Shown here: in pieces, positions 1 to 64,000 of the stretch
Position numbering within the stretch: position 1 is the first letter of the stretch
Layout of the letters: each line of letters starts with the position of its first letter
DNA from: an uncultured delta proteobacterium
Lineage (GTDB): Bacteria > Desulfobacterota > Binatia > UBA9968
Assembly (NCBI GenBank): GCA_963760795.1
Contig: CAVXEP010000030.1
Location: forward strand, 1 to 64,000
DNA length: 64,000 nt
Reading direction: 5' to 3'
Made by a program: the position numbers and the translations under genes
Notes under the pieces: model-generated
Database searches by the model: none
What the model saw: the letters and a program-made list of their open reading frames with translations, nothing else
Told to the model about the DNA's origin: nothing

Positions 1-512
1 TCTTGGATAATTAGAAATAGATCGGCGGTCCTGTAGCGCGCCCGCATCCTGACCAGCTTGACGAACGCCAAGGTCACCTCGCCGAGAAAGTGCAGCATCT
101 CTGACAAAGAGAGATAAAACCCCGTCGAGGTCGTACCGACCTGTGCCAAAAAAGATAGCCGATCCGCCACCGGTTTGGCGCCTTCTTGCTCTGGTACTAT
201 CTCAGCGAGTTCCAGCAGACGGCGGATCCCGTCCGGCAATCCTTCGCGCTCGGTGACAATGTCCTGCTGGCGGCAGAGCTCAGTCACTTTCATCAGGAAC
301 ATAAGGATGCTGCTGTCCCAAGATGAGAGAGCCTTTGTATCGAAGCTAACGCTGCGAATGCGGGAACTCTCGAGCGCTTTTTGCACCGGGCTGGCCGAGG
401 CAGCGCTTTTTTGCAGTCGCCAAGCGCCTGACAGTTGCACGACGAGCGTGGCATCGCCCTCAGTTTCGAGTGAAACCTTTGACGTATCGTCACCGTGAGT
501 CTGTACTTCCAT
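1..512 (-). CDS. mlaE: MlaE-family ABC permease with N-terminal STAS-like domain (5' part; runs off the window)
   Basis: Manual translation from ATG 512: MEVQTHGDD...LVVQLSGAWRL...VSFDTKALSSWDSSILMFL...GLPDGIRRLLELAE...FLAQVG...MLHFLGEVTLAFVKL...DLFLIIQ, typical of a STAS-MlaE N-terminus. Confidence 0.8.
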   Translation of the reverse strand, partial: MEVQTHGDDTSKVSLETEGDATLVVQLSGAWRLQKSAASASPVQKALESSRIRSVSFDTKALSSWDSSILMFLMKVTELCRQQDIVTEREGLPDGIRRLLELAEIVPEQEGAKPVADRLSFLAQVGTTSTGFYLSLSEMLHFLGEVTLAFVKLVRMRARYRTADLFLIIQ

Positions 513-929
513 CACCGGTAGTAACTTGAATAACGCAGGAGGCGAGTCTGACGGGTAACGATCGAGTTGGGCTGTCTTAGGTCAGTTGAAAATAGCAATA
601 ACCTAAGGATTGGAAACCATATCTAGAATGGGAATGACGTTACGCTGACCGGTCAGGACTTGCTGTTCAATATTGGACGCTGTCGATAAAAAATACCGCC
701 CGGTCCTCGGAGAGAAGTAGATATCCACGGGTACTACTCCCTTGGAGATCTCACAGGACCTCTCGGTACGTCCATTTGTCCTTGCGCCAATTCCCGAACT
801 TGAGACTTCGCCGCCTCACAAAATCTGAAAGTTTATCTCATCTTGTTGCCGCAGTCGGCGTATTCGCCGCATCACCTTTCAGATCCTTGGTCGGCATCTC
901 CGTTTGATATTGAGGATCGGCGGAAATCT

Positions 930-1280
930 TTAATACTCGCCGCGCTCTCTTCTCAGCCGCTCAAGCTCCCTTTGCTGACGATCTATTTCCAGTTGGTTTT
1001 GCCGGATGTTCTCATCTTGCGTGGAGTTCCGGTTTTCTTGGCCCTGCAACTGGTCACCAACTAACACTCCCGCACCCAGGCCCAAACCACCCCCGATCGC
1101 CGCGCCGGCGCCTGGATGGCCGACTGCCGCGCCAATGAGTCCGCCCGCAACCGCGCCACCGACAGCGCCGATGCCGGCGCCCTTCTCACGGGTCGTGAGT
1201 GATCCTCCAGCGCAACCGGCAACCATAAGCGTACCAGCCAGTAAAAGTATCGGCGATTTGTTCATTAATAATCCAACCAT
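930..1280 (-). CDS. Glycine-zipper lipoprotein
   Basis: Lipobox VAGC; GAGIGAVGGAVAGGLIG...GAAIGGGLGLGAG glycine zipper; coiled-coil tail; GAGGAG RBS. Confidence 0.85.
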   Translation of the reverse strand: MVGLLMNKSPILLLAGTLMVAGCAGGSLTTREKGAGIGAVGGAVAGGLIGAAVGHPGAGAAIGGGLGLGAGVLVGDQLQGQENRNSTQDENIRQNQLEIDRQQRELERLRRERGEY

Positions 1281-1395
1281 AATCGTGTCTCCTCGTTCGA
1301 CGATCAGTTCAAGCCCCCTTCGTTCCTTCCTTTGTCAAGCTCCGCACTGACTTTGGGAATGTCGAAGAACTCCAAGAGGGTTTTTCAGCCACCGG

Positions 1396-2076
1396 CTAGG
1401 AAATCTGCGCCAAGTAATCGGTGAGTTTCTTTTCTTTGATGATAAAAAAACGGTCTTTGTTGGTCTCGATCAACCCCAGGTTATGAAACCGCTGCATGAA
1501 CAAGCTGACCCTCGGCCGGGTTGTGCCGACCATCTCGGAGAGTTCTTCATGGGTGATCTTTAGCTCGATGCGAATGCTGTGCGGATCTTTCTTGCCCATG
1601 GTGCGGGCCAACTGTAATAGTGTCTTACCGAGCCGCTGCTCGCTATCCACCGTTACCAGATTGGCGATGACCTGCTGTTGGTCGGCAATGCGCACGGCCA
1701 GGTAACGTACGAATCCCTCAGACAACGCGTCGCGGCTTAAACGCGCGAAGAACTGAGCGCAGGGTATTTGCTTTAACTTGGTTTCCTTCATCGCCACCGC
1801 GGTTTCGTGACGCGCGCCTAAACCGGATAGACACAACTCGCCGAAAATATCTCCGTCGCCATGGATGGCCAAGAGACACTCTTTACCTTCGGGCGAGACC
1901 ACGAGCAATTTGATCTGACCGCTCTCAATGAAATAGACCGTCTCATCCTGGTCGCCGCAGGTGTAAACATTCGCGTGCCGCGGGATCTTCACAGCGCGAG
2001 AGTTCATCGTCTCGCGCCGTAACGAATCGCGGATTTGCGCTTTGAACCTTTCCGCTTCGGGAGTCTGTTGAATCAT
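1396..2076 (-). CDS. Crp/Fnr-family transcriptional regulator (copy A, intact)
   Basis: cNMP-binding fold (VYFIESGQIKL, GDIFGELCL) plus HTH ITHEELSEMVGTTRPRVS. Confidence 0.93.
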   Translation of the reverse strand: MIQQTPEAERFKAQIRDSLRRETMNSRAVKIPRHANVYTCGDQDETVYFIESGQIKLLVVSPEGKECLLAIHGDGDIFGELCLSGLGARHETAVAMKETKLKQIPCAQFFARLSRDALSEGFVRYLAVRIADQQQVIANLVTVDSEQRLGKTLLQLARTMGKKDPHSIRIELKITHEELSEMVGTTRPRVSLFMQRFHNLGLIETNKDRFFIIKEKKLTDYLAQIS

Positions 2077-2171
2077 TGGCGGGGAGTCTCACTAATTACG
2101 CCGCAACCCACACTCGTCACCAAGGCCAAGCCCAGAGCGAACGCCAGTACCGCACGGTTGCTTTGAGTCAT
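2073..2171 (-). pseudogene. Internally deleted lipoprotein, now a 32-aa ORF MTQSNRAVLAFALGLALVTSVGCGVISETPRQ
   Basis: Signal peptide and lipobox identical to 4782-5177; stop overlaps the Crp start (ATGA). Confidence 0.8.
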
Positions 2172-2179
2172 AATCGCTC

Positions 2180-2410
2180 CTAGTAAATGATCGAGCCTTT
2201 TTCTAGCTGTGACTTGCGGGCCAGGTATTCGCTGCGTGAGATTCTCTCGGCTTTGTAATCAGACTCCAGCTGGTCCATCTTGCTACTGGCGTTGATCTCG
2301 TAACCCGCGCTTGTCCCGATGGCTCCCAGCGCCGCCCCGCCCAGTAACATACAGCCGCTTTGGCTGACACCGATCACAAGTACTCCTAACAACAACAATA
2401 ACTTTTTCAT
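2180..2410 (-). CDS. Small lipoprotein, 76 aa (copy A)
   Basis: MKKLLLLLGVLVIGVSQSGC lipobox; GGAGG RBS supports start at 2410 rather than 2464. Confidence 0.85.
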   Translation of the reverse strand: MKKLLLLLGVLVIGVSQSGCMLLGGAALGAIGTSAGYEINASSKMDQLESDYKAERISRSEYLARKSQLEKGSIIY

Positions 2411-2550
2411 CTCAACCTCCTCGGTTGTACTGATTAGCAGAGTCGAGTCAGGCTTACCGGACAAATTTCAAGTAACCACTGGAGTGAAACCCTGCGCCCT
2501 AAATTGGCTTAACTTGGGCGACTCCGCGGGCAGGTCAACGGCCGCGGCCG

Positions 2551-2631
2551 CTACCGGCGCCAACGAGAAAATCCCCAGCCTCCACCACCGACCAAAAACA
2601 CCACTAAGAGAACGATTAACAGCGTATCCAT
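2551..2631 (-). CDS. 26-aa single-pass membrane protein MDTLLIVLLVVFLVGGGGWGFSRWRR
   Basis: Below the ORF-track cutoff; AAGGAG RBS; first gene after a sigma54 motif; hydrophobic helix with GGGGWG and a basic tail. Confidence 0.75.
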   Translation of the reverse strand: MDTLLIVLLVVFLVGGGGWGFSRWRR

Positions 2632-2675
2632 AAGTTTCTCCTTTATTTGCTTTGTCTATTAATAACTCTGTAAGA

Positions 2676-2690
2676 GCACTATCTGTGCCG
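2676..2690 (-). promoter_or_regulatory. Sigma54 (-24/-12) promoter
   Basis: Minus strand CGGCACAGATAGTGC = GG-N10-GC. Confidence 0.7.
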
Positions 2691-2773
2691 AACCGTTCGA
2701 TGATGGAAAGACTGTGTTTCCGCTAGCTTCTGGAGGCTGTCAGAGGGAGACCAAGTATCGGCTCGTTTAAATC

Positions 2774-2799
2774 GTCGAAACTCTCGACCAAAGGGTCGA
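2774..2799. promoter_or_regulatory. Putative activator-binding site: GTCGA-N5-TCGAC overlapping TCGACC-N4-GGTCGA
   Basis: Palindromic; also present at 5839-5864 at the same distance from the sigma54 motif. Confidence 0.6.
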
Positions 2800-3062
2800 A
2801 GCAGATTTCGGCAGGACGGAACCGACTAGTTTATCGCACCGGTAAGCTTACTCGGCAACTGAGGCACTACCAGCAGCGATCGAGTCAAACATCGAGGCAA
2901 CCGTTCTTCGTGGTTGGTTAATAGTGCGAATGAAATTCCAGCGTTCGCTTGAGCTGCGTCCCAGGGAACCGTCGCCTATGAGCGCTAGACTTCTGTCGAT
3001 CGTTTTGGTCGTTGACAAGCTCCCGATTACAACCATTGCTTTTGCTCCGATGATGCGCGGAC

Positions 3063-3680
3063 TTACCACAGCTTCGTCGTATCGAGCACATAAGCCTGGC
3101 CTGAACCTTGAACGACGGCATCGTGTAAATGCTTCGTCCCGCCTGGTCCGTCACCCGCTTGGCGATCCCACAGGCAGATAAATCTCACTTTCCCGGTTCC
3201 ATAGGCGCGCGCTTGATCGAGCATCCACAGGTTGACCGCGGCAAAGGGATCTTCGCCGGGGGGCGTAGGTCCCCGCTCTTGCGGCATTATATGCCAACCC
3301 CGGACGCGCTCTTTGACCCAAAAAAACTTCTCCCGCCAATGTTCGCCGGCAAAATTGACGGACTCTTTGAGGAACTCTTCTTCCACAAATGGCAAGTAGA
3401 TCTCGACGCGCAATCCGCGTTGCCAACAAGCTTCGGCAAAGAGTAGATCGCCGCCGCAAGCGCCGCTAGAAATCGCCACATCATCGGCGCCTGCGCCTAA
3501 TTCATCGAGCAGTTTCTCGATCGCGGCAGTCGCAAGCGGTTCTTTGTCCGGCGGAAAGCGCGCTGGCGAGCGATCGGCGGCGTCAATCATATGGCCACTG
3601 AAAAGAAACACTTGACGGGGTGCGCTGATTATCTCTTGGTCAGTGGCAACAGTTAGGATTTGTTCTGCAAGCTGGTTCAT
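3063..3680 (-). CDS. Conserved hypothetical protein, SLOG-like nucleotide-binding domain
   Basis: LFSGHMID...SSGACGGDLLFAE...LPF...CLWD...GDGPGGTKH motifs. Confidence 0.6.
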   Translation of the reverse strand: MNQLAEQILTVATDQEIISAPRQVFLFSGHMIDAADRSPARFPPDKEPLATAAIEKLLDELGAGADDVAISSGACGGDLLFAEACWQRGLRVEIYLPFVEEEFLKESVNFAGEHWREKFFWVKERVRGWHIMPQERGPTPPGEDPFAAVNLWMLDQARAYGTGKVRFICLWDRQAGDGPGGTKHLHDAVVQGSGQAYVLDTTKLW

Positions 3681-3750
3681 TTGCTTAATCTCCTCGCCAT
3701 AATCGGCGTATAGCTAAGACAGCGTCTCGCCGTTAACGAAGCGCCGTGAT

Positions 3751-4173
3751 CTAAACCGGGTCGAGTTCCGGCGCGCCAGTATCCAATTCCCCGCGACCCA
3801 GAGCTTCGCGCGCTGCGCGTGCGAGCTGTTCATAACGCTCGCGAAATCGCTCGAGCTCTGATTCTTCAAGCTCTTCGAGGTCGAGCAACGCGTTGTGCGC
3901 GCCGCCCACCGCGCGAATCAGTTCGTCGAGCTTGAGTTGGACGGCGTGACTATCGCGATTCTGGGTATTCTGAATCAGAAATACCATCAGGAATGTGACG
4001 ATGGTCGTGCCGGTGTTGATGACCAGTTGCCAGGTATCGCTGAACTTGAAGATCGGGCCTGTGACGCCCCAGACTAGGATAGTCAAAGCGGCGATTATAA
4101 ATGCCGCCGGATGGCCCGTGGCTCGCGCCGTCCACTTCGCGAAGCGGGAAAAAGGCGACGAAGAATAAATCAC
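3751..4173 (-). CDS. Low-affinity iron permease (Fet4-like) family protein
   Basis: WQLVINTGTTIVTFLMVFLIQNTQNRD...QLKLDELIRA signature. Confidence 0.92.
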   Translation of the reverse strand: MIYSSSPFSRFAKWTARATGHPAAFIIAALTILVWGVTGPIFKFSDTWQLVINTGTTIVTFLMVFLIQNTQNRDSHAVQLKLDELIRAVGGAHNALLDLEELEESELERFRERYEQLARAAREALGRGELDTGAPELDPV

Positions 4174-4291
4174 ACTGCATCTGCTTTCGGGCTTCAGGTC
4201 CGCTGTTCATTGCCCAGCGACAGAGAGTGGATTTAACAACTGTCCTCTCCGCCCTCTGCCACTGTCATTTGCAAGTCAGGGACTGCTTGGA

Positions 4292-4504
4292 CTATAGCTT
4301 GCCGGCAATCGCTTTGGCCGTCGTCACTATGGCTTCAGCGGTTTTCCGGCGCGCCTTGCCGGTTTTCTCCTGAACCTTTCCCGCGATCCGTTCAGCCTCG
4401 CCTTTGCCTTCGAGTTTGCGGTCCTTGATCAATTCCCCAGCTTTGTCTTTGATCGCGCCAGAAATTTGTTTGCCCTTACCTTTGATCTCATCCTTGTTCC
4501 ACAT
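4292..4504 (-). CDS. csbD: CsbD-family general stress protein
   Basis: MWNKDEIKGKGKQISGAIKDKAGEL...EGEAERIAGKVQEK. Confidence 0.88.
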   Translation of the reverse strand: MWNKDEIKGKGKQISGAIKDKAGELIKDRKLEGKGEAERIAGKVQEKTGKARRKTAEAIVTTAKAIAGKL

Positions 4505-4574
4505 ACCGGTCTCCTTTCAGTCTTCGGATCCTTGCGCAAGGATCGGCCTGTTAGTGTCGCCGATAACTTTCGAA

Positions 4575-4766
4575 TCATCGGCGACGTTGAAGTACGTTGC
4601 TGTCCAATACGGGACGACGTAAATAGACCGTTTCGTCCTGGTCGCCGCAGGTGTAAACATCCGAGTGCCGCGGGATCGTCATAGCGCGAGAGTTCATGGT
4701 CTCGCGCCGTAACGAATCGCGGATTTGCTCTTTGAACCTTTCCGCTTCGGGAGTCTGTTGAATCAT
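4575..4766 (-). pseudogene. Truncated Crp/Fnr regulator (copy B; about the first 48 codons)
   Basis: Matches 1396-2076 up to DETVY, then unrelated sequence. Confidence 0.9.
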
Positions 4767-4781
4767 TGGCGGCGTTTATCA

Positions 4782-5177
4782 CTAGTTGCGGCTCTGAGCC
4801 CAATCTCGGTTGCTCTTTTGCAGGTCGATCGCATGGGTGTGGGGATTACCACGAGCGTCCATCTCCATTTGCATGGCTACGACGTCGCCGGACTGCAGTT
4901 GACTGACCGGATAGACCCGCCCCTGATACATCACCCGGGTCTCTGTACTATATGTAACCATTGCGGCATGACCCGGACTGGCTCGGAGATGAATCTCGCT
5001 TGCTCCGGTATCGATCCGCTCCACCGTCCGCACGATATCGCTCGGGACCGTTTTACTGGCCCTGGCGGGAAGCGTATCTCTGCCCACCAGGGAGACATTA
5101 TGGTCGCTGCAACCCACGCTCGTCACCAGGGCCAAGCCCAGAGCGAACGCCAGTACCGCACGGTTGCTTTGAGTCAT
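4782..5177 (-). CDS. Lipoprotein with a small beta-rich domain
   Basis: Lipobox SVGC; VERIDT...V.Y...TRVMYQG..YPVSQLQSGDVV. Confidence 0.8.
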   Translation of the reverse strand: MTQSNRAVLAFALGLALVTSVGCSDHNVSLVGRDTLPARASKTVPSDIVRTVERIDTGASEIHLRASPGHAAMVTYSTETRVMYQGRVYPVSQLQSGDVVAMQMEMDARGNPHTHAIDLQKSNRDWAQSRN

Positions 5178-5185
5178 AATCGCTC

Positions 5186-5416
5186 CTAGTAAATGATCGA
5201 GCCTTTTTCTAGCTGTGACTTGCGGGCCAGGTATTCGCTGCGTGAGATTCTCTCGGCTTTGTAATCAGACTCCAGCTGGTCCATCTTGCTACTGGCGTTG
5301 ATCTCGTAACCCGCGCTTGTCCCGATGGCTCCCAGCGCCGCCCCGCCCAGTAACATACAGCCGCTTTGGCTGACACCGATCAAAAGCACTCCTAACAACA
5401 ACAATAACTTTTTCAT
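5186..5416 (-). CDS. Small lipoprotein, 76 aa (copy B)
   Basis: Identical to 2180-2410 except one V/L change. Confidence 0.85.
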   Translation of the reverse strand: MKKLLLLLGVLLIGVSQSGCMLLGGAALGAIGTSAGYEINASSKMDQLESDYKAERISRSEYLARKSQLEKGSIIY

Positions 5417-5544
5417 CTCAACCTCCTCGGTTGTACTGATTAGCAGAGTCGAGTCAGGCTTACCGGACAAATTTCAAGTAACCACTGGAGTGAAACCCTG
5501 CGCCCTAAATTGGCTTACTTTGTGAATAGGGTTACGACCCCTTT

Positions 5545-5694
5545 TTAGAGCCGACCGGTCAATAGCATAACAACCACGACCAGCAGCACTACGCCGGCGA
5601 AACCCGACGGCGCGAAACCAAATGAGTGATAACCCCAGTTAGGCAAACCTCCGACGAGCAACAGAATTAATACGATTAACAACAGCAGGCTCAT
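5545..5694 (-). CDS. DUF3309-like 49-aa membrane protein
   Basis: Manual translation MSLLLLIVLILLLVGGLPNWGYHSFGFAPSGFAGVVLLVVVVMLLTGRL; the LPxWGY...PSG...LLTGRL pattern fits DUF3309. Confidence 0.85.
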   Translation of the reverse strand: MSLLLLIVLILLLVGGLPNWGYHSFGFAPSGFAGVVLLVVVVMLLTGRL

Positions 5695-5739
5695 GGTCAG
5701 GTACCTTCTTTCTATTTTCTTTCCTCAATGACGATGAGA

Positions 5740-5754
5740 GCAGCTTACGTGCCA
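5740..5754 (-). promoter_or_regulatory. Sigma54 (-24/-12) promoter
   Basis: Minus strand TGGCACGTAAGCTGC = TGGCAC-N5-CTGC-like, GG-N10-GC. Confidence 0.75.
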
Positions 5755-5838
5755 GTGCTGGCGGTTAGGAAGACGGCGAATTTCGCTAGAGATTATTCAT
5801 AACGGCGGAGGGAAATGGCGGGACGGTTCGGCGAATCA

Positions 5839-5864
5839 GTCGATACCCTCGACCAAACGGTCGA
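5839..5864. promoter_or_regulatory. Putative activator-binding site (second copy)
   Basis: GTCGATACCCTCGACCAAACGGTCGA. Confidence 0.6.
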
Positions 5865-5995
5865 CCGACTAAGTAAATCGTGGCTTTAGGGAGATCGAGT
5901 GCGCCTGACATCACCTCCCGTCAGGTGATGTTTTGACCGGCGCTGCATCCGACAGAAAAGAACTATCGCGAGGCTCGCTGAGATGTCCGGCAGCT

Positions 5996-6679
5996 CTAGG
6001 CGATCTGCGCCAGGTAATCGGTGAGTTTGTTTTCTTTGATGATGAAAAAGTGATCTTTGTTGGTCTCGATCAAACCCAGGTTGTGAAACCGTTGCATGAA
6101 CAGACTGATTCGCGGCCGCGTCGTGCCGACCATCTCGGAGAGTTCTTCATGGGTAATTTTCAACTCGATGCGGATGCTACGCGGATCTTTCTTACCCATG
6201 GTGCGGGCCAATTGTAACAACGTCTGACCCAGCCGCTGTTCGCTGTCCACGGTCACGAGATTGGCGATGATTTGCTGCTGGTCGGCGATCCGCACCGCGA
6301 GGTAGCGTACGAAACCTTCAAACAGCGAGTCGCGGTGGAGTCGGCCGAAGAACTGCGCGCATGGAATTTGTTTTAACGTCGTCGCTTTCATCGCTGTCGC
6401 GGTTTCCAAGCGCGCGCCTAACCCGGAGAGACAAAGTTCGCCGAAGATATCGCCGCCGCTATGGATCGCCAACAGACACTCTTTGCCTTCGCTGGAGAGC
6501 ATCAGCAGTTTGACTTGGCCGCTCTCGACGAAGTACACCGTCTCGTCCCGGTCGCCGCAGGTGTAAACGTTGGTGTGTCGCGCGACCTTAACGCCGCGAG
6601 TGTTCGCCGTCTCGCGCTGCAGTGACTCGCGCAGTTGTAGCTTGAACAGGTCGGCTTGGGGAGTTTTTTGAATCGCCAT
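5996..6679 (-). CDS. Crp/Fnr-family transcriptional regulator (older paralog)
   Basis: Highly similar to 1396-2076; HTH VGTTRPRIS. Confidence 0.93.
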   Translation of the reverse strand: MAIQKTPQADLFKLQLRESLQRETANTRGVKVARHTNVYTCGDRDETVYFVESGQVKLLMLSSEGKECLLAIHSGGDIFGELCLSGLGARLETATAMKATTLKQIPCAQFFGRLHRDSLFEGFVRYLAVRIADQQQIIANLVTVDSEQRLGQTLLQLARTMGKKDPRSIRIELKITHEELSEMVGTTRPRISLFMQRFHNLGLIETNKDHFFIIKENKLTDYLAQIA

Positions 6680-6954
6680 CTTGTATCCTTAAAAAGCCCA
6701 CGACGCCTAAAATCACCGTCGACTGGACCGGGGGCTTGGTCCGTCATTCATGCTTGGGAGCGCGAGGCACTTGAACTCCCAAGGTTCGCCATCCTACCTC
6801 CTGGTTCGGGTTAAATCCAGGTGGGATGATTTCCAATGCGACGATCGCCAGAGCGCTCCTCAATGCCGGACGATCCCCACGAATAGGATAACGCCCAGCC
6901 AAATCATGCCGGTCCGGAACGGAGGTTATCTCCATCTCCGAACCGGCATCGCAG

Positions 6955-7275
6955 TTAGTTGACCGGACTAGCGGCAATCTGGTGCGAGGTCGAGTTACCA
7001 ATCTCGAAGGACTCCACTCGGGGAGAGCCTTCAATCACGCTTGATAGTGCCTTTAAAATCTCCGGATGGGTCTTCGTGATATGGGCCTCCGCGTCCTCTT
7101 TTTTATCCCATAGACTGATCGTGAGCGCTTCATTGCGTTCCGGCGCGATGAAACTGATGGCGTCGTCGAAGCCTTTTTGTCTCCTCAGCAGAGGAATGAC
7201 TTCTCCCTCGACAATGCGGGTAAACTCGGCTGCACTCTTGGCCTTGAGTTTATAACTGACGTTTCGACTGAACAT
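6955..7275 (-). CDS. Antibiotic biosynthesis monooxygenase (ABM)-like small protein
   Basis: IPLLRRQKGF...ISLWDKKEDAEA...PRVESFE; GGAGG RBS. Confidence 0.75.
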   Translation of the reverse strand: MFSRNVSYKLKAKSAAEFTRIVEGEVIPLLRRQKGFDDAISFIAPERNEALTISLWDKKEDAEAHITKTHPEILKALSSVIEGSPRVESFEIGNSTSHQIAASPVN

Positions 7276-7515
7276 GGCAACCTCCTTGGTTGGACCGGTT
7301 AGAAGGGAAACTGGAGGAGACTTACTTGAAGAATTTCAGGCAAGCTAAGTCCTCCGAAGAGCTCAGCGCTAATTTATTAACATATCTGAAGGGTTGCCGG
7401 ATTACTGTCCAATATTAGACGTTTGGCAAAAATTTCTCGCGAACCTAGCGAACGCGAAATTCCTGAGGTACGCTTCCTGGAGAAGACTGAATACGCAGGC
7501 GGAGGTTGAGATTCT

Positions 7516-7947
7516 ATGGCAGCGCAAGATTGGGACTTCATCGTGTGGCGGCGAGCCAACGATCTGCTCGAGCAGGCGGAGCGAATTCATCGGAATTTTA
7601 TCCAAGTCGAAGCCGGGGCTCGCTATCGGGTTTCTCACGGGCGCACACCAAGTTGGCAGCCGCCAGTTAACGTCGTCGAGACCACAGAAAGCCTGTGGGT
7701 CATTTCGGCCCTCGCCGGAGTTGCCGTCGACCGGGTCGACGTAAGGCTGGAGGGGCGTGATTTGATCATCGCCGGCGAACGACCGCTGCCAGAGTGCTGT
7801 CACGACGGAGAATTAAAGCTATGGGAAATTCCCCTCGGCCGTTTTGAGCGTCGGCTTCGTTTGATGGGAGGGGAGTTGCCGCTATCTGTCGGGAAGATAT
7901 CGTTCCAGGATGGCTTGCTCACCATCCAGATAAGGAAGCAATCATGA
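7516..7947 (+). CDS. Hsp20/alpha-crystallin protein
   Basis: WQPPVNVVET...ALAGV...IAGER...EIPLGRFERRL...DGLLTI; overlaps the lon start. Confidence 0.88.
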   Translation: MAAQDWDFIVWRRANDLLEQAERIHRNFIQVEAGARYRVSHGRTPSWQPPVNVVETTESLWVISALAGVAVDRVDVRLEGRDLIIAGERPLPECCHDGELKLWEIPLGRFERRLRLMGGELPLSVGKISFQDGLLTIQIRKQS

Positions 7948-10352
7948 GTGCCGCTGAGACAGAGACTCCGCAAACTAAACCGCGTCTCAATATCCCCCCC
8001 GGCGCATTGATCATCATACCGATGCGCAACCAAGTGCTCTATCCGTCCATGGTCATGCCGCTGATGGTCGGCCGGCCGGCGCGGCTCCAGGCTATCGAAG
8101 AAGCCGTGCGCCAACAACTGCCGCTCGGGTTTGTCCTCCAACGCGATCCGAATATGGACTCGCCGCAACCCAAAGACCTGTACGAAGTAGGCACCGCGGC
8201 TGAGGTCCTGCGAATGTTCAGCCTACCGGACGGTCGGCGTCAGATCATTGTCCAAGGCCGCCGCCGTTTTGAGATCGGCGAATTTATTGAGACCGATCCA
8301 CTGCTCATTGCGCGCGTCATTATGGTCGAAGAACAGACGCCGCATACAAAAGAGTTCGAGGCAAGAATCTTACATCTCCGTCAAGAAGCTGCCCGGGCCC
8401 TAGCGTTGTTCCCGGAGCCGATGAACGAACTGAGAGCGATGATCGAAAGCATCGAGGACCCGCTATCCGTAATCGATACGATCGCTTCCACACTGGATTT
8501 ACCGGCCGCTGAGAAGCAGGAAATCCTGGCGATTCTTGACCCGGAGACGCGTGCCCAGAAGGTTTCGGAAAAGCTCGCGCGGCAGATCGAGCTGCTGGAA
8601 CTAAGCAAAAAAATGCGCGACGAAACTCGCGAGTCCATGGATAAGTCTCAGCGCCAATATTTCCTGCGCGAACAATTGAAGGCGATTCAAAAAGAGCTAG
8701 GCGAGGAGGATGGCAAGGGCGTTGAAATCGAAGAGCTAAGAGAAAAACTCTACGAGGCAAAGATGCCGCCCGATGTCGAGAAGGAAGCGCTAAAAGAACT
8801 GACTCGTTTGGAGCGCATTCCTGAGATGGCGCCGGAACACTCGTTGTTGAGAACCTACTTCGATTGGTTGGTAGAGCTGCCTTGGAGCGTGCTCACCAAG
8901 GAAGAAATCGATCTGCCGAAGGCTCGCGAGATTCTCGACGCCGACCATTACGGTCTCGAAAAAGTGAAAAAGCGCATTATCGAATTTCTCGCCGTTCGTA
9001 AACTCAACCCGGAGGGGAACAGTCCCATCCTCTGCTTAGTCGGCCCTCCGGGAGTAGGAAAGACCTCTCTTGGCCAAAGCATTGCTCGGGCGATGAATCG
9101 CAGGTTTGTCCGACAGAGTCTCGGCGGCGTCCATGACGAGGCGGATATTCGCGGCCATCGGCGCACCTATATCGGCGCGCTACCGGGAAATATCATTCAA
9201 GGGATCAAAAAAGCCGGCAGTCGAAATCCGGTTTTCATGCTCGATGAAGTCGATAAGCTCAGCGCGAGTTTTCATGGCAATCCTGCTTCGGCGTTGCTGG
9301 AGGTCCTCGATCCCTCGCAAAATTCGACCTTTCAGGACCATTACCTGGGCGTGCCTTTCGATTTAACAAAAGTATTGTTCATCGCCACGGCGAATGTGCT
9401 CGATACCATTCCAGGTCCGCTGCGCGATCGAATGGAGATTTTGGAATTGCCGGGCTACATCGAGGAAGAAAAGCTTGCCATTGCCAAGGGATATTTGATT
9501 CCCCGGCAGATTTCCGAAAACGGCCTCAAGCCGGGCGAGATTAATTTTCCCGACGATACGATTCGGGAAGTGATTCGCTCCTATACGCGCGAAGCCGGGG
9601 TTCGCCAACTCGAGCGCGCGCTAGGAGCGGTCTGCCGTGGTGTGGCAACGCGCTTCGCGGATGGTTTTAAAGAACCGATTACCGTCAGTCGGGAATCTCT
9701 CCATACCTATTTGGGTCCGCAGAAATTCTTTAACGAGATCGCGCTGCGCACCAGTTTACCCGGGGTCGCAACCGGCTTGGCCTGGACGCCTTTTGGCGGC
9801 GACATTCTGTTTGTCGAGGCGACCCGGATGGCGGGAGACGGCAAGTTAATCTTGACCGGTCAGTTGGGTGAGGTCATGAAGGAAAGCGCTCAGGCCGCTA
9901 TGAGTCTGGTCAAGTCTCGCGCCGAGACCCTGGGCATCGATCCCGAGATCTTCAAACGCAATGACCTGCACATTCATATTCCCGCGGGCGCTGTGCCCAA
10001 GGACGGCCCCAGTGCGGGAATCACTCTTTTCGTCGCGCTCGTCTCACTGCTGACCGGACGGCGCATCAGCAAAGATGTGGCGATGACCGGTGAGATCAGT
10101 TTGCGCGGCTTGGTACTGCCGGTCGGAGGGATTAAGGAAAAAATGCTGGCGGCAAAAAGCGCCGGGATTACTCGTATTTTGCTGCCTGAATTAAACCGGA
10201 GAGATTTGGAAGAGATTCCCGCCACAGGTCGTGAGGGCATCCATTTTGAGTTTTTAACGACGGCGGATGAAGCCTTGCGGCTGGCCTTCGAACCCGACGC
10301 GCCGACCGGTTATTCTCCCGGTGAAAAACTCGCGGCTCGCTCCTTCTCCTGA
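7944..10352 (+). CDS. lon: ATP-dependent endopeptidase La
   Basis: DHYGLEKVK, Walker A GPPGVGKTS, RRTYIGALPG, catalytic KDGPSAG and GGIKEK. Confidence 0.98.
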   Translation: MSAAETETPQTKPRLNIPPGALIIIPMRNQVLYPSMVMPLMVGRPARLQAIEEAVRQQLPLGFVLQRDPNMDSPQPKDLYEVGTAAEVLRMFSLPDGRRQIIVQGRRRFEIGEFIETDPLLIARVIMVEEQTPHTKEFEARILHLRQEAARALALFPEPMNELRAMIESIEDPLSVIDTIASTLDLPAAEKQEILAILDPETRAQKVSEKLARQIELLELSKKMRDETRESMDKSQRQYFLREQLKAIQKELGEEDGKGVEIEELREKLYEAKMPPDVEKEALKELTRLERIPEMAPEHSLLRTYFDWLVELPWSVLTKEEIDLPKAREILDADHYGLEKVKKRIIEFLAVRKLNPEGNSPILCLVGPPGVGKTSLGQSIARAMNRRFVRQSLGGVHDEADIRGHRRTYIGALPGNIIQGIKKAGSRNPVFMLDEVDKLSASFHGNPASALLEVLDPSQNSTFQDHYLGVPFDLTKVLFIATANVLDTIPGPLRDRMEILELPGYIEEEKLAIAKGYLIPRQISENGLKPGEINFPDDTIREVIRSYTREAGVRQLERALGAVCRGVATRFADGFKEPITVSRESLHTYLGPQKFFNEIALRTSLPGVATGLAWTPFGGDILFVEATRMAGDGKLILTGQLGEVMKESAQAAMSLVKSRAETLGIDPEIFKRNDLHIHIPAGAVPKDGPSAGITLFVALVSLLTGRRISKDVAMTGEISLRGLVLPVGGIKEKMLAAKSAGITRILLPELNRRDLEEIPATGREGIHFEFLTTADEALRLAFEPDAPTGYSPGEKLAARSFS

Positions 10353-10374
10353 CAAGCGCAACCGTCGCGACATG

Positions 10375-12105
10375 CTACGTGAAAGCGCGTTCCAGCTGGC
10401 GCAAGATCCCGTCGGGCTCGCGTAGCGAGAGTTCGACAATTCGATCCGCGCGCGCTTGCGTGTCGCTGACGGCGTAAATACGCAGCTGCGGCGCGTTGCC
10501 CGACGGCCGGATATGGGCGATATCGCCGTTGCGGAAATAGATGCGCACGCCGTCAAGGACGTTAATTCTGGCGATGTCGTCGAAACCCGAGGCTGGCGTG
10601 AAGTAACGGCTCAATGTTGCTTGGCAGTGCTGCCAGTTTTTGTTGGCCGATGGCGCAAGCGCCACCCGACTCCCATCGGAGCGACTGCAATCGACAACAC
10701 CGTCGGCGCCATCGAACTCGACTTCCACGGCAGCGCCGGCGGGAATCAGTTGCGCAAGAATCGCCAGGCTCGCCGCCACCGGGAAATTGTCGAGCAAGCC
10801 GGCCCGGCCAAAACGCGCCGGCAAGCGGTCCCACAGCGCCGCCAAACTCAAACCCTGGTCCGCCGCGGCGCTTAGATTAGCCAGGATCGGCAGCAGCGCG
10901 TCGCGCGTCGGCAACGCTGCCAATGCGCCGCCATTCAACTCGATATCGCTGCCGGTCAAAAATCCGCCGTTGGCCTCCCAGCCAACGATGCGCAGGTGCT
11001 TGCCAATGCCGCGTAAGTCATCGAGCGCGGCGACGACGTAGGGAGAACCGATCTTGGTCTTCTCCAATATGATTTTGCGTTCCTTCAGACGGCGTTCGAC
11101 TGCGTCATTGGCGCTGATCGGCACCGCCGCAGCATCGGCGCGCAAGTATTCGGCAACCACCACGCCGAGCATATCGCCGGGCAGGAAGCGCACGCATCGA
11201 GCGCCGAGAACGACTTCATTGGCCGGTAACACGGCGGTCACCAACGGCCGGTCGGAGTCGCCATCGGTAGAAACGATGGCTGCAATCGGCTGGCCGCCGT
11301 TTTCGGCGGAACGGGCAATCTCTTCTAAGCGCTCTAACTGTTCGTCGGTGATATTCTCAGTGTCGATGGGAATGAAAGTCTCGCTGCGTCCCGCCGTTAC
11401 CACTTCGGCGGACAACTCGCGCAGAATCCGCGGCAAGAGGTCGCGCCCCACGGCGGAATGCTGATAGACGAGCACCCGCAAGCCCGCTAGACCGCCGCGC
11501 TTAAAACAATCCACGTAGCGGCGCACATACGACTCTTCGGCAGCGCCATCGAGCGGCGGCAGTTCCGGCGCGCGCTTGAGCATGCCGCAAGCGTCAAACA
11601 GCGAAGCGGTTGCGCTCCAGCGGTATTCTTCGGCCCGCACCCGTTCGACTTCGCCGATGATGCCGGCTTCGTCGGACTTCAAAACCTCGCCGACGCTTTT
11701 ATTGATCTTGATGCCGTTACGGTCGAAGGGAATGTGGCTGCCGGTCACCATCACGCCGGCGCTTTGTCGCGAGATCGCTTGGGAGACTAAAGCCGGCGTG
11801 GGAATCTTGCCGGCGTTTTCCACCTGGCATCCCGAGTCGAGGATCGCTTGGACACAGGCGCGCATAATCCGCTCGGTGCTTGGCCGCAGATCGCCGGCGA
11901 TGACCACGCGGCTATTGGCGCGAATGTCACCAATGCCCAACAAGTAACGCAGTGCGCCTTTGACATTGATGTAAGCTTCGAGGTCGGTGATGTCTTTAAC
12001 CAAGCCGCGCAAGCCGCTGGTGCCAAACGCCAAGGGGACCGGCGCGTAATTGAGAAACTGAGGAGGAGCTATTTCTGTTTCCGCCATCGGTAAATTGTAA
12101 TGCAC
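10375..12105 (-). CDS. Phosphomannomutase/phosphoglucomutase family
   Basis: FGTSGLRG, active-site TGSH, metal loop DGDSDR, GWEANGG, RPSGNAP. Confidence 0.93.
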   Translation of the reverse strand: MHYNLPMAETEIAPPQFLNYAPVPLAFGTSGLRGLVKDITDLEAYINVKGALRYLLGIGDIRANSRVVIAGDLRPSTERIMRACVQAILDSGCQVENAGKIPTPALVSQAISRQSAGVMVTGSHIPFDRNGIKINKSVGEVLKSDEAGIIGEVERVRAEEYRWSATASLFDACGMLKRAPELPPLDGAAEESYVRRYVDCFKRGGLAGLRVLVYQHSAVGRDLLPRILRELSAEVVTAGRSETFIPIDTENITDEQLERLEEIARSAENGGQPIAAIVSTDGDSDRPLVTAVLPANEVVLGARCVRFLPGDMLGVVVAEYLRADAAAVPISANDAVERRLKERKIILEKTKIGSPYVVAALDDLRGIGKHLRIVGWEANGGFLTGSDIELNGGALAALPTRDALLPILANLSAAADQGLSLAALWDRLPARFGRAGLLDNFPVAASLAILAQLIPAGAAVEVEFDGADGVVDCSRSDGSRVALAPSANKNWQHCQATLSRYFTPASGFDDIARINVLDGVRIYFRNGDIAHIRPSGNAPQLRIYAVSDTQARADRIVELSLREPDGILRQLERAFT

Positions 12106-12227
12106 TATTGGTCTTCGAGCCAGTGATTGCGACGCAGGTGCGTCCTCCTGTGGGCGCCAGTCCTAGAGCGTAGACACGGGGGTCCTACCCTGCATGACCA
12201 TCACGTTCGAGATGGCGCCGGGTAGCA

Positions 12228-12574
12228 CTAGTTCTTATCGTCTGTTTCCGTCTTGGCGAAACAACGATCGAGGAAGATCGCCAGCGGACCGCGCGCCTGC
12301 TGCCGCAAGATGCCGTCGAGCTCGCCCTTATTGAGCCAGATTCCCTCGCAGTTTTCACAGCGGTCGAGCATAAACCCCAGCAACGGGTACTTCTGGAATC
12401 TTCCCGAACACTTGGGACAGGTCGCCATCGCCGCATCACGCCGCGCCGCTTGGACTTTGTGAAACTCGATCCGCAGTTCTCGATCAGTTCATGTTCCTTT
12501 GCGGCAAAATAACTATCTTCGTTGGCGCGCTCATCGAACTTTTCTTCGGGGCGTTTGGTTTCGCTCTTCATCAA
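12228..12574 (-). pseudogene. zf-TFIIB-like Zn-ribbon protein, frameshifted near 12478
   Basis: EDSYFAAKEHELIE continues as LRIEFHKVQAARRDAAMATCPKC...DRCENCEGIWLNKGELD if one A is added at GAGAACTG. Confidence 0.7.
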
Positions 12575-12635
12575 TGGCTTCTGGGTAGATCGAATCGGCG
12601 CGGTTCAGCGGGCCCGATCATTTCCCAACCGCTGG

Positions 12636-13200
12636 CTATTCCCGTTCGCTGTTTGCTCTGATGGCTTTCGCTTTCGGAGATGTCCGCGGCGCGTCTTTTT
12701 TCTTGAGGCTGTCGATGCTCCGTACTTTTAAGATCGCTTGCAGCGCTTGCCGGTCGACAACTTCCTTTTCCAGCACCAATTCCTCAAGGGCCGTGCGGTG
12801 CGCGACTCGAATATCGCGCTCTCTGCCATGCGCTTCCAACAATATTTGTTTAACCTCTTCATCGATCTGCCGGGCGGTTTCCTCGCTATACTCTTTGGCT
12901 CTGGGCATCATCAGGAATGTCTCATGGCGCGGTGCTTCGAGAGACGCGAGAGCGAGTTTTTCACTCATGCCGATTGGGTAATCATAGTTCTGGCGATCTC
13001 GGTGGCGCGCTGCAGATCGTTTTGCGCCCCGGTCGATACGTCGTCGAAAACGATCTCCTCCGCTACTCTACCGCCCAAAAGGACGTCGATGCGCGCGAGC
13101 AGCTCGGAACGGGTCATGAGATAGCGATCTTCGGTCGGCAGTTGAGTCGTGTAACCCAATGCCGCGATGCCCCGTGGAATAATCGAGATTTTGGAAACGC
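12636..13200 (-). pseudogene. ftsH: FtsH C-terminal (peptidase M41) remnant
   Basis: [17 protein letters not shown]...LLGGRVAEE...[16 protein letters not shown] / MSEKL...YSEETARQIDEEVK; frameshifted; no AAA or membrane domain. Confidence 0.9.
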
Positions 13201-13491
13201 CATCGTCGTCAGGTTAATTGGCTTGATAACCGATTCCTCCTCGATGACAGTAAAACTGCGGTTATACGGTAACTTTATTCTCAGTCCCTATAGTGCGACG
13301 AATCTGCAACGACAATGCGGTTAAAGGCAGCGCGGTTGGGCTAACCGGTCAGGTCCACACACACGAGGTCTTGAGCGGATCTCAACTTCACAACCCGTTA
13401 CCTCGCGCCGCGGCCGCTTAGGTTATCTTCGGCAGTTATTCATGGCGGAGCTGATCGCACCTCGGTCTTGAGTATTTTCCATCGAGCCTTT

Positions 13492-14004
13492 TCACCCGGC
13501 TTTGCGCGCCTGCAATGCTCTTTCGATCTGTTCCTCGACCGCGCTCCTGGTTTCACCCAACACTTCGGAAATTTCACAAACCAGTAGCTTCTTCGCTCGT
13601 TCCAAAGTCTGCCGTTCGTGGGGCGCCAGCGTCTTGGTCTCGTGCAAGTCGGTGAGCGACTCGACGATCTGCACCAGGTCCGATGCCGACCCGGAACCCA
13701 ATAGCTTGCCGTTATCGAGGGCGCGCTGCTTCCAGTTGCGCGCCGTGGACGGTGGCGGCGTTAGCTTGCCCGGCTGGCTCAACCGGCCGAGCAGTTTGCG
13801 AATCTCCGACTGTTTTAGCAACTGCCGGATGCCCAATCCAGTGATCTTGTCGACCGGAATGAACAATTCCCCACCGTTATCTTCGAGGGGGGCCAGACGG
13901 TAGAACGCCGTCGATGTGCCGCCAACCTGTTTGTTGACCACCGCGCCGATCACACAAGGTCCGTGACTCGGCAGACTGACTTTTTCGCCAATACTCAATG
14001 TCAT
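13492..14004 (-). CDS. carD: CarD-family transcriptional regulator
   Basis: IGEKVSLPSHGPCVI...LFIPVDK...GIRQL...NWKQR...LVCEISEV; GAGGAG RBS before ATG 14004. Confidence 0.88.
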   Translation of the reverse strand: MTLSIGEKVSLPSHGPCVIGAVVNKQVGGTSTAFYRLAPLEDNGGELFIPVDKITGLGIRQLLKQSEIRKLLGRLSQPGKLTPPPSTARNWKQRALDNGKLLGSGSASDLVQIVESLTDLHETKTLAPHERQTLERAKKLLVCEISEVLGETRSAVEEQIERALQARKAG

Positions 14005-14216
14005 GCAATTCTCCTCTGTTAGTTGGGCGCCGCGAGACTCAAACCCTGAACCGTTCAACTTCCTTCAGTATGAAGAAAGATCCCGCACGTGATCCGGAAC
14101 CCGCGCGTCTTTTTCGCACCGCGTCCCCGCAAGGGTCGGAAAACGACGATACCGGCGGAGAACTCAAGCTAGCCGTACCGATCGAAATCCGACTTTCTGG
14201 GCAACACCAGGTCTAA

Positions 14217-14405
14217 TCAGTTCGTTGACTCGGACTGCTCAGCGGCTTGCTCCGCTTCCCGTTCTAACTGCAAGATATCCACATCCAAACTATTTTCGCC
14301 CGGCACTTTTTCATTCTTGCGTTCCAGCCGGCGGGCTAATTTCTGCTTATGTTTTTCTTTCCGCGCGTTTTCCTTCTGGCGTTTTTGAAATGTCTCAGTA
14401 CCCAT
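14217..14405 (-). CDS. Small Lys/Arg-rich protein with acidic tail
   Basis: MGTETFQKRQKENARKEKHKQKLARRLERK; AGGAG RBS. Confidence 0.75.
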   Translation of the reverse strand: MGTETFQKRQKENARKEKHKQKLARRLERKNEKVPGENSLDVDILQLEREAEQAAEQSESTN

Positions 14406-14416
14406 AACCGCTCCTT

Positions 14417-15388
14417 TCATTCCTTGAGTGTTGCCGTTGATTCGTCGCCATTCCGCTCAAGCCACTCGAGAATGGCGTGAAGGCTCCCGGTGGCCATCGC
14501 GATGCTGGTATCCGCCGCGCCATAATAGAGGTGGATGGTGTCGCCGTCCGGCGCAATCGTGTAGCCGCAAGGAAAAACCACGTTGTCGACGTCGCCACGC
14601 TGCTCGTAAACTTCTTGCGGGTTGAAGATCCACTCACCGCCCCGTTTTATGCAGTGCTCCGGCGCTTGCAAATCAAACAGAGCCAGTCCTAACCGATAAA
14701 TGGCTCCGGCCGCGGTCAGGCGTACGCCGTGGTAAATCACCAGCCAGCCATGCGGCGTTTCGATGGGCGGCGGCGAGAGGCCGATTTTATTAGCGTCCCA
14801 CCACGCGCCGCGGCGCGCTTCCAGCATCAGCTTGTGATTGCCCCAGTGGCGCAAGTCCGGTGAAAAAGATAGCCACATATGCGCGCGCGGAGCGCTGACG
14901 GGCCGATGGATCAAAGCCCACTGCCCGTCGATACGACGGGGAAGTAACGCCGCATCTTTATCTTCCGGCGACATGATGATGCCGTAGCGCTCGAAGCTGT
15001 GAAAGTCTTCAGTGAGCGCCAGAGATACGCCCGGGCCATCGCGCGAGAACGCGGTATAGACGACGGCATACTTGCTCAATTCGGGAATGTAGGTAATCCG
15101 CGGATCTTCGATACCCCACAGTTCTTCCGGGAAGTTTTCTGGGTTGGCCAGCAAGGTTGGCCGGGATTCAATCCGCCAGTTATCCGCGCCGTTGTCGGAA
15201 CGAGCGACAGTAAAGTGGGAATGGCCCCGGCGATCCTCAACGCGGCAGAGTAACAGGGTGGTTCCATCGGGCAACAGTGTCGCGCCCGGGTTGAAAATGC
15301 TATTGACGGGATAGGGCCAATCGGCGGCGCTCAAGATCGGATTGAGTTTATGACGGCGAAAAAGTTCGGCGTGTTGATTGTTCATCAA
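14417..15388 (-). CDS. GH130-family glycosidase/glycoside phosphorylase
   Basis: FNPGA, GIEDPRI, EDKDAAL, LIHRP, YHGV, VVFPCG, YYGAAD. Confidence 0.92.
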   Translation of the reverse strand: MMNNQHAELFRRHKLNPILSAADWPYPVNSIFNPGATLLPDGTTLLLCRVEDRRGHSHFTVARSDNGADNWRIESRPTLLANPENFPEELWGIEDPRITYIPELSKYAVVYTAFSRDGPGVSLALTEDFHSFERYGIIMSPEDKDAALLPRRIDGQWALIHRPVSAPRAHMWLSFSPDLRHWGNHKLMLEARRGAWWDANKIGLSPPPIETPHGWLVIYHGVRLTAAGAIYRLGLALFDLQAPEHCIKRGGEWIFNPQEVYEQRGDVDNVVFPCGYTIAPDGDTIHLYYGAADTSIAMATGSLHAILEWLERNGDESTATLKE

Positions 15389-17670
15389 ACTCCTGTTTCT
15401 ACGGACGCCAATGTTGTTTCAGCCAAGCGCAGTTCGAGTACGGCCTGGAGAAAAGCGAGGGAAGATTCCGCGCCTTGATTTTCATTCGTACGGTCGGGAT
15501 GCAGTCCGTCCCGGCAGCCGCCGGTGGTCGGATCGTAGATCGGCAGGTCGAGATCGTTGCGCCCGAGGAACCAGTCGAAGGCACGGCGCGCTTCTTTGTA
15601 CCAACTCTTGTCTGCCGTGATCCGGTGCGCTTCGAGACAAGCCGACACCATGGCCTGAGCCTCAACCGGCTGCTGATCGAACCGGGCACGCGCACCGCCA
15701 CGTTGATAAAAACCGTTGGAGCCGATGGGCACGAAATGGCCTCCAGCCTCGTCAGCGTGCTGTAAGTCTGCCAGCCAACGTAGCGACTCCAGTCCTGCTT
15801 CGGTCATGTCGCTACTAGGGATGCCATGACCGCACATTAGCAGGGCGTGCGGCAGCGCGGCATTACAATAGGTCAGCGATTCTTCATACCAATACCAAGC
15901 GGCGGTTCGACTTTTGCGATACAGAACGAGTAACCGCCCAGCCAACTCTTCCCTCACCTGAGTGATGGTTCGGTCACCGGCAAAACGCTGAAGATACTCG
16001 TTGATGCCGATAAGCGCGAATGCCCACGCCCGCGGGCTGGTCGTGTCGAGCACCGCGGGCAACGACTTCTCGAAAACCCAGCCGGCCATGTTTTGCAGCG
16101 CCGGCGTGTTGGAGTGGCCCAAGACTGTGCCAAGCGCCCACAAGGTGCGGCCGTGACTGTCGTCAGAGCCGTTTTCTTCCAGCCAGTTGCGCTGATAGTC
16201 CATGAAGTTTCGAAAGCGGCCGGTCTTCGCATTGAATGCGTACCAGACGAAGGCGAAATAGCGCGACATGAGACCGGCAGTCTCGACATTGCCGAGTTCT
16301 TCCAAGAGGGCGCTTACTATCAGCGCGCGCGCATTGTCATCGATGGTGTACCCCTCCTGATAATTGGGCACGGTGAAAATGGCGTGTTGAAACATGCCGG
16401 TATCATCGGTCATACGGCGCAAGTGATCGAGCTTGAGCGGCGGCAGTTCAACCGGACGTTGGTCGAGGGGCTTGACGACAAAATCTGGCGGGGTGAAGTG
16501 GCGCCGTTCGGCGCGGGCGCGCTGAAAACTCTCCATGTAGCGGCGCGCTACCTGCGGCCAGATCATTTCGCGACCGTAAAGATAGGCGCGCTTGCGCATG
16601 CTATGGCGCTTGGCCTCGTTGTCGAGCAAATCGATGACTTGCTCGGCCAACGCCGCCGGATCGCGGAACGGCACGAGCGCGCCACGTTCTTCGGCGAGCA
16701 TCTCTTCGGCATGCCAATAGGGCGTTGAAATAACCGCCTTGCCGGCGCCGACGGTGTATGCCAGCGTGCCCGAGACCGCCTGCGCCGGGTTTAAATAGGG
16801 TGTGATGTAAATATCGGCCGCGCCGATGAACTCGACCAGCTCTTCCAAGCTGACAAAGCGGTTGTAGAAGATGACTTGGCCTTCGACGCCTTTTTCTTGC
16901 GCCAGCCACTGCAGCGACAAGCGATAGGTTTCGCCGTCATGGCGCAACACATGGGGATGGGTCGCGCCGACGATGAAATAGACCACGTTGGGATGCTTGG
17001 CCAGAATCGCCGGCAATGCGGAGATAACGGTCTCGATCCCTTTGTTGGCCGACAGTAAGCCAAAACTAAGCAAAACGATTTTACCTTCGACGCCGAACAG
17101 ATCTTTGTGAAAACTCGGATCGACAAACGGCAGGTCGGGAATGCCATGCGGGATGAGATCGATCTTCTCCGGCGCTACCTGATAGATCTCCTGCAAGAAC
17201 TCCGCGCTGCGCTTGCTCATCACCACCAAGCGATCCGATAGGCCGGCGACCTCAGTCAACACGCGCCGTTGCTGCGCGTCGGGGTCGCGCAGGATCGTAT
17301 GCAGCGTCGTGACGATCGGCATGCGCAGATCGCGCAGCAAAGTCAGAATATGGCTGCCGGCCCGGCCGCCGAAGATGCCATATTCGAATTGCAGACTGAT
17401 CAGGTCCACCCCGTTGATGTTCAGAAAGTCGGCGGCGCGCCGGTAAGATTCGATGTCTTTCTCGGTCAACTCAAAACGCACTCGCGGGGGATAGGCGTAG
17501 CCGCCTTCGATGTCATTGACCGGCACGGCGATGCAAGTCGTGTCGCCATGCTCGGCAGCGATCGCTTCGCACAGGTCGGTGGTAAACGTGGCGATGCCGC
17601 ATTGTCGCGGCAAGTAATTACCGACAAAGGCGATGCGATTGATCGCGGCGTTTTTAAGATCCTGTGGCAA
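15385..17670 (-). CDS. GT4 glycosyltransferase fused to a C-terminal (alpha/alpha)-barrel glycosidase-like domain
   Basis: GNYLPRQCGIATFT, FGLLSANKGIE, SGTLAY, TDDTGMFQHA, GYTIDDNARAL, FDQQPVEA, NQGAES. Confidence 0.92.
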   Translation of the reverse strand: MPQDLKNAAINRIAFVGNYLPRQCGIATFTTDLCEAIAAEHGDTTCIAVPVNDIEGGYAYPPRVRFELTEKDIESYRRAADFLNINGVDLISLQFEYGIFGGRAGSHILTLLRDLRMPIVTTLHTILRDPDAQQRRVLTEVAGLSDRLVVMSKRSAEFLQEIYQVAPEKIDLIPHGIPDLPFVDPSFHKDLFGVEGKIVLLSFGLLSANKGIETVISALPAILAKHPNVVYFIVGATHPHVLRHDGETYRLSLQWLAQEKGVEGQVIFYNRFVSLEELVEFIGAADIYITPYLNPAQAVSGTLAYTVGAGKAVISTPYWHAEEMLAEERGALVPFRDPAALAEQVIDLLDNEAKRHSMRKRAYLYGREMIWPQVARRYMESFQRARAERRHFTPPDFVVKPLDQRPVELPPLKLDHLRRMTDDTGMFQHAIFTVPNYQEGYTIDDNARALIVSALLEELGNVETAGLMSRYFAFVWYAFNAKTGRFRNFMDYQRNWLEENGSDDSHGRTLWALGTVLGHSNTPALQNMAGWVFEKSLPAVLDTTSPRAWAFALIGINEYLQRFAGDRTITQVREELAGRLLVLYRKSRTAAWYWYEESLTYCNAALPHALLMCGHGIPSSDMTEAGLESLRWLADLQHADEAGGHFVPIGSNGFYQRGGARARFDQQPVEAQAMVSACLEAHRITADKSWYKEARRAFDWFLGRNDLDLPIYDPTTGGCRDGLHPDRTNENQGAESSLAFLQAVLELRLAETTLASVETGV

Positions 17671-17728
17671 TGGGAGAGTGCTCCTAGCCGGCGGTATCGC
17701 CTAGCGGTTGTCAGTCATGGTCCGGCCC

Positions 17729-17769
17729 AAAAACGCGAAGAGGCGGTTACCGTAGGTACCGCCTCTTCG
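17729..17769 (-). terminator. Intrinsic terminator-like hairpin between the small ORFs and the GT4 gene
   Basis: CGAAGAGGCGGT / ACCGCCTCTTCG stem followed by a T-run on the minus strand. Confidence 0.6.
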
Positions 17770-17864
17770 AGACTCGGGAGAATTAAACCGAGTTTGTTCT
17801 ATGTGAACGTTAGGTCAGTAATCGTACATTTGATTGTATCAGACGAGGTTTATAAAGATAGTCC

Positions 17865-17984
17865 CTACTTTACTTTCACGACCTTTGCGGGTTGCTTGGC
17901 CAGAGCGGTTCTAGCAGCTGTTTGCTGTTGTATTTGCTTCTGCTTTTGGTGCTTGTCCTTATCCTTTTTACTTTTATCGCCCAT
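17865..17984 (-). CDS. 39-aa basic small protein MGDKSKKDKDKHQKQKQIQQQ...
   Basis: GGGAGG RBS 6 nt upstream of ATG 17984. Confidence 0.65.
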   Translation of the reverse strand: MGDKSKKDKDKHQKQKQIQQQTAARTALAKQPAKVVKVK

Positions 17985-18096
17985 CTTAAACCTCCCGTGT
18001 CCGATGTTCGTCCCGCTGGCCCGTGCAGTAGATGCCCGAGGCGGCGCCGACCGCTTTGGCGTTGCGAAACGTTGCTCGATCTCGCGAGGACGAGAT

Positions 18097-18447
18097 TTAC
18101 GACTTAGCTTCCATAAGAGACTTGGCACAACCCTCAGCGACCTTGCTGTCGGGTCGTTCTTCACCAGGCAACGTCGCCCAGCCCTGCTCTTCGACGAACT
18201 TCTGCCCGTCCCAAGCATCCTTGGCCTTGAGCGCCTTGAGCTTCTGCTCCTTATTCGCATCTAGGTTAAACCGCGCGACACAGCTAGGCGCGAAACGTTT
18301 GGCCACGGCATTTTCGGCGATCTCCTTGGCCAATACATCGGCAGTACCGCCGGTCACCCACCCGCCCCAATTGAATCCGACGATCATCGCGAGTACCGCG
18401 CCACCGGCAGCGCTCCAGCCACCTAACTTAACTTTGTCCCAATCCAT
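18097..18447 (-). CDS. Conserved hypothetical membrane-anchored protein
   Basis: IVGFNWGGWVTGGTA...PSCVARF...FVEEQGWATLPG...VAEGCA; GAGGAGG RBS before ATG 18447. Confidence 0.8.
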   Translation of the reverse strand: MDWDKVKLGGWSAAGGAVLAMIVGFNWGGWVTGGTADVLAKEIAENAVAKRFAPSCVARFNLDANKEQKLKALKAKDAWDGQKFVEEQGWATLPGEERPDSKVAEGCAKSLMEAKS

Positions 18448-18917
18448 AAGAACCTCCTCTTCATTGCGCACATGGAATCCATAGACTTAACGATGCACAG
18501 CTGTGACAAATCCAATAGTCGGAGTAGCGTTGCGACACCGAGCACTCCTGGCAGACTTTGCAATAGCGATGACCGCAGGAGTCGCATTTAACCCCGCCCG
18601 CTGGATCGTCCACGCATTTTGCCTCTATCATTGTTTTTTGAATCCGCTTCGAGTGATATCAAACTCGAGTAGTCACCGTTGATTTTTCCAACCAGCTCAC
18701 CAACTCGAACCTATGCATTTTCGGCGAGGTTAAACGTCCTCGACAGCAATTACTGTCCAATAGTAGACAGTCTTCGATAATACTTTCAACGCGGGAATAG
18801 CCGCCGCCGCAGTGATTCATGGATAGGACTCGACGATATCGCCAGGACCGCCCTGCAGCACAGACCAGTCGCGTGGTGCGCTTACAGAGGTCGCTTGATT
18901 GAGTTAAGATCGCCGCG

Positions 18918-19841
18918 ATGGCGCCGATCATATCGATTTCGAATTTGACCAAGACCTACGCTTCCGGCCATCAGGCGCTCAAGCGCATTGACCTGCAAAT
19001 CCATCAGGGTGAGATCTTCGCCCTCCTGGGTCCCAACGGCGCCGGCAAGACCACGCTGATCAGCATTGTCTGCGGCATCGTCACGCCCACTGAGGGAGCC
19101 ATCGTCGCCGCCGGCCACGACATCTGGCGTGACTATCGCAGCGCGCGCGCGAAAATCGGTCTGGTGCCGCAGGAGCTCAGCACCGACGCCTTCGAGTCGG
19201 TATGGGCGACCGTGAGCTTCAGCCGCGGTCTTTTCGGCTTCGCTGCCAACCCGGCCTACATCGAGCAACTGCTGCGCGAGCTGTCGCTCTGGGACAAACG
19301 CCAGAGCAAGATCATGACGCTCTCCGGCGGCATGAAGCGGCGCGTCATGATCGCCAAAGCGCTGGCCCATGAACCGCAAATCTTGTTCCTCGACGAGCCC
19401 ACCGCCGGCGTCGACGTGGAGCTGCGCCGCGACATGTGGGCGCTGGTGCGCCGGCTGAGAGACAACGGCGTGACGATCATCTTGACCACCCACTATATCG
19501 ACGAAGCCGAAGAGATGGCGGACCGCATCGGCGTCATCGACAAGGGCGAGCTGATCCTGGTCGAGGAGAAAACCAAGCTGATGAAGAAGCTCGGCAAAAA
19601 ACAACTAACGCTCAATTTGCTAGAACCGCTGGCGGCGCTCCCGCTGGAACTCAGCGACTGGCACCTGGCGCTCAACGCCGGCGGCACAGAATTGGAATAC
19701 ATCTTCGACGCCGCCGAGGAGCGCGCCGGCATCCCAGCGCTCTTGCAGCGCATGAGCGACCTCGGCATCCGCTTCAAAGATCTCAATACCCGGCAAAGTT
19801 CGCTGGAAGATATCTTCGTCAGTTTGGTCAGCGACCGGTGA
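18918..19841 (+). CDS. ABC-2 transporter ATP-binding protein (YadG-like)
   Basis: [23 protein letters not shown]. Confidence 0.95.
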
Positions 19842-19850
19842 GGGAGGAAC

Positions 19851-20014
19851 TTGTTCCAATCGTTCCAGCGTTCAAATCGTTTAGGGAGGAATTTTCGGAA
19901 TCGGCGAGTCAACCGCAAAGCACGGAAAGAACCCCAAGCAATTCTGAACTTCATGCCTTCGTGTCCTTCGTGGTGAATGATCCGTTCCGAACTTTGCGCT
20001 CTCTGCGGTTAAAT
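19851..20014. repeat. Cluster of short iterated 8-9-mer repeats
   Basis: GTTCCAATC-GTTCCAGC-GTTCAAATC; CTTCATGC-CTTCGTGTC-CTTCGTGG; CTTTGCGCT-CTCTGCGG. Confidence 0.55.
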
Positions 20015-20042
20015 CTCCGGCTCCGACAGGTCGAAACAAAAA

Positions 20043-20819
<777 letters not shown>

Positions 20820-20943
20820 ACCGATGCGGGATAACGCAGAGGGCATCACTGGCGAATCTGACTCAGGAAATCGCGGCCAACATGACCATTGAAAGGATTG
20901 ACGTTAGATTTCCGATCACCGACTCCAAGCCCATGATGCGATA

Positions 20944-23900
20944 TCATTGCAACGCTAGAGCGTTGGCAGCTTTCTTAACTGTTTTCACGGCAGGTCGTTC
21001 GATTGCTAATGCCCGAAGATAAGCAGCTAAATGCCTTGCCCAGACTTTGACATTTCGCTCTTCGAGGACGCCGCTATGGTCCCCGGGCACGTCATGAATG
21101 GTTACACGACCTGTGCATTGCTTAGACCAATGGACCCGGTGCCGGCGAGAATAGTCTTGACCGAGAAAGAGAACCAAATCCCCCTGGAAAGGTCGTCCCA
21201 CATAATATCGTAGGGCATGAAAATAGATTTCCAAAATGTAGCGGCTGCGCAGAGACACCGGGATCGAAGCACCCAGGCAATCGTATATCTTACAGATGGC
21301 TTTTTGAGTTGCTCTTTTCACAGACCCGACCCGATTCCGCATTTGGCCGATTAGTCTACTTGTCAGTCGGTTCAGCCCTTCGTTCCAATGGCTATGGGTT
21401 CGGAACGACAGAAAAAGTTGACGAAGATGGCGCAGATCGTTTAACGGAGTCCAGATCGACGGGGATTCCTGCGAACTTTCTGTCAGTCCGGTCGCAGGGT
21501 TAAGCAGCACTAGCAGATCCACATGTTCGCCCTTACTTTGCAGTTGGTTGGCTATTTCAAAAGCTACTAAGCCGCCAAAACAATTCCCGCCTAGACGATA
21601 GGGACCATAGGGTTGGACGGTGCACATCTCTTTGAGGTAGTGAGTGGCTATGTCTTCCACACTCCTATAAAGCGCGGGCTGCCCATCCTCGCTTTGATGT
21701 TGTAACCCATACAAGCACTGCTCCGCGTCCAGATAACGCGGAAAGTACGCGTTGCTGCCGTCGCCGTGGATCCAAAAAAAAGCCGGTGTCGCTCCCTTGG
21801 CTTGCAGCGGAACGAGCGATGAACATGGCGTGGCAACTTCGCGATCGTGGAGAATACTTGCCATTCGCTCGACCGTCGGCGCTTGATATAAATTGGCGAC
21901 GCGCACCGTTCGCCCGATTTTTCTCTTGATTAAGTTTACCAATCTCACTGCTACCAGCGAGTGGCCGCCTAAATCAAAGAAGTTGTCGTGAATCCCGACC
22001 CTCTCCATGCCGAGTACTTCCGCCCAGATGCTAGCCAGAGCCTGTTCCATTATAGTGCGCGGGGATTGATAATTCCCGACTATCGCCAGCCGTTTCTGAT
22101 CTGGAATAAGTAAGGCTTTTCGATCGATCTTTCCATTAGGTGTTAACGGTAAGTCGCCGAGCAATACAAACGCCGATGGAATCATATACTCGGGTAGTTG
22201 ATCTTTGAGGTAGCTCCTCAGCCGGTCGGTGGTCAGGTCCAGTTTCGGTCGCGGGACAATATAGGCAATCAATCGTTTGTCCTCTGGATCATCTTGCCGC
22301 GCTAGCACTGCCGCTTGTCTAATTCCTGGATGTCGGACGAGAATGTTTTCTATCTCTCCTAGTTCAATACGGAACCCTCGCACCTTGACCTGATTGTCAA
22401 TTCGGCCAACGAACTCCAAATTGCCATCCGGTAAGTAGCGGACTAAATCACCGGTTTTGTACAAGCGTGCCGTTGGATTCGTGCTGAAAGGATTTGGTAT
22501 GAATTTCTTCGCCGTAAGTTCGGGTCGATTGAGATAGCCTCGCGCCAAGCCGGCGCCACCAATGTGTAATTCTCCAGGAATCCCGATTGGAGTAGGGTGA
22601 AGGCAACTGTCTAGAACATAGATTTCGGTGTTGGCGATCGGCCGACCGATAGGTATCGAAGGATATCCTGGTGTTAAACGGTGCGCAGTGGACCAGATGG
22701 TCGTTTCCGTGGGGCCGTACAGATTCCACAGCGTACCGCGCGCGAGCAGCGGCTCGACTAAATCCGCGGCTAGAGACTCGCCGCCGCAGAGAATCTTGAA
22801 TTGACCGGCACCTTGCCATCCGGCTTCAAGCAAGAGCCGCCATGTCGACGGGGTGGCTTGCATCGCAGTCACGGCACGTTGCGTCAGGAGCGTGAGTAGC
22901 CGGAAGCCGTCCGCCACATCTTCGCGTCCTGCCAACAAGATCTTGGCACCGGTGATCAAGGGGAGATAGATTTCTATACCGGCAATATCAAAGGAAATGG
23001 TGGTAACGGCCAGTAACATGTCCCGTTCAGTGAACGCGAGCTCGTCGCGCATGCTGTTGAGACAATTGACCAGCGAGCGGTGCGCAATCCCGACTCCCTT
23101 AGGTGATCCCGTGGAGCCGGATGTGTAAATCACATAGGCCAAGTCTTCGGAGGCGCTATTGCGTGCCAGATTCTGCGTGCTCTCCTGATCGATTTGCCCG
23201 GACACCATATCGACGCAAACCGTCTCGAACGGCACGCTCTCAGACTGGGACGCTGAGAGGGACAGAGCCAACTTCCTACGCCAGCGATCCTCGGTCAATA
23301 AGACAGTTATTTTGGCGTCATCGAGCATGTAGGCAAGCCGTTCCGGCGGATACGTAGGATCCAAGGGAACGTAGCCGCCGCCGGCCTTGAGAACTCCGAG
23401 AAGCGCTTCGATCATTTCAACGGATCGTTCGATGCATACTCCGACCAATTTTTCTGGCCCCACTCCCAGACGCTTGAGGTGGCGCGCCACCTGATTGGCA
23501 CGAGCATTCAGGTCGCGGTAGCTCACCCGTCTGCCATTGAACTCCACGGCAATAGCGTCCGGTGTGCGCTTGACCTGCGCTTCAAACAGCTCGTGAACAG
23601 CGGTCTCGGTTGAAAATGGTACAACCGTATCGTTCCATTGTCTGAGCAGTTGGTGTTTCTCGCGATCCGAGAGCAAGGAGATTTCCGCAACAGATTGTTC
23701 GGAATCGGCAATCATGCCGACAAGTAAATTTTGCAGATGCTCTAACATCCGAAAGATCGAGTGATCGGCGAAGCGCCGACGGTCATACTCGATACGTAAA
23801 GACAGCTGGGGATCGGCGCACACGTTGAGCGTAAGTGGATAATGGGGCTGACCCTTATGATAAAAACGGCGATTCAGCCATTCGCCACCTTTGGACCGCA

Positions 23901-25020
23901 ACGAACCGTCGGCAGTTACGCTTTCAAACACAACAATACTCTCAAAGAGTGGCTTGCCGTGCTCAACGTCACTCCATTTTTGGACCAGGTGTAGCGGAGT
24001 TTGTTCGTAGTCACGTAGCTCGACTTGCTGCCTGCGCAACTCGCCCAGGATGTCCATCATGCGCGATTTGGGATTCAGTACTACGCGCATCGGCAGTGTA
24101 TTGAGAAACAGACCAACCATCGTTTCGGCGCCTTTGACGGATGAATACCGGCAGGCCCGCGTAGCGCCGAAGGCAATGTCGTTCTCGCCGCTATAGTGAT
24201 GCAGCAAGATGGCCCATGCACCTTGAATCATGCTATTCAGCGTCAACCTATGGGCTTTGGCGAAAGTATCGATGCGTACCGAGGTGTCGGCGGGTAAAGC
24301 CAGTTCCTGGGCGGTGAAAATTTGATCGACTTCATGATCCTTTTTTTCAACCGGAGTTAGGCGGAGCTGCACAGGTGTGTGAAATCCTTTGAGCGTCGCC
24401 CGCCAGTAGTTTTCATGTCGCACGAAATCTTGGCCTTGCAGCCAGTCTATGTAGTCGCGAAAGGGTCGAGGTTTCGCAAGCTCCAGGTCATCGCTATCCC
24501 GGAAAGCTTGATAGTATTGAAACACCTCGTCCATAATCACGAACGTCGATCGGCCGTCCAGCAGGATATGGTGATACGTCCAAAGCAACTTGTATTGGTG
24601 TTCAGCGCACCGAATTAACTTTAGGCGAGTGATCGGCGCTCGCGATAGATTGAATCCGCAGCGCCGATCGTGCGCCAGCAATTTCAAACGTCGCTGTTCT
24701 TGGTGAGAGGAAGTGAGATGGCGCCAATCCTCGACTTCAAATGGAACTTCAACCTGGCGATGTATTTCTTGGATCGGTTCTTGATTTCCATCCCAACGAA
24801 AGCTTGTGCGAAAAATGGCATGCCGTTCGACAACGCGCTGCCACGCCCGAACGAGCGCGGAGGTATCGATTCCTTCGTCCAGAGTACAAACAATTTGACT
24901 GACATAGACGCCTTGCTCCACGGCATCGAGACAGTGAAATAAGATGCCCTGTTGTAGTGAGGATAGCGGGTAGGAGTCGACTACGTCGAGGTGTCTTGTG
25001 TCGATAGCATTCATATTCAT
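20944..25020 (-). CDS. Monomodular NRPS, C-A-PCP-TE
   Basis: C: HHILLDG; A: YTSGSTGSPKG, YGPTE, YKTGD, PNGKIDR; PCP: FFDLGGHSL; TE: GNCFGG and GDH. Confidence 0.96.
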   Translation of the reverse strand: MNMNAIDTRHLDVVDSYPLSSLQQGILFHCLDAVEQGVYVSQIVCTLDEGIDTSALVRAWQRVVERHAIFRTSFRWDGNQEPIQEIHRQVEVPFEVEDWRHLTSSHQEQRRLKLLAHDRRCGFNLSRAPITRLKLIRCAEHQYKLLWTYHHILLDGRSTFVIMDEVFQYYQAFRDSDDLELAKPRPFRDYIDWLQGQDFVRHENYWRATLKGFHTPVQLRLTPVEKKDHEVDQIFTAQELALPADTSVRIDTFAKAHRLTLNSMIQGAWAILLHHYSGENDIAFGATRACRYSSVKGAETMVGLFLNTLPMRVVLNPKSRMMDILGELRRQQVELRDYEQTPLHLVQKWSDVEHGKPLFESIVVFESVTADGSLRSKGGEWLNRRFYHKGQPHYPLTLNVCADPQLSLRIEYDRRRFADHSIFRMLEHLQNLLVGMIADSEQSVAEISLLSDREKHQLLRQWNDTVVPFSTETAVHELFEAQVKRTPDAIAVEFNGRRVSYRDLNARANQVARHLKRLGVGPEKLVGVCIERSVEMIEALLGVLKAGGGYVPLDPTYPPERLAYMLDDAKITVLLTEDRWRRKLALSLSASQSESVPFETVCVDMVSGQIDQESTQNLARNSASEDLAYVIYTSGSTGSPKGVGIAHRSLVNCLNSMRDELAFTERDMLLAVTTISFDIAGIEIYLPLITGAKILLAGREDVADGFRLLTLLTQRAVTAMQATPSTWRLLLEAGWQGAGQFKILCGGESLAADLVEPLLARGTLWNLYGPTETTIWSTAHRLTPGYPSIPIGRPIANTEIYVLDSCLHPTPIGIPGELHIGGAGLARGYLNRPELTAKKFIPNPFSTNPTARLYKTGDLVRYLPDGNLEFVGRIDNQVKVRGFRIELGEIENILVRHPGIRQAAVLARQDDPEDKRLIAYIVPRPKLDLTTDRLRSYLKDQLPEYMIPSAFVLLGDLPLTPNGKIDRKALLIPDQKRLAIVGNYQSPRTIMEQALASIWAEVLGMERVGIHDNFFDLGGHSLVAVRLVNLIKRKIGRTVRVANLYQAPTVERMASILHDREVATPCSSLVPLQAKGATPAFFWIHGDGSNAYFPRYLDAEQCLYGLQHQSEDGQPALYRSVEDIATHYLKEMCTVQPYGPYRLGGNCFGGLVAFEIANQLQSKGEHVDLLVLLNPATGLTESSQESPSIWTPLNDLRHLRQLFLSFRTHSHWNEGLNRLTSRLIGQMRNRVGSVKRATQKAICKIYDCLGASIPVSLRSRYILEIYFHALRYYVGRPFQGDLVLFLGQDYSRRHRVHWSKQCTGRVTIHDVPGDHSGVLEERNVKVWARHLAAYLRALAIERPAVKTVKKAANALALQ

Positions 25021-25108
25021 TCCAGAGAAAAATTGCCTCAGCTTCGCTTGCGATTGAGCGGCATCTTTTTTTTCTGTACAAGATGTAGCCGCCTTGAAAT
25101 GCGTTTGA

Positions 25109-25123
25109 GCAAGCCATGTGCCG
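25109..25123 (-). promoter_or_regulatory. Sigma54 promoter of the NRPS
   Basis: Minus strand CGGCACATGGCTTGC, near-consensus, about 90 nt upstream of ATG. Confidence 0.75.
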
Positions 25124-25300
25124 TAATCGATAGCCTTATTGCCAGCGAAAATTAGCCAGTTAACTTGGAAAGAATTTTTCTACCGCGTGTAATTCGGAAT
25201 GCGAACCAAACGGGTTATCGTAACCGAAATTACCCGCAACGACTCAAGCCCTCCAACGCTTGGCTTCGGACAAATGCGAATCTGCTACGAACGCTTTCGC

Positions 25301-25320
25301 TTGTGACTTAATTGTCACAA
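25301..25320. promoter_or_regulatory. Palindrome TTGTGAC-N6-GTCACAA, candidate enhancer
   Basis: Perfect 7-bp arms about 180 nt upstream of the sigma54 motif. Confidence 0.5.
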
Positions 25321-25835
25321 TATGGCGCGGCGCTTTGCTGTCCGAATGGCCCGGCGAAATTAACGATCAGGGCGGGATCGCCTGTTGTCCTGGGGGAAGA
25401 TTCGCGGCAAATAAGCGAGGCTGACAGCGCGGGAGTTTTTTAATGACCCAAGCCCCAGCAAGCGGTGAGTAGTGAGTTCCAAGATAATTCAAAATAAGTT
25501 TGTTGAATTACCTTGGTCGCACTTACGCCATGGATTTCGGCCTGCTCGGTTTCGCCGTCAGATCTGCGCCAAGCGCCTTGAGCAGTTGAAGTTCATTCCA
25601 AGTTTAATCGCCATGCTCATTAATTTTTTCGGCGGCGTGTTTTTTATGCCAATCGACAGCTCCGGCGCAGCGTTAGGTAATACCCGTCGGTCTATCTGAC
25701 TAACGGCTTTCGCTGCACTTCTACCATTCGTTCCATGTGAACTTCGATTACTCTGACGCGGCCTTTTCATTAGTTCGGAAAAATCGGTAGTGTGACTCAA
25801 TCGCCGACGCTCGGGCCGGAATCAAGGGAGACACT

Positions 25836-26705
25836 ATGAAACAACATGCCAAAGACTTCCGTGTGCGCGCGGGAGCGGATGTCAACCTCAAGAAGTGGCC
25901 CACAGTGGTGCAGCCTTATTACGATTCGAAGAAGCATTATAAAACCATTCTGCGCGAGCGCGTCGAGAAGTTAAGCGATCTGCAAAGCATTCTTTACGCC
26001 GCCGACAGTTATGCGTTGTTGCTCATCTTCCAGGCCATGGACGCCGCGGGTAAGGACAGCGCCATCAAACATGTGATGTCGGGCGTCAATCCTCAAGGCT
26101 GCCAGGTCTTTAGTTTCAAACATCCGAGCCTCCACGAATTGGACCATGATTTTTTATGGCGCACGAACCAGTGCTTGCCCGAGCGCGGGCGCATCGGCAT
26201 TTTCAATCGTTCGTATTATGAAGAGGTGCTGATCGTTCGGGTTCATCCGGAGTTGCTGAAGAGCCAGCGGATTCCCGATGGGGCGCAGGACGAAAAATCG
26301 GTCTGGCAAGGGCGCTATCGCTCGATCCGTGCTTTGGAAGCACACCTGCACCGCAACGGCACCCGCATCATCAAGTTCTTTCTTCACCTGTCCAAAGAGG
26401 AGCAGCGCAAACGCTTCCTCGCCCGCATCGACGAACCGGATAAGAATTGGAAGTTTAGCATGGACGATTTGAAAGAGCGGGAACGTTGGAGCGATTACAT
26501 GAAAGCCTATGAAGCTTGCCTGAGCGCCACCAGCACACGCCAGGCGCCATGGTACGTCGTTCCCGCCGACGACAAAACGAATACACGGATGATCGTTTCG
26601 CAGATCATCCTGGACACCCTACAGGATTTGAAATTGGACTATCCTAAACTCAGCCATGAGAAGCAAAAGGAACTGCGCTCGATCCGCAAGCTGCTGGCGA
26701 AGTGA
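25836..26705 (+). CDS. ppk2: Polyphosphate kinase 2 (class III-like)
   Basis: [38 protein letters not shown]. Confidence 0.95.
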
Positions 26706-26939
26706 AATGAAAAACCAGTATCGTTGTGCACCCGGTCTTGGCCGTGGTTGGTTGCGATCAACTAAAGTATAGACGCTCCAAGGTCTTGGGTGGCACAGTG
26801 AGAGATTGCCTGTTCCTCAGGTAAACGTCCTTGACATATCAAGTGATTCAATTAAAAGAATGATTACGCCGCCACTCAAAACTCTGAAAAATTCGCTCAC
26901 TCGGTAGGCAATTTTTGCCGGCGTAGTGGAGAACATCGG

Positions 26940-28072
26940 ATGCCAGTCCCAATCCTGCTAGCGAGAAGTAATTTAGCGGTCACGCTGTTTGGTCTGCTGC
27001 TATTCGCATCCGCAGTTTACGGCCAAGCCAAGTAAAGCGGTCGAGCGCGCCGGAATGGGACAAGTTGGTTGAAGCCGCGCGAAAAGAAGGCAAGGTCACT
27101 GTATCGCTTCCGGCCAGCGCCGAGTTGAAAAGACAAATAGAAGAGCAATTCAAAAAACGCTTCGGCATCGAAGTGGAAGTCTTCACCGCGCGCGGCAGCA
27201 CCGGCGTGCGCCGCATGGCGGACGAATTCAAAGCCGGTGTACGCCATTTCGATCTCCACATCGGCGGTTCCTCTTCGATCATCTCCGGCATGCTCGACGA
27301 GGGCATCCTTGATCCGATCGATTCCTGGCTGGTGCTACCTGAAGTTAGAGATGCGAAACAGTGGTGGGGCGGTCATCTGTGGGTCGATACGACAAAACGA
27401 TTCATTTACATGTTTCAGGCTTATTTGCCGGAAAGCATTTGGTACAACTCCGATCTGGTCAAACCTAGCGAGCTGCGTTCCTTCGACGACTTTCTCAACC
27501 CCAAGTGGAAAGGCAAGATCGGCTATCTCGATCCGCGCACCCCAGGCGGCGGAGACTCCAACTGGTCCTACATGTGGCAGGTCAAGGGCGAAGAGTATTT
27601 GAAAAATCTCGCAGCGCAGGATTTATATATCGGCCGCGATCAGCGCGTGCTTTCGGAGAGTCTGGCCAAGGGCCGCGTCGCCGTCATGATCGGCAATACC
27701 TACTATTCTTTTATGCCGTTTGTAAAAGCCGGTTTGCCGGTCAAGCCCCTGCCGACTCTCAAAGAGGGAACTTTCGGCACCGGCGGCAGCGGTAATCTGG
27801 CGATCATCAAAGCGCCGGCCCATCCGAACAGCACAAAAGTTTTCGTCAATTGGCTTTTGAGCCGCGACGGCCAGGAGGTCTTTTCCCGCGGTCTGGCTCA
27901 AGCCACCCGACGTCTCGATGTCGATACCCGCTGGCTGAGAGAATTGGGCACGATCGCAGCGAAAGATACCCTGTCCGTCGAGGACTTTTGGCGGGTCGAA
28001 AATCAGTCGGAAGAAAAACTCGATAAGGTTCGCAAACCCGCGCAAACGTCTGCCCATGCGCTATTGAAATAG
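26940..28072 (+). pseudogene. ABC substrate-binding protein (Fe/polyamine/thiamine class) with the signal peptide frameshifted by a 5-bp duplication
   Basis: Signal peptide MPVPILL...ASAVYG hits TAA 27033; removing one GCCAA (27022-27031) fuses it in frame to the ORF containing 27065-28072 (AARKEGKV...PKWKGKI...APAHPN). Confidence 0.8.
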
Positions 28073-28136
28073 CCACGCCGACGATTGCGCCGAGTGGTCA
28101 GTCCAAGTAAAGGCGAGCAGCGAAAGGAGCCATGAA

Positions 28137-29552
28137 ATGGCTAACACTGCGACAACGAGCGAATCCAGCTTCGATATATTGGAAGGGTATTTCAAGAAAT
28201 ACCCGGACGTTCCCAAGGAGACGATTCTCAAGCAACATCTGCTGAGCCTCGGCCATTGGTTCAGCGACGCCGCGCTCCAAGCCGCGGAGGGCGCGCTAGT
28301 CAAGTCCTACCGCTTGTTCTCCTACGACCTGGTGCCGATGTCCGAGTTCAAACGTAACGAGCATCGCCGCGTGCCCGAGCACTTCGTCACGCTCAATGGG
28401 CCCTACGGCATGCGCCCGGTGGCGACTCAGACTTCGCTTTCGCCCTATTCACCGTACCTGATCGATGTCGTCGATGGCCGGCTGGTCATGACCACGGAAG
28501 GGCATATACTCTCGGAAGTCCGCTTCCCGAAAACACCTGACTACTATGCGAAGAGTTTGCCCGACGGCACGCCCTATCATGAGATCGTCGCCTTCGGCGC
28601 GTTCATTACGATCTTTCGCAATTGCCAATACTGGGGCGCGAAAGAGGAATGCAAGTTCTGCGACATCAACGAGAATGCCCGCCAGATGAAGCTGTCGCGC
28701 GACTTCACTTTAGCAGCGCCGGTCAAATCGTTGGAAGATGTCATGCTGGTCTGCGAGGAGGTCATCAGCGACGCGCGCAGACTTGGCGTCGCCGGGCCTG
28801 GCTTCGTGCTCAGCGGCGGCTCGATCACCAAGACCCTGCACGGTAAAAGCGAAGTGGATTTCTACGAGGAGTACATCCGCGCCATCAAAGATACCTCGTC
28901 AAAGCCGAGAATTACCTTCGAGGTAAATGCCCGGCCGCGCGAAGAGGTGGCGCGCTACAAAGCCGCCGGCGCCGATAACATCCACTTCAACATGGAGGTC
29001 TGGGATAAAGAACTCTTCGCCTGGATCAATCCCGGCAAAGCCGAGCGCGTCGGCTGGGACAATTGGGTGCGTTGGATGTGCGACGCGGTGGAAATCTTCG
29101 GTCCGGGCAACGTCCAGCCGAGTTTCGTCTCGGGCATCGAAATGGCGCGGCCGCACGGCTTCAAAACCGTCGACGAAGCGGTCAAGTCGACCACTGGCTG
29201 CTTCGAATTCTTAATGTCACGGGGCATTATGCCGCGGCCGCAGCAGTGGCGGCGCGAGCCGTCGACGGCGCTATGCCGGGAAGCCGAGCAGCCGCCGGTG
29301 CCCCTGGACTATTACATACAGCTCTCGCGCAATTGGTACGAGTGCTACCAGAAATATCGCTCGCAGTTGCCCAAGTTTGGCACGCGCAAGGCTGGGCTGC
29401 TTGCCGAACGCAATTTGCTCGGACCGGTGCACGGCGCCTACGGCGATTTTGCCATGCTCAGCGAAAATCTCTTTCCCGACGATATCGAAGAGCAGATCAA
29501 CCGGCGCAGCGTGCCATTCGAGAATATCGCGGGAGGCGCCCATGTTTCATGA
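28137..29552 (+). CDS. Radical SAM protein with a CX8CX2C motif
   Basis: CQYWGAKEECKFC; LSGG; FNMEVWD...PGK (biotin-synthase-like barrel features). Confidence 0.85.
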   Translation: MANTATTSESSFDILEGYFKKYPDVPKETILKQHLLSLGHWFSDAALQAAEGALVKSYRLFSYDLVPMSEFKRNEHRRVPEHFVTLNGPYGMRPVATQTSLSPYSPYLIDVVDGRLVMTTEGHILSEVRFPKTPDYYAKSLPDGTPYHEIVAFGAFITIFRNCQYWGAKEECKFCDINENARQMKLSRDFTLAAPVKSLEDVMLVCEEVISDARRLGVAGPGFVLSGGSITKTLHGKSEVDFYEEYIRAIKDTSSKPRITFEVNARPREEVARYKAAGADNIHFNMEVWDKELFAWINPGKAERVGWDNWVRWMCDAVEIFGPGNVQPSFVSGIEMARPHGFKTVDEAVKSTTGCFEFLMSRGIMPRPQQWRREPSTALCREAEQPPVPLDYYIQLSRNWYECYQKYRSQLPKFGTRKAGLLAERNLLGPVHGAYGDFAMLSENLFPDDIEEQINRRSVPFENIAGGAHVS

Positions 29553-30111
29553 TATATCCACTGACATGCGCTCGGTGATGCACGCGCTCGAAGAGCAGAC
29601 GGCGCGCGATCAGCCTTCGCTGCGCAGCGTCGACGCCGACGTCGCGCGTGTGCTATCGCTGCTGGCGATGTCGGCGCCGCCCGGCGCTTTTCTCGAACTC
29701 GGCAGCAGCGGCGGCTACTCGAGTCTATGGCTGTCGCTCGCCGCGCAGGTCAAGGGCGTGAAGCTCACCACAGTCGATTTGAGCGAGAATAAAGTCGCCT
29801 TAGCGAAAGAAAATATTTCCCGCGCCGGCGCGGCCAGCTTGGTCGAAGTCCATCATGGCGACGCCTTCGACTTCGCCGGCCGTTCCGAACCGCTGGCGTT
29901 CTGCTTCTCCGACATCGAGCCGCCGGAGCTAAACGCCAAGATCTACGAGCTCGTCGTGCCGCGCCTGGTGACCGGCGGCTGGCTGGTGGTCGACAACGTC
30001 ACGTCGCCGCGCCACCAAAAGCAGTTCATCGAACGCGCCTACAGCGACCCGCGCGTCGACTGCGTGCTCCTGCCCTTTCCCAAGGGCGATATGATCTGCC
30101 GAAAGTGCTGA
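29542..30111 (+). CDS. Class I SAM-dependent methyltransferase (catechol/caffeoyl-CoA O-MT-like)
   Basis: LELGSSGGYSSLW, GDA, GGWLVVDN; overlaps the rSAM stop. Confidence 0.88.
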   Translation: MFHDISTDMRSVMHALEEQTARDQPSLRSVDADVARVLSLLAMSAPPGAFLELGSSGGYSSLWLSLAAQVKGVKLTTVDLSENKVALAKENISRAGAASLVEVHHGDAFDFAGRSEPLAFCFSDIEPPELNAKIYELVVPRLVTGGWLVVDNVTSPRHQKQFIERAYSDPRVDCVLLPFPKGDMICRKC

Positions 30112-30223
30112 AACCAGCGGCAAGAGCGGCCGAGTGTCGAGTTCGGCTAGATGCCAAATACGCCGATTCATTACTACCTAGCTCGACGTCGAAGATTCGG
30201 CCACGGAGAAAATCCCACCTGGA

Positions 30224-31441
30224 GTGGCTATGGAACCATCGCACCGCAGCGGACCATTATCAGGTTATCGTGTGCTTGATTTGGCGGGGCCGCCGGGACT
30301 GCATTGTACTAAGCTCCTGGCCGACATGGGCGCCGACATGATCAAGGTCGAACCGCCCGCGGGCGAGCGGTCACGGCGGATTCCGCCGTTCAAAGACGAT
30401 ATGCCGCATCCGGAAACGAGCCTTTACCATCTCCACTTCAACACCAACAAACGCAGCATCACGCTCGATCTGGAGAGCGCCGACGGCCGGGCGATTTTTC
30501 TCCAACTGGCGGGCAATGCCGACGTTGTCATCGAAACCTATTCACCCAAGCAATCGGATAGGCTCGGCTTGAACTACGCGCAGTTGAGCGCCGTCAATCC
30601 CAGGCTTGTCGTCGCCTCCATCACCGCGTTTGGCCGGTCGGGTCCATGGCGCGATTACAAAGCCGATGATATCGCCGCCATCGCCCTCGGCAATTTGTTG
30701 TACATCGCCGGTGAGCAGGGTAAACCGCCGATTCAACCCGCGGGCGAGCTTGCCTATGGCATGGCATCGACCTACGGCGCGTTGGGCATCGCGGTTGCCC
30801 TCTATCACCGAGTGGCGAGCGGCCGCGGCCAGCATATCGACGTGTCCATGCACGAATGCGCAGCGCACATCGCCGGCTACGCCATCCCCCATTATAGCGC
30901 CAGCGGAGCGAAACCGGCGCGCGCGAAACGAAACGGCGGAGAGGCGGATCTCTACGATCCCTTCGCCGTCAAAGACGGCTATGTGCGATTTTTCATTGTC
31001 GCCCGGGAACAATGGCGCCGCCTGGTGGAATGGATGGGGCGACCCCCATCGATTTCAGGTCCCGAGTTCGAGAAGACCACCTATCGGCGCCAACACCCGG
31101 CCATCGTTCAGTCCGCGATCGCGGAATTTTGCCGCGGCTTTACCAAGGAGCAAATGTACGAGGAAGGGCAAAAGCGGCGCATCAGCGTCACTCCGATCAA
31201 CACGGCCGGAGAGTTCATGGAGAGCTCTCAGACCAAGGCGCGCCAGCTTTTTGTTGAACTGAATCACCCGGTGGTCGGCAAATATCAGGAATTCGCCGGC
31301 GTGCCGCGACTCACAGAATGCCCGGGCTCGATCCATCGGCCGGCGCCGCTGCTCGGCGAGCACAACCAGGAAATCCTTTGTGGCGAGCTAGGGTTGTCCA
31401 GTGAAGATCTAATTGGCTTGCGCGCTGCAGGAGTTATTTGA
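30224..31441 (+). CDS. CoA-transferase family III (CaiB/BaiF), subunit lacking the usual catalytic Asp
   Basis: LSGYRVLDL, LADMGADMIKVEPP, NTNKRSITLDL, APLLGEH. Confidence 0.92.
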   Translation: MAMEPSHRSGPLSGYRVLDLAGPPGLHCTKLLADMGADMIKVEPPAGERSRRIPPFKDDMPHPETSLYHLHFNTNKRSITLDLESADGRAIFLQLAGNADVVIETYSPKQSDRLGLNYAQLSAVNPRLVVASITAFGRSGPWRDYKADDIAAIALGNLLYIAGEQGKPPIQPAGELAYGMASTYGALGIAVALYHRVASGRGQHIDVSMHECAAHIAGYAIPHYSASGAKPARAKRNGGEADLYDPFAVKDGYVRFFIVAREQWRRLVEWMGRPPSISGPEFEKTTYRRQHPAIVQSAIAEFCRGFTKEQMYEEGQKRRISVTPINTAGEFMESSQTKARQLFVELNHPVVGKYQEFAGVPRLTECPGSIHRPAPLLGEHNQEILCGELGLSSEDLIGLRAAGVI

Positions 31442-31448
31442 CGACAAA

Positions 31449-31521
31449 TTGGAGTGCTGGAGTACTGGAGTGATGGGGTTCCGAAAACCCAATGCTCCAT
31501 TACTCCACCACTCCATCACTC
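31449..31521. repeat. Inverted repeat built from 8-bp TGGAGTNN units (REP-like hairpin)
   Basis: TGGAGTGC-TGGAGTAC-TGGAGTGA ... TGCTCCA-TTACTCCA-CCACTCCA-TCACTCC. Confidence 0.75.
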
Positions 31522-31539
31522 CCGCATTTTGGAGACCTT

Positions 31540-32751
31540 ATGAGCAACCTACCCCTTGAAGCCATTCGCGTTGTCGAGTTGACCACGGGAGCCGCGGGTC
31601 CCACGGTGGGTCGGGTGCTGTGCGAGTTCGGCGCCGAAGTCATCCGTTGCGAGACCCGCTTGCGCGGCGACGGCCACCGCGGCGAGGATCCCAAACTGTG
31701 GAACAAGAAACCGGACTTTGTGAAACTCCAGCGCGGCAAGAAATCCTTCACCGTGAATATGCAAACCGCCAAAGGGCGCGAACTGGTTAAACGATTGGTG
31801 CAAAAGTCCGATGTCCTCATCGAAAACTTCGGCCTGGGCATCTTGGAAAAGTGGGGGCTCGATTATCCTCAGCTCCAGGAACTCAACCCGTCGTGCATTC
31901 TGATTCGCGTCAAAGGCATGGGCTGCACCGGCCCCCACGCCACCGACCTCACCTATGGCCCGAATGTGATCAACAACATGGGCGCTACCTATTTGTGGAA
32001 CTATCCCGACGCGACGACAGCCACCGCAGAGCCAAGAACCCAGCACCCGGATTTCATGGGCGGTGTCGCCGGCGCGTTCGGAGTCGTTGCCGCCTTGCTC
32101 CAGCGCACGGTGACGGGCCGCGGCGACATGATCGATAACGCGCAGCTGGAAATCGGCGCCTCGCTTCTCGGACCCAAATATATGGAATACTCCGTGAACC
32201 AGCGCGACCCCAGACCCCAGGGGAATCGCAGCTTGATCGCGGCGCCCTACGGAGCGTACCCATGCCAAGGTACAGACCGTTGGTGCGTGATCTCGGTCTA
32301 CACGCAAGCTGAATGGGAAAGTTTTACCGGTGTAGTGCTGAAAAAATCTGGAGCCAAGCCCGCTGCCAAGTTTGCCACCCACCTGGGGCGGTTGCGGCAC
32401 CGGGAAGAATTGGACCAGTGGGTCACCCAATGGACCGTGCAACAGGATCCTTACGCCATTATGGAAAGTCTACAAAGCGTCGGCGTGTGCGCCGCCGTCG
32501 TTCAAGAGGTGGAAGATCAATTCAAACGCGACCGGCAATATGCCGCGACCGGATTCTTGGTCGAAATGACCGAACCTGAAGCCGGCAACATCACCACCGA
32601 GAATGTCCCTCTACGTCTTTCCGAGACGCCCGGTGAGGTGCGCGGCCTCGCGCCGTTAATGGGCCAACACACCTACGAAATAGCGCGAGATTTATTGGGT
32701 CTGGCGGACGACGAGATCAAGCAGCTCGAGGCGGAACAAGTTTTGTACTAG
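31540..32751 (+). CDS. CoA-transferase family III (CaiB/BaiF)
   Basis: LEAIRVVEL, GAEVIRCE, RGKKS, SDVLIENF, HPDFMGG (Asp present), APLMGQH; GGAG RBS. Confidence 0.92.
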   Translation: MSNLPLEAIRVVELTTGAAGPTVGRVLCEFGAEVIRCETRLRGDGHRGEDPKLWNKKPDFVKLQRGKKSFTVNMQTAKGRELVKRLVQKSDVLIENFGLGILEKWGLDYPQLQELNPSCILIRVKGMGCTGPHATDLTYGPNVINNMGATYLWNYPDATTATAEPRTQHPDFMGGVAGAFGVVAALLQRTVTGRGDMIDNAQLEIGASLLGPKYMEYSVNQRDPRPQGNRSLIAAPYGAYPCQGTDRWCVISVYTQAEWESFTGVVLKKSGAKPAAKFATHLGRLRHREELDQWVTQWTVQQDPYAIMESLQSVGVCAAVVQEVEDQFKRDRQYAATGFLVEMTEPEAGNITTENVPLRLSETPGEVRGLAPLMGQHTYEIARDLLGLADDEIKQLEAEQVLY

Positions 32752-33018
32752 GCCGCCCTCGGCTCTCTGAGCAATGGTTTGCTTAGATCAGGATAGTTTT
32801 CAATGATTCATGTTTCATCACGCAAGATGAAATTCCTGCTAATCGCTCGGGTGCATTTTGCCGGCTTGCCGTACGGTGTCAAAGACTCGCCCCTTTAGTT
32901 CTTATTCCCATCACATAGAATAGGTGGCGGTGACATAAACTTGTGTCACCGCCCATTCGTCTAAGCAGATTGCCACTCTGGAACTGCGACGCGATGGCTC
33001 AGTAACAAGAGAATAACC

Positions 33019-35364
33019 GTGGCTGAAAAACCGTCTCCTACAGGACGACTTAGACGCTTCTACCATCGGCTGCCTGCCAACGTCCGGGCGGCCCTCGATC
33101 CTAACCTAAGCATTCGCGCCAGGCTGCTTCATGGGACCAAGGCACTGGCTTTATTGGGCGGTCTCGGACTGACCCTGTTGTTGGTTTACGGCGTGGTTTT
33201 GATACCGTTCACGCCGAGTATCGCCGATCTACAACGAGCCAAGATCGACCAACCCAGCGTGCTGATTTCCGCCGACGGCCGGCGTCTCGCGACGCTTAAA
33301 CCAATGAACCGCGAGTGGGTTCGGTTAAATCAAATCTCTCCCCACGTGATCACGGCCTTGATCGCCACCGAAGACCACCGCTTCTATAACCATTACGGCG
33401 TCGATCTGCTGCGCGTCGTGAGCGGAATCCTGCGCACAATGATCGGTGATCCGCAGGGCGGTTCCACGATCACCCAGCAACTCGCGCGCAATTTGTATCC
33501 GGAGGGAATTGGCCGCCAACGCACCGTCACAAGAAAATTAAAAGAGACCATCACCGCGATCAAGATCGAGTTCGCCTATAGCAAACAAGAAATCCTTGAA
33601 ACCTATCTCAATACCATGCCTTTTTTGTACAACGCCTTCGGCATCGAAATGGCTGCGCGCACCTACTTCGACAAGCCGGCGCGAAAGCTCGATGTCGCCG
33701 AGAGCGCGACGCTGATCGCCATGTTAAAAGGCACCGCCTATTACAACCCGGTGCTCAATCCGGAACGCTCGCTCAAGCGCCGTAACGTCGTGTTGGGGCA
33801 AATGGTCAAGCGCGGCGTCTTGAGCGAGGCCGAATTCAATCGGCAAAAACTCCGCCCCATACGCCTCGATTTCGAACGCCAGCCGGAAGCCCTCGGCTCC
33901 ATCCCGCATCTCGCCATGCAGATTCGCAAATGGTTGATCGATTGGGCGGACCGCAACGACAAGAATATTTATACCGACGGCCTGATCGTCCACACCACCG
34001 TCGACTCGCGACTGCAGGCGCTTGCCAACCAAGCGGTAAATCGCCAGATGGAAACTTTGCAAGCGGTCGCCGACGTGGAGTGGGGTATGAGCTCGAACCA
34101 ATTGTTATCGACGGAAGTGAACACCTACGTCCAGCAGAGGCGGCGCGTGCAGCCGTTCGGTTATTTTTGGAAAACTCAATCCGCCTTGTTCGATTCCTTT
34201 ATCCGCGAAAGCCCGGCTTATCGCCGCGCGCTGGAGGCCGGGACGAAGCCTGAAGCTGCATTGGCCCAGTTGAAAACCGACAAGGAATTCCTGGGCAAGC
34301 TGCGCGCCGAGAAGAGCCGCTTACAGGCGGGTTTCGTCGCCATCGATCCGGCCAGCGGTCACGTCAAGGCGTGGGTCGGCAGCCGTGACTTCAGGACCGA
34401 TCAATTCGATCATGTCGTGCAAGCCAGACGGCAACCGGGCTCGACCTTCAAACCGTTCGTTTACGGCGCCGCCATCGAGCAGGGAATGTCGCCCGATAAG
34501 CGCTTCGTCGACCGCGCTGTGGAAATCTCCCTGCCCGGCGGCAAGGTGTGGCGCCCCGCAGATGCCACGGCGCCGACCGGCCGATCGATGACCGCGCGCG
34601 AAGGTCTGATCTTCTCGAAGAACACCATCACCGCCCAGGTCATGCAGGAGATCGGCCCGAGAAAAACCGCCCAACTGGCGCGATTGATGGGGATTACCCA
34701 GAGTAAACTCGAGGAGGTCCCGGCGTTGGCGCTCGGCACCAGCCCGGTTACCCTGCTGGAAATGGTTTCCGCATACAGCACCCTGGCCGCCGGCGGTCAA
34801 TATCGACCGCCGATTTTTGTCAGTCGTATCACCGACAAGAACGGCAACGAGCTGGTCAGCTTTGCCAGCGAAACCCAGCGCGTTCTTTCGGACAAGAGCG
34901 CCGGCGAACTGATCAACATACTGCGCGACGCCGTCGACCAGGGCACCGGGCAACCGGTGCGCGCCCAGTTCGGCCTGCGCGCCGACGTTGCCGGTAAGAC
35001 CGGCACCACTCAAGACAATACCGACGGCTGGTTCATCTTGATGCATGCGCGGCTCGTCGCCGGCTCATGGGTCGGCTTCAACGACTCGCGCATCACCATG
35101 CGCAGCGACTACTGGGGCCAGGGCGCGCATAACGCCTTGCTGCTGGTGGGCGATTTCTTTCAGCACACGCTCGACAGCCAATTCGTCGCCGCCGCCTCCC
35201 GCTTCCCCTATGAAAGGCCGTACCAAACTGTCTGGGATCCAGTCATCGACAGCGCGAAAGATTGGTTGGGCGGCATCCTTAGAGATTGGGGATTTGGCGA
35301 TAGAACCACCCCGGCGCCGGCGCCCCAGCGCCGTGAACGCGACCTCGATTCAACGCGAGATTGA
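33019..35364 (+). CDS. Class A penicillin-binding protein (PBP1A family)
   Basis: EDHRFY, GGSTITQQLARN, RKLKE; transpeptidase STFK, SKN, KTG. Confidence 0.95.
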   Translation: MAEKPSPTGRLRRFYHRLPANVRAALDPNLSIRARLLHGTKALALLGGLGLTLLLVYGVVLIPFTPSIADLQRAKIDQPSVLISADGRRLATLKPMNREWVRLNQISPHVITALIATEDHRFYNHYGVDLLRVVSGILRTMIGDPQGGSTITQQLARNLYPEGIGRQRTVTRKLKETITAIKIEFAYSKQEILETYLNTMPFLYNAFGIEMAARTYFDKPARKLDVAESATLIAMLKGTAYYNPVLNPERSLKRRNVVLGQMVKRGVLSEAEFNRQKLRPIRLDFERQPEALGSIPHLAMQIRKWLIDWADRNDKNIYTDGLIVHTTVDSRLQALANQAVNRQMETLQAVADVEWGMSSNQLLSTEVNTYVQQRRRVQPFGYFWKTQSALFDSFIRESPAYRRALEAGTKPEAALAQLKTDKEFLGKLRAEKSRLQAGFVAIDPASGHVKAWVGSRDFRTDQFDHVVQARRQPGSTFKPFVYGAAIEQGMSPDKRFVDRAVEISLPGGKVWRPADATAPTGRSMTAREGLIFSKNTITAQVMQEIGPRKTAQLARLMGITQSKLEEVPALALGTSPVTLLEMVSAYSTLAAGGQYRPPIFVSRITDKNGNELVSFASETQRVLSDKSAGELINILRDAVDQGTGQPVRAQFGLRADVAGKTGTTQDNTDGWFILMHARLVAGSWVGFNDSRITMRSDYWGQGAHNALLLVGDFFQHTLDSQFVAAASRFPYERPYQTVWDPVIDSAKDWLGGILRDWGFGDRTTPAPAPQRRERDLDSTRD

Positions 35365-35547
35365 GTCGTGGGTCCGCGTCGGCGTCATGAGCCAGAGCGG
35401 ATTGATCGGACGGATTTACAGATTATCAGGATAAATAATCGAACCACCGCCATTCGTGCGACCGAGCCTAATTCGCAGCCCCGAGGCTTTTGACACCCGT
35501 GAACGCCGAGAGCTGGCGCAATGCTCCCGGCGCCGCAACCGCAATAA

Positions 35548-36594
35548 TCAAAGACTATACAGCGCTTGGGCATTACTCCCCAAGATCTTATCAATGGAAG
35601 TTCCCGATATTTTTCCATCGGCTTTAAGTTTGCGCATGGCGTTGAGTTCAGATGACGTATCGTTGTGGCCGTAGTCCGTTCCCAGGACCAGATGGTCATC
35701 CCCCACATGGTCGAGGATATAGGGCAAATCGTCACTGGTTTGGCACGCCACATAGATTTGATTCTCGCGTAACAGCGCCGCCGCCGGCCACCGTTTCTTT
35801 TGCCGGACATAGCCGATCTCCAAATGATTCATCACGTAGGGCAGCCACTCGGCGCTGACTTCGACAAAGGCCCACCTTAGATCGGGAAATTTTAGCGGTA
35901 ACTCCGATGTGATCAGGCTGCCAAAAAGATTCACCGGACCGAATTTGAACTGTCCCAGGCTGGCACCGCGGCCAAAGATATCGAACATGTCGAGATTTCC
36001 CGCCGATGCATGGACACAGATGGGCATGCTCAGGCGGCTGGCTTCTTGATAGATTGGATAAAAATACGGATCGGTGGGCAGCTTGTCGCCTTCGACGCCG
36101 CGGATGAAAACGCCGCAGGCGCCGTTGGTTTTTGCTAAATTCAACTCTTCGAGCGCCTTGTCTAAATAACCAAGCGGCGGCATCACCACCCAGCGCAAGC
36201 GGCCGTTACCGGCACGCCAAATCTCCGCCATCCAGCGGTTGTAGCTCTTACACAATGCGGTATCGACATGGGGCAGGGTCGTCAGTGCTCTCAAGAAAAG
36301 ACTCGGATAGAGCACCTGAACATCGATGCCGAGCGCATCCATGTGGGTCAGCCGAGCCTTGATATTTTCCATCTCTCGGCTTTCCCGCGGGGTATCGTGG
36401 CCAATGTTGCGTCCTTTGGCGAATACCCGGCCGCCGATCTTCCAAAACTCATCGGTGCCGCTTTTACCCGAGCCATCGCCTCCGTAATCTTTGAATACCA
36501 TCACCCGTGGAGCGAACTGCCGCTCCGCTTCATCGAGAAAATCCCAGGTCCGTTCCGACTCGACCACATGCGCGTCCGCGTCGATGATTGCCAT
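35548..36594 (-). CDS. Amidohydrolase_2-family protein
   Basis: IDADAH, GIDVQVLYP, PICVH, FVE, GTDYGHND. Confidence 0.9.
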   Translation of the reverse strand: MAIIDADAHVVESERTWDFLDEAERQFAPRVMVFKDYGGDGSGKSGTDEFWKIGGRVFAKGRNIGHDTPRESREMENIKARLTHMDALGIDVQVLYPSLFLRALTTLPHVDTALCKSYNRWMAEIWRAGNGRLRWVVMPPLGYLDKALEELNLAKTNGACGVFIRGVEGDKLPTDPYFYPIYQEASRLSMPICVHASAGNLDMFDIFGRGASLGQFKFGPVNLFGSLITSELPLKFPDLRWAFVEVSAEWLPYVMNHLEIGYVRQKKRWPAAALLRENQIYVACQTSDDLPYILDHVGDDHLVLGTDYGHNDTSSELNAMRKLKADGKISGTSIDKILGSNAQALYSL

Positions 36595-36780
36595 AATTCC
36601 TCCTTAACAGCTGCGGTTCTTCCTGACTTTTGGGGATGGTCGTCCCCCGCCCCAGCGACGATTGAGTCTCAAACTCCCCGACCGTTGCGACTCACCACAG
36701 CCACTCCAATCGCGCTCAACCGCTTGTCCAGAACGGGTGGAGTCAAGCTGACTATAGATGAATAGCCTTCAGCCCACGGC

Positions 36781-36812
36781 GGCTTCCGAGAATTTGTCAA
36801 TTCTCGGAAGCC
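36781..36812. terminator. Hairpin GGCTTCCGAGAATT/AATTCTCGGAAGCC
   Basis: Perfect 14-bp stem between RidA and amidohydrolase. Confidence 0.55.
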
Positions 36813-36875
36813 AAGCCAAAATCATCGGGCTGATCGTTCCGTAATCGCCAGCGCCGGCGTCACCATCGAAACGAG

Positions 36876-37268
36876 TCAAGAGATCACGGCAATCGCGTTG
36901 ATCTCCAACAACAACTCCGGCCGCGCTAGCGCCACCACCTGCACCATCGTGCTGGTCGGGAAGTTTGCGCCCAACACTTCACGGCGCGCCTCGTTGATGT
37001 CGCGGTGATAACGCACTTCCGTGGAGAACACATTCATGGCCACGATATCCTGCATCGTGCCGCCGGCGGCTTCGACGGCGAGCTTTATCTTGCCGAGCAC
37101 GGCGCGCGTCTGCGCGCCTGGGTCGCCGACACCGACGACTTTGCCTTCGTGATCCGAAGCCGTTTGCCCGGCGATGAAGACCATGCGGCCGGGTTGGGCG
37201 ATGTTAACTAACGCATAACTCCCGCGCGGCACGGGCAGTCCGTCCGGATTGAGTGTCGTCTTTGCCAT
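36876..37268 (-). CDS. RidA/YjgF/UK114-family protein
   Basis: VFIAGQ, AQTRAVL, FPTSTMVQVVALARPELLLEI; GAGGAGG RBS. Confidence 0.9.
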   Translation of the reverse strand: MAKTTLNPDGLPVPRGSYALVNIAQPGRMVFIAGQTASDHEGKVVGVGDPGAQTRAVLGKIKLAVEAAGGTMQDIVAMNVFSTEVRYHRDINEARREVLGANFPTSTMVQVVALARPELLLEINAIAVIS

Positions 37269-37557
37269 GGAATAGTCCTCCTCATTCACGATTAGATTTC
37301 AGGCTTACTCATACTCCAAAAAGCCAGCCGAGCGATAGCGGCGCCAATGGGCAGGCTTGCGCCTCCTGGCAGGGCGGCGTCGATGCCGAGCGCTTCAAGG
37401 AAAAATCGTTGCGCCAATCGGGTTGGCCATGTATATCTCCCTCGTCATTGCCTATGTGGCGGTGAATACAGGCCGGGCGGCGGCGGGCGCAGGGCGCCGA
37501 CCGGTACGCAATGAAACAGGAATCTGTTGCCCGCCAAGCTGAAAGGAAAACGAAAAC

Positions 37558-38220
37558 ATGAACGACGAATCGAATAACGCGGTCAAAAGCGATTTCATCA
37601 CGGCGCTGCGGATTATCTATCGTGAAGGACTGAGCGACGCCTTCGCCCATTTGAGCGCGCGCAGCAACGACGGCAACGAGATGATGTTCATGCCGCGCAA
37701 GAGTCCGGCCCTGGTGCAACGCGACGAGTTGTTTTTCGTCGACTTCGACAAACCCGTGCCGCAGTCTTCCTTGCACCAGGCGATTTATAAAGCCCGTGCC
37801 GACGTCAAGGCGGTCTTCCATTTTCATTCGCCGGCTGTGGTGCTGCTCAGCGTCATCGGCCAAACCATTCGCCCGATGCACAACTACAGCGCGATTTTTT
37901 ACCAGGGCGTGCCGCTCTACACCGGCACGGGGCAGGTTGAATCGCCGGCCCGGGCCGGGGAAATGGCCAAGTTGCTCGGCGATGCCAAGGCGCTGATGTT
38001 GCGCGGCCACGGCGCCGTCGTCGTCGGCCAGTCGATCCGCGAAGTTTGCATGCTGGGATTGTTTTTAGAAGAGTCGGCGCGGCTGCAAGCCGAAGCGATG
38101 CGGCTCGGCACACCCATGTTCATGGAGCGCGACGAGGCCGAAAAGATCGCCAAACGAACTTTCAAGCCCACTTCCGTGGAACGTGCTTGGGATCACTTCG
38201 CGGTGAAATGCGCGGGGTGA
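37558..38220 (+). CDS. Class II aldolase/adducin-family protein
   Basis: AHLSAR, LHQAIYKARADV, HFHS, LMLRGHG. Confidence 0.9.
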   Translation: MNDESNNAVKSDFITALRIIYREGLSDAFAHLSARSNDGNEMMFMPRKSPALVQRDELFFVDFDKPVPQSSLHQAIYKARADVKAVFHFHSPAVVLLSVIGQTIRPMHNYSAIFYQGVPLYTGTGQVESPARAGEMAKLLGDAKALMLRGHGAVVVGQSIREVCMLGLFLEESARLQAEAMRLGTPMFMERDEAEKIAKRTFKPTSVERAWDHFAVKCAG

Positions 38221-38481
38221 GTTATTTGCGGGAGTTCGTCGGCACTGCGCAAATTAAGCTTGGTGTCCACCCGTGAGGACTCTCTTTGCCGATCCAATCC
38301 TGAGTAAGTGAAGTCCGGCATCCACAAAAAGTCGGGCTGTCAAAGCCTAACCTGGCGCGCTTCCCTTAGCATTCAAAGCGCTTTTTAAAAACACCGCGCA
38401 TAAGCACGATAGCGGTATTTGTCAAGCCACTTGACGCATTAGTGGGCGGTGCTTATTTTCCAACCATCACAAAGGAGGGTC

Positions 38482-38928
38482 ATGAATATGGAACTCGTAA
38501 GATTTGAACCGTTTGCCCGCGTTGGTAACTTTCGCTCTTTAATTTCCGACTTGTTCGAGGATAATTTAGAGCGGTCGTCAGCTCGGCCCAGTGTTCGCCA
38601 GTGGCATCCAGCGGTGGATGTATTGGAGAGCAAGGACGCTTATCTGATTCGCGCAGAGCTTCCTGGAATGAAACGGGAAGACATCAAAGTCGAGGTTAAA
38701 GACGGCAAGCTGGTGCTCAGCGGCGAAACCAAGTCCGAGAAACCGGATGACGGCACTGCGTACCGCCACGTCGAACGGGTCGCGGCAAAGTTCTGGCGCT
38801 CGTTCGCACTGCCCGAGACCGCGAAACCGGATGGCGTCGAAGCTACCTACAAAGACGGCATTCTCGAAATTCGCGTGCCGAAAGCGGAAGAGATCAAACC
38901 GCGGCAAATCGAAATTAACGTGCAGTAA
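38482..38928 (+). CDS. Hsp20/alpha-crystallin protein
   Basis: PAVDVLE, AELPG, F.RSF.LP, ATYKDGILEI; AGGAGG RBS; TTGACG-N17-TATTTT promoter at 38431-38459. Confidence 0.95.
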   Translation: MNMELVRFEPFARVGNFRSLISDLFEDNLERSSARPSVRQWHPAVDVLESKDAYLIRAELPGMKREDIKVEVKDGKLVLSGETKSEKPDDGTAYRHVERVAAKFWRSFALPETAKPDGVEATYKDGILEIRVPKAEEIKPRQIEINVQ

Positions 38929-38947
38929 TTCGCAGTCAAAACCGCAA

Positions 38948-38982
38948 AAAGACAAGGGAGGCGTTTCGCCTCCCTTGTCTTT
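38948..38982 (+). terminator. Intrinsic terminator
   Basis: AAAGACAAGGGAGGCG / CGCCTCCCTTGTCTTT stem. Confidence 0.8.
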
Positions 38983-39145
38983 ACGGCACAATTCCCCGCC
39001 GCTACGCTTCAGCTTCGACCCGACCACAACCCCGCCATCCTGATAGCGTCGTGATCCATCGAACTGTTGCTCGATACGCAGAAGCTCGCTGAGCTGCAAA
39101 AAATTGTTCTGTGATCGTCAGAAATTCGAGTTATGATTAACTCGT

Positions 39146-39658
39146 ATGGATGTCGTTGCTCATGGACTGTGGGGCGGCGCGCTTTTTTATCGGCACGGCC
39201 GCAAGCAGTATTTAGCTGGCGCTGTGCTCGGCATGGCGCCCGATCTATTATCGTTCGGGGTTTTTCACATGACCCAGCCGGGCTGGCTTGCCGAGCGTTT
39301 ACTGGGAAATATCTCCGGACCGCCGGCGCTGGCGTCGCTACCTCCATATGTCTTTCACTCATATAACGTCACTCACAGCTTGATCGTTTGGACGGCGGCC
39401 TTTGGGCTGCTGTGGGCGCTGATCAAGAAACCTCCTTGGCTCCTCACTGCTTGGTTGCTGCATATCGTTTGCGATATTCCCACCCATGTCGCGAGGTATT
39501 TCCCCACGCCATTTCTGTGGCCTTTGCCGACACCCTTCGTCGACGGCGTCCCGTGGTCAACGCCTTGGCTCATGGCGGCCAATTACGCCGCAATGTTCTG
39601 CGTCTATTGCTGGCTTGCCTGGCATTTCCGCAGAACAGGCAGCGGAACTAACGAGTAG
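39146..39658 (+). CDS. Membrane-bound metal-dependent hydrolase (YdjM-like)
   Basis: HGL, APDL, THS, LHIVCDIPTH, P.LWPL. Confidence 0.75.
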   Translation: MDVVAHGLWGGALFYRHGRKQYLAGAVLGMAPDLLSFGVFHMTQPGWLAERLLGNISGPPALASLPPYVFHSYNVTHSLIVWTAAFGLLWALIKKPPWLLTAWLLHIVCDIPTHVARYFPTPFLWPLPTPFVDGVPWSTPWLMAANYAAMFCVYCWLAWHFRRTGSGTNE

Positions 39659-39846
39659 AAAATAGGTCGCTCCTCGCGGCGTCACAAGCCGTTGATTTCG
39701 CACCTATCCTCACGCATCCCCGGCCGCCAATAGCAGATCGCCTAGAGAAAATTTTCCTGACGGGTTGATTTCACGCCGTTTAGTTTAGAAACTTTATGAA
39801 CCACAAGAACCACGCCGAACCGTGGTTTCGATGGAAAGGTGATGTC

Positions 39847-40422
39847 ATGAAGCTTTACTACAATCCTCAAAGTCGCGCGGTAATCGCCAAGTGGATGCTT
39901 GACGAGTGCGGTGCGCAGTATGAGATCGTTCCCATCGATTTTGCCAAGCGCGAGCACAAGGCGCCGGAGTTCCTCCAGATCAACCCGGCCGGCAAGCTGC
40001 CCGCCCTCGTCGACGGCGACTCGAAAATCTTTGAAGGAACGGCGATCTGCCTCTATCTCGGCGACAAGTTTCCGCAAGCCAACCTCGCGCCCAAGATCGG
40101 TACCCCCGAACGAGGCCGCTATCTCTCGTTGATGGTCTATTCAACCTCTCAACTCGAGCCCGCGATGGGCGACGCATTATTAAAAGTAGAGCACCTGCCC
40201 CAGCGCGGCTGGACCGATTTCGCAACGGCGCAAACCGTCGTCGAGGGCGAGCTCGGCAAGGGGCCCTATTTATTCGGCGACTGGTTCACCGCGGCCGATA
40301 TCATGATTGGCTCCATGTTCATTTGGAAGCGCATCTTCGGCGCGCCCCCGAGCCGGCCAGCAATCGAATCCTATGCCGATCGTCTCCTCGCCCGTCCCAA
40401 GGCGATGAAGCTGGGCAAATGA
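39847..40422 (+). CDS. Glutathione S-transferase
   Basis: INPAGKLPALVD, EGTAICLYL, YLFGDWFTAADI. Confidence 0.93.
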   Translation: MKLYYNPQSRAVIAKWMLDECGAQYEIVPIDFAKREHKAPEFLQINPAGKLPALVDGDSKIFEGTAICLYLGDKFPQANLAPKIGTPERGRYLSLMVYSTSQLEPAMGDALLKVEHLPQRGWTDFATAQTVVEGELGKGPYLFGDWFTAADIMIGSMFIWKRIFGAPPSRPAIESYADRLLARPKAMKLGK

Positions 40423-40679
40423 TGCCTAATCGCCGCGGGCGATGGTACAGCGGCCGTTTGATTAAATCCCGATTTGTTTAGAAAGCCCGGTCCTGGGCTT
40501 GGCCGCAATCCTTACATCACCAACCGGTGGGGTCGATTCGTACACTGTTTCATGCTTGCACGAATCGGGTCCATAGCCAGGTTGCAAGAATTTGAAGGAA
40601 ACTTCCTTCATGAAAATACTACTTGTCCGGATAATCCGGATGCGGTGGCAATAAAATTTAATATTATTTTGAGCGCATT

Positions 40680-40696
40680 TTGGCATTGGGATTGCT
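40680..40696 (+). promoter_or_regulatory. Sigma54 promoter of the USP gene, with an upstream palindrome TCCGGAT-A-ATCCGGA (40626-40640)
   Basis: TTGGCATTGGGATTGCT = GG-N10-GC. Confidence 0.7.
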
Positions 40697-40719
40697 GTTT
40701 ACCAAAGCGGAGGTGAATT

Positions 40720-41274
40720 ATGATTGCCATTAAGAAAATCCTCGTTCCTATTGATCTTTCCGATGTTTCCATCCCGGCTATCGGCTACGCCAGTTCTCTC
40801 GCAACGGTTCATCACGCCGAGATCATTCTACTTCACGTCATTCATACAGAATCGTTGAAGGAACACTTTGCCGGAGGTTATGGCGAAGGCTTGTCTTTTC
40901 CGCCGGAGACTCCAATGAAGGTTCGGCATGAAACAAGCGTTGATAACATTTTCGCGATGAAGAAGCAGATGGTACTCAAGTTCCTCGACCAAAAGATCCG
41001 GCCAGATCTCCGTAATCTGGTGAAGTTCACACCTAGGGTAACGCTTGGCAAGGTCGCCGAAGAAATCATCGCCGCGGCCAATGAAGACAAATGCGATCTC
41101 ATCGTCATAACGAGCCGCGGATCGCGTCTCCGTCGTCTGCTCGGCGGGAGCATCACCGACCAGGTGGTGAGAAGCGCTCCGTGTCCGGTGCTTTCGATGC
41201 AGCCCTCCGCCGAGGTCAGAACAGAAAACGACGAACGATTGCAGATCAAGTTCATGGATCAATGGGCGGCCTAA
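40720..41274 (+). CDS. Universal stress protein
   Basis: KKILVPIDLS, LLHV, DLIV, GSITDQVVRSAPCPVL. Confidence 0.93.
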   Translation: MIAIKKILVPIDLSDVSIPAIGYASSLATVHHAEIILLHVIHTESLKEHFAGGYGEGLSFPPETPMKVRHETSVDNIFAMKKQMVLKFLDQKIRPDLRNLVKFTPRVTLGKVAEEIIAAANEDKCDLIVITSRGSRLRRLLGGSITDQVVRSAPCPVLSMQPSAEVRTENDERLQIKFMDQWAA

Positions 41275-41436
41275 CATCGCCGCCGCGTTTTGTGAAATAA
41301 GCGCGGCCAGGTTGATTGCCGGGTGGGCATAACGCTTTTGGAGGTCTTACCCGAGAAACCTCAAGCCGGAGGAAATAGTTCAAAAAGCCGTAAATGTAAT
41401 TTCGCGTGCCGCGGCACCAAGACAGGAGGAAGCCAA

Positions 41437-42024
41437 ATGCGTTGCACTATTTTTGCTTTCGTTATTCTCGCGATTTTTTTCTCTACTCCCGCATTCACCC
41501 AGGTCAAGCAGTGGACGGACAAAAATGGTGTTGTCCACTTCGAAGCGGTTGGCCGCCAGGGAGCCAGGAATACAAACTCGCCGCAAACGAAAACCAATGC
41601 GCTTCGACCGATCGACAGGAATTTCGTAAACCTTCGGCTCGGTGACGACGAATCAACGTTCACCGCTGCAAAAAAAGGCGTGCAGATTACCAACAACGGG
41701 GATGATGGCAATTTTTATAGCTACTCCAGCGCATTGCCTGAGGGCGCAATCAATATGGGCATTCTCTTCACTACCGGTAGACTGGCGCTGATCATGATCG
41801 AGTATCGCGACTTCGGGGTGGCAGGGTGGGATCAGCTCGTCAACGAAACTTTCAAGAAGTACGGACCGGCCTTGGGCGATAGCCGAACAGCGATTTGGCA
41901 TGACGGGACGACTCTGCTCAGTTTACAACACCAGTTGAGCGGCAATATCACGGTCAGGCTGGAAGACGTCGCGGCGATGTCGAGATACTCCGAGCAAGAG
42001 CGAGCCGCGCTGCCGAAATTTTGA
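41437..42024 (+). CDS. Exported protein with a DUF4124-like N-terminal motif
   Basis: Signal peptide then QWTDKNGVVHF; AGGAGG RBS. Confidence 0.7.
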   Translation: MRCTIFAFVILAIFFSTPAFTQVKQWTDKNGVVHFEAVGRQGARNTNSPQTKTNALRPIDRNFVNLRLGDDESTFTAAKKGVQITNNGDDGNFYSYSSALPEGAINMGILFTTGRLALIMIEYRDFGVAGWDQLVNETFKKYGPALGDSRTAIWHDGTTLLSLQHQLSGNITVRLEDVAAMSRYSEQERAALPKF

Positions 42025-42204
42025 CTTTGCTGCGGTCGTTTACGCGAGAAGTTCGTGCTAGTCGGTCGGTGGTCGTTTTATCGTCACCTGGTCCATGGAC
42101 GCTTCTCAGGCGCCGCTCGACGCACTGTGAACTGCGCAAATAACCGGCATTTTTGAATTGTGCGCGATGAGGTGGGTTTATTCGGCTGTTCGCGGTCATC
42201 ATGA

Positions 42205-42247
42205 CTAGGCGATGCCAAGATGCTGATGCTGCGTGGCCACGGCGCCG
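42205..42247 (+). pseudogene. 43-bp fragment copy of the class II aldolase (LGDAKMLMLRGHGA)
   Basis: Matches 37975-38017; abuts the GNAT stop codon. Confidence 0.75.
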
Positions 42248-42844
42248 CTAAAATACTCTCGGTCTCCACATGTACCAGGTCGGCGTGCCGATGATGTTTT
42301 CTTGGTGGCGCATGACGAAGCCGAATGTTTTGTAGAAATCCGCGTTCTCGGCCCGGTCAGTTTCAAGATAGCCCGCGGCTTTTTCCCGATCGAGATGCTC
42401 AATGTAACGATGCATCAGCGCCGTGCCAATACCTTGCCCCTGCCGTTCGGGCGCGACGCCGATCGGACCGAGGTGCACATGCGGCTCATCGGGATCGAGA
42501 TGGCACCATCGGCCGTACCACCGGATGACTTGCGGGATCGCATCGCCCAACGGTTTGAGCAGTGTCGCCGCCGTGTTGGGAACCTCCTCCGGCGCGGGAA
42601 GACAATAGGGTGCGGCATTAAAATGCATATAGCCGCACACAGCGCCGTCGCGCAACGCAACGAACGCCGGCCCGGTATACATGTTTCTCAGGCCAATGCG
42701 AAAAAAAGTGCGATTTTGATCGAGGCGCCCCGCGCCGAAAGCGGATAGATGAAGCGGACTGGTAACGAACGCTTGGGCCAACATCGAAACACAGTCGTCC
42801 AGGTGCGCAGCGGAATATTTTTCAACGACAATCGACATCTTCAT
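42248..42844 (-). CDS. GNAT-family N-acetyltransferase
   Basis: HLGPIGVAPERQGQGIGTALM, YLET, N..FY..FGF. Confidence 0.92.
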   Translation of the reverse strand: MKMSIVVEKYSAAHLDDCVSMLAQAFVTSPLHLSAFGAGRLDQNRTFFRIGLRNMYTGPAFVALRDGAVCGYMHFNAAPYCLPAPEEVPNTAATLLKPLGDAIPQVIRWYGRWCHLDPDEPHVHLGPIGVAPERQGQGIGTALMHRYIEHLDREKAAGYLETDRAENADFYKTFGFVMRHQENIIGTPTWYMWRPRVF

Positions 42845-42896
42845 GCGTCTCAGGAGTTTTTGACTGGCTGCTTAGAAAATACCGGCAATCTCGCGA

Positions 42897-43084
42897 TTGG
42901 ATGCCGTACTTCTCGAAGGCGCCGGTCACCTTGGCCAGTCATAACCCGGTTCCCGCCGGCCCAACCGTCGAATGGCCGAGGCGGAATTTCTTGAGCTCCG
43001 CCGCTTTAGCTTCAACTGCGAGCGGTAAAATGACCAGCAAGCTCAGCAACGCGCGGGCAAATATCGCCACCGATGATTCATCAT
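42897..43084 (-). pseudogene. N-terminal remnant of an SsuA/NMT1-type substrate-binding protein
   Basis: LLSLLVILPLAVEAKAAELKKFRLGHSTVGPAGTGL*LAKVTGAFEKYGI with an internal stop and a 5' frameshift. Confidence 0.6.
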
Positions 43085-43664
43085 TTGTTGTCGCTCCGCG
43101 AACTCTCCTGCCTTGTTAGCACGAGTTCTATTTCATGTTTAACGATTGTCTCAAGTTATCAAACACTCAACCTTCTGAGAACTCGTAACTTCACCGCGAA
43201 AAAATATCGGACAGTCTATACTTGGCGGTCTCCATGCTCGCGCTCGCGCACCGGTGTCCACGCCACGCGAAGACTGCGACCAAATGGACGATTTTGACAT
43301 CACAGATTCTGCGATCGGCTGGCAGCAAATATTGTGCCTTAGTTGGGTATGCTGGTAAGGGTCCCTTGCGTTGATTCTAGACCTAACCCTGCCCCCATGC
43401 GTATCGAAACGTGGAAAAACAAAGAAGGGGGTTCGAGCGACTCAGCTGAGCAAGATAACTCAATACTCACTACCCCAACTACGCGGACCCCGACCACGGC
43501 GCTGGAAGACCTGACGCTGAACTTGATTTGCAAGATAGGCAGGTTATAAATGCCCCTGAGCCTAGTTTGACAACTCCCCGGTCCAGCGATACTGCTCGGG
43601 CGAGAAAAAACGTTGGTTTAAGTTTCCTATACATATAATCGGCACAAGACCAGGAGGTAGAGTC

Positions 43665-44261
43665 ATGTCAACCACAACGGAGCGCCCTCTCGCAGATGCG
43701 CTCACCGCAATCAAGTCGCGTCGCTCGGTGAAGGAGTACCTGTCCACCGAGATTCCTCGGGAGTGGATCGAGGAGCTGCTCGACGCCGCCCACTGGGCGC
43801 CCAACCACAAATTGACCCATCCCTGGCGTTTTCACGTGTTCTCCGGAGAGGGGCGCGAGCGATTGGTCGCAGCCCGTCAGGCGTCAGTACGTTGGGCCGC
43901 GGAGAAAAAGGGCGAGCAGGCGAGCGAAGAGGCTCTCAAATTCGCCCGGGATAAGTGTTATTCGTCCCCGGTCCTGATCATCGTTTCCATGGTTGGCGAT
44001 GAGAAAAAAATCACTGACCAGGAGAACTATGCGGCCTGCTGGTGCGCCATTGAGAATCTGCTGGTTGCCGCCAACGCGCGCGGCCTGGGCAGTTATCCCA
44101 GCACGGGCGACTGGATCGACCAAAACTTCGTTGGCCCAGTTCTCGGACTCACAGAAAAAGAACGGCCGGTGGCGTGCATTTTCTTGGGCTACTCCGAGCA
44201 GGCGACCATGGCCAAGCGCCTGCCCGTGGATCGCCATACCACCTGGTACACCCAAGCCTGA
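43665..44261 (+). CDS. Nitroreductase family (YdjA-like)
   Basis: IKSRRSVK, AAHWAPNHKLTHPWRF, AIENLLVAANARGLGS. Confidence 0.92.
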   Translation: MSTTTERPLADALTAIKSRRSVKEYLSTEIPREWIEELLDAAHWAPNHKLTHPWRFHVFSGEGRERLVAARQASVRWAAEKKGEQASEEALKFARDKCYSSPVLIIVSMVGDEKKITDQENYAACWCAIENLLVAANARGLGSYPSTGDWIDQNFVGPVLGLTEKERPVACIFLGYSEQATMAKRLPVDRHTTWYTQA

Positions 44262-44322
44262 AGTTCTCACCCGAGTAACTCAGTAAAATCCGCCTCTTGA
44301 GGCGGCCACAAAACTGCTGACA

Positions 44323-44357
44323 AGAGCAAAGGGGGTCGAACACCCCCCCTTTGCTCT
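44323..44357 (+). terminator. Hairpin/terminator
   Basis: AGAGCAAAGGGGG / CCCCCTTTGCTCT. Confidence 0.6.
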
Positions 44358-44686
44358 CGAGTGGGCTTCACCCCGCTCAACAATCCGTTGATTGAGACCA
44401 GCTCGCCGGAGTTTGTCAAAGCTGAGATCCATGGGTTTCTCGACTTTGTAATCTTCGCGCACGAGTTTCACCGATTGCACCGCGCCTGAGTGCGCTCATG
44501 ATAAGCGGTCGTCTTTTCGTGCATGCGAGACGGTAGCGCCACTCCTGCGCTGCACTGCGCGGGGCGGAAACCGCTAGCCATTTGGTTGATCACGTCATTG
44601 TCCCGGGTCCCGGTACGCCAATGGGTGCTGAAGTTTCCAATATGCAAGATAGTCAGGCTATAAAAGTCTGACTTTGGCTCTTTTCC

Positions 44687-45682
44687 ATGATCGAAGTCGA
44701 CAAACTCACCAAATCCTTCTTCGTCCACAAGAAGGAGGCCGGCCTACTCGGCTCGGTGCGTTCACTATTCAAGCGCGAGAAAATCGAGAAGACCGCGGTG
44801 AGCGAGGTTAGCTTCCGAATCGGCGAGGGGGAAATCGTCGGCCTTGTCGGGGCCAACGGCGCGGGCAAGACGACGCTCGTCAAGATGCTCGCGGGGATCA
44901 TCTTCCCGACTCGCGGCGACGCACGCGTGCTGGGGTATCGGCCGTGGGAGCGGAACGACGACCTGCGGCGACAAATCGCCCTCATCATGGGCCAGAAGGC
45001 ACAACTTTGGTGGGACCTTCCGGCGGCCGATTGCTTTCTGCTGCTGAGGGAAATCTACCGCATCCCAAAGGAGCGCTTCGACGCGACGCTTGGCGAACTC
45101 GTCAAGGTGCTCGACGTGAAAGACCAGCTCAACATCCAGATCCGCCGGCTTTCGCTGGGCGAGCGGATGAAGATGGAGTTGATCGCGGCGCTGCTGCACT
45201 CCCCGCGCGTGGTCTACCTCGACGAGCCAACCATCGGGTTGGACATCACGGCGCAGCGTTCGATCCGCGAGTTCATCCTTCGGTACCAGTCAGAGCGGCG
45301 CCCCGCGATGATACTCACGAGCCATTACATGGAGGACATCGAGCGCCTTTGCCGGCGCATCATGATCATTCGCGACGGGACGATCGTGTACGACGGCAGC
45401 CTGCAGGAAGTCGTGACGGCGTACGCGCAGCACAAGGTCGTGACGGCGCATCTTCCCGAGGGGGCGGAACCGTGGGCGGACCGCGCGGAGTTGGAAAAGC
45501 TAGGCGAGGTGAAGGAGTGCACCGATGGCTCGGTGAAGATCCATGTTCCGCGCGCGAATGTTGCGCAGGCCGCGGCGCGTCTTGTGAATCTCACCAATGC
45601 GCGCGACCTGTCCGTTGAGGAAGAGGACATCGGGACGATCATCGAGTCGATCATGCAGGCGCGCGAGAAGGGACCGCAGTGA
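44687..45682 (+). CDS. ABC-2 transporter ATP-binding protein
   Basis: GANGAGKTT, GQKAQLWWDLP, LSLGERMK, LDEPTIGLD. Confidence 0.95.
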   Translation: MIEVDKLTKSFFVHKKEAGLLGSVRSLFKREKIEKTAVSEVSFRIGEGEIVGLVGANGAGKTTLVKMLAGIIFPTRGDARVLGYRPWERNDDLRRQIALIMGQKAQLWWDLPAADCFLLLREIYRIPKERFDATLGELVKVLDVKDQLNIQIRRLSLGERMKMELIAALLHSPRVVYLDEPTIGLDITAQRSIREFILRYQSERRPAMILTSHYMEDIERLCRRIMIIRDGTIVYDGSLQEVVTAYAQHKVVTAHLPEGAEPWADRAELEKLGEVKECTDGSVKIHVPRANVAQAAARLVNLTNARDLSVEEEDIGTIIESIMQAREKGPQ

Positions 45683-46488
45683 GGCCGCGCCTCTTCTGGT
45701 CGATCACGACGATGCAGGCGCGGAAGATAATGAGTTATCGCGCCGACTTCTGGATCAGCGCCCTCTTCGGTTTCGTGATCCAGATGGGTGTCGTCTATTT
45801 CCTCTGGGACGCGATGTTCCGCGAATCGGGACAGGAGCGGATCGGCGGCTACACGTTCAGGCCGATGTTGATGTACTATGTGATGGTTCTGCTCATCAGT
45901 AAAGTCGTCAACGTGCGGATGGGAGACGGCATGGTTGCGGGTGATATCTACGACGGCGGACTTTCGCGCTACATCCTATATCCGACGAATTACTTTCTCT
46001 TCAAGTTCGCCCAGCGCCTCGGGGACCTCACGCCGGCACTGGTCCAGATCACGGTTTTCGGGACCTTCTGCGCACTGCTTTTCCGCACGCCGGAACTCGA
46101 TATCGACGCGGCGGGCATGCTCATGGGTGCGGTGTCGCTGTTTGCGGCGACGACGCTGATGTTTGCGCTGACGATCCCGTTCGAAACAATCGCGTTCTGG
46201 GCCGACAACGTGTGGAGCCTGAATGTAATGCTCCGATTCGCGGTCCAACTCTTCGGCGGGATGATGATGCCGATGACGCTGTATCCCGAATGGGCGCGCG
46301 CGGCATTGCACTGGCTCCCGTTCCGGTATGTCTTCGACGTCCCGGTCAACGTCATCCTCGGCAGGATCGGCGTCGGCGAGTGGCTGCTCGGGCTGGTTGT
46401 TTGCGCCGGCTGGCTTACCATCGTCTCGGCCGTCACGGCGCTGCTGTGGCGGCGCGGTTCGCGGACCTACACGGGGGTGGGGATGTGA
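45679..46488 (+). CDS. ABC-2 permease (DUF990/ABC2_membrane_6 type)
   Basis: YRADF, DIYDGGLSRYILYP, LPF, terminal TGVG. Confidence 0.88.
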   Translation: MRPRLFWSITTMQARKIMSYRADFWISALFGFVIQMGVVYFLWDAMFRESGQERIGGYTFRPMLMYYVMVLLISKVVNVRMGDGMVAGDIYDGGLSRYILYPTNYFLFKFAQRLGDLTPALVQITVFGTFCALLFRTPELDIDAAGMLMGAVSLFAATTLMFALTIPFETIAFWADNVWSLNVMLRFAVQLFGGMMMPMTLYPEWARAALHWLPFRYVFDVPVNVILGRIGVGEWLLGLVVCAGWLTIVSAVTALLWRRGSRTYTGVGM

Positions 46489-47273
46489 TCCGCTACTTTC
46501 GGCTCTACCTCTATTTTCTGCAATTTTCTTTCAGCCGGGCGATGGAGTTCCGTCTCGATTTCTTTTTTCGAATCGTGATGGATTGCATGTTCTACGTCGT
46601 GCAACTCGCCTTCTTCTTCATCCTGTACGAGCACACGAGGCTGCTGGGGGGATGGAACCTCGATCAGATCATCATCTTCACATCGGCGTGGCTCTTTCTC
46701 GATGCGGTGAACATGACTGTTTTCTCGAACAACATGTGGTGGCTCCCGATCCTGATCAACCGGGGAGACCTGGACTACTATCTGGTGCGCCCCGTTTCGA
46801 CGCTCTTCTTCGTCAGCTTTAGAGATTTCGCGGCGAACTCGTTCGTCAATCTCGTCATCGCAACGGGGATCATGGCGTGGTCGCTGATGCGCTATCCGCA
46901 GTCGTTGGGCGCGGGGCGGGTTCTCCTCTTCTGCGTGATGCTGGCGATCGGCTCGTTCATCTTCTACGTGATCCAGATGGCGTTCCTGATTCCGACTTTT
47001 TGGCTGCATTCCAGCAGTGGGTTCTGGGAGCTGCGCTTTCAGGTCGAGAAGTATGCCGAGCGTCCGGACCAGATTTATTCGCGTTGGCTGCGACGCATTC
47101 TCCTATCCGTCCTGCCGCTCGCGTTTCTGATTTCGGTGCCGACACACGCGCTGTTTTCGGGACTCGACTGGAAGGGCGTGCTGCACACTGTCGTCATCGT
47201 GGTAGGATCCTTCGCGTTCCTCATCGGTTTCTGGAGGCTCGGGCTCCGGTCGTATGTTTCGGCGTCGTCGTGA
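46485..47273 (+). CDS. ABC-2 permease (DUF990/ABC2_membrane_6 type)
   Basis: GTG start overlapping the upstream stop; GGWN, GDLDYYLVRP, terminal YVSASS. Confidence 0.88.
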   Translation: MIRYFRLYLYFLQFSFSRAMEFRLDFFFRIVMDCMFYVVQLAFFFILYEHTRLLGGWNLDQIIIFTSAWLFLDAVNMTVFSNNMWWLPILINRGDLDYYLVRPVSTLFFVSFRDFAANSFVNLVIATGIMAWSLMRYPQSLGAGRVLLFCVMLAIGSFIFYVIQMAFLIPTFWLHSSSGFWELRFQVEKYAERPDQIYSRWLRRILLSVLPLAFLISVPTHALFSGLDWKGVLHTVVIVVGSFAFLIGFWRLGLRSYVSASS

Positions 47274-47296
47274 GAATGGCAGCAGGGGCAGCGTTG

Positions 47297-47792
47297 CCAG
47301 CACGGACGACTGGATCGACCAAAACTTCGTCGGCTCAATTCTGGGACTCACAAAGAAAGAGCGGCCGGTGGCTTGAATTTTCTTGGGCTACTCCGAGCCG
47401 GCGACCATGGCCAAGCGCCTGCCCGTGGATCGCCATACCACCTGGTACACCGAGGCTTGAAATTCTCACCTGAGTAAAATGGGGCCACCGTGCCGGAGTT
47501 TGTCCGAGCCGAGTTCGATGTCTTTCTCGAATTCGGAGTCGTCGCGCACGAGTTTCTCCGACTGCGCCGCAACTGGGGTATCAGACTGTGTCGCGATACC
47601 GTTCATGGTTCGAGAACCTCACCACGAACGGTATTGCTGAGTCGTGAATTAAAATACTTATCCGTTCGCCCTGAGCTACCGTCGAAGGGCTCCGAGATAT
47701 TGCCAGACACTGTGGTGCGCGGCGCAGGGCGGAAACCGCCGCCCACTTGCTTGATCACGTCATCCCCTGGTCCCGGTGCGCCAATGGGTGCT
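47297..47792 (+). repeat. Degenerate direct repeat of 44098-44630 (nitroreductase 3' end plus downstream DNA)
   Basis: 47297-47477 matches 44098-44278; 47492-47577 matches 44405-44490; about 47725-47792 matches 44560-44629. Confidence 0.9.
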
Positions 47793-47950
47793 ATCGACTG
47801 TTGACCATCAACCAACTTTGCGTCAATAGGATAGGTAGATTTCGCAAAGCGGTCCAGATCGCGCAAGGGGTTAATTGCTGGAAACATAACCGTTTTTTCT
47901 GCCGGCATCTTTCGCCAAGTTTGCCGATAAACAGCCGCGAGGCAGCACCT

Positions 47951-49156
47951 ATGAAACGAAGCATGGAACGAATTCTCACTACCCATGTCGGCAGTCTGCC
48001 GCGGCCGGTTGACCTGCGCGCCATGTGGGCGAAGAAATCTAGTGCAGCTGAGGACGAAGCCGCACTGCAATCGCGGCTGCGCTCCGCCATCGGCGAGGTC
48101 GTGCTGGCGCAGCAAAGCGCCGGCATCGATATTCCGAACGACGGCGAGTTCGGCAAGCCCATGCGCGCCGCCACCGACCGCGGCGCTTGGGGCAACTATA
48201 TCTTCGACCGCCTCTCCGGCTTCACGGCAACTTCGCCGCAGACCATCGCGCCCGATACCGCCGCGCCCGGAGCAGCGATGCGCGTCGTCGGCGTGCGCTG
48301 GGAACAACGCGAGTTCGCTGAATTCTACGCCGACACCGGACTCGGCGCACCGAGCACCGCCGCCATGCGGCCAACCTGCACCGGACCCCTCGCCTACACC
48401 GGGCAAACTTTTTTGCGCGAGCAGCTTGCGAGCTTAAAGGCCGCTACCTATGGCGCCGGCATCGGCGAAGCATTCGTCAGCGCCATCGCCCCCGGCAGCC
48501 TGGAGATGTTCTGCCGCGATCAGAACAGTTATTACCCGACAACTGAGAAATTCTTGGAAGCGCTCGCCGCCGCGCTGCGCGAAGAATATCGCGCGATCAT
48601 CGACGCCGGGTTCATCTTGCAACTCGACGATCCCGGCTTGCCCGGCGCCTGGGACATGCTCGATCCGCAGCCAAGCGTCGAGGAGTACCGACGCTACGCA
48701 TCGCAGCGCGTCGAGATTTTGAATCACGCGCTCGATGGCATCCCGATGGAGCGCGTGCGCTTTCACATCTGCTGGGGCAGCTGGCATGGTCCGCACACCA
48801 CTGATTTTCCGCTGCGCGACATCGTCGATATCATGCTCAGGGTCAACGCCCAGGCGTACCTGGTCGAAGCCGGCAACGTCCGCCACGAACATGAATACAA
48901 AGTTTGGCGCGACGTGAAATTGCCCGCCGGAAAAATTCTCATCCCGGGAGTCGTCAGCCACTCCACCGATCTCATCGAGCACCCCGAACTGGTGGCCGAC
49001 CGTATCGTCGCCTTCGCTGAAATCGTCGGGAGAGAAAACGTCATCGCCGGCACCGATTGCGGCCTAGGCGGTCGCGTGCATCCGCAAATCGCCTGGGCCA
49101 AGCTGCGTGTGCTGGGCGAAGGCGCGGCGATCGCGAGCAAGAAGCTGTGGAGCTGA
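47951..49156 (+). CDS. Cobalamin-independent methionine synthase II (single-barrel MetE-like) family
   Basis: THVGSLPRP, DGEFGK, LQLDDP, Zn ligands HICWG...E...TDCG. Confidence 0.92.
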   Translation: MKRSMERILTTHVGSLPRPVDLRAMWAKKSSAAEDEAALQSRLRSAIGEVVLAQQSAGIDIPNDGEFGKPMRAATDRGAWGNYIFDRLSGFTATSPQTIAPDTAAPGAAMRVVGVRWEQREFAEFYADTGLGAPSTAAMRPTCTGPLAYTGQTFLREQLASLKAATYGAGIGEAFVSAIAPGSLEMFCRDQNSYYPTTEKFLEALAAALREEYRAIIDAGFILQLDDPGLPGAWDMLDPQPSVEEYRRYASQRVEILNHALDGIPMERVRFHICWGSWHGPHTTDFPLRDIVDIMLRVNAQAYLVEAGNVRHEHEYKVWRDVKLPAGKILIPGVVSHSTDLIEHPELVADRIVAFAEIVGRENVIAGTDCGLGGRVHPQIAWAKLRVLGEGAAIASKKLWS

Positions 49157-49355
49157 GATTAGGAAAGATTCGGAGGATGGTTAGGAGTGAAAGATCTGAA
49201 TGCAGATACTTCCCTCCCCCTTCCTGTTGCTGGATTCGCAATGGGTCGATCAAGGGAACTTCGTGAGTGGGATTTGAACCCCTTTGGCAACCCCGCAGTT
49301 TTATGCCCGCTTAAGAGGCGGGGATTATAGGAATTAACCTAATGAGGAGACCTGA

Positions 49356-50000
49356 ATGAAAATCGCTCTTTACTACGCCCCCAACACCTGCGCGCTCGCT
49401 CCCTATGTCACGCTGACCGAAGCGGGCGCCGACTTCGAGGTCCGGCCGCTCAATTTCCGCAAGCGGCAGAATTTCTCGCCCGAGTATCTAAAACTAAACC
49501 CGAAGCACAAGGTGCCTGCGCTCGTGGTCGACGGCAAGATACTGACCGAGAACGTCGCCATCCATCAATGGGTCCATCGGACCTTCCCCAACGCGAAGAT
49601 CCTGCCCGCCGATCCATGGGATCAGTTGCAGGCGATCTCGCTGCACGCCTGGTGTGCCAGCGGCATTCACCCCTATCTCAGCCGGATCAACAACCCGCCA
49701 AAGGTCTCTGACGCAACCGGCGCGTCCGACAGCGTCATTAAGTTTGCGACAGAAGGACTGTTCGAGAACTTCCGGATCGCCGACGATTTGCTGGCCGGGC
49801 GTGAGTACTTCTTCGATCACTTTACCGCCCCGGACGCGCACTTCTTTTGGTGCTGCCGCCGCGCCAGCCAGTTGGAGGTAAACATCTCCGGCTTCCCCAA
49901 CGTCGTCGCGCATTTCCAGCGCATGCAGGAGCGCCCGAGCGTCAAGAAGCTGATCGCCTACGAGAAAGAAATTAATGAATCGTTTGCCAAGACGGCCTAG
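49356..50000 (+). CDS. Glutathione S-transferase (beta-class-like)
   Basis: YYAPNTCALA, NPKHKVPAL, LTENVAI. Confidence 0.93.
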   Translation: MKIALYYAPNTCALAPYVTLTEAGADFEVRPLNFRKRQNFSPEYLKLNPKHKVPALVVDGKILTENVAIHQWVHRTFPNAKILPADPWDQLQAISLHAWCASGIHPYLSRINNPPKVSDATGASDSVIKFATEGLFENFRIADDLLAGREYFFDHFTAPDAHFFWCCRRASQLEVNISGFPNVVAHFQRMQERPSVKKLIAYEKEINESFAKTA

Positions 50001-50082
50001 ACAACCACAGCAACTTCGATTGTTCGATGGCCGACCTACTCAAAAGGAAATTCCTATAATCTATCATTTGAAGGAGAGCTTC

Positions 50083-50862
50083 GTGGCGAAACGACGAAAC
50101 CCATCAATGCTTGTCATCATCAGCTGCGCCCTGGCACTGTCGACCGGCTGTGCGACGCAACAGGAGTTGACGCCTATGCGGGCAGCCGAGACGCCGCTGA
50201 TCGCTAAGGGGCGGGCGCTCTTCAACGACGTGAAGCTGTCGGCAGATGGCAACTGGTCGTGTGCTTCCTGCCATCCGAATCACGGTCACACCAACAACAA
50301 GACGTACGTCGGGCTTGGCGTCGTGCCGGACGGCGACCCAAATGGGCGCAGCACGCCGACGCTTTGGGGCGCGGGCACCCGGCAGGCATTCTCATGGGCG
50401 GGCACTGCCCCGAGCCTGCAGGCCAATATGCGCGGTATCATCGTCAATCGCATGAAGGGACCGGAGCCTTCGGCGGAGACGCTGGATGCCCTGGAAGCCT
50501 ACGTGAAGTCCCTCGGCTATCCGCCAAACCCCAACTTGAACTCCGATGGAACTCCGTCGGCTGTGGCGCCCGCCGCGGCCAAGCGCGGATACAACGTCTT
50601 CGTCCGGGCGGGCTGTCAGGCGTGCCATCTTCCGCCGACCTTCGACAAGAAGGAAGTGGAGGAGGTCTTCTCCGGAGGAAAGTTCAAGGTTCCCTCGCTG
50701 CGCGTGGTCTCTCTTACCGCCCCGTATTTTCACGACGGCCGCTTCGCCACGCTCGAGCAGACCGTTCGCTTCATGTGGGAGTTCGTGCAAAAGGCGGGAA
50801 CTACAGAAAAGCTAACGGAGAACGATCTGCGCGACCTGGTGGAGTACCTGCGCATCCTGTGA
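50083..50862 (+). CDS. Compact di-heme cytochrome c lipoprotein (CCP/MauG-like)
   Basis: Lipobox STGC; LSADG..SCASCH; GCQACH; FKVPSLR...TAPYFHDG; AAGGAG RBS before GTG. Confidence 0.85.
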   Translation: MAKRRNPSMLVIISCALALSTGCATQQELTPMRAAETPLIAKGRALFNDVKLSADGNWSCASCHPNHGHTNNKTYVGLGVVPDGDPNGRSTPTLWGAGTRQAFSWAGTAPSLQANMRGIIVNRMKGPEPSAETLDALEAYVKSLGYPPNPNLNSDGTPSAVAPAAAKRGYNVFVRAGCQACHLPPTFDKKEVEEVFSGGKFKVPSLRVVSLTAPYFHDGRFATLEQTVRFMWEFVQKAGTTEKLTENDLRDLVEYLRIL

Positions 50863-51008
50863 GCAGCCCGGCCGGGAGGAAATGCCAACAGAGAAAGTCT
50901 GAGGGTCAGCCGTGATATTTTATCGGTTCTGCTAGAAACCCCTCAAGTTTTTGTTTGTTCATTTAAATCTACGTTGACAAGCGACGATATCGCCTTCATC
51001 GTTTTCTC

Positions 51009-51068
51009 GTCAAAAAGCTGCTCGCCTACGAGAAAGAAGTGAATGCAGGGTTGGCCAAGACAACCTAG
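51009..51068 (+). pseudogene. GST 3'-end remnant no. 1
   Basis: VKKLLAYEKEVNAGLAKTT* versus VKKLIAYEKEINESFAKTA* (49941-50000). Confidence 0.85.
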
Positions 51069-51253
51069 GCGAGTTGCGCAGATCACATGCAGTTGCAGAG
51101 AAGAAGTATACCCCCTGTACCGTACGAGGACGAGAAGATAGAATCAGCGAGAGGCGGCCCATCAAGCGGCCCATTTGCATTCAAGCCGGACAGCAAATGT
51201 TTTTGAACTGTTATTAATTTAAGATTCGACTGTGAATCGTTCTCGGGAGTAAC

Positions 51254-52225
51254 GTGCCAGGAACCGCAACCATGATCGGCCGATCAAGCTTCCGCATTCG
51301 AGCTCTTTTGCTGATCGTGCTCATGACGCATTTGGCCGGCTGTGCGCGCCGGTTTCCGGCGACTGAAGTCACGCCGATAAAGGCCGCATACGCCGCCGAG
51401 CTCCAGCGATATCTATTGTCTAACAAGCGCGACGTAGCGCAATTCAGGTTGCGCGGGCCCTTTGCCGTCATCGAGCGCAGAGACCTGGAAATCCCGCTGG
51501 CTGCCGGTCTCACGGTGGCAGCGGATTTATACCTGTGCGGGGCAGCCCTCAAGGCTCCTCTGATCATCGTGTTGCACGGTCACGACAATTCCAAGGAGGA
51601 CCATGCCTTCCAAGCGATGCACTTGGCCTCCTGGGGTATGCATAGCATTGCTCTCAACTTGCCCAAACACGGCCCGTGGATCGCCAACGGCAGAACCCTT
51701 GCCAGGCTCGTCGACGCCATTCATCGGACGCCGCAGCTGGTCGACGGCCGCATAGACGCGGACAAGATCATCCTGGTGGGCCACTCATTCGGCGCAACCG
51801 CCGTCGCCACCGCGTTGGGGGAACGCGCCCCCGCACTGGGCGGCGTGCTGCTCGATCCCGCCGGGATCGGCCGGCAATTGCCGCAGTTGCTGCAGCGGAT
51901 CACCGTTCCGGTGATGGTGATCGGGGCCGACGAGGACATCCGGCCGACCCGCAACCGCGGGCAATTTTACCGCTTCATTCCGGCCGCTGTCGGCGAGATC
52001 TCGATCCGGGACACGCTCCACGAAGATGCGCAGTATCCGAACCAGCACACGCTGCGCCCATTCGAAGACGACCCGGATGATACCGAGGAAGCGCAGATTG
52101 CATTCGTCAGCGCGCTGACCGCCTCCGCCTTCGGTCTTGCGGCCGCCGGCACCATAGACTATGGCTGGGACAGCTTTGAACAAGCCATTAAGAACGGCAC
52201 GTTTTTCAACGCGCGGAGGAAGTAA
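51254..52225 (+). CDS. Alpha/beta-hydrolase lipoprotein
   Basis: Lipobox LAGC; LHGH; GHSFG nucleophile; LLDP; start may be ATG 51272. Confidence 0.85.
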   Translation: MPGTATMIGRSSFRIRALLLIVLMTHLAGCARRFPATEVTPIKAAYAAELQRYLLSNKRDVAQFRLRGPFAVIERRDLEIPLAAGLTVAADLYLCGAALKAPLIIVLHGHDNSKEDHAFQAMHLASWGMHSIALNLPKHGPWIANGRTLARLVDAIHRTPQLVDGRIDADKIILVGHSFGATAVATALGERAPALGGVLLDPAGIGRQLPQLLQRITVPVMVIGADEDIRPTRNRGQFYRFIPAAVGEISIRDTLHEDAQYPNQHTLRPFEDDPDDTEEAQIAFVSALTASAFGLAAAGTIDYGWDSFEQAIKNGTFFNARRK

Positions 52226-52230
52226 TCGTC

Positions 52231-53142
52231 ATGGGTTTAGTCAAATCGACAGTGAAAGTATGGATCACCGCGCCAGTGCGCCTGGCCGTTGTGATCGGCA
52301 TTGTCGTGCAGGCGCTTGGTCTGCGAGCCGGCTGGCCACAAGAACCGCCTCAACCGCGACTCGACGAGGAAATCACCAAACAGGAAGAAATATTCCGCAA
52401 ACAGGGCGCCGATGTTCCCCGCGGCTACGTCACGAATCGGGGGCTCTCGGACTACGCGGAGCTTCTTCCCACCGGCTTCTGCGACGCCCTCGGCAGGCTG
52501 GGTAGCTCGGACCGTTGGCTGGATATCGGCGCGGGCGCCGGGCAGGCCATACTGGCCTACTACGCCCCCGAAAACGCCGCGGCGCCGGCTGAAAAATGCG
52601 TCCGGCCCGGCGCTAGGGCGCGCGCGGTCGCGCTGTCCATCGAGGACCGCCGGACCGACGAGTGGCGACAGCGAGCCACGAGCGTGGGCGATGACCGTAT
52701 ACGCTATCTCTCCGGCAGGCGCCTGCGGCAATATTCGCCCGAGGAGCTGGGAAAATTCCAGATTATTACCGACGTGTTCGGCGGCTTCACCTATACCGAA
52801 GACTTGTCCCAGTTCGTTGACAAGGTGCTGAGCTTGCTGGAGGTCGGCGCTGGCTTCTACACGTTGGTGCCAGGCGTGCACTTAGAGGATGGCAAGGATA
52901 GACTCGGCAGCTTTTACCTTACCGAACTGGAGAATGCCGCGGGCCGCCCCGAGAAAGTGTGCTCCTGGCTGAAAAAGACCGCCTGCGTGAAAGTCACCTG
53001 CGAGTCGAAGAGCGACTGGAAAAGGCCCACCGAGCTGATAAAAATCGAGAAGGTCTGCAGCGATGTCTCGGTCCCGCGCATGAAATTATTGGAATTCGTG
53101 GCGGGGTATCCTCCCGACAGGCGATTCCAACTGGACCGGTAG
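52231..53142 (+). CDS. Class I SAM-methyltransferase-fold protein with a predicted signal peptide (copy 1)
   Basis: WLDIGAGAGQA motif I; hydrophobic N-terminus; 6 Cys. Confidence 0.75.
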   Translation: MGLVKSTVKVWITAPVRLAVVIGIVVQALGLRAGWPQEPPQPRLDEEITKQEEIFRKQGADVPRGYVTNRGLSDYAELLPTGFCDALGRLGSSDRWLDIGAGAGQAILAYYAPENAAAPAEKCVRPGARARAVALSIEDRRTDEWRQRATSVGDDRIRYLSGRRLRQYSPEELGKFQIITDVFGGFTYTEDLSQFVDKVLSLLEVGAGFYTLVPGVHLEDGKDRLGSFYLTELENAAGRPEKVCSWLKKTACVKVTCESKSDWKRPTELIKIEKVCSDVSVPRMKLLEFVAGYPPDRRFQLDR

Positions 53143-53193
53143 GAGTGATAAATCTTGGCTTACAGTTCACAAACCGGAAAGATCAATGACTGT

Positions 53194-53320
53194 CCAGTTG
53201 GATGGTTTTCAGGCTTCCCCAACGTCGCGGCGTATTTCAAGCCCATGCAGAAGCGTCCGAGTTTTAACAAGCCGCTTTCCTATGGGAAAGAAGTAAACGG
53301 CGGGTTTGCGATAGTCGGCC
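53194..53320 (+). pseudogene. GST 3'-end remnant no. 2 (more decayed)
   Basis: SGFPNVAAYFKPMQKRPSFNKPLSYGKEVN versus SGFPNVVAHFQRMQERPSVKKLIAYEKEIN. Confidence 0.85.
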
Positions 53321-53484
53321 AAAGCAACTATAGACTCTTGCCGATTCACGCTGTTGCCGGGACGCATAAAGAGCAAGCTCGAAAATTAAAAATTTCACGA
53401 TTCAAGACTGCTCAATTCGACAGTCAACAGCGGACTCATGCAACGGTCAGGCAACCCACAGTCGGTGACGGCATCGGAATCGCC

Positions 53485-54309
53485 ATGAAAACCAACCTGC
53501 TTTTGCTCGCGATTATTTATTTACTCGGTACCAGTAGTTTTGCCGCATCAAACCCTTTTGATGACGCAAGCGCTGCCTACGAGCGTGGCGACTATGTTCA
53601 GGGGATACAACTCTTTCGCCAGCTTGCCGCGAAGGGACACCAATGGGCGCAGAGGAGGCTGGGTTTGATATATGCAGAGGGGAAAGGCGTGCCGCAGGAT
53701 TATCAGGAGGCTGTAAAGTGGTTTCGCCTCGCGGCAGCGCAGGGAAATGTTCCGGCGCAGTATAGTCTGGGTCTGGCGTATGAGAAAGGGCAAGGCGTGC
53801 CGCAGGATTATCAGGAAGCCGTGAAGTGGTATCGCATCGCGGCGGCGCGGGAAGACGAATGGGCGCAGACGAGGCTGGGTTCGATATATGCAGAGGGGAA
53901 AAGCGTGCCGCAGGATTATCAGGAGGCTGTAAAGTGGTATCGCCTCGCGGCGGCACAGGGATACCCACCGGCACAATCCAGTCTGGGTCTGGCGTATGAA
54001 AAAGGGCAAGGCGTGCCGCAGGATTATCAGGAAGCCGCCAAGTGGTATCGCCTCGCGGCAGCGCAGGGAAACCAATTTGCGCAAATTAATCTCGGTGTGA
54101 TGCATACCAATGGCACAGGGGTGCGGCAGGACTTTGTGCGAGCCCATATGTGGTTTACCCTCGCTGCCGCAGCATTGAGCGGCGATGCTGGAGATACGGC
54201 GACAACGAATCGCGATGGAATTGCCGCAAAAATGACCGCCGAGCAGATTGCAACCGCGCAGGAGATGGCACGGCGCTGTCAGCAGTCTGAGCTTAAGAAC
54301 TGCGACTGA
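53485..54309 (+). CDS. Sel1-repeat (SLR) exported protein
   Basis: Signal peptide MKTNLLLL; 36-aa repeats AQ..LG..Y..G.GVPQDYQEAVKWYR.AA.QG. Confidence 0.92.
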   Translation: MKTNLLLLAIIYLLGTSSFAASNPFDDASAAYERGDYVQGIQLFRQLAAKGHQWAQRRLGLIYAEGKGVPQDYQEAVKWFRLAAAQGNVPAQYSLGLAYEKGQGVPQDYQEAVKWYRIAAAREDEWAQTRLGSIYAEGKSVPQDYQEAVKWYRLAAAQGYPPAQSSLGLAYEKGQGVPQDYQEAAKWYRLAAAQGNQFAQINLGVMHTNGTGVRQDFVRAHMWFTLAAAALSGDAGDTATTNRDGIAAKMTAEQIATAQEMARRCQQSELKNCD

Positions 54310-54333
54310 AGCACCACCGAGTTGGGGGATGGC

Positions 54334-54376
54334 GCCATTAAGAACGGCAGGTTTTTCAACGCGAGGAGGAAATAAT
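54334..54376 (+). pseudogene. 3'-end remnant of the alpha/beta-hydrolase (carries the RBS of the next gene)
   Basis: AIKNGRFFNARRK* versus AIKNGTFFNARRK* (52184-52225). Confidence 0.8.
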
Positions 54377-54380
54377 CATC

Positions 54381-55283
54381 ATGCGTTCAGGCAAATCGTC
54401 AGTGCTAGGATGGATGACCGTGGGAACAGGTGTAGCCGTTTTGATGATCCTGCGAGCGCTTGGTCCAGCAGCTGGCTGGGCACAGGAACCCGCTCAATCG
54501 CGGATTGAGGAGGAAACCTCGAAGCAGAAAAAAATCTATCAAAGCCGGGGCGCCGATGTTCCCGACGGCTACGTCACCAATCGAGGGCTCTCGAACTACG
54601 CGGGACTCCTTCCCTCCGGCTTCTGCGATACGCTCGGCAGGCTGGGCACCTCGGACCGATGGCTGGATATCGGCGCGGGTGCTGGGCAAGCAATACTCGA
54701 CTACTACGCACCCCCTGACGCCGCGGCGCCGGCGGAAAAGTGCGCCCGGCCCGGCGGTTTAGCGAGCGCAGTCGCGATATCCATAGAGGACCGCCGGACG
54801 GACGCGTGGCACCGGCTGGCCGCGAGCCTCGGCGAACGTATACGGTATCTCACCGGCAAGCTCCTGCGGAACTATTCGCCCGAGGAACTTGGAAAATTCC
54901 AGATTATTACCGATGTCTACGGCGGCTTCTCCTATACCGACGACTTGTCCCGGTTCATGGAAAAGGTGCTGAGCGTTCTCGAGGTCGGCGGTGGCTTCTA
55001 CACGATCGTGCAGTACGTGCATTTACAGGCTGCCAAGGACAGCCCCGCCACCTGGTATCAGACCGAGCTGGTGGATGCAGCCGGCCGCGGCGAGAAAATG
55101 TGCTCCTGGCTGAAGAAGACCTCCTGCGTGCAAGTCAGCTGCGAATCGAAGAGCGCCTGGGACCCGCCCACCGAGCAGATCAACATCCGGAAGGTTTGCA
55201 GCGACGTCTCTGTCCCGCGCATGAAGCTAGTGAAGTTCGAGGCGGGGAATCCTCCCAACCGGCGATTCCAACTTGAGCCGTAG
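54381..55283 (+). CDS. Class I SAM-methyltransferase-fold protein with a predicted signal peptide (copy 2)
   Basis: Paralog of 52231-53142; AGWA-QE cleavage-like site; same 6 Cys. Confidence 0.75.
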   Translation: MRSGKSSVLGWMTVGTGVAVLMILRALGPAAGWAQEPAQSRIEEETSKQKKIYQSRGADVPDGYVTNRGLSNYAGLLPSGFCDTLGRLGTSDRWLDIGAGAGQAILDYYAPPDAAAPAEKCARPGGLASAVAISIEDRRTDAWHRLAASLGERIRYLTGKLLRNYSPEELGKFQIITDVYGGFSYTDDLSRFMEKVLSVLEVGGGFYTIVQYVHLQAAKDSPATWYQTELVDAAGRGEKMCSWLKKTSCVQVSCESKSAWDPPTEQINIRKVCSDVSVPRMKLVKFEAGNPPNRRFQLEP

Positions 55284-55566
55284 GGATTGTGGAGTTGAAT
55301 TCACAGCGGCAGTGGGTAATGAACAAAACAAGTAGCTGGAAAGTCTAGAAGTAGATTGCTATGTCACCCCCCCGACGTCTCCGCGCCGAACTGGCAATTT
55401 CGTTTAACATTGCTCGGAGGGCTGGTGATTTTGTTGGGAATCATTGCTTGACGGGGGGTCTTGTGACTTGTGCCCGGGTCGCAAAAAAAAGCGTGATTTT
55501 AATTGACATGCTCGCACAGAGCGATTAAGAATAAGCGGTAAGAATTAGAACTGGGAGGAGAAAAAC

Positions 55567-56112
55567 GTGAGAAATAAAAGCATATCGTTGTTGGTTTGGA
55601 TCGGGTTGATTTTTGCTCTCTTAGTGCCGCTTTCGGTCGCAGCCCAGGAGCCCGCGCCCGAACAACGAAACGGCAAGTGGACGGCGGGCGCCGATATTGG
55701 CGTGATTTTCGCGACCGCCGACGATGAGATATTTGGCATGAACTATTACGGTGACTATTACTTCAATCAGAATGTTTCCATCGGGCCGCTTCTCCAATTC
55801 GGATTCTCTGGGGACCTCTTCCAGTTCGGTCCCAGCGCGCAGCTAAAATATACCATGGACATCGACAACCGCTGGAAGGCCCATGCTCAGGTCGGACTTG
55901 GGTTTATCTATGCCAACTTGAGACGCCCCGGTTCAAATAATAATCAGGATGACACGAGTATCCTGATGCCAATCGGAGGCGGTATAGAATACAAATTTAC
56001 CGACAGACTTTCGGCCGGCGGCACGGTGATTGCGAACATCATGGATCTCAATAGCGTTCGCGGCGAAAACTTTAGCCTCTCGTTTCTCGGCGGCATAAAA
56101 TGGCGTTTTTAA
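55567..56112 (+). CDS. Outer-membrane beta-barrel protein (small, 8-strand type)
   Basis: Signal peptide, alternating aromatic beta-strands, C-terminal KWRF; GGAGG RBS. Confidence 0.8.
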   Translation: MRNKSISLLVWIGLIFALLVPLSVAAQEPAPEQRNGKWTAGADIGVIFATADDEIFGMNYYGDYYFNQNVSIGPLLQFGFSGDLFQFGPSAQLKYTMDIDNRWKAHAQVGLGFIYANLRRPGSNNNQDDTSILMPIGGGIEYKFTDRLSAGGTVIANIMDLNSVRGENFSLSFLGGIKWRF

Positions 56113-56124
56113 CGCGACGAGGTA

Positions 56125-56153
56125 AAATCCGGCGGGACCAGCCCGCCGGATTT
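56125..56153 (+). terminator. Intrinsic terminator
   Basis: AAATCCGGCGGG / CCCGCCGGATTT stem. Confidence 0.7.
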
Positions 56154-56479
56154 GCTTTCGCCTCGCGGGTCGGCGACGAATCAGCGCTCGAAGGTTGTAG
56201 CGAGATATCAACATCGGCGGCATCAGATCTTTAAAGTATTGACCGCCGTCATCGTACGCGCTGTTGAACTGTGCGGGTGGTGAACCAGGCACGGCCACGA
56301 CCGCCGTTTTGCCTCACCACAATACAGCGTCGGCTTGTCCGTCAAACCCGGGCTACCTCAACCTGACCTCTTTTCTTTTCGCCTTGGCGAACGGCAATCA
56401 TCGGCTCAGCGAGCTGGGCCACAGCTTTCCAACCCCAAGAAACCACTGACTCTATCCCGACCACGCAGTGACCGGAAGC

Positions 56480-56659
56480 GGCTCGCGGAATGGCGGAACT
56501 TCCGCGTGCGAGGAACTCGAAGATGCGGGTCAGCACGAGCTGACGATCTGGTGCGCGCTTGCCGGCGCCATGTCTGACCTGGGCATGAAGCCGGAAGTTA
56601 TCGACTTCGTTGAGACTTTCACGCTGAACACTGATTCGTGCTTCGCGGTCTTCAGCTGA
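56480..56659 (+). pseudogene. C-terminal remnant resembling a LigB-type extradiol dioxygenase
   Basis: LEDAGQHELTIWCALAGAMSDLGMKPEVIDFVETFTLNTDSCFAVF*; no intact parent in the window. Confidence 0.55.
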
Positions 56660-56794
56660 GCCCCTTCCCTACCGCTTATTGTCGCCGGCCGTGCTTTGGA
56701 GTAGCCCGCAATGACTGTTCCAAAGTATTCCATAAAAAAGTCTTAGTCAGAAGCAAAACTGAAGTTTGTCCTGTTTGTTTTCCCTCCAGCCAAT

Positions 56795-57391
56795 TCAAGG
56801 CCGCGCACCGGACACAGCAATCTTTGGACGGAACGGATGAAAGCTAAATTCGATTTCCCCCGCGCTCTGGTTGTCGTTGCGTTTCTGCCTGGTGATCTGG
56901 ACCGTGGCAAATTTGGGCTGAGCAGCGTTGATGAGATACACACTCATCTGGGTTAAATGCCGGTTCTCGAGCGTGAGCCTGTGGGGGCCGGCCGCGAGCG
57001 AGCTGGAGATTGCGGAGAATCCTATCTGAATTGTTCCCGCACCCGTGCGGAGTTCTGCAGGCGGGACGAATTCAGACGCGCTGAGCTGCAATTCTAACTT
57101 GCGCCCGTCTACACGGAGCGTGAGATCGCCCTTCAGCAACTTGGCATAGACTGCCGCTTCGCTCTTGGATATCGCGCCGTCGCGGTCGCGGTCAATCTGG
57201 GCGATCACCTGTTCAGCGACAGCCACGCCCGGCGTAAGGTTGATTTGCAGCCGGACGCCGCCCGGTTCGATGGCCACAAGTGTCGCTTGCAGATACTGGT
57301 CGTCCCGATGCGCGAAAACCCCGGACGGAACCGCAAGCAACGCGAGCAGCAGCAGCAGGTGGCAGAGTGTCCTGGTCACGGCTTGCGCCAT
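56795..57391 (-). CDS. Exported hypothetical protein (mature N-terminal His; related to HupE/UreJ- or NixA-associated domains)
   Basis: VFA-HRDDQYLQAT...LTPGVAVA...IDRDRDGAISKSE...YLINA. Confidence 0.65.
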   Translation of the reverse strand: MAQAVTRTLCHLLLLLALLAVPSGVFAHRDDQYLQATLVAIEPGGVRLQINLTPGVAVAEQVIAQIDRDRDGAISKSEAAVYAKLLKGDLTLRVDGRKLELQLSASEFVPPAELRTGAGTIQIGFSAISSSLAAGPHRLTLENRHLTQMSVYLINAAQPKFATVQITRQKRNDNQSAGEIEFSFHPFRPKIAVSGARP

Positions 57392-58399
57392 TTAATTCCG
57401 TAATCGTTGGTAGGATCGCGGTAAATCGTGTGGATGTGCTTTGTCGCGTCGCCGCCCAGGCGCTGTGGAGCGTATTCGATGATTACCGTCGGCCCTTGGA
57501 TGCGGAAATAAGCCGCGCTGCCTTTTTCACTTGGGCCGCTCCAAGCGAACCAGGTTTCGGCGATATTCTTTTTCATCTCGTCCATTTTCGTTTTCGCGGC
57601 AGCTTCGTGCATGATGCCGGTCCATTCGCTGGCGAGATCCAGCAACATCTGACGCTGCTTCTCGGTCAGGGCCGAGGCTTTGACCCCTTCAGGCTGAATC
57701 GTCTGCCCGTCACGGCCGGGCCCGAGTACCAGGTCGCGCATCTGGAAGTCAAGGATAGCCTGCTTGCGTTGCGCTTCGTTCAGCGAACTAAGCAGGGCAA
57801 ACGCCTTGTCCGTCTCGCGACCAAGGGGGCGCACCGTTTTGCCTTCGAGTTCGTAAATCGCCGGTTGCGCGCCGGTGTGGCTGGGCGCGAGTGTGCGTTG
57901 GTCGCCGGCAAGCGTGACGTTGAGGCCGAGATGGTGGCCGCCGAACTGAATCATCCACGGCTCGGTGGTGGAAGGCTGGCCGAGGAACGAGAGATAATAT
58001 TCTTCGCGCCCAAAAATCGCCTCGCCGCTCGATTTTCTCAACAACTCGTCGGCCTCGACAATCTGCAGAATTTTAACGTAGCCCTGCGGACTCAAGGCCG
58101 CTGCCAACACCGCCAGCGCCGCCTCGCGCTGGGGTTTTGTCAGGTCGCCCATGCGCAACCCCTGCCGTTTGAAGATTGCCGTCGGAAGATTCGACCAGCG
58201 CTTGCGTTGCGCTTCGTCTTTGAATTCAAAGACGACCTTGCCACGCTGGGCATCATCAAGCGTGGCGAGGAATTTTTTGCGTGGCTGCGACGATACCCGC
58301 GGTCGGCGCGCCGGGTGTAGAGTTCGTCTGGGCAAAGCTGTTGAGCGCAACGCCAGCGCCAAATAACAGAATCAAAACCAGCGCAATCTTTTTGTTCAT
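57376..58399 (-). pseudogene. DUF3500-family exported protein, +1 frameshift in an A6 run at 58273-58278
   Basis: MNKKIALVLILLFGAGVALNSFA signal peptide joins KFLATLDDAQR...WSNLP...QFGGHHLGLN...YFRIQGP...HIHTIYRDPTNDYG if one A is removed. Confidence 0.8.
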
Positions 58400-58686
58400 G
58401 GTTAAATTGAAACTTAGTCCCGGCCACGGGGCTTTAGATTATAGTAAGGTTTCCGCATTCGTTATAAACGATCCGCTTGACGCCATTGGCGCTGAAGCGT
58501 TTGGATTCCAGTCGACGGATTTGTCGGCTGAACGAGTGGGACCAGCCTTAACACTCGTTTACCCACACATTTAACGAATTCGTAGAACGTTAAGATTACA
58601 AGTCCAGACCCCAATTACGATTACGTATTTGTGCCTACAGTTGCCATCATTCCTGCCATGCCGGCTTTTCGTCGTTGAACTAACTT

Positions 58687-59850
58687 TTATTGAATGCCCG
58701 GTCGTCCGGCGTAGCGCGCCGTCACCGCCTTCACGCGCGGATCGCCGGCGACCGCGAGCCGCCCGCGGTCATGCAACACGTTGCTGCCGACCTTGAACGT
58801 CGCGCCGCGCGCTTCCGCCGCCGTGTGCAGATTGAACGGAAACGAAGCACTCTTGCCCGCCTGCCCGAGGTGCATGTGCACCGCACCGGTGTGGAACGAG
58901 GCGACGAATTCGCGATATTCCTCATCCGGGCACTGCGCGGGTGACACGATCGCGTGCGGATGCACGCCGCCGTGAGGTCCCCGGATTTCGAACGCGTTCT
59001 TCTCCCCGACGCGCCGCGCGAGAGCTTCGAGGAATCCACAAATGGCTGTCGCTTCCGCGCCTCCCTCGATCTTCGTCATCTGATTGTCTTCAACCGAGAT
59101 GCGCACCGGCGCAGAGAAACGAACCGGCACCCCGATCTCTTTCGCCCAGACCGGCATCATCTGATCGAACACATAGATGCCGGTCGTCCCGACAGGATTC
59201 ACCGCCGGATAGATGCCGTCCGGGAACGGACGATAGTAACCGTCGCGACGCCAGTAGGCGTAGCCTTCGCCGCCACGCCCCGGCGACCCGACCTTGCCTT
59301 CCAGATGTGTGCCGTTGGGATGGTTTAGACTCCATGTTTCGTCTGGCTTGATCAGTTCCGCCATGCGGTAGCGGATCTCGGCGATGAGATCGTGCGGCGT
59401 GCGCGCCCAGTCGCTCATAATTAGACCCGTCGTGGTCGCCATATTGCGGACCATCGGCAGCTTCAGCTCCTTGAGAAGCTCCGGAAATTCCTTGAGGTGT
59501 TCTTCGGACGAGAGATCGCTGATGTGATTGATCAGCAGATCGGCGCCCCTCATCGCCGCCTTGACGATCGGCGGAATCTTCCAGGCCGTCTCCGGCGTCG
59601 GAATATCCGGCCAGATCACATTCGGCCGGCTCGGCATGTCCACCCATAGCACGCTGGGATGCGCGCCGCGCGCCTGCACTCCCGACTGAATCCATGCGAT
59701 TGTCTGTTCGTCAACGAGATTGCGGCCGCCGTGCAGGCCATCGACCGCCGCGAGAATCAGCACGTTCTGGCCCGGCTTCACAACCGCGCAACAATCCAGC
59801 ATATCGTTGATCGCGACTGCGGCGTCCGCCGGCATGTAAGCGATGGACAT
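58687..59850 (-). CDS. Peptidase M29 / NicX-like fold protein (tentative)
   Basis: VKPGQNVLIL N-terminus; PVRISVEDNQMTKIEGGAEA; His-rich GPHGGVHP, HMHLG, LHT. Confidence 0.6.
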   Translation of the reverse strand: MSIAYMPADAAVAINDMLDCCAVVKPGQNVLILAAVDGLHGGRNLVDEQTIAWIQSGVQARGAHPSVLWVDMPSRPNVIWPDIPTPETAWKIPPIVKAAMRGADLLINHISDLSSEEHLKEFPELLKELKLPMVRNMATTTGLIMSDWARTPHDLIAEIRYRMAELIKPDETWSLNHPNGTHLEGKVGSPGRGGEGYAYWRRDGYYRPFPDGIYPAVNPVGTTGIYVFDQMMPVWAKEIGVPVRFSAPVRISVEDNQMTKIEGGAEATAICGFLEALARRVGEKNAFEIRGPHGGVHPHAIVSPAQCPDEEYREFVASFHTGAVHMHLGQAGKSASFPFNLHTAAEARGATFKVGSNVLHDRGRLAVAGDPRVKAVTARYAGRPGIQ

Positions 59851-59875
59851 GGCATTCCTCCCGAAACTGTTGGCG

Positions 59876-60634
59876 CTATCTGGCGCGCAGTCTTCCTGTT
59901 GTTGCGCCGCCGTCGAGAACGAGCGTCGCGCCTGTCATATATCGTCCGGCGTTTGACGCGAGAAAGGCGACCATTTCGGCCACATCACTTGGCTTGCCGT
60001 GGTAGCCCATCGGAATGTTTGGCGCCTCCGCTTCAGGATCGGCCCCGGCTCGATGACGGATCGATCCGGGTGCGATGCAATTGACAGTGATCCCGTAGCG
60101 ACCGACTTCGAGTGACAGGGCGCGCGTCAGCATGGCCACTGCCGCTTTCGAAGCCGCATAGGCGGCGCCGGCCGCGTAAGGCGATACGCCACTGACTGAG
60201 CCGATGTTGACGATCGTGCCATAGCTCTGCTGCCGCATCGCCGGAATGGCCGCGCGGCAACAGAGCATCGTCCCGTCGACGTTCACCCGGAAGGTCTCTC
60301 GCCACGTGTCAAGCTTGTGCGTCTCGATCGTCTCCAGCGGATGATAGGCCGCGTTGTTGCACAGAAGATCGAGCGAGCCGAAGGCCTGCAAGGCGGCGTC
60401 GACGGCCGACGCCGCGCCCCGCTCGGAACCGATGTCGGCTTCGACGACCCGGACGCGATCGCCGAATTCCGCCAGCGCAGTCCGCGCACTTGCACAGGCC
60501 TGCGCATCGCGATCGACGGCGACGACTGAGCCGCCGAGCGCGAGAAAATGGCGGACGATCCCAAGTCCTATCCCCGACGCGCCACCCGTGACGACGCTCG
60601 AGCGCGGATGATCTGGAAGCTCGGCCCTACGCAT
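59876..60634 (-). CDS. Short-chain dehydrogenase/reductase
   Basis: TGGASGIG, NNAA, YAASK, VNCIAPG. Confidence 0.95.
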   Translation of the reverse strand: MRRAELPDHPRSSVVTGGASGIGLGIVRHFLALGGSVVAVDRDAQACASARTALAEFGDRVRVVEADIGSERGAASAVDAALQAFGSLDLLCNNAAYHPLETIETHKLDTWRETFRVNVDGTMLCCRAAIPAMRQQSYGTIVNIGSVSGVSPYAAGAAYAASKAAVAMLTRALSLEVGRYGITVNCIAPGSIRHRAGADPEAEAPNIPMGYHGKPSDVAEMVAFLASNAGRYMTGATLVLDGGATTGRLRAR

Positions 60635-60640
60635 AGGCGG

Positions 60641-61420
60641 TTAGCTCAGCCGCGGCTGCGGCCACTTGAATCGGCCATCGAGGGTGGGCGGGGTGAGGCC
60701 AGACGCCTCGTAGGCCCACACGCCGATCTGGTCAGACCAGATGCGGTTGACCGCCTGGCGATCGCGGATCGCCTGCAGGCAGGCGTCCTGCGTCTCCTTC
60801 GTGTCGGCGTACTTGGCCAGAATTTCGAGCGGCGCGTCGCCGTGACCGCCGTCGGACGAATCCGCCTCGTCGGCCGCATCCCAGTGTGCCAGAGCCTTGT
60901 CGTCAAGCTTCAGCTTGTCCCAGTTTTCGCGAGACGTGCGGGCGCGATCGCCGACCCGCTTGATCATCGCCTTGCCGCGGGCGACCTCGTTGCCAGCGAT
61001 GCTCGCGAAGGCTTCGAGCCAGGGGCGATAGCGGCTCACATATTCGCAATAGGTGATGCGCATCTTGGTGATCGGCGCGCCCTGATAGTTGTAGATGTAG
61101 TCGCGATCGAGGCCGAGCGCGACCGCGAAGTCGACCAGGCTTTCGTAATGGCCGGTGATGATCGTCGGATCGCGCACTTCCTCCACGAAGGCATTTTCGA
61201 TCAGATACTGCCGCACTTCGAGGATCGGGCAGTTGCCGGTGATGTTGGCCAGCCAGCGCGGAAAGTTCGCGGCGAACACGCAATGTTCGAGCGCGTAGAC
61301 GCGCGCTCCTTCGCGCGTCATGTGATCGGCGTTGTAGGTTTCGAGCAGGGTCGGCACGGTCCACCGCCCTTCCTCCAATACATCGAGAATGGCTTCCTTG
61401 AGCTGCTCTGCGCTACGCAT
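60641..61420 (-). CDS. Heme-oxygenase-like (TenA/PqqC/CADD-type) iron redox enzyme
   Basis: FPRWLA..CP, LIENAFVEE...GHYE, GNE, HW..ADEAD..GH; helical character. Confidence 0.75.
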   Translation of the reverse strand: MRSAEQLKEAILDVLEEGRWTVPTLLETYNADHMTREGARVYALEHCVFAANFPRWLANITGNCPILEVRQYLIENAFVEEVRDPTIITGHYESLVDFAVALGLDRDYIYNYQGAPITKMRITYCEYVSRYRPWLEAFASIAGNEVARGKAMIKRVGDRARTSRENWDKLKLDDKALAHWDAADEADSSDGGHGDAPLEILAKYADTKETQDACLQAIRDRQAVNRIWSDQIGVWAYEASGLTPPTLDGRFKWPQPRLS

Positions 61421-61474
61421 ATAGCTTCCTCCTGGTAGGTACGCGCTGATTTCAAAAAATGACTCGTTATCGCA

Positions 61475-62464
61475 TCAGCGCAGGCCGAAACTTTTGCGGA
61501 AATCTTCCGGGTCCATTTCATCGCTGCTGACGTGCAGTGGAAACAAATCGAGATTCTTTGCATCGAGCCGTTTAGCAGAGGGCAGTACGTCGCCGCGAGT
61601 GGGAACGCGGCCCATCGACTTAAGAATTTCCGATCCCTCTTTGGATAACACCAGATCGACAAATAGATTAGCCGCATTGGGATTCATGGGACGCGCCGCC
61701 AAGGCAATGGAGATCGGCGCTGCGACCATCGGTTTAAGCGAGACCCAGTCAACTGGCGCTCCACGCGTTCTTAGACGCTCGACGAGATGCGCATAAGTGA
61801 TCGCGACGGGGAATTCCCCGGCCGCAAGCAAGTTGGCGATCAATACGTTGCCGTCGCGCAAGGCCAACTTCTGCCGATTGAGTCTGCGCATGAAATCGCC
61901 GCCCTTCTGACTGCCCCATGCGGTCATCATACCGAAGTACCAATCGTACGAACGCGGATCGAGCGTAATCTTGCCATCACTCCACCTGGGATCGAGCAGA
62001 TCGTCCCACCCGGCCGGAACTTCCGACGGCCGGACGCGTTGGCTGTTGTAAGCAATCGTGTAGTAGTTGTTGTAGATGTCGACCCAGCGACTTTGTTTGT
62101 CTCTGAATTTGTCCGGGTAGGCGGCCAACTCGGAAGACAATATCGTCCCCAACAAACCCCGCTTTTGCAGCAAGAGAAGATCGGAAACTTTCCCTGACAC
62201 CACATCGAAAAGAAAACGCCCGGCACGGCTCTCGGTCAAGATGCGGTTCAGTAGCGGCGCGCTGCCGGCGCGGAAGAAGCTCGCGTCGACAAACGGATAG
62301 CGGCTGCGATACAATTCGATCAGCTTAGTCGAATCCTCCGGCTGCATCGCCGTATAAAGAACAAACTTACCCTCTTTTTTGGCGCCGTCGATGGCCGCAT
62401 TCTGGCTTGCTGCGAGGGATAGACCGGGAAAAAGCAGGGAAACAATTATGATTAGAGATATCAA
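61475..62464 (-). CDS. ABC substrate-binding protein (Fe/polyamine/thiamine class)
   Basis: Signal peptide, AKKEGKFVLY, AYNS, WDDLLDPRW, PNAANLFVD; likely TTG start at 62464. Confidence 0.88.
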   Translation of the reverse strand: MISLIIIVSLLFPGLSLAASQNAAIDGAKKEGKFVLYTAMQPEDSTKLIELYRSRYPFVDASFFRAGSAPLLNRILTESRAGRFLFDVVSGKVSDLLLLQKRGLLGTILSSELAAYPDKFRDKQSRWVDIYNNYYTIAYNSQRVRPSEVPAGWDDLLDPRWSDGKITLDPRSYDWYFGMMTAWGSQKGGDFMRRLNRQKLALRDGNVLIANLLAAGEFPVAITYAHLVERLRTRGAPVDWVSLKPMVAAPISIALAARPMNPNAANLFVDLVLSKEGSEILKSMGRVPTRGDVLPSAKRLDAKNLDLFPLHVSSDEMDPEDFRKSFGLR

Positions 62465-62469
62465 TGTCT

Positions 62470-62818
62470 TACCCCACCTTCCAGTGGACTGCTCTGATGC
62501 TGTAGCCTCTACCTTGAATGAAATAGATGTAAGTTTCCCGGTGAGTGTGTCCAACGCTGGCCTGCGAGTGCGGCGTAATCTCCCCAATCGCAGTGTTCGA
62601 AGGGTAATTTCAAATCCCATTCGAAAGTCGGTCAAATTGGCGACTTTCACTCCCCCTTCGATCGTTTTCCATTGCAGCTCGCCTGCGTGCATCCTGATGC
62701 GTGATTCGTTCTTGCCGTCGATAATCTCTTTTTACAGATCGAGCGCTTCCGGCGCACGCGACGTAACAACCCGATCCTCGGTTGACTAGAATTCGCCCTT
62801 TCGCATTGGAATACCCAT
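62470..62818 (-). pseudogene. Cupin-domain pseudogene
   Basis: RBS and ATG at 62818, two in-frame stops, then a shifted frame EITPHSQASVGHTHRETYIYFIQGRGYS (cupin HxHxE motif). Confidence 0.65.
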
Positions 62819-63106
62819 GATTATTTTCTCCTAGTGTTGACCGCTGTTATGGATAGGATTTTAAACCGCCTTTTATTTCTATGGTCGGAACCTTATTGCA
62901 CGACCGGGAGAATTGTCAATTCGTTGTCTACTTGACGAAAAACCCACTGTTGTACCGGTCGGCTCGCCCGGAGAGCGGTTGGGACACGCAGAAAGGTTCC
63001 ATATGAAGTCTTACGTTGGTAGGGGGCACCAGTAGCGTCAAGCCTTTACTTTAAAGAAACTACGAACCCTACTATAAGCTAAAGACCTCGACCCTATAAA
63101 AGCCCT

Positions 63107-63297
63107 CCGATCTCGTCCAGCACCCGTAACTGGTGGCCAATCGCATCATCACGTTCGCTGAAATCGTCGGCCAAGAAAACGTTAGCGCCGGCACCGAGTG
63201 CGGCCTAGGCGGACACGCACACCCGTAGATCGCGTGGGCGAAGTTACGTGTCCTGCGCGGCGGCGCGGCGATCGCGAGCAGGAAGCTGTGGAGTTGA
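63107..63297 (+). pseudogene. 3'-end remnant of the MetE-like gene
   Basis: 191-bp colinear copy of 48966-49156 ending SRKLWS*, with two in-frame stops. Confidence 0.92.
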
Positions 63298-63579
63298 ATT
63301 CAATGTGCTGGCTACGTTGGGGGTTGGCAGGTTTGTCCAGCTAGTCGGCTACGTCCCCTAATACTCCTTGGCCGCGTCCATAGCCAGCTAAAAATCGATC
63401 GCTCCGGCCGCGAGATCTCCTTTCAAACTGGCCATTGAGCTGAGCTTCGCGATGTAAGCTTTTCACTTGCTCCGCGGTGGGCAGGCCGATTTTGCAGAGC
63501 GTGTCGCGCACGCGCGCGCTAAGCTTGAAAAATGTACCGGGGTCTTTTCCCGCTTTGGAGCGGTCGTGCTGGAAGATTC

Positions 63580-64000
63580 TTACAAAACCATCAGCGTGTC
63601 GGAAACACAACGGAATCCTATGTAGGCGTGGCCCGTGGCGGCGCGACCGGCGTCGACGGCCTCACGGGATGTGGACGTAAGCCCTTCGGGACCGCTGGAT
63701 GAATTACCGCCGCGGGCGACCACCGTGTCGGCGGTCGCCGGCTCCTCGCGTCCGTCCTTTGGATTATAGGGATAGGGTTTATAAATCGAACGAGTCCATT
63801 CCCAAACCTGTCCTGCCATATCGAGAACCCCGTAGGGGCTTGCGCCTTTGGGAAACTGCCCGACGGGAACCGTTTGACCGCGAAAGCCACCGATAAACGC
63901 CAGATCAGGGCGGGGCATGTCATTACCCCAGGGGTAGAGCCGGCCGTCGGTTCCACGCGCGGCTTTTTCCCACTCCGCTTCGCTGGGGAGCCGCTTACCG
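63580..64000 (-). CDS. Formylglycine-generating-enzyme (SUMF1) domain protein, 3' part
   Basis: [15 protein letters not shown]...YPWG...[14 protein letters not shown]...RGG...GFRC. Confidence 0.92.

What the first reader, a model, noticed from the sequence alone, without database searches (positions are those of the whole stretch)
37975..63297. Nested cassette accretion marked by displaced 3'-end copies of anchor genes, with no integrase in the window
Seen: the layout [intact gene]-[cargo]-[degenerate same-strand copy of that gene's 3' part] occurs five times. The cases are aldolase (37975/42205, an internal 3'-half fragment), nitroreductase (44098/47297), MetE-like (48966/63107) and GST twice (49869/51009/53194). 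A hydrolase tail is also duplicated (52184/54334). The MetE, GST no. 1, nitroreductase and hydrolase copies run through the parent stop codon, none contains a 5' end, and the GST pairs are nested inside the MetE pair. Known: Campbell-type integration that restores a target's 3' end displaces the old tail downstream of the cargo, normally at tRNAs and via an integrase. Inference: ordinary enzyme genes are being used repeatedly as landing pads, either by homology-driven capture of circular DNA or by a recombinase acting in trans. That would be a gene-capture array without attC sites.
Basis: partly seen in the sequence, partly recalled or inferred. Interest (0 to 1): 0.8.

Follow-up and report, generated by a model that had tools for sequence, protein, structure and literature searches.

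The report
Integrase-free gene insertions marked by displaced gene tails
In this uncultured soil bacterium, blocks of ordinary genes have repeatedly been spliced in just behind resident genes, each leaving a decaying spare copy of that gene's end, with no integrase involved; the scar type is known, but it is unusually frequent and one-sided here.

Summary
The aldolase match is a weak 43-nt internal fragment. The "hydrolase tail" is the edge of a 960-nt whole-gene duplication.

Relatives in the genus carry empty sites for the ABC-transporter cargo, the cytochrome-c-peroxidase cargo and the whole GST-to-unknown-gene block. Independent metagenome contigs bridge the ABC/tail junction, so it is not an assembly artefact.

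There is no tyrosine-recombinase hit on the 243-kb contig and no serine recombinase hit in the genome. The junctions share no motif, and no exact core sits at a fixed position. Tails of one anchor are cut at different points.

Genome-wide, 26 same-strand downstream 3' tails stand against 4 mirror-image 5' fragments.

The MetE tail comes from another allele lineage than its intact gene. One tail boundary is a deletion joint inside an IS remnant. One pair elsewhere in the genome shows a 4-nt microhomology joint.

Best reading: homology-anchored insertion with long target duplication (one homologous exchange plus one illegitimate joint), then deletional erosion. This is a known scar type (Furuta 2010; Jackson 2009), and earlier notes of this scan report it in at least 8 other genomes. 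A dedicated capture system is not shown.

The parts
43665..44261 (+). Nitroreductase gene, anchor 1 (intact)
   Evidence: Pfam PF00881, E=7.8e-28. The 3' 192 nt are 95.8% identical to the G019 orthologue.
44087..44629 (+). Repeat unit copy 1: last 175 nt of the nitroreductase gene plus about 370 nt of downstream flank
   Evidence: Self-blastn, three collinear pieces. This flank is only about 65-73% identical to the G019 intergenic region.
44687..47273 (+). Cargo 1: complete three-gene ABC-2 transporter operon (ATPase 44687-45682, permeases 45679-46488 and 46485-47273)
   Evidence: Pfam PF00005 and PF06182 twice. Absent between nitroreductase and MetE in G019 and G013. 0 of 30 other genus genomes have a nucleotide match. 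Contigs bridge both ends.
47286..47792 (+). Repeat unit copy 2: nitroreductase tail (residues 142-198, one in-frame TGA) plus flank. It starts 13 nt after the cargo's last stop codon.
   Evidence: In L127 and L128 the tail-side flank is longer, so the window carries a deletion of about 112 nt here.
47582..47697 (.). Multi-copy repeat of about 113 nt (REP/MITE-like) between the tail and MetE
   Evidence: Many copies in genus genomes, for example at least 9 in G023 at 90%. Copies on C1, C3 and C29 of G000.
47948..49156 (+). MetE-like (Meth_synt_2) gene, anchor 2 (intact). The longest ORF starts at 47747.
   Evidence: Pfam PF01717. 93% identical to G019.
49356..50000 (+). Glutathione S-transferase gene, anchor 3 (intact)
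   Evidence: Pfam GST_N and GST_C.
50138..50862 (+). Cargo 2: di-haem cytochrome c peroxidase (CCP/MauG). The ORF starts at 49975.
   Evidence: Pfam PF03150. Absent at this site in G019, G013 and G022, where GST runs straight into 51008+. Homologues lie elsewhere in G018 and G007, with no GST beside them.
50921..51008 (+). Left-end remnant of an IS1182/IS5-like insertion sequence, cut at about IS position 95 and joined to GST codon 196
   Evidence: 92-96% identical to four full 1.86-kb copies. The transposase has DDE_Tnp_1_6 plus DUF772. The joint is shown.
51008..51068 (+). GST tail 1 (residues 196-213 plus stop), followed by the native downstream flank
   Evidence: The flank after it matches the G019 sequence after its GST stop.
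51254..53142 (+). Alpha/beta hydrolase (51254-52225) and unknown 303-aa gene A (52231-53142)
   Evidence: Pfam. Follow GST directly in G019, G013 and G022.
53194..53328 (+). GST tail 2 (residues 178-211), old: 73% identical to the parent. It lies 157 nt upstream of the likely Sel1 start.
   Evidence: Shared with G019 and G022, absent at the first G013 locus. A signal peptide begins at ORF residue 111.
53485..54309 (+). Sel1-repeat protein gene, with internal 108-nt repeats. The longest ORF starts at 53155.
   Evidence: Pfam PF08238, E=1.7e-57. Repeats.
54334..55283 (+). Hydrolase tail (42 nt plus spacer) and unknown gene B, a tandem paralogue of 52184-53143
   Evidence: 80% over 960 nt; 68% amino-acid identity. 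G014:C9 has a full hydrolase at the matching place.
55287..55357 (+). MetE mini-tail (TTGTGGAGTTGA, the last three codons plus the stop) and the native MetE downstream flank
   Evidence: Matches the sequence after the intact MetE in G014 and after an 84-nt MetE tail in G013.
55358..63103 (.). Cargo block B: OMP beta-barrel 55567-56112 (+); EF-hand-like 56795-57391, DUF3500 57376-58362, unknown 58687-59850, SDR 59876-60634, haem-oxygenase-like 60641-61420 and solute-binding protein 61475-62692 (all -)
   Evidence: Pfam. Not at this position in G019 or G022. Window 58.7-62.5 kb lies on other contigs of G019 and G013 at 95% identity.
63104..63297 (+). MetE tail (residues 407-469, with in-frame TAA and TAG), from a G014/G017-like allele. 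A convergent FGE-sulfatase gene follows.
   Evidence: At 18 of the 34 sites that differ from the parent, the tail's base also occurs in other relatives' alleles. 87-88% identical to G017 and G014 against 82% to its own parent. Downstream gene.
42205..42247 (+). Aldolase-like 43-nt fragment (weak; internal residues 140-164 of the gene at 37558-38220)
   Evidence: 38 of 43 identical. tblastn E=0.002. No empty-site evidence.

Best explanation
The region 43-64 kb is a hypervariable chromosomal zone of an uncultured soil bacterium. Record titles of the close relatives read 'Candidatus Binatia bacterium' and 'uncultured delta proteobacterium'. Blocks of ordinary genes have been inserted one after another directly behind resident genes (nitroreductase, MetE-like, GST).

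Each insertion is flanked by a long direct duplication of the anchor gene's 3' end. This is 'insertion with long target duplication', also called 3'-end displacement.

The most likely mechanism needs no site-specific recombinase:
1. DNA from another lineage of the genus carries a copy of the anchor's 3' part next to cargo.
2. It recombines with the resident anchor by general (RecA-type) homologous recombination on one side.
3. Its other junction, cargo end to anchor interior, is an illegitimate microhomology joint. That joint forms either when a circular intermediate closes (Campbell-type insertion) or at integration of a linear fragment (homology-facilitated illegitimate recombination).
4. 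The intact gene stays functional, and the redundant 5'-truncated copy is left downstream of the cargo.
5. That copy then decays by point mutation and is shortened by deletions.

The 3' bias arises because insertions behind a gene keep the gene joined to its promoter, whereas the mirror event separates them and is purged.

Shown: the duplications, the empty-site alleles, the foreign allele lineage of the MetE tail (and, by few sites, the nitroreductase tail), erosion by deletion, the absence of integrase, core and motif, and the genome-wide asymmetry.
Inferred: RecA dependence, circular against linear substrate, and selection as the cause of the bias.
For: 1. Empty sites.
- In G019 and G013, nitroreductase is followed 94-96 nt later by MetE.
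- In G019, G013 and G022, GST runs directly into the flank that follows tail 1.
- In G014, MetE runs directly into the flank now at 55299-55357. In G013 the same flank follows an 84-nt MetE tail behind GST-hydrolase-unknown.
- Of 7 further genome-wide pairs tested in 5 relatives, 3 have a clean empty site: C21 in G013, C30:188k in G019 and C20b in G019. At 4 pairs (C21 in G019, C13, C30:188k in G013 and C20a), a relative holds other DNA of a different length at the same spot; two pairs fall in both groups.

2. No recombinase, no fixed site.
- 0 of 14 PF00589 hits lie on contig C30. By inspection, none lies in any of the 26 cargos.
- PF00239 has no hit in the genome.
- MetE tails measure 12, 102, 123, 157 and 194 nt in G000 and 84 nt in G013.
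- The longest exact match sits at relative positions 0.15-0.95 in the 26 pairs.
- No hexamer occurs at more than 4 of 27 junctions.

3. Different lineages.
- The MetE tail is 87-88% identical to the G017 and G014 alleles but 82% to its own parent, which is 93% identical to G019.
- The nitroreductase tail ends ...ACCGAGGC like G013, G002 and G044 (G022 shares only the GAG codon), whereas the parent and G019 have CAA/CAG there.

4. Circular-permutation logic. The parent's coding end is native (95.8% to G019) but its flank is diverged (65-73%). The tail is less native (90.6%) but its flank matches G019 better (81.6%). This is as expected for one crossover near the stop codon.

5. Illegitimate joints and erosion.
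- GST tail 1 begins at a joint with IS position about 95.
- In the C29:436k pair, G019 has parent plus cargo continuing into other DNA, and homology stops exactly at the tail start. Cargo-continuation and anchor share the 4 nt TCGG there.
- The MetE tail at one orthologous spot is 84 nt in G013 and 12 nt in G000.
- The window has a deletion of about 112 nt in the tail-side flank relative to L127 and L128.

6. Genome-wide pattern.
- 26 local same-strand downstream 3' tails against 4 upstream 5' fragments, p=3e-5.
- Similarity stops at the stop codon in 22 of 26 pairs.
- The next gene after the tail is convergent in 13 of 26 pairs, against a 26% baseline, p=0.008. This fits insertion at the ends of transcription units.

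7. Real DNA. Logan contigs X2 record 10 and X1 record 4 run 84 nt past the 47286 junction. Metagenome contigs L127 and L128 cross it.
Against: - No circular junction and no donor genome with the ABC operon next to a nitroreductase gene was found. The next-best full-length ABC permease relatives are at most 58% identical in amino acids (two partial matches reach 63-64%).
- In the three clean empty-site pairs outside the window, parent end and tail are equally distant from the empty allele: 96.5/97.2, 88.8/88.9 and 77.1/77.7%. Lineage of origin is unresolved there.
- The microhomology joint is a single case of 4 nt.
- The mismatch-clustering test for recombination patches is modest: 6 of 26 pairs at p<0.05, Fisher p=0.0017. 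Uneven selective constraint could produce the same result.
- Selection as the cause of the 3' bias is untested.
- The census rests on my own crude ORF calls in a MAG (88.9% complete, 6.2% contaminated) and was not run on a control genome.
- Precise loss by recombination between the repeats would also create 'empty sites', so the polarity of each event is inferred.
Confidence: 0.55

Rival explanations
1. The scars are attL/attR-type remnants of integrative elements that target the 3' ends of protein genes and supply a substitute end, as e14 and phage 21 do in icd or ICE/CIME accretion does at fda. The integrase would act in trans or would have been lost.
For: The layout is what Campbell-type site-specific integration leaves: intact gene, cargo, then a same-strand 3' tail that runs to the stop. 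A 3' preference is classical for such elements (recalled knowledge). The genome holds 14 PF00589 hits elsewhere.
Against: No PF00589 hit lies on the 243-kb contig that carries at least 9 pairs, and none lies in any of the 26 cargos. Tails of one anchor start at different points. No exact core sits at the 5' edge of the repeats. The junctions share no motif. At least 20 different anchor genes would need many integrases. One boundary is a joint inside an IS, and one is a 4-nt microhomology joint.
Confidence: 0.12
2. In-place tandem duplication or older tandem paralogues were followed by random deletional decay. The tails are the last remnants of full second copies, and nothing was imported.
For: The hydrolase-tail/unknown-gene pair is a 960-nt tandem duplication. 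G014:C9 still has a full hydrolase where G000 has a 42-nt tail, and G013:C31:204 kb has only a tail of about 140 nt of the unknown gene. Erosion by deletion is directly seen.
Against: Tandem duplication predicts equal numbers of 5' fragments upstream; the count is 26 against 4. It also predicts a second copy of the cargo behind the tail, but parent-side and tail-side flanks are unlike in 22 of 26 pairs. The MetE tail belongs to another allele lineage than its parent. The ABC cargo is in 0 of 30 other genus genomes. Retention of the tail as a promoter for the next gene is contradicted: only 13 of 26 tails are followed by a same-strand gene, against a 74% baseline.
Confidence: 0.15
3. Assembly artefact: strain variants of a metagenome were collapsed into a chimeric contig.
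For: The genome is a MAG with 6.15% contamination.
Against: Contigs of independent runs bridge the cargo/tail junction at 47286, the parent-stop/flank junction and the GST/CCP junction. Two metagenome contigs from another collection hold the ABC/tail junction at 96.5-98% identity. GST tail 2, the hydrolase tail and both unknown-gene copies are present in the same order in G019 and G022.
Confidence: 0.03

Closest known systems
Insertion with long target duplication (Nobusato et al. 2000, cited in Furuta, Abe and Kobayashi 2010, NAR 38:2428, PMC2853133; passages read)
   Same: The inserted block is under 20 kb. It is present in one genome and absent in a relative. It is flanked by direct repeats longer than 30 bp and of variable length, both of which align to one target sequence. 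No mobility gene is present. Some of their repeats overlap the 3' end of a gene.
   Different: Their cases are restriction-modification gene complexes, and they propose a selfish RM life cycle. Here the cargo is transporters, a peroxidase, hydrolases and unknown genes. The repeats are 73-90% identical rather than nearly identical. They are serial or nested. A genome-wide 3' bias is measured here.
[quoted passage not shown] 2009, BMC Genomics 10:584, PMC2935791; passages read), and T6SS effector-immunity arrays (Kirchberger et al. 2017, Sci Rep 7:45133, PMC5361080; passages read)
   Same: An intact gene is followed by same-strand strings of dissociated 3' fragments with genes in between. There is no integrase. 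The proposed mechanisms are the two considered here: an episomal circle plus homologous recombination, or homology-facilitated illegitimate recombination.
   Different: Those loci are polymorphic-toxin genes, where each displaced tip is a different toxin domain with its immunity gene, kept by selection. Here the anchors are housekeeping-type enzymes, the tails are homologous up to the stop and decaying, and the cargo is unrelated to the anchor.
Homology-facilitated illegitimate recombination (de Vries and Wackernagel 2002; Prudhomme et al. 2002; Meier and Wackernagel 2003; known to me through passages in PMC2884548 and PMC5361080, and the abstract listing of PMC3240628)
   Same: One homologous anchor plus one microhomology joint, with foreign DNA added next to a conserved gene. 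The C29 pair has a 4-nt joint.
   Different: It has been shown experimentally only in transformable or conjugating laboratory species. As I recall (from no call), it usually comes with loss of recipient DNA rather than duplication. Competence of this organism is unknown.
Prophage e14 / phage 21 in the icd 3' end, and ICE/CIME accretion at fda in Streptococcus thermophilus (recalled, from no call; e14/icd is also named in the earlier scan notes)
   Same: A substitute 3' end keeps the gene intact, and the displaced tail lies behind the element. Tandem accretion occurs.
   Different: Those use a tyrosine integrase and a fixed core site. Both features were tested here and not met.
Integron or CALIN cassette arrays
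   Same: Serial, mostly co-oriented cassettes are added behind a fixed point. The gene just upstream of the tail is same-strand in 23 of 26 pairs.
   Different: No IntI-type gene lies on the contig. No shared junction motif or attC-like repeat was found. The boundaries are gene tails, and they differ from site to site.

Membership tests
Insertion with long target duplication (criteria of Furuta 2010) | The insert is present in one genome and absent in a related genome whose flanks align (an indel) | tested here: met
   ABC cargo: G019 and G013. CCP cargo: G019, G013 and G022. The GST-to-unknown-gene-B block: G014.
Insertion with long target duplication (criteria of Furuta 2010) | Direct repeats longer than 30 bp flank the insert, and both align to the single target sequence of the empty genome | tested here: met
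   192 nt (unit about 540 nt) for nitroreductase and 61 nt for GST. Both copies align to the single G019 sequence.
Insertion with long target duplication (criteria of Furuta 2010) | The insert is shorter than 20 kb, with no integrase or transposase gene in or beside it | tested here: inconclusive
   The inserts measure 3.0, 1.0, 6.1 and 7.7 kb. No PF00589 or PF00239 hit. The CCP insert, however, ends in an 88-nt IS remnant. Only five mobility families were searched genome-wide.
Insertion with long target duplication (criteria of Furuta 2010) | The cargo contains restriction and modification genes (their screening criterion) | tested here: not met
   Pfam shows ABC transporter, CCP, hydrolase, Sel1, SDR, SBP and others.
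3'-end displacement arrays of polymorphic toxin loci (rhs, T6SS effector-immunity) | An intact gene is followed by same-strand dissociated 3' fragments | tested here: met
   MetE has 3 tails in the window and 3 more on the contig.
3'-end displacement arrays of polymorphic toxin loci (rhs, T6SS effector-immunity) | Each fragment carries a distinct toxin tip with a cognate immunity gene | tested here: not met
   The tails are homologous to the parent up to the stop. No toxin or immunity family was found among the cargo.
Integrase-mediated island in a gene's 3' end (e14/icd type) | A tyrosine or serine recombinase gene lies in or next to the element | tested here: not met
   0 of 14 PF00589 hits lie on contig C30. 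PF00239 has no hit in the genome; the control genomes gave hits.
Integrase-mediated island in a gene's 3' end (e14/icd type) | A short identical core lies at a fixed position, the 5' edge of the repeat, in all copies | tested here: not met
   Truncation points vary for MetE and GST. The longest exact match lies anywhere from 0.15 to 0.95 of the repeat.
Integron / CALIN | attC-type sites, or any shared motif, at the cassette boundaries | tested here: not met
   No hexamer occurs in more than 4 of 27 junction windows. No Rfam hit in the window. I did not check whether Rfam holds an attC model.
Homology-facilitated illegitimate recombination | A microhomology of a few nucleotides at the non-homologous joint, seen by comparing donor, recipient and product | tested here: inconclusive
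   One of one pair where a donor-like arrangement was available shows TCGG. Donors for the window's own cargos were not found.
Homology-facilitated illegitimate recombination | Dependence on RecA and on DNA uptake or conjugation | not testable with these tools
   The organism is uncultured.

The most novel reading that the evidence does not exclude
Cargo blocks tagged with the 3' end of a conserved host gene behave as self-propagating, integrase-free cassettes. Recombination between the tail and the intact gene loops them out as circles. After transfer, they re-enter the same gene of another genome of the genus by RecA-type recombination and push older cassettes outward. On this reading, homology-driven accretion at gene ends is a main route of gene gain in these soil bacteria, and perhaps in many uncultured lineages, given the similar scars this scan noted in at least 8 other genomes.
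Probability: 0.25. Interest if true: 0.8.

Novelty: new variant of a known kind. Interest (0 to 1): 0.55.

Why it matters
How genes without any mobility function get into chromosomal hotspots is a long-standing gap. Most models invoke integrases, transposases or double crossovers in flanking core genes.

Here one genome offers at least 27 integrase-free insertions that carry their own molecular record: a long target duplication, an allele lineage and a joint. Congeneric genomes preserve the empty, filled and eroded states of the same sites.

That makes three things measurable by comparative genomics alone: the share of one-ended homologous recombination in gene gain, its polarity relative to genes, and the decay rate of the scars. 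It also gives a simple signature, a same-strand downstream 3' tail, for finding such insertions in metagenome-assembled genomes.

If it is only generic recombination debris, the value is a well-documented example and a caution against reading every displaced gene tail as an integrase site.

Tried and rejected
1. The first crude genome-wide count (185 unique 3' loci against 183 unique 5' loci) was dominated by multi-copy repeats that overlap ORF ends. I replaced it with counts restricted to parents with few fragments and to local hits.
2. The idea that the tail is kept because it holds the next gene's promoter is rejected. Only 13 of 26 tails are followed by a same-strand gene, against a 74% baseline.
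3. Integrase beyond the window: none on the contig. Serine recombinase: none. Y2 (IS91) transposase: no hit, but the control genomes were silent too, so this is uninformative. Y1 transposases lie only on C9, C25 and C16.
4. No tRNA and no Rfam family in the window.
5. Read laying on 4 runs listed no joint that skips the cargo (an empty-site form) and no circle junction. These are contigs, which cannot show absence. X1 record 8 reaches only 26 nt past the 51008 junction, short of the 31 nt needed to count as bridging.
6. I tried to map the right joint of cargo block B with G013:C10, G011:C142 and G015:C436. Homology fades at 62939, 165 nt before the tail, so no joint could be read.
7. Donor search for the ABC operon: 0 of 30 genus genomes. 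Of 80 metagenome loci, 2 are the same strain type and the rest are at most 58% identical over the full length; two partial matches reach 63-64%.
8. Which copy is native could not be resolved in three empty-site pairs, because the distances are equal.
9. Two pairs, C13 and C30:128k, gave no empty site in the 5 relatives searched.
10. The supplementary tables of Furuta 2010 and Jackson 2009 could not be seen. They may list non-RM or non-rhs examples that bear on novelty.

Full report
WHAT IS THERE

The window is the first 64 kb of contig C30 (242,818 bp) of a 6.58-Mb, 35-contig metagenome-assembled genome, 88.9% complete and 6.15% contaminated. The closest loci in public genomes carry the titles 'MAG: uncultured delta proteobacterium' and 'MAG: Candidatus Binatia bacterium'.

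tblastn of my ORF translations shows that each copy covers only the C-terminal part of its parent:
- nitroreductase, residues 142-198 of 198;
- MetE-like, residues 407-469 of 469;
- GST, residues 178-211 and 196-213 of 214.

The aldolase match is 43 nt, internal (residues 140-164 of 220), with E=0.002. I treat it as weak.

The 'hydrolase tail' is the leading 42 nt of a 960-nt, 80% duplication that contains a whole 300-aa gene of unknown family.

The nitroreductase repeat continues beyond the stop codon in two further collinear pieces, so the duplicated unit is 44087-44629 / 47286-47792.

Pfam finds ordinary functions throughout and no recombinase. The cargo between nitroreductase and its tail is a complete ABC-2 transporter operon whose last stop codon lies 13 nt before the tail.

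1. Window 50921-51008 is the first 88 nt of a 1.86-kb IS1182/IS5-like insertion sequence that has four full copies at 99.7-100% identity. It is cut at about IS position 95 and joined directly to GST codon 196.
2. Right after the second unknown gene, at 55287-55298, lie the last three codons and the stop of MetE (TTGTGGAGTTGA), followed by the flank that follows the intact MetE gene in G014.
3. Three more same-strand MetE tails lie further along the contig, at 100.6, 107.5 and 121.8 kb.

COMPARISON WITH RELATIVES

The closest relative, G019, is 88-97% identical over shared DNA and is collinear over most of the region. It differs from the window as follows:
- It lacks the Usp gene (window 40721-41361).
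- It lacks the ABC cargo with its tail: 96 nt stand where the window has 3,305.
- It lacks the peroxidase cargo: its GST runs straight into the sequence that follows tail 1.

G013 shows the same two empty sites, and G022 shows the second one.

G014 has MetE followed directly by the flank now at 55299-55357. That is an empty site for the whole GST-to-unknown-gene block. G013 has MetE, 3.2 kb of other DNA, GST, hydrolase, the unknown gene, then an 84-nt MetE tail and that same flank.

GST tail 2, Sel1, the hydrolase tail and the second unknown gene are shared with G019 and G022, so that event is older.

G014:C9 carries a full hydrolase where the window has only the 42-nt tail. A second G013 locus has only about 140 nt of the unknown gene behind Sel1.

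G005, G017, G018 and G010 have the order GST then MetE.

The ABC operon has no nucleotide match in any of the 30 other genomes of the genus searched, one of which, G004, is unpublished. Among 80 metagenome loci, only two same-type contigs (97% amino-acid identity) and distant relatives were found; the distant ones are at most 58% identical over the full length, with two partial matches at 63-64%.

IS IT REAL DNA?

Contigs built independently from public soil runs cover the region at about 99% identity and cross the junctions:
- X2 record 10 (44855-47370) and X1 record 4 (46873-47370) run 84 nt past the cargo/tail joint at 47286.
- X1 record 2 crosses from the parent-side flank into the operon.
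- X5 record 17 crosses the nitroreductase stop.
- X1 record 7 crosses the GST/peroxidase boundary.

The best holders may include the source sample, so these runs are not all independent. Two metagenome contigs from another collection, L127 and L128, also hold the ABC/tail joint. They carry a longer tail-side flank than the window, which therefore has a later deletion of about 112 nt there. A chimeric assembly is very unlikely.

IS A SITE-SPECIFIC RECOMBINASE INVOLVED?

- Of 14 hits to the tyrosine-recombinase family in the genome, none lies on contig C30. The serine-recombinase family has no hit at all, while the control genomes gave hits.
- Y1 transposases lie on other contigs. The Y2 search was uninformative because its controls were silent.
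- The window has no tRNA gene and no Rfam match.
- Tails of the same anchor begin at different points. MetE tails measure 12, 102, 123, 157 and 194 nt in this genome and 84 nt in G013. GST tails measure 61 and 135 nt in the window and 81 nt in G019.
- In 26 genome-wide pairs, the longest exact match lies anywhere between 0.15 and 0.95 of the repeat length.
- No hexamer is shared by more than 4 of 27 junction windows.

This argues against a fixed att core or an attC-like site.

GENOME-WIDE CENSUS

I called 5,010 ORFs with a codon-usage score trained on long ORFs and compared them with the whole genome by blastn. Fragments were kept if they:
- spanned at most half of the parent and at least 60 nt;
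- came from a parent with at most 6 such fragments;
- lay on the same contig within 20 kb.

Dropped before counting: full-length paralogues, parents with many fragments (repeat families, and MetE with its many tails), and hits on other contigs.

| Fragment class (same strand) | Downstream of parent | Upstream of parent |
|---|---|---|
| Reaches the parent's 3' end | 26 | 2 |
| Reaches the parent's 5' end | 3 | 4 |
| Internal, intergenic | 18 | 8 |

The mirror comparison, 26 against 4, gives p=3e-5. A stricter version that required the fragment to lie outside called genes gave 27 against 1.

Further features of the 26 pairs:
- In 22 of 26, similarity does not extend into the 60 nt that begin 6 nt after the stop. 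In 0 of 26 does it extend upstream of the tail.
- The gene upstream of the tail is co-oriented in 23 of 26, against a 74% baseline (p=0.06).
- The gene downstream is convergent in 13 of 26, against a 26% baseline (p=0.008).

This last result speaks against the idea that tails survive as promoters of the next gene. It fits insertion at the ends of transcription units.

These counts rest on my own gene calls in one MAG. I ran no control genome.

EMPTY SITES ELSEWHERE IN THE GENOME

I searched seven further pairs in five relatives (G019, G013, G022, G017, G018):
- Three have a clean empty site. C21 in G013. C30:188k in G019, where 189 nt stand for 3,571. C20b in G019, where 123 nt stand for 1,329. 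In each, the tail-side flank, not the parent-side flank, matches the empty allele.
- At C21 (G019), C13 (G013), C30:188k (G013: 11.3 kb) and C20a (G019), a relative holds other DNA of a different length at the same spot. C21 and C30:188k therefore appear in both lists.
- C30:128k gave nothing.

In the C29:436k pair, G019 has the parent and the cargo, continuing into unrelated DNA. Homology with G000 stops exactly at the tail's first base. The G019 continuation and the anchor sequence share TCGG at that point, which is a microhomology joint.

WHERE DO THE TAILS COME FROM?

The MetE tail differs from its parent at 34 sites. At 18 of these, both states occur among relatives' alleles. Over a long stretch the tail reads like the G014 and G017 alleles, while the parent reads like G019. 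Thirteen further changes are unique to the tail and include two stop codons. So the tail is not a recent copy of the gene beside it.

For nitroreductase the evidence is thinner: 5 shared, 10 tail-unique and 3 parent-unique sites. The parent's coding end is 95.8% identical to G019 and its flank only 65-73%. The tail is 90.6% identical and its flank 81.6%. That is the pattern expected from one crossover near the stop codon between a resident gene and an incoming 'tail-flank-cargo' molecule.

In the three other empty-site pairs, parent end and tail are equally distant from the empty allele, so this point is not general.

Mismatches between parent and tail are clustered more than chance in 6 of 26 pairs (Fisher p=0.0017). 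This is compatible with recombination patches, but also with uneven constraint.

MECHANISM

What is shown:
- long, variable target duplications at gene 3' ends;
- insertion/absence polymorphism in the genus;
- imported cargo;
- the foreign allele lineage of the MetE tail (and, by few sites, the nitroreductase tail);
- illegitimate joints;
- progressive shortening of tails by deletion;
- no recombinase signature.

What I infer: one general homologous exchange in the anchor plus one illegitimate joint, either through a circular intermediate or as one-ended integration of a linear fragment. I also infer that selection removes the mirror events, because those separate a gene from its promoter.

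I cannot separate circle from linear. The circularly permuted order at the nitroreductase site favours a circle, and the C29 joint fits either. Tandem duplication explains the hydrolase/unknown-gene pair and contributes full second copies in some relatives, but it does not explain the asymmetry, the foreign tails or the unique cargo.

WHAT IS KNOWN

- Furuta, Abe and Kobayashi (2010, PMC2853133; passages read) define 'insertion with long target duplication'. It was first described by Nobusato et al. 2000, which I know only from their citation. They describe it for restriction-modification genes in several phyla: no mobility genes, repeats longer than 30 bp of variable length, and some repeats overlapping gene 3' ends. 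This lead came from an earlier scan note (e1-3931854).
- Jackson et al. (2009, PMC2935791; passages read) explain strings of dissociated rhs 3' fragments by excision of an episomal circle and its re-insertion by homologous recombination.
- Kirchberger et al. (2017, PMC5361080; passages read) propose homology-facilitated illegitimate recombination for orphan immunity arrays.
- Touzain et al. (2010, PMC2884548; passages read) argue that illegitimate recombination assisted by homology shapes much small-scale diversity.

My literature searches used the phrases 'homology-facilitated illegitimate recombination' (71 papers), 'C-terminal displacement' (84), 'long target duplication' (32) and a four-term combination (12). 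In the listings and passages I read, I saw no genome-wide census of 3' against 5' fragments and no case with ordinary enzyme genes as serial anchors. I did not read those papers in full, and supplements were closed.

Earlier notes of this scan report the same scar type, without an integrase, in at least 8 other genomes. Those are unchecked AI notes, not independent evidence.

VERDICT

It is best filed as a frequent, serial and strongly polar variant of a known integrase-free insertion scar, not as a new dedicated capture machine.

Noticed in passing
window 1396-6679 (- strand): Segmental duplication. Two Crp/Fnr-type regulator genes (1396-2076 and 5996-6679) are 84% identical in amino acids. 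Two 94-aa ORFs (2180-2464 and 5186-5470) are 98% identical. A 5' fragment of the regulator (49 aa, 88%) lies at 4620-4766, and an iron permease gene lies between. This is one of the few 5'-fragment cases in the genome.
   Followed up: partly
window 20944-25020 (- strand): Single-module NRPS (condensation, adenylation, carrier and thioesterase domains; 1358 aa) with a low codon-usage score (0.07 per codon in my scoring).
   Followed up: no
window 40721-41361: A clean 640-bp single-gene indel (universal stress protein gene), absent in G019. It is bounded by short RBS-like direct repeats (CGGAGG..AAT) rather than by a gene tail.
   Followed up: partly
window 47582-47697; also 43567-43636, 62876-62984 and 63365-63512: Short intergenic repeats of 70-150 nt with copies elsewhere in the genome. 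For 47582-47697 there are many copies across the genus (at least 9 in G023 at 90%). They may be REP/MITE-like. Y1 (RAYT/IS200-type) transposase genes lie on C9, C25 and C16.
   Followed up: no
G000:C30:154778-156939: A full IS1182/IS5-like copy (154870-156703) is flanked on one side by the 3' tail of the gene at C30:158853-160076, and on the other by a 3' fragment (94.7%) of the Y1-transposase-bearing gene at C9:1021-2049.
   Followed up: no
window 58707-62499: This segment (unknown 387-aa gene, SDR, haem-oxygenase-like, solute-binding protein) is 95% identical to G019:C15 and G013:C10. That is more than the 84-93% of the surrounding DNA, and it sits on other contigs there, which suggests recent exchange within the genus.
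   Followed up: no
G000:C30:100641-100742, 107494-107616, 121817-121973: Three more same-strand MetE tails lie 51-73 kb downstream of the intact gene. They fall into two types by their downstream flanks. A 44%-identical MetE paralogue lies on the opposite strand at 99182-100414.
   Followed up: partly
window 53155-53484: The longest Sel1 ORF reads GST tail 2 in frame as an N-terminal extension. A signal peptide starts at ORF residue 111, so the real start is probably 53485.
   Followed up: partly
L032 (G005), L030 (G018), L019 (G017): In these relatives GST lies upstream of MetE, the reverse of the order in G000, G019, G022 and G013. This circular-permutation-like difference is unexplained.
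   Followed up: no
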